Assembly (NCBI GenBank): GCA_004431415.1
Contig: QPMI01000017.1
Location: forward strand, 310,001 to 374,000
DNA length: 64,000 bases
Direction of reading: 5' to 3'
Source of the DNA: Cyanophora paradoxa CCMP329
Lineage: Eukaryota > Plantae > Glaucophyta
The translations under genes and the position numbers were made by a program. The notes beneath the pieces were generated by a model. The model saw only the letters and a list, made by a program, of their open reading frames with translations, made no database searches and had not been told where the DNA came from. Below, piece by piece: positions 1-64,000 of this stretch (its first letter is position 1; the number at the start of each line of letters is the position of its first letter).

Positions 1-519
1 TACGCACGACGCTGACGCGACCTCGCTTGGAAGTGAATGAAGGGTCCACTGCGCTCGTACTTATCCGCCGGCTGAAGCTGAAGCGTTCGCCTCGGAGCTA
101 GCGCTCGCGCTCACCCAGCCCGACTTCCGGGAGGAATTCTCTGCGCGGGGGTACGCGTTAGCAACCGCCGAAGCTGCATTCGCTTGTGCGTGTAAGAGGC
201 TTTCGAAGGCGGCAAAGTGAGTCGCAGATGTTTCGTCCTTCAGCAAACCTACTCCCGCCGCTCCCGCCGCTCCCGCGCTTGAGCTCGGCGAGATCGGGCA
301 TTTTTCTTTTTCGGTGGGGTCGGGTGAAAAAAGCCTGGGGTCGCCCGAGAGCGCGCCCGAGAGTAACAAAAAAGCAAGAACTCCGGACGCGGCCCGTGAC
401 GGGCGAAAAAAGTCGCGTTCGGCCCAAGTTTGAAAGTTGGAGCGGGACGGCACCCCGGCGCTCCGCAGCGTTCAACTCACTCCTCCCTCCGTGTACCTCT
501 AGCCACCCAGCCCGCCAAC

Positions 520-1110
520 ATGCCGCCGAAGGCCGAGAAGAAGCCCGTCGAGAAGAAGGACGTGCGTGGAGCGATGGATGCGCGCGGGCGGGAGGCGTGG
601 GCGGTGCGCTGACCGGGGCGCGTTCTGGCGTGCGCAGGACGAGGAGAAGAAGGAGGAGCAGCCCAAGAAGGCCGCCAAGGCCCCGAAGGCTGAGAAGGCC
701 CCCAAGGCCAAGAAGGCCACCAAGGGCGAGAAGAAGGAGGGCGACAAGAAGAAGATTAAGAAGAGCAAGAAGTACACCTTCTCTTCTGTGCGTGGGGGCC
801 TGCGTGGGCGTGGGAGCGCTCGCGTGCGGGGCGCTGACGCGCGGCGGCGCAGTACATCTTCAAGGTGCTCAAGCAGGTCCACCCGGACACTGGCATGTCC
901 AAGTCGGCGATGTCCATCATGAACTCGTTCGTGACGGACATGTTCGAGAAGATCTCGACGGAGGCTGGCAAGCTTGTTCGCCAGAACAAGTCCCAGACCC
1001 TCTCGTCCCGGGAGATCCAGACGGCCGTCCGCCTGCTCCTGCCCGGCGAGCTGGCCAAGCACGCCGTGTCGGAGGGCACCAAGGCGGTGACCAAGTTCAC
1101 CTCGGCCTAA
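520..1110 (+). CDS. H2B: Histone H2B, 3 exons
   Basis: [14 protein letters not shown]|DEEKK...YTFSS|[14 protein letters not shown]...[33 protein letters not shown]. Two GT-AG introns. Confidence 0.97.
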
Positions 1111-1137
1111 AGGACCTGCCTCTGACTACCTACCTAC

Positions 1138-1153
1138 GGTGTCTTTTGACACC
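1138..1153 (+). promoter_or_regulatory. Histone 3' UTR stem-loop
   Basis: GGTGTC-TTTT-GACACC: 6 bp stem, 4 nt loop, GG/CC base, 27 nt after the stop codon. Confidence 0.8.
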
Positions 1154-1624
1154 TCTCTCTCCTCTTCGAACCCGTGGCGTCTGCGCGCGTAGCGTAGCTG
1201 GGCGCGGGGCCTTGCTCGGGCAGCGTGGCGCGGCGCGCAGCAGGCGTAGCGAGCAGTGAGTGGCCTCGGTGTACGCGTTGCGCCTTCCGTTGCTCTTGGT
1301 GAGGCGTTCGCGTAGCGCGTTTGCTAGCCCCGCCGGTGTTGGCGTAATTTGAATTTTGAGCTGCTTGCATCTTTCTTGAACTCGATTAGCGTCGCTTTCG
1401 TAGAGTAGCAGTTACAGCTAGCGTCAGGGTTATGCAGGCGTGCAGGAGCTGGTTTTGTTGTTTGAATTTCAAAGCATGTATATTTATTCGGAGACAGTGG
1501 CAGTTGCGTTCAGCCCTGCAGATCTAGTTTGCGTCCCCAGCGCGAACAGCGCGTGCTCTGCTGAGGCTGCCTCAAGCTAGACATGCTCAGGGGATAATGC
1601 ATGACCAGGATGCGGAATGCCCAT

Positions 1625-2719
1625 TCACGCATCGTAATCTACCCCCGGCACGCCGATGTCCGCCTCGTTTGCCCTCTGCAAGAGAAAGATTGTGCCCTTG
1701 TTCCCTCTGCTAATCTGTTGAGCAGGCCGGGCGTTAGGAGGGAAGCAACTGACGCGCGCCGCGAGGGAGGCGATCTGCTGCGTATGCGCACTCGGAAGTC
1801 GGCATCCAGGTAGGTCACGTCCAGCCAGCCCTTCGCCTCGTCGCCGAGAAGACGGAAAGGGACGGGATACGGGACGCGGACGGGGAGCGCCCTGAACCTA
1901 AACGCCGCCCGATCGAAAGCAAACTTGACGCGCGTGCCGTTGGGGTCAATCGTTGCAGCCGCCTCCACGGTCAGCTTCCCGTTCAAAGGGCCGAGATCCG
2001 CGATCTGCGCATGCGCGTGGCCGCCGCGGGCGAGTAAAAGGCGAGTGCGCGGCGCGCGGCGCGGGCGGCGCACGTTGCGGATCCGGCGGTCGGCGGGGTC
2101 CTGCAGTTTCACGAGCTGATGTACATTCGGCACCCTGCGAGCTGCCTTTGAGGACCCGACGCCAATGGCGAGCGCCGCGCAAACAAACAAGACCTCACCT
2201 CCCGACCACCAGGCGCTGAATTGGGCTCGCCGTGCCGGGCCGTGTGGTAAATAGAAGTCGCCAGCAGCTGTTCGTATTCATCAAGATCTAGAAAACAGAG
2301 ACATGGGTGCACCACTGGCTTACCCGTCGAGCAGCGGGGACGAAGCCGGGCTGTCGAAGACAGCAGTCAGCCTTGGCCACGCAGCGCGGCGGGCGAGCGG
2401 CGCGCACTTCTGAGTAGCGTTGGAACCCTCGAGCTGCCCGACGAGGTCCAGGATCTTGGTGCGCTGCGCCTCGCCGACAACGCGGCCGGTGCTCGTGTCT
2501 GCGCGGTGGCCATGGGTCAACAGGACGGACGCAAGCGTCGGCGCACGGCGAACCCTTAACGGCCTCCCGTAGCTGCCGCTTGAACTCTTCTGCGTTCGCG
2601 TGCACCTGGAAGCGCTGGCGCGGCGCTCGCCGCGCGTTCGGCCGAACGAGCGATGCGCCGGAGACCGGCGCGCCGAAGAGCTGGCGCTCGGCGCTCAGAG
2701 GCGCCACGCTGACGAACAT
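1625..2719 (-). CDS. Plastid lipid-associated protein / fibrillin (FBN10-like PAP domain)
   Basis: Spliced LLDG|CWRLLFTTRPGTASPIQR...VPYPVPFRLLGDEAKGWLDVTYLD...ISRGNKGTIFLLQR. Transit-peptide-like MFVSVAP...LFG start. Confidence 0.88.
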
Positions 2720-2898
2720 CTGCCGAAGCTTAGCGCCGATGGAGCTAACTGCCGAACCAACGCCGACTTTCGCCGTCCGCGGCTGGGTACCGATTTCGCA
2801 GAGGCATTTCGCCTCGCCGCACTGGAATCGAGCGCCTTTCTTGCTGCAAGGCCTCTGAACTTGACTGAGGCGGGGAGCTCGGCCGGCTGCGCCGGCGA

Positions 2899-4247
2899 AT
2901 GTGCGCGCTCTTCGATGCGGCTCGCGCGGGCGATGCGGAGCGCCTTGAAGCGCTGCTGGCCTCCGCCGAGTTCGATGTCAATGCGCGGTGGGTTATCGCC
3001 GGGCCGCGCATGCAGCGCACACCGGCTGACTCGCTCGCAGCGACGATCTTGGCCGGAGCGCATTGGCGCTCGCGGTAGAGGCGCGCGCGGAGCGCTGCGC
3101 GGCGCTGCTCTGCCGAGCCGGAGCGGATGCACGGGCGCCTCTTTCAGCGGTCACGAGCGCGAAGGTCCTGGCGCGCGCCGTGGAGCTCAAGCTCCCCAAC
3201 CTGGTCGCAATCCTGCTGGAGCACGGCGCTGGCATTCAGGGCGATCCAGCGCTCAAGCGCACCGCCGTCCATATCAGCGCGCTCGCAAACTCGGACGAGT
3301 GCCTGCGGCGTCTGCTGGACGCCGAGCCCGGCGCGTCGCTCCTGCAGGACGCGGAGGGCTCCACCGCCGCGCACTTTGCGGCGCGGCATGGGAATCCGGC
3401 GTCGCTGTTACGTATCCTCGAGGCGGACCCGAGCGCCGCAAATGCTGCCGCAGAGCCGTCGGCCGACATGCCGCTCCACACCGCCGCCGCGTGGGGATCT
3501 GAGGCCGCCATCGAGGCGCTGCTCAACGCGGGGGCCGACCCCGCGGCCATGAACCGCGCGGGGCGCACCCCGCTGCACGTGCGGTCCTGCTCCGATTTCG
3601 CCCCGCCCCGCCCACCCCGCGGCTCACACCGTTGCGCAGACGGCGGCCGCTTCGGGCTTTGCGCCGTGCGTGAGGCGGCTCCTCGATTCCGGACGCGTGA
3701 ACCCCGCCGCGCGGGACCACGAGGGCGCCACGGCCATCCGGTGCGCCCCGCCCACCGCGCTCCGCGAGGCCCGCGCGCCGCGGGCCGAGCCGCGGGCAGG
3801 CTGGCGGCGGCGGGGCAGCACGCGGAGTGCGTGGCGCTGCTCTCGGAGGCGGCGGTGCCGGAGGGGAGCGGCCGCTGGAGCCTCTCGGACGAGCTCTTCC
3901 GCACCGGCCGCGAGCTCCTCGCCCCGGGCTCCGACACCCGCTCCGCCCGCCCCTCCTTCCGCCCCCTCCTCGCCGCCGCGCTCCACGACGGCAGCCCCGC
4001 CTGCGCCCAGCGCGCCGAGGCCCTCTTCTCGGACCTGCAGGCGCGCCCCAGGCCCCTCCTCCCGCCCCCGCTCCCGCCCCCGCTCCCGCCCCGCCTGACG
4101 CGCGCCCCGCCCCGCCAGGCGGCCGTCGCGGCGGTGCAGGCGGAGCCGGCGCAGCTGACGTGGTACCCCGAGCGGCTAGAGAACATCCTCTGCGCCCTCG
4201 CCGCCTTCTGGGCCGCCGCCGTCGACCCCTCTGCGCCGGCGGGCGCG
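2899..4247 (+). pseudogene. 3'-truncated copy of the ankyrin-HECT gene (ankyrin part only)
   Basis: Matches 5306-6650, then runs into antisense fibrillin sequence at the junction. Confidence 0.85.
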
Positions 4248-4270
4248 ACGGGGAGCGCCCTGAACCTACG

Positions 4271-5126
4271 GGGATACGGGACGCGGACGGGGAGCGCCCT
4301 GAACCTAAACGCCGCCCGATCGAAAGCAAACTTGACGCGCGTGCCGTTGGGGTCAATCGTTGCAGCCGCCTCCACGGTCAGCTTCCCGTTCAAAGGGCCG
4401 AGATCCGCGATCTGCGCATGCGCGTGGCCGCCGCGGGCGAGTAAAAGGCGAGTGCGCGGCGCGCGGCGCGGGCGGCGCACGTTGCGGATCCGGCGGTCGG
4501 CGGGGTCCTGCAGTTTCACGAGCTGATGTACATTCGGCACCCTGCGAGCTGCCTTTGAGGACCCGACGCCAATGGCGAGCGCCGCGCAAACAAACAAGAC
4601 CTCACCTCCCGACCACCAGGCGCTGAATTGGGCTCGCCGTGCCGGGCCGTGTGGTAAATAGAAGTCGCCAGCAGCTGTTCGTATTCATCAAGATCTAGAA
4701 AACAGAGACATGGGTGCACCACTGGCTTACCCGTCGAGCAGCGGGGACGAAGCCGGGCTGTCGAAGACAGCAGTCAGCCTTGGCCACGCAGCGCGGCGGG
4801 CGAGCGGCGCGCACTTCTGAGTAGCGTTGGAACCCTCGAGCTGCCCGACGAGGTCCAGGATCTTGGTGCGCTGCGCCTCGCCGACAACGCGGCCGGTGCT
4901 CGTGTCTGCGCGGTGGCCATGGGTCAACAGGACGGACGCAAGCGTCGGCGCACGGCGAACCCTTAACGGCCTCCCGTAGCTGCCGCTTGAACTCTTCTGC
5001 GTTCGCGTGCACCTGGAAGCGCTGGCGCGGCGCTCGCCGCGCGTTCGGCCGAACGAGCGATGCGCCGGAGACCGGCGCGCCGAAGAGCTGGCGCTCGGCG
5101 CTCAGAGGCGCCACGCTGACGAACAT
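4271..5126 (-). pseudogene. 3'-truncated fibrillin copy
   Basis: Matches 1864-2719 and lacks the GWLDVTYL...RGNKG end. Confidence 0.85.
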
Positions 5127-5305
5127 CTGCCGAAGCTTAGCGCCGATGGAGCTAACTGCCGAACCAACGCCGACTTTCGCCGTCCGCGGCTGGGTACCGA
5201 TTTCGCAGAGGCATTTCGCCTCGCCGCACTGGAATCGAGCGCCTTTCTTGCTGCAAGGCCTCTGAACTTGACTGAGGCGGGGAGCTCGGCCGGCTGCGCC
5301 GGCGA

Positions 5306-8290
5306 ATGTGCGCGCTCTTCGATGCGGCTCGCGCGGGCGATGCGGAGCGCCTTGAAGCGCTGCTGGCCTCCGCCGAGTTCGATGTCAATGCGCGGTGGGT
5401 TATCGCCGGGCCGCGCATGCAGCGCACACCGGCTGACTCGCTCGCAGCGACGATCTTGGCCGGAGCGCATTGGCGCTCGCGGTAGAGGCGCGCGCGGAGC
5501 GCTGCGCGGCGCTGCTCTGCCGAGCCGGAGCGGATGCACGGGCGCCTCTTTCAGCGGTCACGAGCGCGAAGGTCCTGGCGCGCGCCGTGGAGCTCAAGCT
5601 CCCCAACCTGGTCGCAATCCTGCTGGAGCACGGCGCTGGCATTCAGGGCGATCCAGCGCTCAAGCGCACCGCCGTCCATATCAGCGCGCTCGCAAACTCG
5701 GACGAGTGCCTGCGGCGTCTGCTGGACGCCGAGCCCGGCGCGTCGCTCCTGCAGGACGCGGAGGGCTCCACCGCCGCGCACTTTGCGGCGCGGCATGGGA
5801 ATCCGGCGTCGCTGTTACGTATCCTCGAGGCGGACCCGAGCGCCGCAAATGCTGCCGCAGAGCCGTCGGCCGACATGCCGCTCCACACCGCCGCCGCGTG
5901 GGATCTGAGGCCGCCATCGAGGCGCTGCTCAACGCGGGGGCCGACCCCGCGGCCATGAACCGCGCGGGGCGCACCCCGCTGCACGTGCGGTCCTGCTCCG
6001 ATTTCGCCCCGCCCCGCCCACCCCGCGGCTCACACCGTTGCGCAGACGGCGGCCGCTTCGGGCTTTGCGCCGTGCGTGAGGCGGCTCCTCGATTCCGGAC
6101 GCGTGAACCCCGCCGCGCGGGACCACGAGGGCGCCACGGCCATCCGGTGCGCCCCGCCCACCGCGCTCCGCGAGGCCCGCGCGCCGCGGGCCGAGCCGCG
6201 GGCAGGCTGGCGGCGGCGGGGCAGCACGCGGAGTGCGTGGCGCTGCTCTCGGAGGCGGCGGTGCCGGAGGGGAGCGGCCGCTGGAGCCTCTCGGACGAGC
6301 TCTTCCGCACCGGCCGCGAGCTCCTCGCCCCGGGCTCCGACACCCGCTCCGCCCGCCCCTCCTTCCGCCCCCTCCTCGCCGCCGCGCTCCACGACGGCAG
6401 CCCCGCCTGCGCCCAGCGCGCCGAGGCCCTCTTCTCGGACCTGCAGGCGCGCCCCAGGCCCCTCCTCCCGCCCCGCTCCCGCCCCGCTCCCGCCCCGCCT
6501 GACGCGCGCCCCGCCCGCCAGGCGGCCGTCGCGGCGGTGCAGGCGGAGCCGGCGCAGCTGACGTGGTACCCCGAGCGGCTAGAGAACATCCTCTGCGCCC
6601 TCGCCGCCTTCTGGGCCGCCGCCGTCGACCCCTCTGCGCCGGCGGGCGCGGCCGGCGCACCTGGCGCCGGCGACGACGAGGCGGACGAACCTGCGCCGCT
6701 GACGGCCCCGCCGGCGGCGCCCTTCCCGCGGCCGAGCCCGCTTCCTGAGCTCGCCGCCGCCCTCGTCGAGTTCGTCCGCCGGGTCCGCAACCGCCCGCTT
6801 TCGCCCCGCCGCCCTGCACGCGCCGGCCGCCATCTCACCGCGCCGCAGATCGCGCCGTGGCTGACGGACCTGGCGGAGAGGGACCGGCGCCTGTACCCCG
6901 GCTGTCTCGGCTTCCTTCTGGCCTTTGACGACCCCTCCGCCCTGCCCCTCAAGCGCCTCTGGGTACGCCCCCCTGCCCCCGGCGCTGCCCCGCCGCTGCC
7001 GACTCCCCTCGCCGGCGCCCCCGCAGCTCCTGGACCTCATTCGGAGGGCCAACATGCCACTCGGCGGGGGCGCCCCGCCCGCCGCCGGCGTCGTCACCCG
7101 CGTGCGCGCCCCGCCCGCCGCACCGGCGCCGGCCGCGCACGCCTGCATCTGACGGCCGGGCGCGCCCCAGGTGGCGCCCTCCGTAACGGCGGCCGAGCGC
7201 GAGGCGTCTCTCACGGCCGCCCTGCCCGTCGCCCCGCCGGGCACCGCCGCCGCCATCGCGGCCGCCGCCGCCGCGCTCGGGCCCGCGGCGCTCGGGGCCG
7301 GGGCCACCGGGGCGCGGCCCGGGCCCGAGCGGCAGCGGAGCGTCAGCACGGGGGGGCGGCCGCTCTACTCGGGCCTCCTCCCCGCGGCCGGCGACTCGGA
7401 CGAGGACGAGCTGGAGCGCCCGCGCGCCCCCGCCCGCAGCAGCGGCGGCGGCCGCCTCGAGGGCGCCGCCGCGTCGGCGGCGCCGCGCCCGCCGCGCCCG
7501 CCGCCGCGGAGGCGGCGCGTGGTCGACGAGAGCGACGAGTCGGAGGGGTCGAGCGACGAGGAGGAGGAGGGGCGGGCGAGCCCCGCGCCGCCGCGGCAGC
7601 GGACGCTCAGCGGGAGCGCGGTGGAGGACCGCGGGGCGGCCGCCACGCGCGCCCTCGCGTCCGCCCTCGCGCGCATCTCCCCCGCCGGCCCCGCCCCGCC
7701 CCGCTGCCGCCCTCCGGCGGCCCGAAGCGCGTGCCCGTCGTCGTCCGCCGGTGCGCCGTCCTTCCCGCGCGCGGGCCCTCGCCGCCGGCGCCGCCCGGGG
7801 CCGAGGGGCCCGGCGGCAGGGCGGCGGTGCTGGAGGACGCGGTGGAGAAGTTTGGCGGGGACCGCGGCCTCGAGATCGTGCGCCCCGCCGGCCCTCCAGA
7901 TCCCGGCTCGCCTCCGCCCGCCCCTTCGCCGACGCGCGCGGGGCGGGGCGGCTTGCGCGCAGCTGCGGAGCCCGGCGGGGGTGGACCTGCGCTTCGCGGG
8001 GGAGCAGGGCGAGGGCGCCGGCGTCTTCCGCGAGTTCCTCCGCCTCCTCTGCGGGGCCGCCGCGAACCCCCGCGCCCTCCTCTTCCGCAGCGAGGACGGC
8101 GGCGTCACGTTCGCCGCGAGCCCCGCCAGCTCCATCCTCGTCCGCCCGCGCCCCCGCCCCCCGCGCGCCACGTTCTTAATGGGGCGCAGGGAGACGCGGA
8201 GGGGCAGTACGTCGTCGTGGGGCGCCTCCTCGGCTTCGCCCTCGCCGCCTCCTTCACCGCCCCGCTGCCCCTCGCCCTCCCCGTCCGCAA

Positions 8291-8328
<38 letters not shown>

Positions 8329-9652
8329 CCCCGCGCCCCGTCCCGCCCGCTGAGGAGCCCGCAGGCGCTGCTCGGGGTGCCCCACCGCCCCTCCGACCTC
8401 GTCTCCATCGCCCCCGTGCGCCCGCCCGTATGCGCCCGCCCCGCTCGCGCCCCGCGCCGATCCCCGCGCGCCCCGCGGGCAGGAGGTGTACAAGAGCCTG
8501 GTGGAGGTGGCGGAGGGCCCGCCGGGGCTCGCCGAAAGCCTCGGCCTCACATTCGTCGCCACCGAGGACGAGCCCTTCCCCGAGGAGGCCCGCCCCGCCC
8601 CGCCCCGCCCCGCCCTTGCGGCCCGCCGGTCTGAGGGAGGGGTGGGGCAGGTGGAGCTGCTGCCCGGCGGGGCGGAGCTTCCCGTGACCGACGCAAACCG
8701 GGGCCAGTACGTGCGGCTCTTCTGCGAGTGGCGCTGCCTCGGCCGCGTCCGCGAGCAGGCGCGCCTCGCCACCCGCCGGGGCGCCCCGTCTCCCCCCGCG
8801 CGGCGCGGCTGAAGCGCCGGGCCCCGGCCCCGCAGGTGGCGGCTCTTTGCCGCGGGTTCCGCGAGATCGTCCCCGGCCGCGTCCTCGACCGAGTCAGAGG
8901 GTGCGCCTCGCGGCCGGCCCCGGCGCTCTCCGAGTCCGAGGGCCGGCCACTGAGCGCCTTCATACACTGGGCGCGCCCCCTGCAGGCTGCTCTCCCCACA
9001 GGACCTGGATGCGCTCCTCTGCGGCACCCGCGCCATCGACGTCGACGACTGGCAGGCCCGCCCCCGCTCCCGGCCCCGCCCCCGCCCATCCCTCCCCTTT
9101 CTGCGCCAGCGCTGGGTCACCCCGCGACGCTGACGCCGCCGGCCGCGCCCCCGCAGGCGAACACGCAGTACGCGGGGGGCTACCACGCCGCCTCCCCGGA
9201 GGTGCTGCTGTTCTGGAGGATGGTCCGCGAGGGCATGGACCACCGACACCGCGTGCGAACCATCCCCCCCCACCTCCTTTCCCCCCAGGACGACTCCGCT
9301 CGCGCTCCTGACTCTCGAGCTCCTCGCTTGCGTGCAGGCGGAACTCCTCCACTTCGTCACGGGGTGCGGCGAGCCGGCGCCCGCGCGCCCCTGGCCCCTT
9401 TGATCATGACGTCAACTCGCCGCGCGCAGGTCGTCGGCCGTGCCCGTCGGGGGATTCGGCCGCCTGTGCGGACCCCACGGCCCTGCCCCTTTCACCATCA
9501 TGGCCTCCGAGGCGGGGTCGAGCTCTCTTCCCACCGCCCACACCTGCTTCCACCTCTTGCGACTCCCTCGCTACGCCTCCCTCGAGCATATGGCCACCCA
9601 ATTCTCCATCGCCCTCTCCCACGGGAGCGGCGGCGGCTTCCAATTCATTTGA
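5306..9652 (+). CDS. Ankyrin-repeat HECT E3 ubiquitin ligase (multi-exon)
   Basis: MCALFDAARAGD...GRSAL, TAVH, TAAH, PLH ankyrin repeats. HECT motifs LRFAGEQGEGAGVFREF, VTDANRGQYV, IDVDDWQ, LLHFVTG, LPTAHTCF (catalytic Cys). One-base G-run deficit at ~5900 versus the duplicate copy. Confidence 0.92.
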
Positions 9653-10133
9653 TCTAACAATTCCAACGCTGTCTGCTGTCTTCTCTCAGTAGATTACGAT
9701 GCGTGATGGGCATTCCGCATCCTAGCCATTCATTATCCCCTGAGCATGCCTAGCTCGAGCAGTCTCAGCACGCTACTGGATTTGCAGGGCTGGACGCAAC
9801 TGCCAGTACATGCTTTGAAATTCAAACGACAAGACCATCTCCTGCACGCCTGCATAACCCTGACGCTAGCTGTAACTGCTACTCTACGAAAGCGACGCTA
9901 ATCGAGTTCAAGAAAGATGCAAGCAGCTCAAAATTCAAATTACGCCAACACCGGCGGGGCTAGCAAACGCGCTACGCGAACGCCTCACCAAGAGCAACGG
10001 AAGGCGCAACGCGTACACCGAGGCCACTCACTGCTCGCTACGCCTGCTGCGCGCCGCGCCACGCTGCCCGAGCAAGGCCCCGCGCCCAGCTACGCTACGC
10101 GCGCAGACGCCACGGGTTCGAAGAGGAGAGAGA

Positions 10134-10149
10134 GGTGTCAAAAGACACC
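10134..10149 (-). promoter_or_regulatory. Histone 3' UTR stem-loop, second copy
   Basis: ggtgtcaaaagacacc on the + strand. Confidence 0.8.
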
Positions 10150-10176
10150 GTAGGTAGGTAGTCAGAGGCAGGTCCT

Positions 10177-10765
10177 TTAGGCCGAGGTGAACTTGGTCAC
10201 CGCCTTGGTGCCCTCCGACACGGCGTGCTTGGCCAGCTCGCCGGGCAGGAGCAGGCGGACGGCCGTCTGGATCTCCCGGGACGAGAGGGTCTGGGACTTG
10301 TTCTGGCGAACAAGCTTGCCAGCCTCCGTCGAGATCTTCTCGAACATGTCCGTCACGAACGAGTTCATGATGGACATCGCCGACTTGGACATGCCAGTGT
10401 CCGGGTGGACCTGCTTGAGCACCTTGAAGATGTACTGCGCCGCCGCGCGTCAGCGCCCCGCACGCGAGCGCTCCCACGCCCACGCAGGCCCCACGCACAG
10501 AAGAGAAGGTGTACTTCTTGCTCTTCTTAATCTTCTTCTTGTCGCCCTCCTTCTTCTCGCCCTTGGTGGCCTTCTTGGCCTTGGGGCCTTCTCAGCCTTC
10601 GGGGCCTTGGCGGCCTTCTTGGGCTGCTCCTCCTTCTTCTCCTCGTCCTGCGCACGCCAGAACGCGCCCCGGTCAGCGCACCGCCCACGCCTCCCGCCCG
10701 CGCGCATCCATCGCTCCACGCACGTCCTTCTTCTCGACGGGCTTCTTCTCGGCCTTCGGCGGCAT
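10177..10765 (-). CDS. H2B: Histone H2B, second copy
   Basis: Matches 520-1110 apart from single-base homopolymer differences. One of these frameshifts exon 2 at ~10583-10586 and is a probable consensus error. Confidence 0.9.
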
Positions 10766-11246
10766 GTTGGCGGGCTGGGTGGCTAGAGGTACACGGAGGG
10801 AGGAGTGAGTTGAACGCTGCGGAGCGCCGGGGTGCCGTCCCGCTCCAACTTTCAAACTTGGGCCGAACGCGACTTTTTTCGCCCGTCACGGGCCGCGTCC
10901 GGAGTTCTTGCTTTTTTGTTACTCTCGGGCGCGCTCTCGGGCGACCCCAGGCTTTTTTCACCCGACCCCACCGAAAAAGAAAAATGCCCGATATCGATCG
11001 CGATCTCGTATATATACGTACGCGTCGAGCTCATGATCAAGCGTGGGAGCGGCGGGCCGGAAGCGTGAATGAAGCACGGCATTTTCCAACCGTCGATAGC
11101 AAGCCGCATGCGCACGACCAGTGCGCGCGACACGAGAATCTGGTACCCCCGCGCAGCGTGCTCCCGCGTCGAGCTCGCCGCTGGCACTTTCGAAATTAGC
11201 GAACATCGCAATCCGTATCGATCGATCGCTCAGCGCGCGCGCGCGC

Positions 11247-12791
11247 ATGGAGAAGCCGATCGGCACGCTTCGAGCCCGCGTGCTCTCTGCATCGGGCGTG
11301 AAGCCGCGCGGTGGATTTTTCCAGGCGTACGAGTTACGAGAATGCGTGGCGAGGCTCGCTCTTGGAAGAGAAATGCACGAGACTTCGGGTTCGTTTGAAA
11401 CCCGCGCGCGTCGCCTGGCCTCAGCGCGCCTCGCCTGACTCGCATCGCGCCCGCAGCGACAAGCTCGTTTTCCGCCGACCGCCGCGCGACCTGGAAGGAT
11501 GAACCTGAGCTTGCTTTCCATGTTCGCACCGCTTTTGGTCGCGCGTAGCCCAGCGTTCAGCGCTCTCGCGAATGAACTAGTTTGGGGCGCTGGCCTGCCC
11601 TCCACGTGTCTCGCGCACGCATATATGGCATGTTCCCGTGAACGCCTCCTGCCCGCAGATCTCCGACAGGACGGGCTCCAATCTGCTGGTCGACCTCGAC
11701 TACCGCCTGTCCGATGGAATGATGCAGGTTCGCCCGTCGTCTCGCCGTCGATCCTCGCGAAACACCGACGCTCTCTGTTTTGCAGCACATCGGTTCCGCC
11801 GCTTTGGACTTCTCGGGACTCCTCGAGAAAGGCGGAGAGTGGAGCGGATCCGTCGGCGTGCGCAGGTGCGCAGTGCTCTAGGTCTCGCCACCCCGCGCCC
11901 ACTGTGCTGACGCGGGCCCGCTCTAGGTCCTCCTCGGGCCACCCCAGCGCTGCGCTCGATGTCAAGCTGAGCTTCGAGCCGGGGGAGGGCTACGTCTTCC
12001 CGTCCCCTCGTGCGCCCGCCCCACTTCTCGTCGCGCCCTGGCTGTCGCTAAGACATCTTTACTGCGAAGGCGAAGCCGCGCCCCAGGAGAGCGTCGCCCC
12101 CGCGGAGGGCGGCCGCGTCGCTTTCCGTCGTGCGCGCGCCGCGCGCGCGCGCCACGTCGCCGCGCCCCGCCGCTAGCTGAAGATTGCCGGGCAGACCTGT
12201 GGGAGACGGAGGATTCGCTGACGGCCACGGCCGAGGCCTCTCCGCTCGCGACGCCGCGGTCCGAGGCAGACGCGAGCGCGGGGCGCCCGGTGGGCACCTT
12301 TCCTTCGGATTCCCAGCGCCGGCGCCCGCAGCTCCTCACGCGGCGGCGCAGGCACGGGCGGAGCCGGCGACGCCCGGGGCGGCCTCGGAGCTGAGCTTGG
12401 AAGAAGGGGACCTGGCGGAGCCGCAGCCGCTGGACGCGGCGGTCGAGGCGGAGGTCACCGAGTCGGCGGACCTCACCTCCTCCTCCGGCGCCAAGGCCAC
12501 CGAGGGCAGCGAGCGGCCCCGGCGGCAGCCGGCCGCCCGCTCCGGCGCCGCCGCGGAGCCGGGCGCGGGGGCGATGCGGAGCTCGGCCGACGCGGACGAC
12601 GAGGCGAGCACCTCGCGCTCCTTCCAGTCCGTCTCCCTCGACTCCGAGCCGCATCGCGCCGTGCGCCCCGCCCCGCCCCCTCCCCGCGCGCCCTGCTTTC
12701 CCTTCCAAGCTGAACCTCGCCTGGCGCGCGCGGCGTGCAGGCGAGCATCACGCACACCGTCTCGCGCCCGCTCGGCCAGACGGCAAAGTAG
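11247..12791 (+). CDS. C2-domain protein with acidic low-complexity tail
   Basis: MEKPIGTLRARVLSASGV...ATWKDEPELAFH|ISD...LLVDL...|HIGSAALDFSGL...LDVKLSFEP follows the C2 strand pattern. Confidence 0.7.
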
Positions 12792-13354
12792 ACCCTTTGT
12801 CTCTCTCAGCCAGCCCCTTCGTTGCAACGCTTCTGCTGTACATATACGCTGGGCGCCAAGTCGTCGCGCGGCGCGAGCCAAAGCTTAAGCCACAGTCAAG
12901 AGCTGCGTATACGTATAAGAGCAAGAGCTGAGCACAAGTGCAAGCTGATCCGGAAAAATAGCGCCCCGCCTCGATGACCGATGTGGGGACTAGCGCTCGA
13001 ACGAGCTCATGATCAAGCTCGATCGCGGCGCGCGCGCGAGAAATTAAAACAGATCTAGATATCGATCTTCTAGATGTCGACGTCGACGGGCGCGCGCTAT
13101 AGCTAGATCAAATCTCGAGACGTCGAATTCGAATCCCCGCGCGTCCACTTCGCGAACAGTATATATACGTAGCGCGCCTCTCGTGCTCTCCGGACACGCC
13201 AGCGTTGATCCGACTTGCTCTATCGTGAGCTGCTTCGCAGCAGGGCGTCTGAATCGGATTCCTCGCGCGCCCGGCCGTCGATCCGATCTGAACACTCTGC
13301 GCCGGCCGTCCCGTTCTTCCGCTCCGTCTGCCGGCAGCTCGCGCGGGGCACAGC

Positions 13355-14629
13355 ATGCGCAGGCGCAGGCGCGAACAACGGTTGCCGACGGCCTTCGCCG
13401 AGGATGCCTCGCGCGACCTCGCGGTGGTCTGCTTCTCACAAGCGGTGCGCATGCGCGCGACGTCGACACGCGCGTCATTCGGACGCTATCTGATGGTTGC
13501 GTGCAGCTGTACGGGATACTCGGGTTGCTCTCCTTTGTCGCGTGAGCCCGCGCTGTTTGCGCGCCCATTTCATCTACACGCCGGCGCCACGCTGCGGCCA
13601 TTGTCTCCGAAGCGCGTGCACGCCTTCAAACCCTTCGCAGGTGGTGGACAGGGCTGTTCCACTTCGCTGCCTCGTGGGTGCGCTCGATCGAGGCCGCGGG
13701 GCCCGGCCCGGCTTTGCACTTGCATCGGATATCTGCTGCTGAACGCCGGTGCTGCTCGCGCAGGTCGGCATCCTCAGCGCGGACAAGCTCTCGCGAAGAG
13801 GCTGCGTCGCGTACAGCGCGCTGACCGGTGCGCCCCAACCTGCGCGCGAAGCGGTCCGGCCCCCCCGATCGCGACCGCGGCCGTGGCCGCAGCCATCGCT
13901 TGGGCTCTCAACCTTGTGACCTTCCTCGCGATCCTCGGCATAAACCGCTGCTGCGGCTCGGAGGGCCCGGGCTCCTCCCGCGCCTGCAGGGAGTCCCTCG
14001 CGCAGTTCTGGTACCGGTGCGGGCGCGCGCGCGCGCGCGTGCGCGGGGCCTTGCGCGAGCCTCGCCGCGCGCTGGCCGAGCCTGGGGCGGCAGGACGGAC
14101 TGCGGGGTGCAGCAGGCCTTCGCGCCCATGTTCGCCTTCGCGGCGATTCTCAACGGCGCCGGCCTCCTCTTTACGGTGCGCCCTTCAGATTGCCCGGCGG
14201 GCCGCCGCCCTGCTACTGACCGCAACCGCCCACAGGCCGTCTGCGTGCTCGTGGGGGCAAGCCCCGCGCGCTCCTAGGCCTTCCTGCCCTCCTCGATTCG
14301 AGCGGGCGGGTGCGCGCAGGTGCGGACGGTGGTGCTCTTCCAGCACCCCGACGCCTTCGTCACCCTCCAGGCCCGCCCCTGCCCCCTGCCCGGCCCCTTC
14401 TTCAACGCCGACTCGCGATCGCGGGCAGCCGGAGCAGGAACTGGAGGCCCTGGGGCCCGGCATGGACGCCGACCCGCCCCCCGGGCGCGACCGCGAGGCG
14501 GCGGGGGCCGGCGTGGGGCGGGAGGCGCCGGAGGGGGCCGTCGCGCCCCTGCAGCACGCGCGCCCCGCCGGCGCCCGGGCCGCTCTGCCCGCCGCCTCCG
14601 GCCTCGCCCTCGCCGCCCTCGAGCGGTAG
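13355..14629 (+). CDS. Hypothetical multi-pass (about 4 TM) membrane protein
   Basis: Hydrophobic exons LYGILGLLSFVA, WWTGLFHF, AWALNLVTFLAILGI, APMFAFAAILNGAGLLFT, with a Cys-containing loop. Confidence 0.55.
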   Translation: MRRRRREQRLPTAFAEDASRDLAVVCFSQAVRMRATSTRASFGRYLMVACSCTGYSGCSPLSREPALFARPFHLHAGATLRPLSPKRVHAFKPFAGGGQGCSTSLPRGCARSRPRGPARLCTCIGYLLLNAGAARAGRHPQRGQALAKRLRRVQRADRCAPTCARSGPAPPIATAAVAAAIAWALNLVTFLAILGINRCCGSEGPGSSRACRESLAQFWYRCGRARARVRGALREPRRALAEPGAAGRTAGCSRPSRPCSPSRRFSTAPASSLRCALQIARRAAALLLTATAHRPSACSWGQAPRAPRPSCPPRFERAGARRCGRWCSSSTPTPSSPSRPAPAPCPAPSSTPTRDRGQPEQELEALGPGMDADPPPGRDREAAGAGVGREAPEGAVAPLQHARPAGARAALPAASGLALAALER

Positions 14630-14697
14630 CCCCTTGAAAAGCGAAGAGGATCGTTCTTTTTAAATATTGTACAGGGATCCTCGCTTGAAGGGTGAAG

Positions 14698-16045
14698 CTA
14701 CGCGGAAGGCTTGGGGGGCGGCGGAGCATTGATGGGTGCCTGAGATCGCACACACTTCGGGTAAGAGCGCGCGCGGGGGCGAGGGGGCCGGTGAGCTTCG
14801 GGAAGCGGACCAGGGATGCGGCGGAGGGGTCGAGGGCCCAGGCGGGCTTGGGGCAGTGCCCCTGGGGGAGGCCGTACTCGCCGGCGAGGGTCCCGTGCTG
14901 CCGCCCCGTCGCGTCCGCCGCCACGTCCCCGAAGCCCTCGTCTGGCGCCCCGCCCCGCCCCCGAGTCAGCAGCTGGGCAGCTTCGAGGAGAAGGGCGTGG
15001 GGCCGGCCGGGGCCGGGGCCGACCGAGCTTCCAGTAGCCGACGAGGGTGGAGGAGGGCAGGGCGGCGGGGCCGTCGTCGCCGGCGGGGGCGCCCTCCGAG
15101 GCGCGCTCCTCGTAGAGGTTCCCCATGAGGTCCGTGCCCCGCCCCGCGCTCCACACCCGCACGTGCGCGAGCCGCAGGGCGCCCCCGTTCCCCGGCGACA
15201 CCGCCCGACTCCCCAGCGTCAGCGGGTGGATCCTGAGGCGGCGCTCGGCGGAGGGCGAGGGGCCGGGAGGGGCGGGCCGGGCGCACGTCGCCCGCACGGG
15301 CCCGCCGGCCTTGCCCCTGCGCGGATCCGGTACGTCCCTTCAGGCGGCGCGTGCGCCTGGCCGCCGCCACGCCGACGCGAGCCGGGCGCACCTGTGCACG
15401 GCCTTCTTGTCGATGTAGACGACGACTCGCCCGGCGAAGCTGAGGGGCGCCTCTGAGGCGCAGCGCCGCCCGAAAGACAACGAGGGCAGGGCGGACCCGT
15501 GGTAGCTCAGGCCGACGGAGTACCAGACGTGCGGCTCCACCTTGAAGCCCGTGTCCTCGTATCTCCACGGGCTCTTGTCCGCCGCCAGCGCGTACCTGCC
15601 AGCAGAGTCAGCGCGGCGCCGGCGCGGCGGCCTGGGGCGGGGCGCGCGGACCAGAGGCGGCCCTTGTGGATGCAGAGCTCGAAGCTGCCGTCTTTGGAGA
15701 GGATCGTGGCGCAGTCGGGCAGGTACTCCTCCTTGCCCGTATCGTGCTTCGGCGCGTGCTGTGCGCCCGCCGCCGCCATCGCCGCGCCGACCGGCGAGCC
15801 CGGAACGGGCGGCCCCGCCCACTTGAAGCTGGCCTCGATGGTCAGCCCGTTGGAGATGATGTTCTCCATGGAAATCGTGATCCTGCTCTTCCAGCCATGG
15901 AACTCGCAGACGTACGTCCGCATCGCCCGCTGACCGCGGCCGACACGTTGGCGGCCGGCGCGCGCTGCGGGACGCGGCGCCGGCGCTGGCGTACCTCGAG
16001 CAGCGCCACGCGCTCTCTCAGCTGCGCGACCTCGTCCAGTGTCAT
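14698..16045 (-). CDS. LamG / concanavalin A-like lectin-glucanase domain protein
   Basis: LTIEASF...TILSKDGSFEL...HVWY...VYID...LTLG...VRVWS...LVGYWKL|DEGFGDVAADATG...HGTL. Confidence 0.7.
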
Positions 16046-16286
16046 CGCGCCCCTCGTGCCGCTTGCCGAGTCGCTGAGTGTAGGGGTGTGGCGGGACCGT
16101 CTGCGCCGCTCCAAAAGGCGGTAGAAGATAGCTGCGGCTAAGCTGCGGCTTAGCTGCGGCTTCTTCCGTCAAAACCGGCCGTTTCCGCGGCCGAAAGTTC
16201 GCGGTTCGATTCCGCCACGGACCGTTCTAAGCCGATTCGCACGCAACCCAGGCGCGGGGCAGCTCCAGCTTAGCTGAGCGGACAGC

Positions 16287-17541
16287 ATGTACGGGAGAGC
16301 ATCAGCGTTCGCGCTGGCCGTGCCGAGGCCGCTTGCATCCTTCTCCGGGCCGGCACCGTCGCGGGACAGCGTCCGCGCAACCGAGCAGCCGGCAGCGACT
16401 CGCAGGAAGCTGCGCTCGCGGTTCCTGGGCGCCGCACCCTCCACGAGGCCCGCGGCGGCGCCCGGGGCCGCGCGATCTTTCAGCGCTCGCGCGGAGGCAC
16501 CCCAGCCAACACCTCAGCCCCCGCCCGCCTCTCCAGCGGCAGCAGAGGCCTCTGCGGAGGAGCACGATGGCGCGGCGCGGCGATCGCGCAGGCGGGGCAA
16601 GGGCGTGAACACGAAGGAGGCGAAGGCGGCGCGGGAGGCGGAGTTCTGGGCGCTCTTCGACGAGCTGGTGGACGCGGGCGCAGTCCGGCAGGAGGATCGC
16701 GTGGACTTCGGGCAGTACAAGCGGCGGGCGGGCAAGGTGGCGCGGCTGCGGCGGGCGCTGGCGCTGCGCACGCGGCACTTCGCGGTGATGCTGGAGGACC
16801 CGAGCAGCCCGGCGATCAACCTCGGCTCGATCGTGCGCAACATGGACTGCTTCGGCGTGCAGGACCTGCACGTCGCCGGCAACCTCAAGGGCTTCGCGCA
16901 CGGCACCCAGTTCGTGCGCATCACGCGCGGGGCGCACAAGTACATCACGCACAAGTTCTACGACGAGGCGGTGCCCGCGCCAGACATCATCCGCGCCCTC
17001 CGCGAGGAGCGCGGCTACACCGTCCTCGGCGCCGTCGCCGCGCCCGGCGAGGGGCTCGTCGAAGGCGCCGGCCCGCACTCGGAGGGGCCCTCGGCCGACC
17101 TCGGCGGCCGCCCCGTCGCGCTCCTGCAGGCGAGTCGGATCACCCCGCTCCAACAGAAGCCCGAGCGCTCGGCCTGACGCGGCCTTCAGGAGGTGGACTT
17201 CTCGAGGCGGACGCTCTTCCTGTTCGGGCACGAGGCGCGGGGCCTGAGCCCCGAGGCCATCGCCGCCTGCGACGGCCTCTTCACCATCCCCATGCGGGTG
17301 CCCGGGCCTCGATCTGGAGCCAGCTAGCGCTAGGGCCGGATCTGTCTGTCTAACGGCGGCGCAGGGGATGGTGGACAGCCTGAACGTGGCGACGGCGGTG
17401 GCGGTGACCCTCGAGGCGGCCGTGGGGGCCGCCACGCGGCGCGGCGCGGTCGCCCCGGAGGAGTACGCGCTGCCCCGCCCCGAGGCGGCCAAGCTGCTCG
17501 CCGCCTGGCTCCGCACCATCAACCCCTTCGGGCCAGAGTAG
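16287..17541 (+). CDS. SpoU/TrmH family RNA 2'-O-methyltransferase, probably plastid-targeted
   Basis: VMLEDP...NLGSIVRNMDCFGVQ, FLFGHEARGLS, FTIPMR|GMVDSLNVATA SPOUT motifs. Ala/Ser-rich N-terminus with AF. Confidence 0.92.
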
Positions 17542-17851
17542 CTATAGCTGGGCCGGGGGGCTGGCGTCGGCGTCAACCAAGCTAGCCCTAGTAGGACGAT
17601 TCGCTTAACTGTTCATACACAAACGTACCCTGTCAAACTAGCTAGCTCGAGTACGTAAATTTGAAGCTATGGTACAGGGGCCCTGCCGCCGATAAGGGGG
17701 CCCGACAGAATTACTATGACCAGCACTAACCCGGACTCCATTGAAAAGCTACTGAAGGGGAGGTGAAACTTGAAAACCGCAAAAATCGAGGATCGGGGGT
17801 GGAGGCCTGGGGTGAAAATAGCGGGGATAAGCGGAAAGCAAAGGGCCGGGC

Positions 17852-19131
17852 TCAGGCGCCGAGCTCGGTGAGGCTCGTGGGGCGGCTGCGCCCCGGGGCG
17901 TAGGGGGTGACGGAGCGGACGCGGAGGGAGAAGGGGCCCGGGACGAAGTCGGGGTTGGGGGCCCCCGAGTGCGTGAGGAACGAGAGCATGAAGCCGACGG
18001 AGCGGACGTCCGCCCCGGAGAGCGGCGGCGCGCTCTCCACGGGCCGGCCCCGGAACGTCGGGACGAACTTGGAGAAGGGCACGCGGATGTTCTGCCACGT
18101 CCCTTCCGCCTCCGTCACTGCGGGGCGGGGCCCGCTCGCCGCCCCGGAGCAGGCGCGGGGCGGGGGGCGCGCGGCGCGGCGCGGCGCACTGAAGTCGGCC
18201 TGGTATGCGACGCCATCGAAGCCAGCGTCGGTGCGGAGCTGGATCTTGTAGCGCTGCCCGTCGCCGGCCACCTTCATGTCTACGCCCTCCGCGCCGCCCC
18301 AGTTCAGGGGCCCCGGGGGCGCCCCCCGCACCGAGGCGAAGCCGCCGCCCCCCGCCTTCGTCACCTGCCAGGGAGCCCCCAGGTCAGCCGCGGGGCCCGG
18401 GGGCGGTGAGGCTCGGGGGCGGGCGGGCGGCGCGGACGTTGCCCGTCCACTCGAGCTCGCCAGCACCGGTGACGCGGGCGGTGCTGGAGCTCCGGCCGCC
18501 CATCACAGTATCGTTCACGATGTTCCAGCGACAAAGCCCCATGGTCATCGCGTTGATAGGGTATGATGGCTCCGACCCGGAGCGAGGCCTACTTGCTTCC
18601 GCCACGTTCACCGGCCGTGGCTCTGCGGCCGCCTTAGATATCCACGCGCGCCGCTGCCTAAGTCTCAAAGCGCACGCTGCGCCGTATCGAATGTGGAAGC
18701 TATGATAGAGTCGAAAGCTCTGCGCATCGTCCAGGCCGCCTCGGTGTCGCCCTGCGCAAGGATCAGGTGCAACGCACGCCCTGCGCCCGACGTCCACGTC
18801 GCGCTAGCGCTCACACCTGCTGCGCTGCGCGGGCAAGTGCCGCAGCAAGTGTCCTTCCGACGTCTCCTGCGACGTTGCCGCTCTGCAGCAGCGCGAGCGC
18901 TGTGGCTGACGGGGTTTTTGAGCGTGAGCGTTGGAATCAAGCGTTGACCGCGGCCGCGGCGATTACCCTGGTACTCCTGCGAGCAACCTCGATGATTTCC
19001 TGCGCACGATCTTGAGATTAGGCCAGTCGACGCACAACTCCGCACGTGCGACGTCTCGACCAGATCGGACCTGCATTGAACATAGGCGCTCCTCTCTGGA
19101 TGGCGTCCTTGAGGCGCTGTGCGACACTCAT
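17852..19131 (-). CDS. CIA30/NDUFAF1-like domain protein with N-terminal helical domain
   Basis: WNIVNDTVMGGRS, GGGFASVR, GDGQRYK, YQADF, VPFSKFVPTFRGR. N-terminal exons AIQRGAPMFNA|G...AWTMRRAFD. Confidence 0.85.
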
Positions 19132-19569
19132 CGCCGCGAGTTATAGCCTGATCGATTGACGCGCTGCCGCCAAAGTACTGTAGCTTAGTACCGCTCTGCC
19201 GAAAACTTCCCCCCCCCCTTCGGCATGCACAATGAGTGCAAATGCGGGAGCCATGATAAGGCAATGGTGGCACCGTGCCAATAGATGGGCCTGAATCAGC
19301 GATAGGCAAATTTGAATGCATTGATATCGCTAGCGCGTTCCACACAGCTAGCAAGTCTAGAAGCAATCCACACAACAACAGGAAAGGCCACACAAAGAGA
19401 AAGACACAGATCCACTACGTGTTTCTGTCGAACTAGAGACCTGCAGCTGCCCCGTACTAACTGAACTGCGACCTGAAAAAGGAGGCGAGAAGAAAAGAGA
19501 GCTAGACAGCAACTATGTACGAGAGAGAAAGCTAAAAGGGGCGGGAGGCGGCTCAGTGGGGCGGCCGGC

Positions 19570-21006
19570 TCAGTGGGAGCGCTCGCGCTTCTCCTGCTTG
19601 GCGGCGGTGATGGCGGCGAGGCGGACGAAGTCGAGGGAGATAGATTCGAGGGCCGGCCCCGCGGCGAAGGGCGCGGTCGGGGCAGGCGATAGGGGCGTGG
19701 GCGAGGCCGCCGCTCCCGACGGCGATTTGGGCTGCGGGAGGGCCAGGGAGGCCAGGGCGTTCGGCGGGATCGGGGGCAGGGCGGGGAGGGGTATGCTGAT
19801 GCAGCCGCCGGGGGGGTAGACGAGCTCCTTATGGAGGGAGGCGCGGAGGTTCGCCTCTATGGTGCCGTGGACGGTGGGCGCAGCGAAGGGGATCACGTCG
19901 AAGTTGGTTACGCAGCGGAGCGACTTGAGCGGGTCGTTGAGGAAGCGGAGGGTCAGCATGCCCTGCCGGACCAGCCCCGCCGCCGGCGCCTGCCGCGGCG
20001 AGCCCGTCGGCGTGAGCCGGCCGGCGGAGGGCGTGCGCTGCCGGTGCGGGGGCGCCGATGCGGGGCTCCACATGCGCTGCCCGAAGGGCGAGGGGGGCAC
20101 GGAGAAGGGCGGGGAGGGCGTGCGCGGCTCGGGGGAGTCGGAGCAGGCGGAGCGCGGCGAGGAGGAGCTGCCGCTGTGGGCGGGGCTGACGGGGCGGAAG
20201 ACGGAGGAGCGCATGGCGCTGCTGCTGGCGGTGGCGAGCGAGGGCGGCGCCGAGGTCGCCCCGCCCGACGCGAGCGAGTGCCGCAGGCTCAGCGCCGCGC
20301 GGTGCATCACGGGCGAGTCGTGCAGGCTGCCCCGCCGCACGGGCTCCTCGCACGCGTCCAGCTGCAGGTCGTACTCCTCCACCGCCGCCGTCGAGAGCGC
20401 CGGCTCGCTGGCGCCGGAGTCGGAGCCCGGGGGCGCCGGGACTAGCTGCTGCACCGCCCCGACCTCCACCGCGCCTTCTATCTTGAAGTCCGTGAGCGTG
20501 AGGTCAAGGGGCATGATGAGCGGGTTGGCCGCGGCGAGGATGCCCAGCTTCTTCCGCGCCCAGCCGCTGCGTGGGTTCGAGGTCGGTGCCAGTACATTCG
20601 CCTGCGCCCCGAGAACAGAGAATGTTAGCCGCGGAATGGCGCAATCATGATGCATGCGCGCCGGCTCCGCGAACCTGAATCGTAGTCTCGAAGCGCAGGA
20701 GGGCATCGCCATCGTATTTAAAAGAGAATGCAATCTTCGCGTTCTCTTCGGAGAGGTTGAGCACGTCGGTGATTGCCACCTGGGGCGCCTGGCGCAAGCA
20801 TGAGTGAAAGGACTCCGGGCGGGCGCGCGGCAGCGGAAGCTATAACGCACTTTCTCGCCGAACCGAAGTTCAAGCACGTTGAACTTGCCCGCAATCGAAG
20901 GGGGCATCTTGGGTTGGGAGTTGAGCGCGTCGGTCAGCAGCTTCTTGGCGCTCGATATGAAGATCTCATCGGCGTCGAACGCTGGCCAGCTGAACTGGAA
21001 GGCCAT
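19570..21006 (-). CDS. MDM34: ERMES subunit Mdm34 (SMP domain)
   Basis: MAFQFSW...AKKLLTDALN...P.I...V.EL.FG|..P...F.YDGDA...T.IQ|AN.L...LAAA.PL.MPL.LTL...GMLTLRFLNDPLKSL...FD.IPF matches the fungal Mdm34 pattern as recalled. Confidence 0.85.
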   Translation of the reverse strand: MAFQFSWPAFDADEIFISSAKKLLTDALNSQPKMPPSIAGKFNVLELRFGEKVRYSFRCRAPARSPFTHACARRPRWQSPTCSTSPKRTRRLHSLLNTMAMPSCASRLRFRFAEPARMHHDCAIPRLTFSVLGAQANVLAPTSNPRSGWARKKLGILAAANPLIMPLDLTLTDFKIEGAVEVGAVQQLVPAPPGSDSGASEPALSTAAVEEYDLQLDACEEPVRRGSLHDSPVMHRAALSLRHSLASGGATSAPPSLATASSSAMRSSVFRPVSPAHSGSSSSPRSACSDSPEPRTPSPPFSVPPSPFGQRMWSPASAPPHRQRTPSAGRLTPTGSPRQAPAAGLVRQGMLTLRFLNDPLKSLRCVTNFDVIPFAAPTVHGTIEANLRASLHKELVYPPGGCISIPLPALPPIPPNALASLALPQPKSPSGAAASPTPLSPAPTAPFAAGPALESISLDFVRLAAITAAKQEKRERSH

Positions 21007-21788
21007 CTTGAGCTCTTCAAGCCAGGCCCGGACTGTGCGCGCCCGCCGGGGCTGACGGGATGACGCCGGTGGCTGCAAAGCAGGGAACAAGCTCACAGCT
21101 CGAGCACGGCTCCGCTTAGCTAGAGCGCCCAGCTGCGATGGGCCGCCCTGCTCGATGACTCTACCCCCTCGGGGCTCGTGCCCCCTGGGCGGGGGTGGGA
21201 TCGACCACGAACGGGGCTCCAACGTTAACGTGTTGCGAGGTACCGGTACCCGGTAGTAGGCCGGTACCGTCGGTACTGCGGTACCTCTGCGATCGCCAGA
21301 CCAGCCTCTCGCGATCGTCGGCCGCGGCCGCGGCCGGATCCGGAGTCTGCGCGGGAGTCCAAGCAGCCTTCCGCCGCTTCTTTTGCAGTACGCCGTACCG
21401 TATACCCAAAGTCGTACGTAGGACGGTCGGGAGGCTGCAGGCAGCTTCATCGTCACCGGCGCCCGCCCGGCCGTCTATCAACTGCATCAGCTGCAGCCGG
21501 GATCGACCAGCCGTGTGCATATATAGCTGGTGATTTGGGCTTAAGCCGCCCGATCCTTGCCCGCAACCGGTACCTGCGAGCAGCGAGCGTCGGTTACTCG
21601 CTTTGAGAGCGGTCGCATCGCAAGCAGGGAGTTTCTCAGTCCATCCCTCCGTTCGCCGAGTGATTTTGGCCGGAATCTGCCGCTCCAGGACTCGGCTTCG
21701 TGAACACAGCTGCAGCGGCACAGCAGCTCGTCCAGCTGCGCCCAGAAGCGGAGGCCGCCAACAGGCAGCCTGGCAGACAGTCCACGGC

Positions 21789-23430
21789 ATGGCTTCTTTC
21801 AGCGTGATCGAGGTCCGCGGGCGTGCGCTCGAGAGCGCCGCAGTCGCCGTGAGGCCCGGAACGTTGACTGAGGCGGGTGCCAGGGCCACATCTCGGTGCC
21901 AGTCAAGTACATGCCGTTTGAAGATGCAGCGCCCGAAGCAGCCACCGACGAGACCGTCCAGCTTTCGTGCGCCCCCCCGCCCACCACCTGTCCCTCCCCG
22001 GCTTGGGCCGGTCCGGGCCCGCGCCCCGCCCCGGATCCCCGCTCACGCCGCCTCCGAACAGATACTCGGCCTGGGTTCCCGCCGGGGGAGCCGCGAGCGC
22101 CGGCGGCCGCGGGCCCCGCACTGTAATCCTCTTCTGCCAGTGCGCCCCCCCGGCGTCACGGCGTCTGCCCGCCCCGCCCCCGCGGCCGGCCCCGAGCTTT
22201 CCGCCCCGCAGCGGTGCCTTCTCGAGCCGCTCCGACGCCAAGAGCACGGGGCAGGCCCTCGCCCCCCAGGGGTACGCCCGCCAGCCCCTCGGCTTCGCTC
22301 CCGCCCCCCGCCGAATCGCGTGCCCCCAGGATCGCTGTGTACGCGCACGACCAGCGCGGCTGGGGCCGCGACTGGAGCGGCACGAAGGGCTTCGTCCGCA
22401 GCCGCCGCGACTACATCGGCGTACGCCCTGGGCCTTCCTTCTCCTGGCCCCGCCCGGGGAAACCTCACCGGGGTTGCGCGCGGGGGGCGGGCAGGACGTG
22501 GCGACGTTCGCGCGGGTGATCAGCAACCTGCACGCGGAGCGGGACGGGCAGGCGCCGCGCATTTTCCTGGCCGGCCACAGCATGGGCGGCCTCATCGCGC
22601 TGGCGACGGCGCTGACCTTCCCCCGCACCTTCGTCGGCTGCATAGGGATCGCCCCCTGGCTCGACACGAACGCCCCTGTACCCGTCGTCCTCCGCGCCCT
22701 CGCCCCGTGCGTGCGGACCGGCGCTACCCCGAGCCCGACCGTCCCGCACCGGCGGCTCACGGGCGGGCCCGCCCCGGGCCGGGGGAGCAGGGTGCTGAAC
22801 TGCATGGCGCCGAAGATGTCGAGCAAGGCGGAGCAGCCGAGCAGCGACTTCACGAACGACCCCAAGGAGGCGGCCCGCGCCGACGAGGAGGAGCGCACCG
22901 GCATCCGCTACAAGCGCGGCACCATCCGGTGCGCCCCAGAGGCGCGAGGCGGGGGGGCCGCCTGGGGCCCCCGGAAAGAAAGGGAAGAGAAAGAGAAAGG
23001 GGGCGAGGGAAAGAGGAGAGAGCGTGGGGGAGAAAAGGGAGGGTGGCCGGGGCCCCTCCCTCCCCCCAGCCCGGCCTGATGGTCGCGGCCGGGGGGCAGG
23101 TGGTTCGTGGAGTGCGAGAAACTGCAGAAGCAAGTCCGGGAGGGGGCCGGGCGCCTCTCGATGCCGCTCTTCCTGGCGATAGCGGAGCAGGACGTCTCCG
23201 TCTCCAACCCCGCCATCGAGGCGCTGGCCAAGGCGGCCCCCAAGGGCGCCACGCTGCGCAAGTACGCGGGGAAGCACGACCTGGGGTACGAGGTCGCCGA
23301 GGTCCGCGCCGCGCTCTTCGCGGACGTCTCGGCATTCATTCAGGCCTCCCTACCGGGGGCCGCCCCCTCCTCCGCCTCCGCCCCGGCCACCGACACCGGC
23401 GCCGTCCTCCCCGCCACCAACGCGATCTAG
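21789..23430 (+). CDS. Alpha/beta hydrolase, monoacylglycerol lipase / lysophospholipase family
   Basis: VILFCHG, VYAHDQRGWGR, LAGHSMGG, MPLFLAIAEQD, YAGKHDL. Confidence 0.9.
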
Positions 23431-23544
23431 ATCGGATCCGAGGCGTAGGACGGTTATTGCGCTTCTTAACGTTATTGCTAGTCAGGCTTTAGTATCTTGC
23501 ATTGGATCTAGATTGCGTGGTTGTATGAGGCCCCAGCGGGTTGG

Positions 23545-25280
23545 TCAAGATATTATTCTTAATGCACGTACACGCGAATTAAACGGGGGCTCCGGCCCCG
23601 GGGTCGGGGCCCGCGCGGGCGCGGCGCCCCGGGGTCGGGGCCCGCGCGGGCGCGGCGCCTCCGCCAGCGACGACAGGTTTAGGAGAGCGTGCGCTAGCCG
23701 AAGCCGCAGCGCTAGCCAGCCCCCCACTCTACATCTGATTGCCGACCTCGCAAATCAGATCACATTTGCTACCCTGCAAAAAGCACGGGAGTGGAATGGA
23801 AGCGTAGGCGTGATGGGAGGCGAGGGAACGGCCGGGCGGGAGGCTGGGGCGGGGCGGGCTGGGGCGGGGCGGGGCTGGGAGGATATACTCCACGGGGGCA
23901 AGGCGCCGTCATTGCAGCCGCGGGGACGGGCGGCTGGCGAAGAGACCCCGCACGGCCTCCTTCGCGGCCTCGTACCCGGCGGGATCCGGAGGCCCAGAGA
24001 TACTCAGCTCCACCTCAGGCCGGAGGCCGCGCAGCATCTGGCGCGCGGTTGGTCGGGGCCGGCGGGCCGGCGGGGCGGGGCGGGGCGGGGCCGGCTGGCA
24101 GGCACCTCGAAAGTGCGGAGGGGTACGTCGGTCTGGGAGAGTGTCCTGTAGCACTGGATGCTGAGCTCGAGGCGCTCGAGGGCCGGCAGCGCCAGGACCG
24201 CCCCCGCCCCCGCCCCTCCCGGCGTCCCGTCGATGCAGACAGAGGTGGAGGAGGGTCGTCACGGCGCGCCGCGCGCCGGCGCTGGCGAGGAGGGCGGCGA
24301 CTTGCTCGGGCCCCAAAGCGGAGGCCCCGCCCGAGCTTAAGTCCGAGTCTGCGTGTCCCGATGCGCGAGGCACGTGAGCGCGAGGCGGGGCTGGAACGAG
24401 GCCGGGAGCTCCGGCGCACCGAACAAATAGAGAAAGAGCCGGGCGAGGCGGGGCAGGCCGGAAAGGGCCGCCGCAAACCCGCGCACGGTCGCCGGGTCGC
24501 GCATGTCAAACCCGCGCACGGTCACGGGGTCGCGCACGGTCGCCGGGTCGTGGTGAGGACGCGCTCTCGCCGGCGCTGCCGAGGAACTCGATAACGGCCT
24601 CGTGTCCTTCTTGCTCTCGGTAGAGGGGTCACTGCATGTCTGACCGTGAGGGGAGGAGCGCGCGCCCGCGGGGCCCGCGCGCCGCTCGACTCACCGGTGA
24701 GGCTTATCCGGAGCGCCTCCAGGCGGGGTAGCGCAGCGAGAGCCTCCGCCAGAGCTTGCGCGCCGCTCTCGGAACCGAAAGCGAAGCGACCCCCCGCAGG
24801 GGCGGCCGAGGCGGGCGCCCGAGAGGCGGAGGCGGCCGAGGGCGAGGGCGGCGGCGGGTCCGGCCCCATCCGCTCTGATCTGCGGCGGGATCGGCGCGGG
24901 CAAGGCCGCATCGGAGACTTCGAGTCGGACGTGCAGGCCTTCGACACACTCCAGGAGCGGAATCGCTCGGCTTGATCGCTCAGCTTAACACAGCCTCTCG
25001 AGTGTCGACGTCTCCTCCGTCTGCCCCGCGGCACTCGAAGTCGCTTGCCGCTTCTGGCAGGTCTGCGTGCGGTCCTCGGTATGCGTATGGGGCAGCGAAT
25101 CTACGCACGCATCCGAACCTACAGACGCATCCGCATCAGCGCGTCGGTCGCTACAGCGCATCTGCTTCTGAAGTTGCGCGGGCCAGGCCGTGTGCCGACC
25201 GCTGTTCACTTGCTGCATGGTGGTCGGCGCTCGCAGAGCTCCACGCGGCAATCGTACCCCGCAAATGCGTCATCCCCCAT
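23545..25280 (-). CDS. Hypothetical LRR-like protein, boundaries uncertain, possibly degenerate
   Basis: ALAEALAALPRLEALRISL and FAAALSGLPRLARLFLYL repeats; internal DPxTVR tandem repeats at ~24473-24552. Confidence 0.4.
23595..23659. repeat. Perfect 31 bp tandem duplication
   Basis: gccccggggtcggggcccgcgcgggcgcggc x2. Confidence 0.9.
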
Positions 25281-25807
25281 TGGCTTCCCTCAGGTTCCCT
25301 GCCTTCAGCAGTCGCGGAGGGCTTGTAGCGCGCCCAGCACTCAGGACAAGTGTGAAGTCGCCAGAAATACGAACCGCCTCCGCAGGCGGGGCACTCGGCG
25401 ACCGGTACCGGTGCGGTTTTCCTCCCTCGGTGCGGTTTTCCTCCCCTGGAGTCCAATAGTGGTCATTCGACCAGGGAGGATGCCAGCAACGAGTCGTGCT
25501 CGTTGAAACGCGCTCTCAGCTGGTTTGACTCGCGGAGCGACCGTAGGTGCTGCTTTTTCGACTTCGACTTGCCTTCAATTGCTTATGATTGCCTTCGAAT
25601 CAGATTGCGCGTGCCAGCTTTACGTTCCCGCCCCGGACGTCGACAGCGCGCGCGCGGCCGCAGCCAGCGCTGGCGCAGGACGAGTCGGTACGCGTACGCG
25701 TATTGGACCGCGTTATTCTGCGCATTTTGTGTATTTATCTTTGTCCAGACACGCGACGCAACCGGAGCTGTCGAACCGGCGCCGGCGCCAGCTATAGCTA
25801 GATCGGA

Positions 25808-27654
25808 ATGGCGCCCACACCCAAGGAGCAGTTCGAAGCATTGATCGATTTTATCGAGAAGTTCGTGGCTCTCCGACCCGGCCCTCTCAAGCCGCCCGGC
25901 CCTCGCGAACCGCCTATGTTGTTAATGTTGTCGCATTGCATGCGCAGCTATTATGATCATGATCATGAGGACCGAGAAAACGACCACTGCCGGCGCCATG
26001 TTTTCGAGGTCGAATCCGCAGAAGCTATCGCTTCATCGACACGCGGCCTTCGAAATCGAGCCCGGAAGATTGACGAGAGCGCCCCTTTCCTTCTGAATCC
26101 AGCGATCAAGCACGGAAAGAACAGCTTCTCCATGCAAATCTTCGTCAACACGGACCCCGGAGACCCCTTGAACCCCGAGGCCTACGAACCCGCCACCGTT
26201 TATTACGTCCCAAAGAACTCGCCTTACTGCGGCAGAGAGATTTATACCGAGAAGCTACAGTCTGGTGCGCCAGAAAGATTTGATTTCGCCTTACTGCGGC
26301 AGAGAAATTTAATGTTAATTTAGCCATGATCAGTTCAACGCGTACGGTTGCTTATTTAATTTCTTTAAACTTGACCCATGGCGTCCTAGATCTAGAGCTC
26401 ATGTACGTATACATTAATGTAATATTTACACTTGCAAATGCAGGCTTCTACATCGAAACCCAGCCAGGCCGGCGATTCATCGTTGTCGCCGAGCACTGGG
26501 GTGAGGCTCTCGATGTGCGCACGTACAGCTCGGAGACAATGAAGCGGGAGAAAAAGAAAGCAGGGGCCGGAGCCCGAGTTGAGCTCCACTTCGATGTGTG
26601 CCATTTGCAGATTTCAAATTATTATTCCCTGTAGCGTTCGCGTCTCGGGCACTGATTTTTGTTTTTATTCTCAGCTCTCTCTTGAACCAAATTACTGTTA
26701 CACGGTCCCGCCCGGCGGTCGTTATGCCGTGCTCGGCTCAACAGTACTAGTGCACAATGCCCCCATTGTGCGGCCGTTCGTCTTCAGCGAAAACGAATTT
26801 GTCGAGGTCAGCAGCTCCGGGTCCACCGCTGCAGCTGGCGATGCGGCGGCCTCCAGCTCGAGCTCGTCCTCGCGATCGGCCGCGCATCCCAATGGAGCTG
26901 GCGAAATTAAGATGGAGTTTTTTACCAGGCTTGAGAAAGTTGTGAAGAAGCCAAAGCTCCAGCCGCCATCGCCGCCGCCGACGCCACCGCCGCAGCCACC
27001 TCCACCACAGCCGCAGCCTTCAACGCCCAACGTTAATTTGCAGCCTGTAGCTGCTGCTTCGCAGTCTGCGGCCGAGTCTCAGCCCGATCGTGATCAGTCA
27101 GCTGCAGCCTCATCCTCTGCGACGCCAGCAGCCCCCGTCGCGACCAGCCCGGCCATCAAGAAGGACAGCAAGCTTGCCATTTCCATCGGCGCCCTTGCGA
27201 CTGTCGACCAAGAAAACTTCTTTGTCTGCGACGACGACTACAAGCTGGAGCCCCCGGCGCCGGCGCCGTCCCCTTCGCCACCAGTCCACGCGTACGCCAG
27301 CTTGGATCCGTCCCATGGCCAGCCCAGCGGAAACACAAACGGCAAGAAGGGAAAGCAAGCGGCTGCTGCTGCAGCTGGCGTTGATCACGAGAAGAGCCAG
27401 GGCAAGAATTCGAAGTTGGGCTCAGAACAAGGACAAGATGCCATTGACAAGGAGAAGGACAAGGGCAAGTGCAAGGACAAGGAGAAGGGGAAGGAGAAGG
27501 ACAAGGACAAAGAGCCCAAGAAGCCTAAAACTCCGAAGAAGCGCCCCGAGCCTGTGATCGAGTGCCTGAGGACGGAAAAGCTGGTCACCCTGACGGTCTA
27601 CTACCGCTCGAAGCTGTGGATGGCGCTGGCCGGCCTCCGCCCCGACCTCGTCCG

Positions 27655-27685
<31 letters not shown>

Positions 27686-28401
27686 GAGGGGAGCTCGAGC
27701 CAAGGCGACGCCAACGCCGGCGCAGGCTCGAGCGGCGCTGGGGCGCAGAAGAGCAACAGCGCGCCGAAGAAGGATCCGGTCTTCGTTGGTGCGTTCCAGC
27801 CATATTAATATGTTGTTAATGCTCTTAAGCCAAAAGACCTAACATATCCCGCAGACCTGAGCTCTGACACTGAGGAGGAGGCGACGTTCCTCCCTGCGAC
27901 GTTCTGTCCCGACACCGGCATCGAGCCCGTCAACTTCAACCTGAAAATCTCCGGCTGCCCCACGGTTTGCCTCTCTTTCTGATCATGGGTGGAGCACGTG
28001 TACGGCCCTCGGCCCGCTGACCGAAGCGCAGGCGGCGGAGCTGTACAAGGCGGTGGCGGCGGCGGCGGAGGTCGGGCCGCCGCCGCGCGGCAAGCGCCAC
28101 GTCGTCTCCTTCCATGACGGCGATAAAAAGGTGCCGGCCGCCTAGGCCTAGGCCTGCATGTAGCTGCCACGTGCACCTAGAGCCGGTCACAATCGATTGC
28201 AATTGGGAGCAGGGGCCGGGCTCGAGCTCATCATCACGCGTGCGGCCCCCGCATGCGCAGGTGAAGATCCTGCCGAAGCTCTCGGACCGCTCGTACTGCA
28301 GGCTGCGGGACAAGGCGACCGAGGTCTTCATCATCCTCGAGACCGTGAACCTTGAGACCGTGATTGAGGAGGACCCCGACAGCGCACCCGAGGACACCTA
28401 G
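25808..28401 (+). CDS. Hypothetical protein, possibly DUF7918-like, in a lower-GC segment
   Basis: Spliced FYIETQPGRRF...VRPFVFS...GEIKMEFF...TLTVYYRS, Lys/Glu-rich linker and AT-rich introns. The family assignment is from memory. Confidence 0.55.
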
Positions 28402-29279
28402 ATCTAGATCTAGAGGCTACAGAGTGCTTTTCTAATGCTTTACTTTGTTGTATTGCTCGGCCGGCCGCGGGGGCTTCGCCTTCACAACTTCCGCCGCGGC
28501 CGGCGCGGCTCTTTTCATAATCAGTTGTCCCTTGGTATTTGGCCTTCCTGTCCTGATTTTTTTTGGCTTCTCAGAGTCTGCATGTCAGATACAGGTGTGG
28601 GGTGCCCCCAAATCGTTAGTGCGCATCGGGGGTGCCCCCAATATTGTTGCTAGATTCTCCAGTTGCATTTGCAATGCTTCATCGAATATTTGTATCGGTG
28701 TTGCAGTATTAATTAATTGAAGCCAGCTGCAGTTCAAGGTTATAGGCGAGCTTGAGTTAGAGTGTAGCGGGCACCGTGCTCGTTAGATCAGATATACTGC
28801 TGCGCATGCTTCAAATTTCATTCCGAAGTTCATGATCATGATCAGGAATAGCGCAGCTCAGCGGCTTTTCATGATCATGATCATTCATTTGAGTACTGAC
28901 TAGCTGCGGACGTCCGGATGACTCTAGGGTCACCTAGAGAGATCGTTCACGATTATCATTCCGCAGTGCCGCGGTGCCAGAAGTATGATGACGATATCGG
29001 ATCAAACCGGTACCGTTGAGCGGCTGATCATGAACTCTCATGATCATGAGCAGCTGCAGGCTTGGCCTTGGACCCCGTCGCGGCGCCCGGGGCCCCTACG
29101 CTTTAAATTTTTTAATTCGAAGCCGCTGCAAAATTGCGAGCCTCGTACGCAAATTTGCAAGCCTGTGCGTACATGTGATCATGATCATCGCGATCGGATT
29201 ACAAGCTTAAGCTAGTACTCGACGGACGCGCGGGGCCGGGTGGCATAGCGGGGCGGGGCCCCGGCCCGCGGCGGGGCGG

Positions 29280-32200
29280 CTAGAAGAGGCCGAGGGTCAT
29301 GCGGCCGAGGCCCTTGCCCTCCTGCCAGTACGACTCCAGGAAGTGCTCGTGCCACCGCAGGTGCGCCTGCCGGGGCCGAAGCTTAAGGTGAGAGGGGGCG
29401 GGGCCGGGGGACGGGCGGGGCGGGGCGGGGACCTTCTGCTGGGGGCTGGGGGCGGGGAGGGACTGGAGGTAGCCGGCCCAGCGGCGGTGCCAGTGGAGGC
29501 GGTTGCGGGGGTCGTCGAAGGGCGCCACCCCGCGGTCCTTCTCGTCCAGCAGCAGCGCGTCCACCGCCTGGCGGCCCGTGAGTCAGCGAAAGAGGAGACG
29601 AAAGGAGCGGGGGGCGGGCACAGCGACGGCGTCGGCGTCGATGAGGGTGACGACGCCGTCCCGCACGCTCGTCAGCCCCGCCAGCACCGCCCGCAGCCGG
29701 CACCAGCGCGCCCCCGCCACCGCCGCCCCGCTGGCCCCGGGTCGCGCCCCCACTCCGAGCCGCGGCCGCGCCGCCGCCGGCTGCAGCACCTGCGCGGAGC
29801 GGGCGAGGCTCAGATCGCTCAGACGTGATCATGGGGCGGGGGGTACGCGGACGCGGAGGAGGTCGGGCTCCGGGGCGCCGCGCTCGGTGACGCGGACGGC
29901 GCGGACGGCGTCGGCGAGCTCGGGGCCGTACTCGGCGGCCCAGCGGCCCAGCACCGCCCCGTAGAGCTCCGGCACCGAGCGCGCCTCCAGCAGCCGCTCC
30001 GCCGCCGCCCGCACCGTCTCGTGCCGCCCGTGCAGCCTGCCGAGAAGAAGAAACAGCTCAGAAGACGCGGGGGAGCTCGAGTGAGACATGAGAGGAGGCG
30101 GACGCGAGCTCGTCGGCGAAGAGGCGGAGGAAGAGGGGCGGGCGGGGCAGCTCCTTGAGGCGCGCCAGCACGGAGGCCGCCGTCTCGGGGGCGAGGCGCT
30201 TGGCCGCCAGCGCGAGGCGGCGCTCGACGAGGTCCAGCTGCTGGTCGGGGCGGAGGAGGGCGGGGACGGCGAGGGCGCGGAGGCCCCGGGTGCGCACGAG
30301 GGCCCGCGCGAGGCGGTGCGAGGCCGGCGAGGCGCCCAGCGAGACGACGAGGAGGAGGCCCCGGGGGAGGGCGGCGGGGAGCCAGCGGAGCTCCAGGAGC
30401 CGCAGATCGCATGCGGCGGCGCCGGCGCCGGCGCCGGCGCCGGCCGGCGGGCCCCGCAGCTCGTCCACGGCGTCGAGGACGAGCACGAGGAGGCCGCCCC
30501 GCGGCACCGCCCGCGCCGTGTCTGCGCCACGGCGAAACTTGTGAGCGCGACGGAAAGTAGAACTCGAAGGGCGCACCGCGGAGGAGGCGGTTGAACATGC
30601 GGACGAGGTCGCGCGCGTCGGCACCGGAGGCGGCGGCGACGCCGTCGGCGGCCACCTCGTCGGCGTGCTGCGGGGCCCGCGCCGCGAGGTCCGCCGCGAT
30701 CGCCCGCATGGCGCCCTGCGCGTCCAGCCGCAGTCCGCCGCCCCCGCCGCCCCCAAGTGGTACACCAGCGCCGCCCGCGTCGCTCCGGGGCGCGCCCCCG
30801 CTCCCGCCCACCGCCGCGCCTGCCCGCCGTTAGACGCACGCTTGCATAGAAAAGAGGTGGGGGAACAGAGGGCGCGGGCACCCAGGCGGCGAGGAGGGCG
30901 GACTTTCCGGCGCCGCGGTCCCCCGTGACCACCACGCTGGGGACCTCCTCCCCCGCCGCCTCCTCCCCGCCCCGCGCCGCTGCGCCGCCGCCCCTCAGAG
31001 GCGGCAGAGGATGGAGGGACGGAGAGCTGAGGAGGGCGCGCCGGCGGCGGCGAGGCGGTCGAGGGACGCGAAGAGGTCGCGGCGCTCGACCCAGCCGCGC
31101 ACGAGGGCGCAGCCGAGCGCCTCGGAGGCCCGCAGCGCCCGGCTCGGGCCCTCGCCGGCCCCCTCCAGCGGGAAGCAGCCGGCGACGGCGGCGCGGAAGT
31201 GCGCGAGGACCGCCTCGGCGAGCTCGCGGGGCGGGAGGCGGCCCCGCAGGAGCGGCAGCCCGCTCGCCCGCACCTCCTCCCGCAGCGCCCGCATCCGCTC
31301 CTCCGCGTACGCGCCCTCGGCCCCGCCGCCCCGCCGCGGCGGCCGTACTCCTCCTCCTCCTCCTCCTCCTCCTCGCCCTCCTCCCGGATGTAGAAGAGGG
31401 AAGTGGGGCAGGGCGGGGGCACCGCCGGCGGCTCCAGCGCCGCCGCGGCGGCCTCGGCGGGCTCCTCGGGCGTCCCGTCGAAGCGCAGGCGCCGGCGGGC
31501 GCGCCCGGCGTGCGCGGGGCCGGCGCCGCCCCGCCCCCGCCCCCGCCGCCCCGCCGCCGGCCTCCCGCTCGTGCTGGAGCCGCAGGAGCGCCCCGTACCG
31601 CATCTCCAGCTGCGCCGCCCCTCAGAAGGGACCCCGGAGACACCGAAGGGGCGGCGGGCCTCGGTGACGGAGCGGTCGGGGTACAGGGAGACGAAGGGGA
31701 ACTCCTCGGCGGCCGCGCGCACCGTCGCCGCCAGCAGCGCGTCCCGCGGGGCCCCCGGCGCCTGGTGCCAGCCGTACCGCTGCCCCAGCTGCCCGGCCCC
31801 CGCTCGGCCTAAGGACCCGGACCCGGACCCGAGGGGGTGCTTGGGGGGGGGGGGGGGGGGGGTACGGCACCATGCCGAGGAAGAAGGGGCGGCAGCGGTC
31901 GACCTCGCGGAGGCAGAGGGAGAGGGCGCGCCCCGCCCGCGACTCGTGCTCCGTGATGCCCCTGTACCCCCCAAGGCGAGGCGGGGTTGGGCGGGCCGGC
32001 GCGGGGGCGAGCGCGGACGCATATGGCGGACCAGCGGAGGTCGACGACGACGAATCCGAGGGAGCGCTGGGCGCAGGCGTGGGCGAGCGCCGGCGCCGCG
32101 ATGCGCATGAGCGCCTCGCGCTCCGGCCCAAAGTCCAGGAAGGTGCTGCTCACGAAGAGCCGCACCGTCCGCTCCCGCAGGCACGCCCCCAGGTCCGCCC

Positions 32201-32640
32201 CCGGCACCCGCCCCGCCGCCTCTGCGTGGCACGCCAATCAGGCTAAGGAAAGCCGAGCGGGGCGGGGCGGGGCGGGGCGGACCGGGGAGGGTCAGCTGGG
32301 GTGCCTCTGGCTCGCGGCGGCGGCGGTGGGCCGGCAGCGCCGGCTCGCTCACGGAGCGGTGCAGGCCGGACCCGTCCTCCGACGCGCCCCCCGCCGCCGC
32401 CTCCGGCGTCGCTGCCGCCGACGAGGCGAGGGCCGAGTAGAGGGGCGGCGAGCGCGTCCTGCGGGGCCGGGGCCGTGCCGGGGGCGCGCCGTGAGCGAGC
32501 GGACGGGCGAGGCGCGAGCGGGTGGGAAGCTTGGGAGGCGCACCCGAACGAGCTCAGGTCACGGGAGCTGGGCACGGGCGACAGCGAGAGGACGTCCAGC
32601 AGGCCCGAGACGGGGCGCCGCGGGCCCGCGGCCGCCCGCC
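29280..32640 (-). CDS. DUF4062 + NACHT/STAND NTPase (TEP1/NPHP3/NWD-like); 5' end unresolved
   Basis: VRLFVSSTFLDF.PERE, VDLRW|GIT, CLREVDRCRPFF, LGQRYGW, SVTE|LE. Walker A GDRGAGKS; Walker B LVLDAVDEL; PLFL. Confidence 0.85.
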
Positions 32641-32648
32641 GCCCGTAG

Positions 32649-33826
32649 GCCGCCCGCGCTTTACGAGCGCCACTACCGCCCCCGCGCCGGCGAGCCGGCC
32701 TGCATCCGTATCGTGGTGCGGCCCGCGCGGCCGCACGCCGCGCGCGCCCCGCCGATCGGGCGCTGCGGAAGGACCTGGACGGCTCGGAGGATGCGGGGAC
32801 GTCGCGGCGTGGGAGCGCGCCGTCCGCTGCTTCTGCGAGGACGCCGGGGTCCGGGCGCGCGGCCGCGCCCTCGTCCAGGCCCGCGCGCGCGGACGCGCAG
32901 GGCCCGCGGCCGCCCTCCTCCGCCTCTTAGGCGGGGCGGCGCAGGTGGGCCGCATCGTGGACGCGAGGGACCCGGCGCACGACGGCGGGCGCGGCTTCGG
33001 GCTCTTCTGCCGGGCGGGGAGCGGCGGGATCGCGCCCGACACGGTCCTCCTGGAGTACGCCGGGGAGGTTGTGGAGGACCGGGGGGCCCCGCCCGACCTC
33101 GAGGCGGCCGGGCCCGCCGCCCGCGCCGCCTGGCTCGCCTCCCTCCTCTCCCAGAGGCGAGCGAGCCAGCTGGCCGCCCGGGCCTGCCTGCGGGCCCGCC
33201 GGCTTAGACGGGGTGGGCGGGCGGGCAGGTTCGACCTGGGGCTGCAGGAGAGCGCGACGACGGCGTGGGAGGACGTGGAGGGCATGCTCGCCGTCCGCGC
33301 CGACCGCGCCCGGAACGAGGCCGCCGCCGCCAACGACTACCGGCCCGCCCCCCTCCCATCCGCCCCTCGCGCCCCCCGGGCCTGACGCGGAGGCGCAGGG
33401 GCGGGCCGGAGCCGCGGGCAGCGAACGTGAGCATCGTCGAGGCCTGCATCGACGGCTGGCCGCGGTGCTCTCCCCGCCCCACCGCTGTCGCGCCCCCTGA
33501 CAGGACCGCCCCAGGGCCTTCCTTGTGGCAGCGCCGCCGCCGCGGCGGGCCGACCTGCCGCGCCCACCGCGCGCGGGGCGGCGCCCCATCGCCGATGGCG
33601 AGCAGCTGCTCCTCGACTACGGCGGGGGGTACTGGCAGAGCCGCCAGGTGCGGCACGCCGGCACCGGACCCCGCCGCTGCCCCCGCACATGTGCACGCCC
33701 GCCCCTCACGCTCCCCAGGGGTGGGAGCGGGAGCTGGCTGATCTGCGTGCCGCCCTCGGCCGCGGCGACGTTCAGGGCTCCGGGGCGGAAGCGCCAGAGG
33801 AGGCGGAAGCTCCGGCGGGCGGCTAG
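32649..33826 (+). CDS. SET-domain protein; 5' end unresolved
   Basis: GFGLF...LLEYAGEV...NEAAAANDYR...NV...IADGEQLLLDYGGGYW. Confidence 0.8.
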
Positions 33827-34430
33827 GGCCTCATTCGCCTGAACCCATTCTCCAAGAATGTGCGGGTGTACCCCCCGCTGAAGCTTCATGCGGGCCCGGG
33901 GTGCCAGGCGAGAGGCGACGGAGGCCCGGCCGAGCCGGCGCGGCGCGGCCGGCGGTCGCGAGTCGCCCCGGCCGGGCACGGCGGCGCGCAGCCCGGCGCC
34001 GCGGCGGGATCCCGGAGCCTTCGAAGGCGCGCTGCTAGAGAGCGCCGGCCTCAGCTCGACGCCGAGGGCCGGGACCTGTAGTGCGGCTCTCAAGCCGTCC
34101 CGCACCCAGGTCTAGATTGATCTAAATCTCCAGAGAGTGGCGCTGCGCCCTGGACTCTCAGGAACTACGCCCTTCCGTCACCGCGTCGGCACCGAGCCGC
34201 TTCGAAACTCTCAAGACAGCACATGTACTTGAATAAATTCAATCGAAGCTCTAACATTGTAAAGAATTTAAAGAATCCACAAAGACTAAAAACGAGCTGC
34301 AGGGAGATCCGGAGGCCTATAGGCCCGGGAAGGGGCCTGGGCCTGGGCCTGCAAGCGAAGCGAGGGCCCGGAAGCCTTGAAGAGGCCTCCAGGCTCCAGC
34401 TCCGGTTCGGATCTTTTGCGCCCCGGCCCC

Positions 34431-37400
34431 TCAGGCGATCACGAAGCGGTACTCCTGCACCGCCTCGCCCTGCGCGGAGGGCACGGAATCGGTTCGACAT
34501 CGGCACGGGGCGCTGTTCATTTCGCGGGGCGCGAACATCCTTGGAGCAGTGCTTGTAGCGCCGCAGGAGCGGGCCCGGGGGCTCGCAGCGGAACCAGAGG
34601 CGCGCAGCGTGCCAGTCGTTGTCCGCGCTCCAGAAAACGTCCACAACTTTGGGCGCCGCGCCCGGGGGGAAATCCGGCGGGGCGGCGCCCTGGGGCTCGA
34701 GGCTGCTCGGGTCCGCGGGGAGTACGCTCGTGTTGATTCGGAGGAGGATCTCATGGCCCTGCGGGAAGGGTACAGTGAGTGCGGGTTAAAGAAGCAAGAT
34801 CAAGAGGGGTACAGGAAGAGCACCTGCCCAGCATCTGCCTCGACCACGCAAAGCTCTGTGTCTTGACCAGCGCCCTCCAAAAACATTATGGCTTGTCGTC
34901 CAGTTCCTGCGGCGGCGAGTCATGATCATGCGTGGCGAATTCGAAGGGCCAGGGCAGCATTCATGAGCGGGGTACAACAAGTACCGTCGGGGAGGCCGCG
35001 GGTCGTGATGTTCCAGGCGCGCCAGTTGAACGCGGGCTGGCCGGCTCGAGGGGCGGCCTCCATCGCGGCGGCGGGAGCTGGAAGAGCCTGTGCCACAGGG
35101 GCCGCGGGGACCGGCGCGGGAGCCGCGGCCGCGGGGGCCGCTGGGGCCGGCGCGGCGGCGGCGGGCTCCTTCCGAGCTCGCTTGGCCGGGGTTGCACTCT
35201 GGCTCGGGCCGGCCTCGCCGCCGTCCGCCCGGCCCCGGCCCCGGCGGCGATCGACCGGGGAGACGCCTGGAAGGAGATGTGAGCTCTACAGCGGGAAAAA
35301 GCGGGCGGAATTCGAAGGCAGGGCGCACCGGAGCCTCCGTCGGAAGCGGGCGCCGCCTCGCCTGCGGGGGAGGACCGTCAGCGCCATCAGCGCCGACAGC
35401 GGCGGCGAGGTGGGAAGCGGGAGGGTGGGGGGGCGGAGAGAAGGGGGGGGGGGGGGCGGGAGGGGGGGGCGGGGAGTCGGGGGGGGGGGGTCGGACGGAC
35501 GGGTAGGGGTATACTTAGGGATAGGAGTAGGGGAGGGGGGGAGGAGTGTGTGTGTAGGGGGGGGTGGGGGAAGGGGAGGGGGGTGGCAGAGGGGGGGTGA
35601 AGAGGGCAGGGGTAGAGAGTTAGGTTTGAGGGGTGGGGGAGGGGGAGGAAAGGGAGGGGGAGAAGGGGGGGGAGGGAGAGGGGGGGTGAGGGGCGGGGCG
35701 GGAGCTCGCACCCTCGGAGGAGAGGGTGGCCGGTGACAGCGGCGCCTCCTCCTCCTCCTCGAGCTCGTCCTCCTCTGCGAGGGCGACCGTCGGTCAGGCC
35801 GGCGCTCGAGCAGAGGGCGAAGGGAGGGCGAGGCGGGGGCACCGGGGGCGGCGGCGTCGAGCACGGCCCGCAGGTCGCTCTGGAAGCGGGCTCGCACGGG
35901 GTCCTCCTCCACATCGCGCGCCACGCACAGGCTCTCTGCGAAGGGTCTCGCCGCCCCTCGCGGGACCTGGAACCTGCATTCATTCGCAGTTCGCGCGCAT
36001 GCATGAGAGAGAGAATTGACGGCCTGTATATTTGGGCACCAGCTAATGCCCCGGAGGTGGGCAGATGCGGCTGGGTCACCCAGGGTGCGGACCCAGACGT
36101 GCCCTTCGTCCGCCTTCGCCGGTTCGCCCACGAGAGTCTCGAAGCGCCGGCGGTCATCTTCGGACACGTCGTTAGCGCTCACGAGCTGCGGGGCGCGTGA
36201 TCATAAGCGTACGCAATTACGGCAGAACTGCAGCACGGCAAATCAGGAGCGCACGCGACCGGGCCAATGTGTCGTCTTGCAGAGGCTCCTGAAGGAGACG
36301 GCAACGAGAGTGCCAACGTCCAAATTCGGTTCCGCAGCGGACCCCGCGCGAAGTACCATATCGCCTGCGTCGAGACTCCCGGTTAGCAATTATACGTAAA
36401 CGTGCGTGACTGCAGCTGGAAGAGAAGGGGCCTACTGAGGCGAATGTACTCGAGAGACGCGATATGCGAGGTGACGTGGGAGATCCGTTGCTTGGCCTGA
36501 TCGACATGGTCGGGGTGACCCATGCCGTCGAGGCTCTCCGAGTCGATGCTGAAGCCCACGAGGCGCTGTGCGTGGCGCAGGCTCTGGACGAGGCGCTCAG
36601 AATCCAGCGCCTTCAAGGGCGCCGGCGCATGCTTCTTTTTCTTGCTGGCGCCGCTCGAGCTCTCCGTTTCGTCGATGAAACAGCGGCGCAGGTCGACTTT
36701 CTGCAGGTGTCGACAGGCGACATCCAGCAGGTTTTCCCACTGCTGTTTGCTCGGCCGCTGATGCTCCAGCTGCTTCGAGCTGCGCATTGAACTGCGTGTC
36801 GTCCTTGAGCTTCCGCCTGCAGCTGCCGTCGCTGCAGCTGCCGTCGGAACCGCCGCGAATGCCGCAGTGGCTACGGCAGCCGCAGCCGCGGCCGGAGCGC
36901 TAGCGGGCGCTGCGAGGAGCAGGTTGCGAGCCGCGAGGGTGTCGAGCTTGGCATCGCGAATTGCTTCACTGAGCGTATCGAACGCTTGCTGGCGCAACAC
37001 GGCCCCGTCGATGACGAGCGTGCGGACGGGGCCAAGAATCACGAGCTCGTCGAGGAAAGCTGCTGTAACGACGCCTCCGTAGAGCCGAAGTACCGCGCTG
37101 CCGTCTGCGACTGTTGAGCGAGCGAGCTCCCTGGCCAGATTCGAACAGCCGGAAGCGCGCGTAAGAAGACAACCGGCCCATAATGCAATCTCCTTCAGGC
37201 TGCCGGAGGTGATCGTGGTGAGCCGCGCTGTGAGGTCGCTGATCAAATTCTCAAACTGCTCATCGCTGAGCTCGGCCGCAGCTACTTCGTCGGGGAACTT
37301 GATTGCCATGGATTCAATCTTGCGAGGAACCGCCGGAAGCCTGCTGGGATCGCTGATCTGGGAGAGATCCCACGTGTAGATGCCATGATGTAGATGGGGC

Positions 37401-37480
37401 TGCGCCATCTTGGAGATGATGAGCTTTTCGAGGCTGGAATGCTTCCAGGAATTGCCGTTGGTCCAAACTTTGCCCGCGGC
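34431..37480 (-). CDS. Hypothetical protein with LRR-like, PWWP-like and Tudor-like segments; start probably further upstream
   Basis: Long exon 36400-37480; VGTLVAVSF....HWPGR...WVRTLGD; VVDVFWSADNDWHAAR. Confidence 0.45.
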
Positions 37481-38245
37481 CTGGCCCCGAAAGCGTCAGG
37501 CCGCGCCGAGGTCGGATCGATATCGGCAAGATCGGGGCGCTATTTCGTGACCCGCAATGAGATCTTTGCGCACCATCATGCTTTCGGAGGGACGGACAGC
37601 CCTGAGAACGGCTCCGGTGCGATTTCGGGGTTCGCAGGCGAATGCTCCTTCCGAAGCCTGGCGGGCGGCAGGACCTCCTACGAAGCCTGGCGGGCGGCTT
37701 CAAATGCTATTTCTGCGACGCTCTTACGCCGCTGACGCGCCGCCGACGATGCCAATTCAGCTGAATCCGACAACCTGGGTACGGGCTCTCATCGACTGGG
37801 TACGGCGCCTACGTTCTTCAAGCTCAGCGGCTTGCAATTGCGGCTCGGATCCGGCTCGCGGGAGGCGACGCCCGCGCACGCAGCCGCTGCTGCGCGCGCA
37901 TGCGCAGCGCACGTATTTTGCTTCGAGCCCGCGGACATGTACAGTAGCTATAGCAGCGCTGCCCGCGACGTCCGACGGTCGACTCCGGGCCGCGAGCAGG
38001 GCTAGCGCAGCAGCGGCGCGCGCCGCTGCGTACGGCGCGTCACACGGCGTGCGCGCGAGCCGCGCAAAACAACAGCCGTACGAGCAATTGCAACACGTAA
38101 GCTTCCGAATGCTATGATACATAAACGCGACCCGGGGAGGGGAGTGTGACGGGGGACAGGGGAGTTCAGGGATGCCAAGAAGGAAGGGGAGGGCGCCGGT
38201 CGGGCGAGGAGGGCAGGAGAGGGCCGGGCCCGGGGCGGGCGGCCG

Positions 38246-39872
38246 CTAGACGACGACGGCGGCGGGGTGCGTCTCGGTGATGTCGTGGAGGCAGAGCGGG
38301 CACGTCCGCTTGATCGCCAGCCACCGGTCGATGCAACCCCGGTGGAAGAAGTGCCTGCGGCCGCGCCGGCTCAGAACTCAGAACACGGGACTGAGCTTGC
38401 GCGTTCGAGGGGGCGGCGGCGGCGGGGCACCTGCAGGGGAGCTGGCGGAGCTCGGCGCCGGGCTCGTAGGCCTCCATGCACATGACGCAGCTCGCGTCCT
38501 CCTCGGGCATGAGCCCCGGCGCGAAGACGGCCTTCGGCACCGCCTCCACCTGCTCCCTGCCCCGCGCCCCTCCGCTCGTTCCGGCGCTGCCAGGGGAGGA
38601 GGGATGGGAGGGAGGGGCGCACGAGGTGGCCTGGAGGCGCTGCGCGGAGTTCGGGGCGAGGCGCGCCGCGAAGAACATGAGGGGCAGGAGGCACGGGAGG
38701 CAGAAGCAGAGGAGGCAGGGGGGGAGGAACGGGAGCGCCACGGCCGCGAAGGACTGCGGGGGAGGGGGAGGAGTCAGGGAGGGGGGGGGGGGGGGGGGAG
38801 GTGTGCGCACGAGAGACAGGAGGACGATGCAGAGCGTGTAGAGGGGGTAGGCGGTCACCTTGCAGGTGGGGCAGCGGTATATGCAGGCGACGCCGAAGAC
38901 CCACCTACCCCCCACCCGCCGCCGGGTGAACGTTCGCCGACGCGGGCGGGCGGCGGAGGGGAGGGGCGGGGCGGCACCAAGCGACGGCGAAGATGCAGAG
39001 GAGCCCCTGGACGGAGCGGAAGCAGGAGGCGGCGGGGGAGCGCGGGCGTCCCGGCCGCCGCCGGGGGGGCGTGCCGGGGAGGCGCCCGTCCTCCCCGTTG
39101 TCCATCGCGTTCGGCGGTGACTCGCTGCGGACCGTCCCGGGGGACCCCGGCGCGTCCGAGAGCTCGTCCTCCTCCAGCTCCGCGATGGGGTCCTCCCGCA
39201 CCGACGGCACCGCCAGCGCGAACAGCGACGTCAGGATGCTCAGCGCCTGCATGCAGATCTGCGGCGGGCGCGTCGGCTGGCGCTGCGGCCGCGCCGCTGG
39301 GCGCCGCGGACCCTGCCCATCAGCCACTCGTGGAGGGGCTGCGACGTCTCCATCTCCCAGCACCTCAACAAGATCACGCAGCCGACCACAACCTGGGCGG
39401 CCGTTCCGTGAGCGCGGGCGCGGCCTAGGCCCCAGGCAATCGAGCGCGTACCTCTGATGTATAGTATATCAAGCTCAGACCGGCAATGACCGGCGCGAGC
39501 TCGATGCTGCCGACAACGCCGCCCACGGTCAAAGGAATCGGCGACGGCGGCGGCAGTACACCCGCGCCCGCTAGAGAAAACGAATGCAGATACATATGCG
39601 GCCGTGCCCTATGGATCGAATACTTCGCACCTCATCTCCCGCGAGATGTGATTCCTGGTCATGCGGACTGAAGCTGTCCGGGCCAGGTTCGCGCGCTGCG
39701 AGACGGTTCGAGCGATTCGCCTGGGCCCCGACGATGACGACCCCCGCGCCGCGCTGCTCGCTGGCTGGTCGACGTCCACGGCACTTGACGGACTGACGGC
39801 GGCTGCCGCAGCGACAGCGGCCTCGCCCCGTACGATCGTTCCATCCGCTAAGATACGCGTCGGGCCCGTCAT
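38246..39872 (-). CDS. Multi-TM RING-H2 E3 ubiquitin ligase
   Basis: [19 protein letters not shown]|[22 protein letters not shown], preceded by TM segments and [10 protein letters not shown]. Confidence 0.92.
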
Positions 39873-40095
39873 TTCGACACGAGCCTAAACGCCGCCGCCG
39901 TGTCGACCCAGGCCGCAGCCAGCTGGACGGGTACCGCAATTCGTGAGACCCTAGTCAGGCTCCTCGAGCTCCCTCTTCCCCCCATGTAGCTAAAGCTCGC
40001 GAAGCGCATGCGCGTGCTCGACAATGGCTTATGTTCGCAGGTTTACACGGGTTCGGGTCGGGGAGGGGTGCGGCGCGGCGCCTGCGGCCGGTGGC

Positions 40096-43000
40096 CTAGA
40101 CGGGAACAATAAAAATGCGGACTAGGAACTCCGATCCGTTCTGATAGACGATGGCCACGCGCGTGCCGTCCTCAGATGCGCTCATGCAGCACGGCAGCCG
40201 CGGCTCGTGCACCGCGCACAGCATCCTGCCGCCGCCGGCGGTCAGGCGCGGCGCGGGGAGGGGGGCTGGCGGAGGCCCGCACTTGGAGGAGAGGAGGACG
40301 CGCTGCGAGGTCTTCTCGATGACGACCAGGAGGCCGGTGCCGGCCTCCAGGCGGAACACGCAGTGGCGCGACTCGCACTGCGCGACGTACGGCACCGGCG
40401 CCCGGCTCGGCATCGGGGCCTGCGCCTCGCTCTGCGAGCCGTTCGCCGGCGCCGCCGCCGCCGGCGCGCTGTTCACGTTCCCGTTCGACTGCGCCGCGCG
40501 GTCAGGCGGGGGAACGCGACAGGCTGCAGACCCACGGGCGGACCATGTTGAGGACATACTTCCAGCGATCGTCCAGGGACGCCCAGACAACGGAGGCGCG
40601 CAGGTCGTGGATGTAGGGGGAGGAGGACTGCAGCGGCGGGGGCGGCGGGGGCGCCGGCGCCGGCGCCGAGGAGGAGGCCGGCGCGAGGGACCACTCGGAG
40701 CTGCTGCCGGCGGCCTGGGAGAGGTCGGGCGGGAGGGAGGGGCCCCGGCCCAGGGCCGGGGCGGGGCGGGCCAAGAAGACGCGCGGCGGGGGCGAGAGCA
40801 CGACGGGCGCCGCCCGCACGACGCGGATCTCGACGGGGGTGTCCGGGGCGGCGACCTGCCGCGCCTGAGACGCGGGGCGGGGCCGGCTGGGGGGCTGGAG
40901 CACCCGCCAGGAGACCTCGACGAAGTCGCGGGAGGGGAGGCGCCAGGAGCAGACGCGCACGGTGCCCTCCTCGTCGATCGACGCCGTCCGGCACGCCTCC
41001 AGCGGCCGCTCCTCCGTCTCTGCGCCGCCGACCCCGCCCCCGCGCGTGAGGCCGGAAGGGGGCGGAGAAAGGAGGCCCTGTGCACCCAGGGCGGGGCTCC
41101 AGATGAGGCGCCCGTCGGTCAGGTCGACGGCCAGCAGGCGGCACGGCGCGCTCGAGCACACCCCGGTCTGGGCCGCCCCATTAAAGACTGCGGGCGAAGG
41201 AGAGGAAAGGGGGCGCACGAGGCGGGTGCCGGAAATAGTCTTGCGCTTGCGGCTCGCTTTCGGCGGCTCCGCCACCTCCTTCTCCGCCGGCGCCTGCGCT
41301 TGCGCCTCGTCTCCCTTCGCCTCGGCCGCCGGGGCGGTGGCCTCGGCGCCCGCAGGCTGCGCGGCCTCGGCGTCCGCCGGCTCCAGAACCTCGGGGGCCT
41401 CCGGCGCGGGCTCGCCAGCGGAGGGGAGGCGCGCGGCGGCGGCGGCGGCGGCGCGGCGGCGGCGGCAGCGCGGACCATCTCTAGGGCCTCCTCCTCGGCG
41501 CGAAAGGCCTCCATCTCGGCGAGGCCCGCGTAGCTGCCGCCGGGGGCAGCCAGGGCCCGGCAGGCGGCCCGTCCCCTCGAGGGCGCGAGCCGCCAGCGCC
41601 GCCTCGCGGTCGCGGCGGCGGCGCTCGCGCGCCATCAGCTCCGCCGCGACGAGCTCCGCGCGGTCCCGCGCCTCGGCGGCCTCCAGCGCGTCGCGGCTGG
41701 CGTAGAACTGCAGCCGCCGGCAGCGCACGCAGCGCATGCCGCAGCGCGGGCCCTGCAGCTCCAGCTGCTCGGCGCAGGCTCGCAGAAGACCTGGTGCGGG
41801 CAGCAGCGGCGGCCCATCGCGCGCTCGGCGCCGAGCGGCTCGAAGCAGCGGTCGCAGCGCCGGCCGCGGCGGGGCATCCGCCCGCATATGTCGACGTCCA
41901 TGAGGTCGCGCCGCGCCGCCGTCGGCGGGGCGCCGAGGAGCTCGCAGCGGCGGGAGCGGCGGGAGCGGCGGCGGCCGCCGCCTGCTCCGGGAGGGGCTCC
42001 GCGGCGCCCTCCTCCGGGCACAGGGGCATCGGGTCCTCCACCACGACCTCGTCGCGCTTCTCCGCCGAGCTGCGCCGGCCCCGCCGCGCCCGTTCCGCCC
42101 GCTCCGGGTCCTCGACGCGCCGCCCCGGGCCGCAGGGCGGTCCCGCCGCCCGCGCATCCGCAGATTGGGGCGGGTGCTGGGACCGGCCTCCTGGCTGGAG
42201 AAGCCGGCGGCCGGGGCGGACGAGTCGGAGGCGGGGGCGGCAGCCTGCCGGGCCGACGCGCTGCGGAGGCGCGAGCGGGTGGTGCGCTCCCGGTCCCAGT
42301 CGCGCTCCTGCTCGCGCTCGCTCTCGAACTCCTGCTCGTGCTCCTCCCACTCCATGTGTTCCCGCTCGAAGTCGCGGTCCCGCGCCCGCCGCGGCGGGTG
42401 CGAGTACATGCAGCAGTGCGGGCTGTGGCGCGCGTCGGCCGCGCGGACGGCGCGGGGCGGTGGCGGGCGGGGGCGCACTGGAAGCCGTCGAAGCCGAAGT
42501 GGGCCTCGGCGCGGCGGGCGCGGTACTCTTGCAGCTCCCGCTCCCGCAGGTAGCGCCGCCGCTCGAGCGCCTCCGGCGGCGGCGGCGGCGGATCCGCGCG
42601 GAGCAGCGCCGGCGCGATGTCGGGCGGCGGCGGCTCGACGGGCAGGAATGCGGTGCCGGGCTCGGCGTCGTAGAGCTGCGCAGGCGCCGCGACGAATCGC
42701 TGGGCCGGCACGAAGAGGACGGCGTAGCGGTCCGAGAGGAGGAGGTTCCCCGGCGAGAGCGGGTCCCGAGTCACCCAGTCCGCCACCCGCTCGAAGCCCG
42801 GGATCTTATCGGCGATCCCCTGCCGTCGCGGTAAGGCGCAGGGCATGGGGGCGGGCCCGGGGCAGGCACCTGCGGCACGGGAACCTCGACAGAGCAGCCT
42901 TCCGACGCGGTGCGCGAGGACGGCTCGGGCGAGGAGGGCGGCGAAGGGGGCGCCGGCCGCGCCGAGTCGTCGGTGCGCGACCCCGGCGCGGGGGGCGGCG

Positions 43001-44258
43001 GCGGCGGTGGCGCCACAGCCTCCGAGCCCTGCGGCGCTGCTGCAGCGCGGGCCCCGCTCCAGTCCGCCGGGAGGCTGCGATCGGAGCCTCACGGACCGTT
43101 CCGCCGAAGGGCGAGCGGAGCGGAGCGCACGGGATGCCGTGGCCGGCGAGGAACTCGGAGAACTCGACGGGGAGGTACACGTGGTTGCGGCTCTCGCAGC
43201 GGTTGTCGCCGTCGCCCTTGCGCAGAATCAACTGCACGAGAAGAGTCGCGCCGAGTTCGGCCACAGCGCGGCAAAGGCGGCAGCCCGCACCGGCAGCGGC
43301 AGGGAGCGCGGGGGCTCCAGGATGCGAGCCGCATCCCACACGAGGAGCTGACGAGCGCAGCGGCCGATGAGGTGACGACCCGATGGCGTGAAACCGAGAC
43401 AGATGATGGGTGGCACGGGAACTGTGCCCTCGAGCACAAACGCCATCGACTCGTCCTTCTGCGGACGCATCTGCCACACGCCCAGCTGCGCACGAGCCAA
43501 GACACTTTAGGGAACGGTAGCGCGGCTTAGTATGCGACGCGAGCACCTTCTGGACGCGGTGAGAGTACACGATCGCGCGAAGGTGTGCTGGCTGGCAGAC
43601 GATGATTTTCTGGCCCGTCCAGTCCGACGGCAGCGTGAACGGAACTTTGTGCCGAGGCCGTCCTTCCTCGATGAGGTTGAAGAAGCTGCGCGTGCGGCAC
43701 GGGGGAATCAGAGGTCGGAAACAGGCGGCAATAAGAGCCGTTGAGCGTCGCTTGAATAGCGCGTGCAGCGCAGGCGAACAGAGTTGACACGCACAACTTT
43801 GTGGGAACTTTCCATTCCAAAATGTTCTCCCAGGTTGGGCTGATGGTCTCCTCGAACGGGCTCAGCGCCTCACGAACTCGCGCTGAACGCGCATGAGCGC
43901 ACGGTTCGCTTGATCGCCACGAAATGAGAGCGAGAACATCGAGCAGACCTGGTGCTAGCGCGCGGTGGCGGGCCCAGAACCGCCTGAGGGCAGCAGGAAG
44001 GACGTAGTCCACAGCGCAGCGCCACTCCTTGCAGACCTGGTGCGGGGCGGCGTGAGAGCCGCATCAGAGAGCTGTTGAAATTCCGATCACCAGGCGGGCG
44101 TCGAGTAGCGCCTTGAGCGGCAGGTGCTCCAACACGGCAGCCTGCAGGCCCAGCGGAAGCCCGTGCCAGAGCGAGCAGAGGCTCTCATCGGCCTCCCCAT
44201 CGAAATCCGCGCCTCCTAGCGGCGCCTGCTCGGCCGGTTGCGCCGGCTCGACCTCCAT
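40096..44258 (-). CDS. F-box protein with beta-propeller-like regions and an internal RING-like finger
   Basis: WHGLPLGLQAAVLEHLPLKALLDARL|VCKEWR (F-box); CLGFTPSGRHLI; CDRC...CPHQVFCxxC...CVRC; CMSASEDGTRVAIV. Confidence 0.65.
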
Positions 44259-44309
44259 CGTCGCCGGGCTTTCCGCGCTGTACCCGGAGTTTCGGCGCAG
44301 CAATTGCTG

Positions 44310-46871
44310 ATGTCCTCGGCGTCCACGGGCAAGAAGCGTCGGAGGCAGCCCAGCAACGAGGATCAAGACGACGCTGCTGCCATCTCAGAGCGCAGGCTCA
44401 TGGCCGACATTGGCGCTTTGGCGCAGCAGCTCGCAAAGCGTTGCGACGAGGACCCCGCAGAGGAAACCCGCGCTTTGCGTGGAAAATTAGGAGAGAAGCT
44501 TCATGCCCTCGTTTCGAACGTGCGCCCTAGCTCCCCCGCCCGACCAGTACTTTACCAGCTCTAGCACGTGCCGTCCGAGGGGCAGCGCCCAGCCGCGCTG
44601 CGATCGCCCGTCAATGATGTCGAATGAGAGGCTGAATGGCTTCGTCGCTCGTACGCAGAGTGTTGTTCGGAACGCAGGCGCGCGCAGCCGCCACTGCGAT
44701 CAGAGGTCTGTCCCCTGCCTGGGCTGCGCCACTCTTCCCATCCCCGCCCTCTAAATGTATCACAGCCCCACGGATCTGAAGTGCATCGTCTGCCGGCACA
44801 CGTTTTTGGACCCCGTTACGAGCTTCTGCGGGGACTCCTTCTGTTCGTAACGCGGCTTGCGATCTACAGGCCGCTCGCGGTGACTGACGGCGTGCGATGC
44901 ACAGGCGGCTCCTGCTTCCGTTCCTGCGTGATGAAGTCGGGGAAGTGCCCGGCCTGCTCGGAGATCCTGCCGCCGGAGTACGCGCCGCAGCCGAATCTGA
45001 AGCTCGCCGAGCTCTCCGGCAAGCTGCACCCTGCCGCGGTGGCGCGGCGGAAGCGGGCGCTTGCGCTGCGGGAGGAGGCCGCCGAGCACCTCCGCGCCGG
45101 CCGCCTCGAGGAGGCGGTCGCGGGGTACACGCGCAGCGCGGAGGAGGAGGCCGGCCCCGCGGCCCTCTGCGGCCGCGCCGCCGCCCACGCCGCCGCGGGG
45201 CGCCACGAGGAGGCCCTCAAGGACGCCGAGGAGGCCGTCGCGCTGGACCCGTGGTCCGCGCCGCCGCGCCCTATGCCCCGCGCGCGCCGCGCCCGCGCCG
45301 ATGTACGCGTACCCCCCGCCCGCGGCGCAGGTACGCCCCGGGCCAGCTGCGGAAGGGCGAGGCGCTGCTGGCGCTGGGGAGGGCCGCCGATGCCTTCCCG
45401 CTCCTCGCCGCCTGCCTCGCCGCCCTCCCCAACGACGAGGCCGCCCACGACGGTGAGCACCGTACCCCCCGGACCTTCCCCCCCCCGTTTCCTGAGCGGG
45501 CGGCAGCGGTGGTGTCGGCGGCGGTGGCGCTGGGGAAGGGGGAGGCGCCGGTTGACTTCCGGGCCCTCCTCGCGTCCGCCCCGGCCCCCTTCGGGCCCGC
45601 CGAAGAGGCCCCCGCCGACGCCCAGAAGGCGCCCGGCGCCCCGCCCGAGGCGGCGGCGGCGGGCGAGGGGGAGACTGCGGTGAGGGAGGAGGACCTGGAG
45701 TGCAGCCTGTGCTACCACCTGCTCTACGAACCGTGCGCCGCCAAGTGCGGGCACGTCTTCTGCAAGGAGTGCATGGAGCGGGCCCTCGACCACTCCCACG
45801 CCTGCCCCTTCTGCCGCGTCGACATCTCCGAGTGTACGCCGCCCCGTCCGATGCCGGGCCTCCGCTCCCGCGCGACTCTGACCCCGGTGCAGTCGTGGCG
45901 TACAACCGGCGGGCGGTGTGCGGGGCGCTGGACAGAGCGGTCGCGCACCTCTTCCCGGAGGGGTACCGCGTGCGGCGGGAGCAGAGCGAGGCGGCGCGGG
46001 CGGCGCTGGCGCAGGAGGTGCCCATCTTCGTGTGCAGCCTGGCGCTGCCGGGCCTGCCGTGCCCGCTGCACGTCTTCGAGCCGCGCTACCGCCTCATGAT
46101 GCGCCGCGCCGTCGAGTCCGGCTGGCGCCGCTTCGGCATGGTCTGCTACGCCCAGAACGGGTCCGCCCCGCCCCCTAGGCCTCGCCCTCGCCCTTCCCCC
46201 CGCATCCCTTCCTGAGCGGGCGGCAGGCCGGCCGAGTACGGAACGCTCCTCTTCATCCGCTCCCTCCGCATGCTCCCCGACGGCCGCTCCCTCGTGCCTT
46301 CCTTCCTCGCCCCGTGTCGTACCCCGCGCAGCTCACCGTGCCCTCCCCCCTCGCAGGTGGACACGGTCGGGGAGCGGCGGTTCCGGATGGTGTCGCAGGG
46401 GATGAAGGACGGGTACCTCGTCGCCCGCGTCGAGTGGGTGGACGACCTCCCCGAGGAGGAGCCGCGCCGCGAGCAGGAGCCTCCGGTACGCCCCCGCGCG
46501 CGCCTCGGGTCCTCGGGCTCGAATCCCCGTCCTCAAGTCCAGCGCAGGAGGGCGAGCGGGCGCCGCCGGAGCAGATGACGACGGCCGAGCTGCTGGACGA
46601 GGTCCGGGGCTTCGTCGCCGGCTGGCTCCAGCGCCTGGGGCGCGGCGCCCGCGCCCGCCTGGAGCAGGAGGCGGGCCCGGCGCCGCAGGAGGCGGCGCTC
46701 TACAGCTTCTGGGTGCTGCAGCTCCTCCCCGTGGACGACTCGCTGCGCTACGCGTTCCTCTCGTCCCGCTCGGCGCGGGACCGCCTCCGCCAGGTCGCCG
46801 CCATGCTCCGGCGCCTCCCGCAGCCGGCGGAGCCCCTCCAGGGCGGCCGCATCTCCTGCACCGTCTCCTAG
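44310..46871 (+). CDS. LONRF: LON peptidase N-terminal domain and RING finger protein (RING-TPR-RING-LON)
   Basis: LKCIVC...DPVT, TPR repeats, LECSLCYHLLYEP..CGHVFCKECM..CPFCR, PCPLHVFEPRYRLMMRR, LPDGRS, GERRF, DGY..A.VEW. Confidence 0.93.
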
Positions 46872-47038
46872 GCCCCGCCTTGCGCTCGGTCTTCCGCGCG
46901 GGCCCCCTGAGGGGGCGCGCGCCTGTACATTACTTCCTCCCTGAACAGTTGTATTCTACACCAATTTCGAGCTAGCTAACCGCAGCCTTCCTGCCTGCCT
47001 GCCGATCTGTCTGCCCTGTCTGCTTCTGGCGGGCGCGG

Positions 47039-49210
47039 CTACTCGCCGGTGAGCCAGCGGGTGGCGTGCACGAAGACGTCGAAGGGGGCCCCCGCGGCCA
47101 CTGCGACGCGCACGAAGCCGCTGTTCGTCGTCACCGTCACCGCCCCCAGCGAGTCCCCCGTCCCGAACACCGCCTGGGGCGAATGTCAGGTGATCTGGGA
47201 AGCTGGGGGCCGGGGGAGGGGCACGCGGGCGTGCCTTCTGGAGGGCGCGGCAGCGGCCGACCTCGCGGAGGGCGGCGGCGCGCGGGGAGACGCAGTCCGG
47301 CACCGTCCGCACCCGCCTCAGGAACTCCTCGGCCCGCGCGCGCTCCCGCGGGCCCGCCGCGATCGCCAGCACCTTCCTGCCGGCGAACGGGCCCCTCGGA
47401 CCCGGGAAGAGCCGGCACCGGCCGGGTACGGCTCACACCGGAACTGGTCGACGGCACTGGCGCAGGCGACGAGCTCGCGCCCCGCGAGGACCGCCTCCAG
47501 CCTCAACAGCAGCCGCTCCTCCCTCTCCTCCTCGAACTGGGGGTTATTGAGCGGGGCGGGGGCACAGGGCGACGGAGAGAGCGCGGCGGGCCTGGCGGCG
47601 GAGGACGCGCTTGTTTAGGAACTTGACGCCGGGCCGCCCCGTCCGCAGCAGCCGCGGGCTCGGGCTCCCCTCGCCCCCGGCCCCGCTCCCGCCCTCCTCC
47701 TGCCCCGCCTCGCCCCCCTCCACCTCCTCCTCCTGGGGGCGGAAGGGCTCCCCGCCGGCCTCGCGTGGCTCGCAGACCGACCCCTCGTCGCAGCTGTACG
47801 CTGCGCCCCCGTCAGCCCCCGCCGCCGCCGACCCCGACCGCTCAGGGAAGGCGCGCGCCGTCGAGGTCGCAGTGGCTGATCTCGCTGGTGAGCGCGAGGA
47901 GGCTCGTCACGTCCAGGTTCAGCAGCGGTGCCGAGCCGGCCGCCAGGCGCACCGCCCCGGGGTGCCACTGCCCGCCCCGCTCCGCGCACCCCAGCGCCCC
48001 GCCATCCTCCGCACCCGCCCCGCTTGCCGCCGGCGGGGGCGGCTCCGGCGGGGGCGGCCCCGGGGCCTCCGTGGGGGCCTCCTCGCCCCGCCTCCGCGTA
48101 CCCCCCTCGTCTTCGCCTTCCGCCTCGCTGGAGTCCTCCTCGTCCTCGTCCGAGGAGGCCAGGAGGCGCTCGGGGCGCAGGGGCACGTCCCACACGAACC
48201 CTCCGGGTTCGGGAGCACCTGCGGGGCCGCCGCGCGTCGGACGCGGGGCGGGCGGTCGGGCCGGGCGGGGCGGGCGAAGGGGGCGCACGCGGCCCTCGAC
48301 GCGGGCGCCCATGGCCGCCAGGAGCGTGGCGATGACCTCGGAGACCCCCGCGGGGAAGCGGAAGAGCACGGCCGGGGGCCGCCCCAGGCACGGGTTCTGC
48401 TGCGCCGCCCGCAGCAGCGTCCGCGCGCGCCGCCGGATGCCCCGCCCCTCGAACCGCAGCTGCTCCGCCGTCGGCCGCGCCCCCGGGCTCATCGCCTTGA
48501 CGTCGATCTGCGGGGTGGGGGGGGCGCTCACGTGGAGCGCAGGTCTGGACTCGCGCGCGCGTGCACGTGCGCACCCACGTGGCACCGTAGTCGGCGACGA
48601 CCTCGACCGCTATGGCCATCGCCCGCCCGTCCAGCGAGAACTGCGGCCAAGGGGCGCGCTCAGCCCGGCGCGCGGGCGGGATCATGCAAGTTGCTGGGGT
48701 CGCGGCGCGCCTTCTGGTTGACGGCCACGACGCCGGCCAGCGTCCTGGCGCAGTGGAGGACGGCCTCGAGGTGCGGCAGGTTGCTGGAGGCGACGCGCGG
48801 CGCGCTCGCCTCCAGCTGCCCGCTGTCCATCTTCGCGAGGAACGCGGCCTCCGCCTTCAGCTTTCGCACCAGCTTCTCCAGGCCCACGATCTCCCGCTTC
48901 TGCTGCCTCACCTCATGCTTCAGCTCCTCCGCCTGCCTGCAGCGCTCGTCAGCGCCAGGGCGGGCCTAGCTAAGACCGCTCAGCACGGCGGCCGCGGCAT
49001 CGCCGATGTGTACGCATGCGCGGGGGATATCTGACGCGGGCTCGCGCATGCGCACTGGATCAACTCCTTTGCGCGGTCGTAGAGCCGGCGCGCCACGCTC
49101 AGCCTTGCGGCGCGCGCCGCTGCGTCGTCATCGCTCTCCTCCTCGCTGCTCTCGGCCAGAAGCGCGGCAGCTCGCTCGAGCTCGTCGAGCTCGCGTTCGA
49201 CGGCGGCCAT
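47039..49210 (-). CDS. UPF0415 / C7orf25-like protein (DUF5614 + DUF1308)
   Basis: IVGLEKL.RKLKAEAAFL, SSNLPHLEA, VEVVADYGATW, LNLDVTSLLALTSEISH, VFVHATRWLTG. Confidence 0.85.
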
Positions 49211-49242
49211 CCAGTGCGCTGGCACTGTACCCGGGTTGGGCA

Positions 49243-50933
49243 ATGCAGGTCGCGTTCCAGCTTCCCGGCGCCGCCGTTCGACTCCACACTGGAACTTTTG
49301 CAGCGAATACGGCCACTTGCCCGGCAGAACCCGGCCCGGCGGGCGCGGAGATGCGGCGGGCAGAACGGCGCGAACCACTTAGAAACCAGCGCGGCGTTGC
49401 CGTGCCGTCGAGGAGCTTCTTCGGTTCGACATTCATTGCAACGACGTCGAGCTCCCGGCGAGGTCCGTGCCACACGGTTTGCATGATGCTGCATGCGCAG
49501 TGAGCGCCGGCCCTTCGCAAGCTGGGCGGCCGCCGACCGGCCGCGGCCGTATAAGGCTTTCCTCGGCTTGTAGTGCCCGGCGCCTTCTAGGTGCTCATGC
49601 ACAACGCGCAGGATGCAGGTCGATTGTGACCGCGGGCGCCGGCCCCGCGCGTGCGAGGGGCCCGGTCTCCCAGTTCTCCCCGCTGATATCGCCCTCGAAG
49701 CTGGAGAAGCTCCTGGAGGATGAGGAGCAGGTGCAGCGCTCCGGACCCCCCCGGCTGCGCGTGCACGTGCACGAACCTCGAAGGGAACCGCCTAGTTCTA
49801 ACGCCGCCCGCGCGGCAGGACCTGGTGGTGCTTGACGTACGGCCGCTGGACCTGTTCATCCGCGGGCATGTGCCCGGCGCCCGCCACTTCGACATGGAGG
49901 CCGAGGGGTACGACCCTGACAGCGTCTACCCCAACACGCTACCCAGGGTGCGGGCCGCCCCAAGCGGGCGCCCCGTGCCAGGGCGCACCTGAGCGTGGAC
50001 ATTTTCAGGCGGGCGCCTTCTGCGAGGCGATGGGCAGGCTCGGCGTCTCCAACTCCAGCCTCGTCGTGATCGTGGGGGACCCCCCCGTGAACGCGGTGCG
50101 CGCGTACCCCCCCTCCCGTCCGACGCTCCGACTCTCCCGGGGCTCACGGTACCCCAGCGGCTGTGGTGGACCCTGCGGGCCTTCGGCCACACGAGCGCGG
50201 CCGTGCTGGACGGGGGGTACAGGGCCTGGTTCGACGAGGCGGGTACCCTGGAGGCGGGCCTGGACTCCGTGTTCGGGAAGGAGGGCAAGTTCACGCCGCG
50301 GCGGCCCCCGGGGGGCGCCGCCTCCATCTCCGCCGAGGACCTCCTCGACGTGCCTACCCCCCCCCCTTCTTCCCCCCCCCCAGGCCAATCTGGGATTGTA
50401 CCCCCGCAGGAGCTGGGTTCGGTGCAGGTCCTCGACGCGCGCGACGCTTCCTTCTTCAGCGGCGAGCAGGTCCGCCCCGGTCCCGGCCCCGGCCGCGGCT
50501 TCGGCCTCTGACGATCGGGGGGCGGGGCAGGGGAAGGGCCGCGGGGGCCACGTGCCCGGGGCGCGGAGCGTGCCCGCGTCGCTCTTCTACACGGCGGACG
50601 GGAGCTTCGTGCCGGAGGAGGCGGCGCGGGAGGCGCTGCGGGCGGCCGGCGTGGACCTCGCCCGCCCCGCCGTCGCCTACTGCAACCGCGGCCTCCAGGC
50701 CACCGTCCTTCTCTTCGCGCTCGAGCGCGCCGCCGGGCCCGCCGCGCCCCACCTCCGCCTCTACGACCCCGGCTGGGAAGGTGCCCTCGCCCCGGGCGCG
50801 CGTGCGCACCGCCCTTGCCAACGTTGTTCGAAGCTTAATGAAAGTGCGGGGCGCAGAGTGGGGCCCGAGGAAAGAGCTGCCCGTAGAGACGTCTGCCCCC
50901 AGCTTGGCAAGGGAGGGCGGCGGCGCCAGCTAG
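49243..50933 (+). CDS. Two-domain rhodanese / sulfurtransferase with plastid-type presequence
   Basis: VVLDVR...GHVPGA, RLWWTLRAFGH, LDGG...W, VLDAR, GHVPGA, AYCNRG, LYDPGWEEW. Confidence 0.9.
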
Positions 50934-51277
50934 CAAGCTAGCCGGGGCTGCAGCGCGTTCTCAGAGCCTGGAATCATCGGATTTGAATCGCGTTTATTTC
51001 TGATTGACAGAAGGCTACATCAGCTGCAGCAGGTATCGGAGTAGCAGTTGTAGTTGTACGTAGTTGTACAGGGTTAAAGTAGTAGTGCAGGGTGTTATAG
51101 TACATGTACAAAGTAGCTACAAGTGAGAACATAGAATGGACGACTGTACAGGCGGTCCCAAAACGACATCGCATCTAAACAGAATAATGAAACACCTAGG
51201 GAACTAACAGAGAAAAGTACAGACCCCTTCGGGGCAGTTTAGTTACACGCCGGCGGACGGCCGGGCCGTTTATATAA

Positions 51278-51995
51278 TTATCTGTATATCTTGGAGAAGA
51301 AGGCGCGGAGGCCGCCCTTGCGTCCCTGGGCCGCGCAGACGGCCGCGGACGGGGTATCCGAGCGTTCGACGAACTCCCAGTCGCCCGCCGGGGCGGCGGG
51401 ACTCGCCGCCGGCTCGTCGGCGATGGAGGAGTAGCTACGGACAGCCGGCAGGTCGACGATGTCCTGCGATACGGTAAGGACCCGGAAAGTGCGGTCGAAG
51501 CCCGCGACCGGACCTCCTCGTTCAGCCCGTCGAGGTCCTCCAGCTCGGTTGTCAGGACGTCCAAGTCAATGACGTCCACGCCGTTTAGCTCCTGCGCGTT
51601 CAAGCAGTGAGAAACAGCTGCGTGCACGCAGAATACGGAATGGGAACGGCTGGGGCGCCGCGCTGACGCTTCGGCCACGGGCACGCGGCGTGCGCGCGGT
51701 ACCGGTCTGTTATGGTTTTAGGCCGGCGCACCTGGCGCGCGGCGGTATCTTCTGATTGAGGCAGGGCAGTAAAGCTGATTTCTGCTGCACCCCGCGCGAT
51801 GCCCAGCTTCCTGAGAGAGATCGCTGCCTCCAGCGAAAATTCGAAACGGAGGTCACGCCGCGCCGCCCTGCGGGGAGCTGACAGATGAAGCGGCAGATGC
51901 TGGCAGATGGACTGCGCATTCTCCGCAGGGAAGCTGATATCGCTGGGGCTCAGGGGCGACGCGGCTCCTGGCAGGGAGAAACCGGCGCGCTGCAT
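51278..51995 (-). CDS. Small acidic hypothetical protein; start uncertain
   Basis: Clean GT-AG joins ELNGVDVIDLDVL...LNEE|DIVDLP...DWEFV...GLRAFFSKIYR*. Confidence 0.45.
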
Positions 51996-52244
51996 AGCTC
52001 TCTAGATCTGGATAATGCTGCTTTGGTGTTCCTGTACCGTCCAGCTGCCGCACAGGTTTCGGCTGATTCTGAGGAATCACTGTATAAGACCAAGACACTT
52101 TGCACGAAGCTCGTACCCCCAAACCCGGACCTGTCCGACCTGCTTTCTGCTGCTCGGCGTTCCGGTGCAGTTCGACGCAGCTGGTACGACGCGTAGGGCG
52201 CTCTGGCACTTTTAGCAAGCGGGTTTGCAAGCGGCGTGGACGCT

Positions 52245-54068
52245 ATGTCAGTCAAAGCGGTGTTGATGGTCGGCGGGCCGACGAAGGGCACGCGCTTCCG
52301 GCCCATCTCGCTGTCCTCGCGCTGGATCCCGAAGCCGCTCTTCCCGATTGCCGGGCGGCCGATGATCCTGCACCACATTGAGGCGTGCGCGAAGCTCCCT
52401 TCGCTGAAGTCCATCCTCATGATCGGCTTCTACGAGGAGGAGGACTTCTCGGAGTTCGTACGGACCACCTCCGCCCAGCTGAACATCCCCATCCGGTGCG
52501 CCCCGGTGCGCCCGGGCCTCGCTGCCCTCCGCTAATACGTCTTTTTAGCTACGTTCGCGAGCCGGAGTCGCTCGGCACCGCCGGCGGCCTCCACCATTTC
52601 CGCAAGATGATCCTCGACGGCAACCCGGAGTACATCTTCGCCATGCACTGCGACATCTGCTCGAAGTTCCCTCTGCAGGAGATGCTTCAGTTCCACAAGA
52701 CGCACGGAGGCCCCTGCACCATCCTCGGCAAGCGGGTGCGCGGCCCGCGTGGCGCGCGTACGGCCGGTCGGCGAGCGGGGCGAACCGGGCGTGCGCGCGG
52801 CAGGTCTCGAAGGACGAGGCGCGCGCGTTCGGCTGCATGGCGATGGACCCGAACACGCACGAGATGATGCACTACGCCGAGAAGCCCGAGTCCTTCGTCA
52901 CCGACCTCATCAACTGCGGTGCGCCGCGCGCGCCGCCGCCGGCGCGCCGGCTCACGTGCTCCCTCGCAGGCATCTACCTCTTCTCGCCGAAGATCTTCGA
53001 CACGTTCGCGGAGGTGGCGGAGGAGTTCAAGCAGAAGCGCTCGGAGGCGAGCGTGAGCTCTCCAGCGCACGGCGACGAGCTGGCGCACCACCTCGAGTCC
53101 CTACAGAACCTCCCCGTCGGCCACATCCGGTCCGCCGCCGCCGCGCCGCCTGCCGCGCCGCCTGCCGCGCCGCGCCGCGCCGGGCGCGAGGCGAGGCGGC
53201 GGGGCGGGCAGGCTGGAGCAGGACATCCTGACGCCCCTCTCGGGCCGCAAGCTCTTCTACGTCCTGGAGACGACCGGACCCTGGATGCAGATCAAGTCCC
53301 TCGGCGCCGCCCTCCGCTGCTCCGAAATGCGCGCCCCGCCCCGGCCCGCCCCCGCGCCGGCCGCCGTCGCTGAGCCGCCCGCAGATACATGGACGCGTAC
53401 CGGACGGCACACCCGGAGCTGCTGTACCCCGGCGTGCCCCCGCGCCCCGGCCCGCAGTGCGCCCCGCGCCCCGCCCGAGGCTCTCCGAGGTCGAGGGGGC
53501 CTGACGGGGGGGCAGCCCGGAGATCCAGGGCACGGTGATCATCCACCCGTCCGCGGAGGTGCACCCGACCGCCCGCCTCGGGCCCAACGTCTTCATCAGG
53601 TGCCCCGGCGCCTCCGCGAGGCCGCGCCGCCCGCCGGCGCTGAGGGCGGCGGGCAGCGCGGGGGCGAAGATCGGGCCCGGCGCGCGCGTCAAGCACTCCA
53701 TCGTGCTCGACAACGCGGACATCCGGGTGCGCCCCGCCCGCCCGGCCTCACCTCCGCCTCCTTCAACGCGGCGGCAGGCGCACGCGTGCGTGCTGTACGC
53801 GGTGGTCGGCTGGGCGAGCCGCATTGCGCAGTGGGCCCGTGTCGAGGGCCGCGCCGACTTCGACCCCTCCAAGACCGACCAGGTGCGCGCTGCGCTGCCC
53901 CCCCGAGCCCCGCGCGCGCGCCCTGACGCGCGGGGGCGGGCGCAGTCGAACGGGATCTGCATGTTCGGGGAGGGGGTGACGGTGGAGCCGGAGCTCGTCG
54001 TGCGCTCCTGCATCGTGCTGCCCCACAAGGCCCTCGCCAAGTCCTGCCACAACGAGGTCATATTGTGA
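52245..54068 (+). CDS. GMPPA: Mannose-1-phosphate guanylyltransferase alpha / regulatory subunit
   Basis: VGGPTKGTRFRP...[70 protein letters not shown]. Confidence 0.95.
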
Positions 54069-54462
54069 GCCCCGGCCGGGCCGCCGTACGCCTAGGCCGG
54101 GCGCCCCGCCGGGCCGGGCCGGCTGGCTTTTTTTCCAGAGTAGGCTTGTCGACGTCCAGTTACCCAGCAGAGCAGGAGTGATACTGTATACGTAATTCTT
54201 TACGGCTAACATGTACACGCGGCGGCGCAAATGGCTCCTAACTTGAAACCGTTGAACAAAAATGAACCCTTATCTACTATGAACACTTAAAGCGCGAATG
54301 TGCGAACACAGTATACCCTAAGCGCAAAAGCAAGCTAATTATAAGTACGTTTACGCTAGCTACTAGCTATGAGTAACTAACTCTACGGCGCAAGAAAGAG
54401 TCCAAGCTTTAAGATTGAAACAGAAATGGCACGCGTTCCTCTGATCGGCCTCGAGCTCGCCG

Positions 54463-57400
54463 TCATGTCTTGCCGCGGCGTCGCTTGCCTCCGGACGCCC
54501 CGTCTGGCGCCCCCTCCTGCGGGGGCGCGCCGTCGGGACGGGCTAGTGCGCCCGCAGGCTTCGAGAGCGACGCGGCGTACCTGAGCGGCCTGGGTGGTGG
54601 CGGCGGTGTCGGCGGCGGCTGGGCCGGACTTGGGCGGGGCGGGGCGGCGGGGCCGGCCGCGGGGCCTGGCGGGGCTCGCCTGCTCCCCGTCCCGCCGCCC
54701 TCCTCGTCCTGGGGGCGGCCCCCGCCCCCGCCTGCGCCCCCGCGTCTTCGGCGCCGCCTTCGCGCTTTCGCCGCCGCCCGCGCCCGCGCCGCCGGCCGGC
54801 CCCCGCGCTCACTCGGGCCGGCCTCCGGAGACGTGGCGGGGCTGGGCCCTCGGCTCGCGGGGAACCGGCCCGGACGGCGACGACGCCGGCGGGCGGGCCG
54901 CTGCCGCCGCCGCCGCCGCTGCCGCTGCCGACCGCGCGGATCGCCGGCTGCTGCGGCCGCTGCTGCGACGCCGCCCCCAAGGGCGCGCCGGGGGCGCCCC
55001 CGGCAGCTGCCGGCCCTCCTTCGGGCCCCTGGGGCGGCCCGGGCGGCGCCGCCGCAGAGCCCGACCCGGGGTCTCGGGCGGCGGTCCCCGCCGGTGCTCC
55101 TGCTCCGACGGGCGCGACCTGCTGCAGCTGCGTTTGGCGCGGCGGTTCCTGTTGCGGCTGCGGTGGCTGCGGCGACTGCTGCTGCTGCTGCTGGTGCTGC
55201 TGCTGCGGTTGCTGGTGCTGCTGCTGCGGCGGCGGCGGTTGCTGCTGCACTTGCTGTTGCTGCTGCGGAGGCGGCGGCAGCGGCTGCGGCGGCTGGTATT
55301 GCTGTTGTTGTGGTTGCCGGTGCTCTTGCTGCTGCTGGCGACGCTGCTGCTGCTGCTGCTGCTGCTGTTGCTGTGTCTGCTGGTGCCCCTGTTGCATTCC
55401 CGGATGCGGCTGTGATAGCTGCTGCTGCGGCTGCTGCGGCTGCGGCTGTAGCTGGCCGGGGAAGGCGGGGGCGGGGACGAGCATGGGGACGACGCTCAGG
55501 CCGAGGCCGCCCAGGGTCAGCCCCCCGAGGCCCGTCGGCGCCCCGAGGGCACCCCCGGGGCCCACCGCCACGGGGACGACGTGCGGCCCCATCGGCATCG
55601 GGTAGGCCACGGGTCCCGAACTCGCCGCTTGAACGCTTGCCGCCGCCGGCCGTTGGGGCAGGCGCGGCTGCCCGGGCGGTGGCGCCTGCATCAGCGGCCG
55701 CGGGCGGTGCTGCTTGGGCGGTGCACTCGGCTCCCTGTTCTTCCGCGGCCGGCCCCGCTTCCGCTTCTCGGGCTGCCGCACACTCAGCCGCAGGCGAACG
55801 GGGCGCGAGGGCCGGGACCGCTCACCACGGGCTCGGCTGCTGGCGCAGGGGTAGGGGCGGAGGGGGCCTCCGGGCCCCGCAGGGCGAGCGGGACGGGGGC
55901 GGGCTGGAAGAAGCCGCCCCCCGTGGGGAAGTAGGCGGTGCCGACGAACGTGGGCGCCTGCGCGGCGCCCTGGAAGGAAGGCACGTGAAGGAAGCCGTGG
56001 CCGGCGGAAGGGAAGCCATGCCCCAGCTGCTGCTGCTGCTGCTGCGGCTGCTGGGGCAGCCCCGGCTGGCACATGCCGGCGGGGATCAGCACGGGGCCGC
56101 CCACGCTGAAGCCCGCCAGCGCCATCCCGTGGGGCCCCATCTGCAGGCCCCCGGGGCTCCAGAAGAGCCCCGTCCCGCCCTGCGCGTTCCCAAGCGCCGG
56201 CGCCGGCGCCGCCGCCGCCGACGACGACGACGACGAGGACGAGGACGACGCCGCCGCCGGCATCGGGCTCGGCTGCCGCTGCCCCTGCGCCTCGGCCGCC
56301 GCCCGCACCGCCCTCTCCGCCTTCTCCCGCGCCGCCTCTGACCCCGCCCGCCCGGTCGGCCCGGGCGGCTCAACAGCGCGGCGCGGCGCGGGGCGGCGCG
56401 CACTCTCCCGCGCGTCGCGCTTGTTCGTCGCGCGGAGCATCTGCGGGGGCGGCCGCGGCTGCAGGTCGGGCACCCAGAGGGTCTGCCGCCCCCCGATCGT
56501 CTCCCGCTGCACAGCGTGCCTCCCTGCGCCCGCCCCGCGGTCAGGGCCGAGAGAGGACAGAGAATCAGACAGGAGGGGCGGGGCTCGCCCATGTAGAGCG
56601 CGTTCTTCTTCGCGTGGCGGACGTGGACGAGCCAGTCCTCGGGGAGGCGCCCCGCGTCGCCCTCGACCTCCACCGACATCCGCACCACGCGCTCCATCAC
56701 GCCCCGCAGCCGCCCCGCCTGCTCCGCCTGCCGCCCCGTCCAGTGTACGGCGCGCGCTCTAGAGGGGCGCGGGCACCGTGAGGGCGGAGGCCATGGTCAA
56801 GGGGTGCACGCGCAGCTGGAAGCAGATCTCGTCCGCCATCCTGCGAGGAAGGGGACCCTACCCTCGGCCCCTTCGGAAGCCCTGGGCCCCCTGCGAGGCG
56901 CTCGCACCAGTTCCCGACGCCGCCGACGATGGAGTTGTCGATGAGGGCGCACTTGAGCGACGCGGTCTTCTTCCCCAGGATCCCGATTATCGTCGCCTCG
57001 TCCGGCATCTCCTCCAGCGCGTCCCTGCGGGGGGTACGTGCGCTCGGATCCGCGGAGAGGGAGGGAGGGAGGGAGGGGGAGGGGGGGGGGAGGGGGGGAG
57101 GGGGAGGGGAAGCGCACCGAACGACGGCCCTCACGTCCCGCATCCTCGGGTCTGCGAACGCCCGTCACGTAGAGACCAGGGGCTAGTGGGGAGAAAGGGG
57201 AGGAGAGGAGGGGGGGGGGGGTAATCGATTTGTGGGGGGATCTAGCCCCTAGCCCCCGCAGGTATGACAGGGATGGAAGACGGGGCGGTGAGGCGTGGCG
57301 GAGTGCAACCAAAGGGAAGGGGGTACTGCAGATCGGCTGGCGGCGGGGGGAGCTCGAGGCGGGCACCCTCGAGGGTGCCGACGCGGATGCGCGTGCACAG

Positions 57401-57970
57401 GCGGCGGATGCTGCCGAAGGCGAAGCGGTCGACGCCGTCGATGGTGAACTCCACGCAGGCGCTGTACGGCCGGTCGGCCTCCGTCGAGTAGAAGTGGAAG
57501 TCCCCATCCAGCGTGAACGTGAAGAAGGGATACGGCTGCGGCGGGCGCAGAGTAAGCGCGACAACAAGAGACCCTACGAAGGTCCCAAGCTCAAGGGGCC
57601 CGGCCCGGCCCGCGCACCGGCTGATCCAGTTCGAACCACTGCAGGCCAGGCGGGCCGTGAGCGGCGCGGCGCAGCGCGGAAAAAGGAGCAGGGCCGACGC
57701 ACGATGAACTTTGCGCGGCGTACGCACGCTTGGATTCGCCGCCCGACGAGCTTGGCGAGCTCGGCATCGGACGCGTCGACAACCGTGTTGCCCTCCGCTC
57801 CGCGTTCGGTCTACGTACAGGGACGCGTCACCCGTCGCAGATTGTGCTCAACTGGTTGTACCTAACGAGCGCACCGACTTCACCCAGAAGGCAGTGATGG
57901 TGCGCCCGCGCAGCATCTGCTCGGCGCGCTTCCTCATGAGCTCGACCTCTGGAAGCTCCACGGGGGCCAT
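54463..57970 (-). CDS. Fpg/MutM-family DNA glycosylase (plant/fungal zincless type) fused to an AT-hook and Gln-rich tail
   Basis: MAPVELPEVE, RRAK, LKCALIDNSIVGGVGNW|MADEICFQ.R.HP (H2TH), GGRQT.WVP.LQ, KRKRGRPRK, poly-Q. Confidence 0.85.
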
Positions 57971-58306
57971 GGCTGCAGCAGCTCAGAGCTGCAGCGCAGC
58001 TCTGCGGCTAGCCCGGGGCTGCGGCTGCAGGCCTGGATCCGGACTTCGACCCAGCCAGGGTACCGATATCCGCCCGCTGAAGAGCTCTCCTGCCCCGCAC
58101 AGTACGCAACCTAAGTTGAACGGTTACCGGTACCCAATTTGCAACTAAGTAAGATCAAGAAAAGTTGCCGGCAAACCCGCCCCGAGCTCGAGCTGCCAAA
58201 ACCGTCAACGATGCGATCATGATCAAATTCCCATGCCGATTCCGAATTCCTGGCCCCGCCGCAGCGGCATGCCACCTCACGCGTAGGCGATCTAGATATG
58301 CGCAGA

Positions 58307-59843
58307 TCAGACGGTCCGTGCTGGCGGCTCCGTCCTCGCGCGCTTGGCCGTGGGAGGGCGATCCGGATTCTCGAGCTCGGCGCCGGTCATGGCGCCGGAA
58401 GTCTCGGCGGGCTCTGCGGCCCTGGGCTGCTGCTGGTTGGGCCCATCTTCTTTACCGAGACTCGGCCCCGGCGCCGCCCCGTGGTCTTTTGCAAGCACCA
58501 GCTTGGCCAGCCTGCTGAGGGCGGCGCCCGCCCGCCCGCGCAGCAGCCACTGCAGCGCCCAAGCACCGATCAGAAAACTCTTGAAATGCGGTGTTAGATG
58601 TAGCCTAGTTGCGGGCCCGCCTCTGGGGCAGCTAACGCTAGCGCGCGCTGCAAATAGAAAGCACAAACGCGTGCGGCTTACTGTGGCACGGCTGTCCAGC
58701 GGGGTGGGGTTCGCGTTAATGATCGCCAGAGACGCCCCCGACTGCCGCAATCTGTGTAAGCCGCGGCTGCTTCGTCGACGGAGCGAGCGCTGCACCTCGA
58801 GGGCGATCTGAGGGCGAGGGGCGGCGTCAGAGATCTAGAAAGCCCGAGGCCTGCAAGATCGAGGGCCCTGGAGCGCACCTCGGGGATGAGGCAGGCCGGC
58901 ATCACGGCGAGGCTCGAGCCGACGACGACGCACAGGTCGCCCGCCCTCAGCGCCCGCGCCGCCTCCTCCGCCCGCTCCCACGCCCCCTGCGCGCGCACGC
59001 CGCGGCGTCGGCGTCGGCGCCCGGCCGCGTCGGCCGCGTCGGCCGCGTCGGCGGCGGCTGCGCACGGGCGGGAGGTCCTCTCCGAAGAGGAGGTCGTCGG
59101 GGCGGAGCTTGCCGCGGCACCGCGGGCGCCGGCAGAGCAGCTCCTCCCCGCAGCGGTAGGCCCCCTCCTTGTACTCCTCCTCCGAGAGCTCGCGCGCCGG
59201 GAGGACCGTCCGCGAGTCCGCCGTCTGGCCGCACTGCATGCAGCTGACGGTCCTGCGTGCACCGTCAGCGTTTCGCGAAGCGCGAGCCGCGGGCCGGGCG
59301 GCCACGGACCGCAGGTTGCCGTGGAGCTCGACTACCTTCCGCGAGCCAGCGGCCTGGTGGAGGCCGTCGACGTTCTGCGTCACGATGAGATCGACGCGCC
59401 CCGCTGCCTCGAGCTCCGCCAGCGCCCGGTGGCCCTCATGCGGCTCCACCTCTGCAGGCGTAACTCGCTCAGATGGCTTCAAGGGAGAGTCATCCGAGCC
59501 CACTCACCCCACAGCGTCTTGATGCGGCAGTGGTAGAATGCCCAGAACTGCCGCGGCGATCGGCGGAGGTACGCGAGGGTGCAGAGCGTCTGCGGGTGCT
59601 GGCGCCAGAGCTAAAGTGGCGTGAGCGCGCGAAAAGCGCGGCGCGGCGAGCGCAAAAAGCGCGGCGCAGCGAGCTCACCCCCGTGGCGCTTCTGAAGTCC
59701 GGAATTCCGCTCTCCGTGCTTAATCCAGCGCCTCCGAACACCAGGATGCGCGACGCGCCACGCCAGGCGTCGGCAAGCGATCTCTCGGCCGCCGGGTCGC
59801 TGGGGAGCTCCGGGGGCGCATGCGAGCAGTCCGCGCGCCTCAT
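58307..59843 (-). CDS. Sir2-family NAD-dependent deacylase; start approximate
   Basis: GGAGLSTESGIPDFRS, TQNVDGLH, ELHGN, CMQC..C..C, RPD...FGE, VGSSLAV.PA, IINANPTPLD. Confidence 0.93.
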
Positions 59844-60139
59844 AGACGGCCAGCACGTCCGGCGAGGCGCCTCGGAGGTCAGCGCTTGGTTGCAGTCGTC
59901 GCAGCTAACAACAGCGCTCGACAGCCACGTGCGCAGGCCATATGCATCGGCCGCGCACGAGCGGCACGACCCGCCCGCTGGCTGGTAGGCCCGTGGCCGT
60001 CTCCACTCGACTCGCGTACCCAAGACGACTACATCGTAACCTTAACTACCCGCCCTACGCAGATCAGCGAGGAGCCAGCAAAGCAGCGAGCAAAGCGTGT
60101 ACGAGCGGGCCGCGCTGGGTCGGCGCGCGGTGACCGGCG

Positions 60140-61471
60140 ATGCTCAAAATCAACTGGGAGCTCGTCGGAACGCCAGAGCGCGAGCGCGCCTGCGTGGATT
60201 TTCTCAATGAGAGCTTCCGCAAGTGAGCGCACACGGCGCCGCCGCCCCGCAGCAGCGCAGCATGCCTTGACACCGCCTCTCGCAGGTTCGCGTCGCAGAA
60301 GCCCGACGTGCTGGGCGATCTGAAAGTCGAGAGCGTGTGCTTCGGCTCGACGCCACCGGTCTTTAAGATTCTGGCCGTCTCCACGGACCTGCCGCCCGAC
60401 CGCCCTCCTGCTGGCCCGCGGCGCCCGCGGGAGGCAGGCGATGAGAGTTCCAGGCGGTTAGACGGCGCAGCGGCGGGCTTCCCGCGGAGTCCATCGCAGG
60501 ACAGCCTCGCCAGCGCGGGATCCACGGACCACTTCGCCGGCGCCTTCCCGCAGGTCCGCTCGCTCCCCGCCGCCCGCTCTCTGGCGCCGCTCGCGACGCG
60601 CGAGCTGCAGGGCCTCTCGGGGCTCTCTGTGCGGTCGGGCGGCTCGGCGGCGCTGGGGCGGGACCCGGAGCACAGCCTCGCCGAGCTGCGGCTGGAGCTC
60701 GGGATGGAGTGCGCGCCGCCCGCGCCGGCCCCCCGCCAGCCGCCCCTGACGCCCCCGGAACGCAGGTACGATGGGGACGCCCGCATCGCCATCTCCACAG
60801 ACTTCCGAGTGGTCCGCCGCCCCGCCCCGCCCCGCCGTCCGCCACTCGCGCCTTAGCTCTGCGCCCGCAGAACGTGCCGATCCCGGAGTTTTTGAAGCTG
60901 CCGCTGGCGGTCTCGATCGACAAGCTGACCTTCCGGGGTACGCTGGTCGTCGAGTACTGCGGCGACTCCATCTCCGTCTACTTCCGCGAGGACAGGCGCG
61001 CCCCGCCCCGCCCGCCCGGCCCGCCCCGCCCGCCCGCCCGGCTCCGAAGACGAAGCGGGGCGGCGCAGGGAAGGACCGGAGGCGGGGCCCCTCAAGGAGC
61101 TCGCCTTCGGCATCGGCGTGCGCCCGCTCGCTTCCGCGCCTGTACCCCTCCCTCCGTCCCGCCCCGAGCCGCCGGCGCCGCCCCCCGGGCGCAGATCGGC
61201 GCTGACCCCGCGGTCCTGAAGAACAAGGACAAGGTCAGCGGCCGGCCGCGCTCCCTCGCCGCCGCCGCCCCTCACGCGCGCCCTCGCACCCCCCAGATCG
61301 AGAGCTTCATCTCTTTTTTCATACGGAAGATCATCCGCGAGCAGCTCGTGTACCCCAACCGCCTCGTCCTGCCCCTCGGTGCGCCCCTCCCCGCTCGAAT
61401 CGGATCCCGCCGCACGCCAGCTCACACGCGTGGGCGGCCCTGCAGAACTCCTCACCGCCGCCAAGCCCTGA
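60140..61471 (+). CDS. MDM12: ERMES subunit Mdm12 (SMP domain)
   Basis: MLKINWE...FLNESF, L.V....FGSTPP, YDGD.RI, NVPIPEFLKLPL...I..LTFRG, IG....VLKNKDK|IESFI...IRKII..QLVYPN. No TM helix. Confidence 0.85.
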
Positions 61472-61871
61472 CCGTCGGACCAGAATTCGCGCGGGGAATA
61501 TTCCTGGATTAGTAGATTAGTTTAGAAGGAGCAGATTAGTTTAGCGTCGAATTTTGTTCAGTTTTTGAGTGCCGCACGGGCAAGCTTAAGGGGGACCTAA
61601 GGGGGACCTGAGGAGGTCGGAGGGGTAGATGGGCACGGGAGCAGTTCAGGCGTTAACGTTGGGCTTCGCGAAATGCATATGCGGTGGATGGAGGCCGCGC
61701 GGACCGTAGCTAAGCACTAGCTACCGCGGACCCCGTTCATGGCTGGAGCCTGCATGCAGCTGGATCCCGGAGGTCGAGCACGAGCCGACGTCCGCACACG
61801 CTGCGGCTGAGCTGAGCTGCGTCAACGTATTTTAAGCAGCCTGGCAGCTGAGCTGCACGGGAGCGCGTGTC

Positions 61872-63448
61872 ATGTCGCTGCGTCCGCCGGTTCGGCTGGT
61901 GAGGGTGCTGGCGGGCGCCCTCCTCATCGTCGTCTGCGCGCTGCTTGCGTTCGACGTGCTGGGTGCGCACGCGTCGCGTCGCGAATGCGAACGTGATCCT
62001 TCCTGGGGGCGCTGAAATCCCGAGCGCCGCGCAGGCAGGGCGTCGACGTCGTGGATGGCGCCCCCGGCGGTGTTCAGCGCGGACGGCCTTCCCGCGAACG
62101 CGAGCGAGATCCTGAACGAGCTCTCGGATAAGGTGCACCGCTCGCACGGCCCAGCCCCCGAGCCTTCCTCCGGCTCTGAGCGCGCGGGCAGACGGGCGCG
62201 ATGCGGCTCTACCTGCGGCGGGTCGCTGCGAAGACGTTGCGCCAGGCGTCCTTCTGGATGATCGTGGCGGAGCCGGCGCTGGACCAGTTCGTGTCGGCGT
62301 CGATCTTCAACGGGGGCGAGTGGGACCCGGCCGTGGAGCACCTCTTCCTCGCCGCCGCCGCCCCGCGCTGCGCCTCGGGGGACGCCCCGCTCTTCGTCGA
62401 CGTCGGCTCCCACGTGCGCTCGCCCCGCCGTCCCTTCGCCTCGAGCCTGCCCGCCCCGCTCTGCCCGCGGCCGACGCCTCGCCCGCCCCCGCGCAGGTGG
62501 GCTACTTCTCGCTGCACGCGGCGGCCGCCGGGTGCCGGGTGCTCGCCCTGGAGCCTCAGACGGCCCTGTGGTCCCTCCTCGCCGCCTCCGCCCGCCTCAA
62601 CGGCTTCCCCGCCCTATCCGCCCGCAACGCCGCCGCCTCCGACGCCTCCGGTGCCGCCCGTGCCTCCTTGCAGCTCGAGCCCCAGCCTCACGCGGCGCAG
62701 GGCGGAGCGTGCGGATCCAGGCAGCGCCGGACGCGAACATGGGCGGGGCGCGCGTCTCGGAGGAGGGCGCCGACGCGCAGGGCGTCTCCACCGTGACCCT
62801 CGACGAGCTCCTGGGCGGCGCCGACGGGCCCAAGATCGCCATGCTCAAGGCCCGGAGCTCCCCGGAGACTCTCTCCCGCACGCTGGACTGATCGGCGGGG
62901 GCGGGCGGGGGGGCAGGCGGACTGCGAGGGGTACGAGACGCGGGCGTTCGCGGGGGGGCGGCGGCTCTTCGAGAGCGGGCGCGTGCAGACGGTCGTGTTC
63001 GAGATCCAGCCGAGGGCCCTCGGGGGCCTCCCCCAGACCCTCGAGGCGCGCCCCCTCGGGCCCCGCGCCTTCCTTCCCTTTCCTTCCCGCCCGACCGACG
63101 CGCGCGGGCGCGGGCGCAGCTCATGGGCCAGCTGCGGGCGTGGCGCTACGCGCTGTACGAGATGAACCGGCTGGCGACGGAGGCGGCGCCGGGGGCGTTC
63201 GGGGGGCGGCGCGTGGCGGCGGGGGCGCTGGAGGCGGCGCTGCTGGCGGGGCCGGCGGCCGACGAGGACCTCGCCCGCCGCGTCGAGAAGGCCTGCTCCC
63301 AGCAGGCGCGCGCGCGTACCCCTCCGAATCGATCCGAGCCCCTCGCTCTGCCCCTGACGCCCGCCCGCCCTTTCTTGCGTCCGCCACGCAGGGCCACTGC
63401 ACCACGGACGTCTTCGCCGTCCTCGAGGGCGTCGCCGTCGCCAGCTAG
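61872..63448 (+). CDS. FkbM-family SAM methyltransferase with N-terminal signal anchor
   Basis: VLAGALLIVVCALLAF; FVDVGSH|VGYFSL; VLALEP; VTLDEL; MLK|ADCEGYE. Confidence 0.88.
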
Positions 63449-63738
63449 CTGTAGCCGGCCCGGGCCGGCTGCCCGCGGCCTGCGCGCGGCCCCGGGCCCT
63501 GTGGCCTTTGCCCTCTCCCTCTAATTACATTTCTACTTTATAATTACGTATTCCAAATCGCTATATATGCTATATATACCGTACTGCTATTCCTTGCTTT
63601 GTGTTCGCTTGGGCAGCTCGCAGTCTGTGAGTGTATAGGATGCATTACTATTGCACAGAACATGAATCGTGTAACTGCCGACAGCAGCGCGGCGGCCCGC
63701 CCCGAAGCGAGCAAGCTCTCGGAGCTAGCAAAGCAGGG

Positions 63739-64000
<262 letters not shown>

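Follow-up and report, generated by a model that had tools for sequence, protein, structure and literature searches.

The 64,000-nucleotide window of Cyanophora paradoxa CCMP329 DNA analysed here (contig QPMI01000017.1, positions 310,001 to 374,000) raises the question of whether this plastid-bearing alga encodes subunits of the ER-mitochondria tether ERMES. The original prediction placed an Mdm34 gene at 19570-21006 and an Mdm12 gene at 60140-61471. Both spans turned out to be exact, with start codons, stop codons and exons matching the protein models P0001 and P0002, and both identities were borne out by evidence from the sequence, a family profile, the fold and transcripts. Hence, the window very probably encodes glaucophyte orthologues of two ERMES subunits, P0001 being Mdm34 and P0002 being Mdm12.

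The Mdm34 gene lies on the minus strand, from an ATG at 21006 to a TGA at 19572-19570, and its three exons, with a GT-AG intron of 62 nt and another of 73 nt between them, encode a protein of 433 aa (Table 1). The exon peptides are identical, exon by exon, to EukProt model P0001 (433 aa), and a leave-one-out Mdm34 profile aligns unbroken over both exon junctions; the gene model is, on these alignments, homology-verified. A disordered, S/P/A-rich insertion of about 155 aa (aa about 146-300) splits the SMP domain of the protein. The Mdm12 gene, on the plus strand, runs from an ATG at 60140 to a TGA at 61469-61471 and comprises nine exons and eight introns of 57-77 nt, giving a 271-aa protein whose exon peptides are likewise identical to those of EukProt model P0002 (271 aa). 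Transcript contigs of about 1.02-1.04 kb, from three runs in two studies, begin at 60021-60036, end at about 61567-61580 and lack all eight introns, the one with GC-AG borders included, with 0 mismatches; a DNA-like run keeps the introns. The Mdm12 gene is expressed and spliced.

Table 1. Exons of the two ERMES subunit genes, in window positions
Feature	Position	Strand	Details
Mdm34 exon 1	20851..21006	-	aa 1-52, N-terminus MAFQFSWPAF; exact P0001 peptide match; GT donor at 20850
Mdm34 exon 2	20675..20788	-	aa 53-90; exact P0001 match
Mdm34 exon 3	19570..20601	-	aa 91-433 and TGA; remainder of SMP domain and disordered insertion
Mdm12 exon 1	60140..60222	+	N-terminus MLKINWE; P0002 peptide mapping and transcript contigs
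Mdm12 exon 2	60286..60553	+	Joints 60222>60286 and 60553>60611 in runs X1, X2 and X5; peptide mapping
Mdm12 exon 3	60611..60708	+	Peptide mapping and transcript contigs
Mdm12 exon 4	60766..60811	+	YDGDARIAISTDFR; aligns with the conserved YKGD strand in solved Mdm12
Mdm12 exon 5	60871..60995	+	Followed by GC-AG intron 60996-61068; joint in three transcript contigs, intron ends read
Mdm12 exon 6	61069..61117	+	Peptide mapping and transcript contigs
Mdm12 exon 7	61195..61233	+	Peptide mapping and transcript contigs
Mdm12 exon 8	61297..61378	+	C-terminal SMP helix, terminates LVYPNRLVLPL; alignment to solved Mdm12 and transcripts
Mdm12 exon 9	61446..61471	+	Includes TGA; peptide mapping and transcript contigs

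To identify P0001, its relatives were sought in a protein library with 1.8 billion entries. With residues 1-140 as the query, 420 proteins were found at E<=1e-3, 139 of them at E<=1e-10, and nearly all of those listed align from their own residue 1. The top relative is a protein of another glaucophyte, Cyanoptyche gloeocystis (E 1.3e-25), a sequence match that is well past chance, and the named relatives include Mdm34 of Smittium and Dactylellina, a 'distribution and morphology protein 34' (JGI) and a Balamuthia 'ERMES complex subunit'. A leave-one-out Mdm34 HMM scores P0001 at 193 bits over profile positions 1-184 and P0002 at 31.8 bits, and the precomputed Pfam assignment of P0001 in the database is PF26545 (Mdm34_N). 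Residue 1 already belongs to the SMP domain, which bears the family motifs: all three of those predicted from the DNA (QAN.L, LAAA.PL.MPL and LTL.F.NDPL) are present, as IQANVL, ILAAANPLIMPL and LTLRFLNDPL, and fall on nearly invariant columns of an Mdm34 alignment of 58 sequences, in which positions W7, Y77/G79, Q90/N92, A114/P121 and F310/P314/L315 of P0001 are conserved. Judged by sequence, P0001 is an orthologue of Mdm34 (also called Mmm2).

Fungi and Amoebozoa are the groups in which ERMES is typically found, and dictyostelid and Balamuthia proteins fall within the same wider clade as P0001, as would be expected if the contig were a fungal or amoebozoan contaminant and the ERMES genes foreign to the alga. 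However, in the tree P0001 lies outside the fungi and is sister to the protein from the second glaucophyte genus, Cyanoptyche (MMETSP transcriptome; SH-aLRT 97). Both genes also match the rest of the window in their G+C content of about 70% and their GC-rich introns of 57-77 nt, and DNA-like and RNA-like runs from several studies, all under one species label, carry the stretch with 0 mismatches. Contamination is accordingly an explanation to which we attach almost no probability, and the two genes are treated below as glaucophyte genes.

An alignment-based AlphaFold2 model of P0001 contains an SMP core with 130 residues at pLDDT>=90. In a Foldseek search of the PDB with this model, Mdm12 chains were the best matches (8.9e-7), followed by the SMP domains of TMEM24, Mmm1 and E-Syt2, while in a fold search of the ESM Atlas Mdm34 clusters rank first. 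As modelled, P0001 has the SMP/TULIP fold. To our knowledge, no structure of Mdm34 has been solved, so that the PDB fold matches cannot tell Mdm34 from Mdm12. Phmmer searches of the PDB with the unspliced gene pieces and with P0001 returned nothing relevant, which for P0001 is explained by the lack of a solved Mdm34 and by the distance of a single Mdm34 sequence from Mdm12.

For P0002, the best seven matches in the PDB are all Mdm12 (E 2.5e-7 to 2e-4), compared with E=1.4 for Mmm1, and the alignment with solved Mdm12 comprises three collinear blocks. Against 150 Mdm34 relatives P0002 scores at most 19 bits to any, whereas a protein-language-model comparison with Mdm12 clusters gave a score of 0.95, with 216/256 features shared. 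Its precomputed Pfam assignment in the database is PF26544 (Mdm12), and it is a single-SMP protein that begins with the M..INW helix. The predicted motifs N.P.P.F..LP, LKN..K.E.F and LVYP are present; the proposed spacing 'IG...LKN' was two residues off, the protein reading IGADPAVLKN. Word-index protein searches returned only proteins from the window itself and no Mdm12 homologues, and an AlphaFold2 model computed from the single sequence reached a pLDDT of 37.7, too poor for fold searches, so the SMP fold of P0002 rests on the alignment to solved Mdm12. By these comparisons, P0002 is an Mdm12 orthologue.

Since SMP domains are all homologous, both proteins could in principle belong to a family outside ERMES, such as E-Syt/tricalbin/SYT, TEX2/Nvj2, PDZD8, TMEM24 or the plastid-associated NTMC2T5 of Archaeplastida, an Archaeplastida-wide family that includes glaucophytes, and the P0001 model does also match the SMP folds of TMEM24, E-Syt2 and tricalbin-like proteins at weaker scores. 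The domain layout argues against such an origin. The maximal Kyte-Doolittle mean over 19 residues is 1.43 in P0001 and 1.10 in P0002, both maxima falling within SMP strands, and the hydropathy scan detected no hydrophobic segment of the length that a membrane anchor requires in either protein, in agreement with the predicted lack of an Mmm1-like transmembrane segment. Pfam scans detected no accessory C2, PH or PDZ domain in P0001 or P0002, and both proteins, like Mdm12 and Mdm34, open with the SMP domain at residue 1. Moreover, the sequence matches are specific to Mdm34 for P0001 and to Mdm12 for P0002, and families such as E-Syt were seen solely as weak structural matches. A non-ERMES identity is thus extremely improbable, and assignment to Mdm34 and Mdm12 is retained. 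The Pfam scans of the two genes also yielded no ERMES family, a result that is uninformative since true fungal Mdm34 proteins were blank too; for the same reason, the Pfam copy scanned was evidently without PF26544 and PF26545. Elsewhere in the window, scans of 18 long open reading frames gave two matches only, to a SpoU methylase and, below threshold, to a Sir2 fragment, and so did not bear out the plastid-targeted neighbours that the original prediction had set against contamination; long open reading frames in DNA of 70% G+C are mostly non-genes.

How the two proteins might work is suggested by the yeast-type ERMES bridge, the mechanism of which is treated in PMC7614606 and PMC5839780. P0001 and P0002 would each be essentially one SMP (TULIP-fold) lipid-binding domain. 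By analogy with yeast, Mdm12 would join the SMP domains of Mmm1, anchored in the ER, and of Mdm34, which the beta-barrel protein Mdm10 would hold at the mitochondrial outer membrane. The three SMP domains would together make up a zig-zag bridge, along which an unbroken hydrophobic path would let phospholipids pass between the ER and mitochondria. On the same analogy, the glaucophyte proteins would form a complex, localise and transfer lipids as in yeast, and Mmm1 and Mdm10 would be present. The complete ERMES tether proposed in the original prediction reaches further than the two subunits established here, and further than the literature, which records for Glaucophyta the occurrence of ERMES orthologues and no more. 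It is also conceivable, though rather unlikely, that the proteins are true Mdm12 and Mdm34 orthologues in a complex that is incomplete or rewired, for instance one that lacks Mdm10 or engages another partner or membrane, and not a yeast-like four-subunit tether. Mdm10 is absent in Andalucia and most discobans with three SMP subunits (PMC7050145), the composition of yeast ERMES is described as flexible (PMC13151913), and P0001 combines its large disordered insertion with the lack of an alignable fungal-type C-terminal region. Nothing counters a rewired complex directly; the good conservation of the SMP cores and family motifs suggests that the role in lipid transfer is conserved.

The original prediction cautioned that comparative surveys might already list glaucophyte homologues, and rightly so: Glaucophyta ERMES orthologues are listed in a passage of PMC10648710 that cites Wideman et al. 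2013, a study whose content is also cited in part of PMC5377515. The finding of ERMES subunits in a glaucophyte is therefore correct but not new, as they were reported for glaucophytes in 2013. [quoted passage not shown] The additions made here are modest and consist of a transcript-verified exon map of Mdm12 with one GC-AG intron, a homology-verified model of Mdm34 and the insertion in the Mdm34 SMP domain. A glaucophyte would be a useful system for studying ERMES function in a plastid-bearing cell, a question that the present result did not open. The linkage of the two genes, about 39 kb apart, is real, but need not have any significance. We consider it very unlikely that the 39-kb proximity of these anciently diverged ERMES paralogues is non-random and reflects either co-regulation or some adaptation specific to the lineage, for which the Mdm34 SMP insertion, common in position to Cyanoptyche, would be an example, and which could give glaucophyte ERMES a property unseen in fungi, for instance in contact regulation or, in a cell that has a plastid, in contact with a third organelle.

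Among known systems, the homologous SMP domain of Mmm1 (PF10296) gives a sub-threshold match to P0002 (E 7.8e-4, 19.3 bits vs a cut-off of 21.9), as it does to most Mdm12 clusters; at its N-terminus Mmm1 carries a lumenal segment, and it has a transmembrane anchor, which both P0001 and P0002 lack. Members of the Mdm34/Mmm2 family, which occurs in fungi, Amoebozoa, some excavates and glaucophytes, resemble P0001 in having an SMP domain that opens at residue 1 with MxFxFxWP.F, and share with it the motifs VQAN.L, LAA..PL..PL and F.NDPL and the lack of a transmembrane segment. P0001 differs in the insertion of about 155 aa inside its SMP domain, the transcript-derived Cyanoptyche homologue and the Balamuthia protein carrying shorter insertions in the same loop. 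No region of P0001 could be aligned with the long C-terminal part of the fungal proteins (MDM34_C), a model that the Pfam copy scanned may lack. Compared with the solved Mdm12 structures (5GYD, 5GYK, 5VKZ, 5H54, 5H5A and 5YK7), pairwise similarity of P0002 is low, with best scores of 31-33 bits and some chains at 23-24 bits, and its loop at aa about 63-140 has a lineage-specific composition. In size (271 aa) and in having a disordered internal loop behind its first strands P0002 is nevertheless like yeast Mdm12, and three elements are common to it and the solved proteins: an M..INW helix at the N-terminus, YxGD strands in the centre and, at the C-terminus, a helix that closes with an aromatic residue and then Pro.

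The prediction that Cyanophora paradoxa encodes Mdm34 and Mdm12, two SMP-domain subunits of the ER-mitochondria lipid bridge ERMES, is correct and was already known. Both gene models were present in EukProt beforehand with the right Pfam families assigned, and the accompanying caution that surveys may already list glaucophyte homologs was apt, as a passage of PMC10648710 lists ERMES orthologs in Glaucophyta, citing Wideman et al. (2013, Mol Biol Evol 30:2044). ERMES components have been found across all supergroups (PMC5377515). In word-index searches, an unspliced, stop-free query from each gene retrieved one database protein, P0001 (Mdm34 candidate, 433 aa) and P0002 (Mdm12 candidate, 271 aa), both from EukProt and with gene ids, g3523 and g3542, on a single contig, tig00000093. 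Queries were exons or ORFs and then these two database proteins. The peptide of every exon is an exact substring of P0001 or P0002, with the order kept, and hence the coordinates, ends and strands originally assigned to both genes are right. The Mdm34 product starts with MAFQFSWPAF, and the two introns of its gene, both GT-AG, measure 62 and 73 nt; the Mdm12 product starts with MLKINWE.

Coordinates of the two ERMES subunit genes and of a further domain-bearing ORF in the window
Feature	Position	Strand	Basis
Mdm34 gene	ATG 21006; exons 21006-20851, 20788-20675, 20601-19570	minus	frame analysis and inspection
Mdm12 gene	ATG 60140, TGA 61469-61471; 9 exons	plus	frame analysis, transcript contigs
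SpoU rRNA methylase domain ORF	16287-17174	plus	PF00588, E 2.4e-7, over family cut-off

A local Pfam scan assigned no family to P0001, which is uninformative since genuine fungal Mdm34 proteins are equally blank in that copy; its precomputed database annotation is PF26545, named Mdm34_N in ESM Atlas output. With residues 1-140 as the query, exhaustive HMMER searching returned 420 proteins at E<=1e-3 (139 at E<=1e-10), and nearly all of the relatives among the matches listed align from their own residue 1. The best match (1.3e-25, 41% identity) belongs to a glaucophyte, Cyanoptyche gloeocystis (MMETSP1086), and the named matches are Smittium and Dactylellina Mdm34, a Balamuthia protein labeled 'ERMES complex subunit' and, from JGI, 'distribution and morphology protein 34'. 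The motifs and SMP identity first proposed for this gene are borne out: the motifs fall on nearly invariant columns of a 58-sequence alignment, an Mdm34 profile built without P0001 scores it at 193 bits over profile positions 1-184 (P0002, 31.8 bits in three fragments), and an AlphaFold2 model made with the same alignment has a confident SMP core, with 130 residues at pLDDT>=90. In Foldseek searches of the PDB, which holds no Mdm34 structure, Mdm12 chains rank first (8.9e-7), followed by the SMP domains of TMEM24, Mmm1 and E-Syt2; against ESM Atlas models, Mdm34 clusters rank first.

The SMP domain of P0001 is interrupted by an insertion of ~155 aa (aa ~146-300, window 19990-20460) rich in Ser (21%), Pro (16%) and Ala (14%), and residues ~150-300 are disordered in the model. 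Fungal and most other Mdm34 homologs have no insertion in that loop, and the segment might be read as an unrecognized intron. Because the transcriptome-derived Cyanoptyche protein and the Balamuthia homolog carry insertions in the same loop, a real loop is more likely. A quick tree of 143 Mdm34-type SMP domains was built by maximum likelihood; it is unrooted and has long branches. In it P0001, the Cyanoptyche homolog and a single unnamed environmental sequence form a group (SH-aLRT 97), nested in a 15-row clade (SH-aLRT 97) that is separate from named fungal proteins and in which only dictyostelids and Balamuthia are named, the rest being environmental sequences. Given the long branches and missing root, we take from the tree only that P0001 is placed as sister to another glaucophyte and outside any contaminant-like group. 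G+C content is ~70% along the entire window, and composition and intron style are uniform; together with the sister sequence from a glaucophyte, these features are the evidence for the source organism. Tandemly duplicated sequence (period ~2.4 kb) occupies 1864-6655, three blocks of 147-300 nt recurring at 2403-2407 nt spacing with 97-100% identity.

The assignment of the plus-strand gene to Mdm12 likewise holds. The seven best matches of P0002 among all PDB sequences are Mdm12 throughout (E 2.5e-7 to 2e-4), aligned in three collinear blocks corresponding to a helix at the N terminus, the YxGD strands in the middle and a helix at the C terminus; this last helix ends in LVYP in P0002, against LAWP in the yeast protein. 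Mmm1 in the PDB reaches only E=1.4, and none of 150 Mdm34 relatives exceeds 19 bits. P0002 carries the precomputed Pfam assignment PF26544 (Mdm12), a language-model search gave 0.95 to Mdm12 clusters with 216/256 features in common, and a sub-threshold PF10296 match is one also seen in most Mdm12 clusters. A single-sequence AlphaFold2 model was too poor for use.

The Mdm12 gene is expressed and its nine-exon model verified, because transcript contigs skip all eight introns whereas the DNA-like run X16 yields unspliced pieces without the eight joints, as expected of DNA. Runs X1 and X2 (one study) and X5 (another), under one species label and all probably RNA, each contain one contig of 1,016-1,043 nt spanning 60021/60036 to 61567/61580 with zero mismatches; after alignment shifts, the eight stretches that they leave out coincide exactly with the introns in the P0002 model. 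The splice sites are GT-AG in seven introns; intron 5 (60996-61068, 73 nt, 90% G+C) is GC-AG and is removed in contigs of all three runs. At 60815-60875 and 60998-61058, over two Mdm12 introns, summed X16 contig depth rises from ~21 to ~500, with many loose contig ends; CCGCCCC-type GC-rich intron sequence evidently recurs at many places in the genome. Head-to-head with Mdm12 lies a sirtuin-like first exon, GAGLSTESGIPDFR (59493-60023, minus strand), whose PF02146 SIR2 match (E 1.8e-4) is sub-threshold because the match covers only 20 profile positions. Transcript contigs of this neighbor stop at 60006 or 60016 and the Mdm12 contig of the same run starts 5-30 nt away (60021-60036), which suggests a very compact bidirectional promoter.

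The two ERMES genes are separated by 39 kb and 19 gene models. In a genome with a published size of roughly 100 Mb, the chance of such proximity for two given genes is <1 in 1000. Since four subunits offer six possible pairs and many complexes were examined, we provisionally treat the linkage as coincidence.

Consistent with the proposed absence of a transmembrane anchor, neither whole protein has a membrane-spanning hydrophobic stretch, and Pfam scans found no C2, PH or PDZ domain in either. The 'complete ERMES' originally proposed for Cyanophora remains putative; several lineages keep the SMP subunits yet lack Mdm10 (PMC7050145). According to PMC10648710, the complex is anchored in the outer membrane through the binding of Mdm10 to Mdm34 (Mmm2), and PMC5839780 describes Mmm1-Mdm12 as a minimal lipid-transfer unit. 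In yeast, Mmm1, Mdm12 and Mdm34 contribute one SMP domain each to a zig-zag bridge with a lipid pathway (PMC7614606), and the conserved SMP cores of P0001 and P0002 suggest that the Cyanophora proteins would play the same bridge role as yeast Mdm34 and Mdm12.
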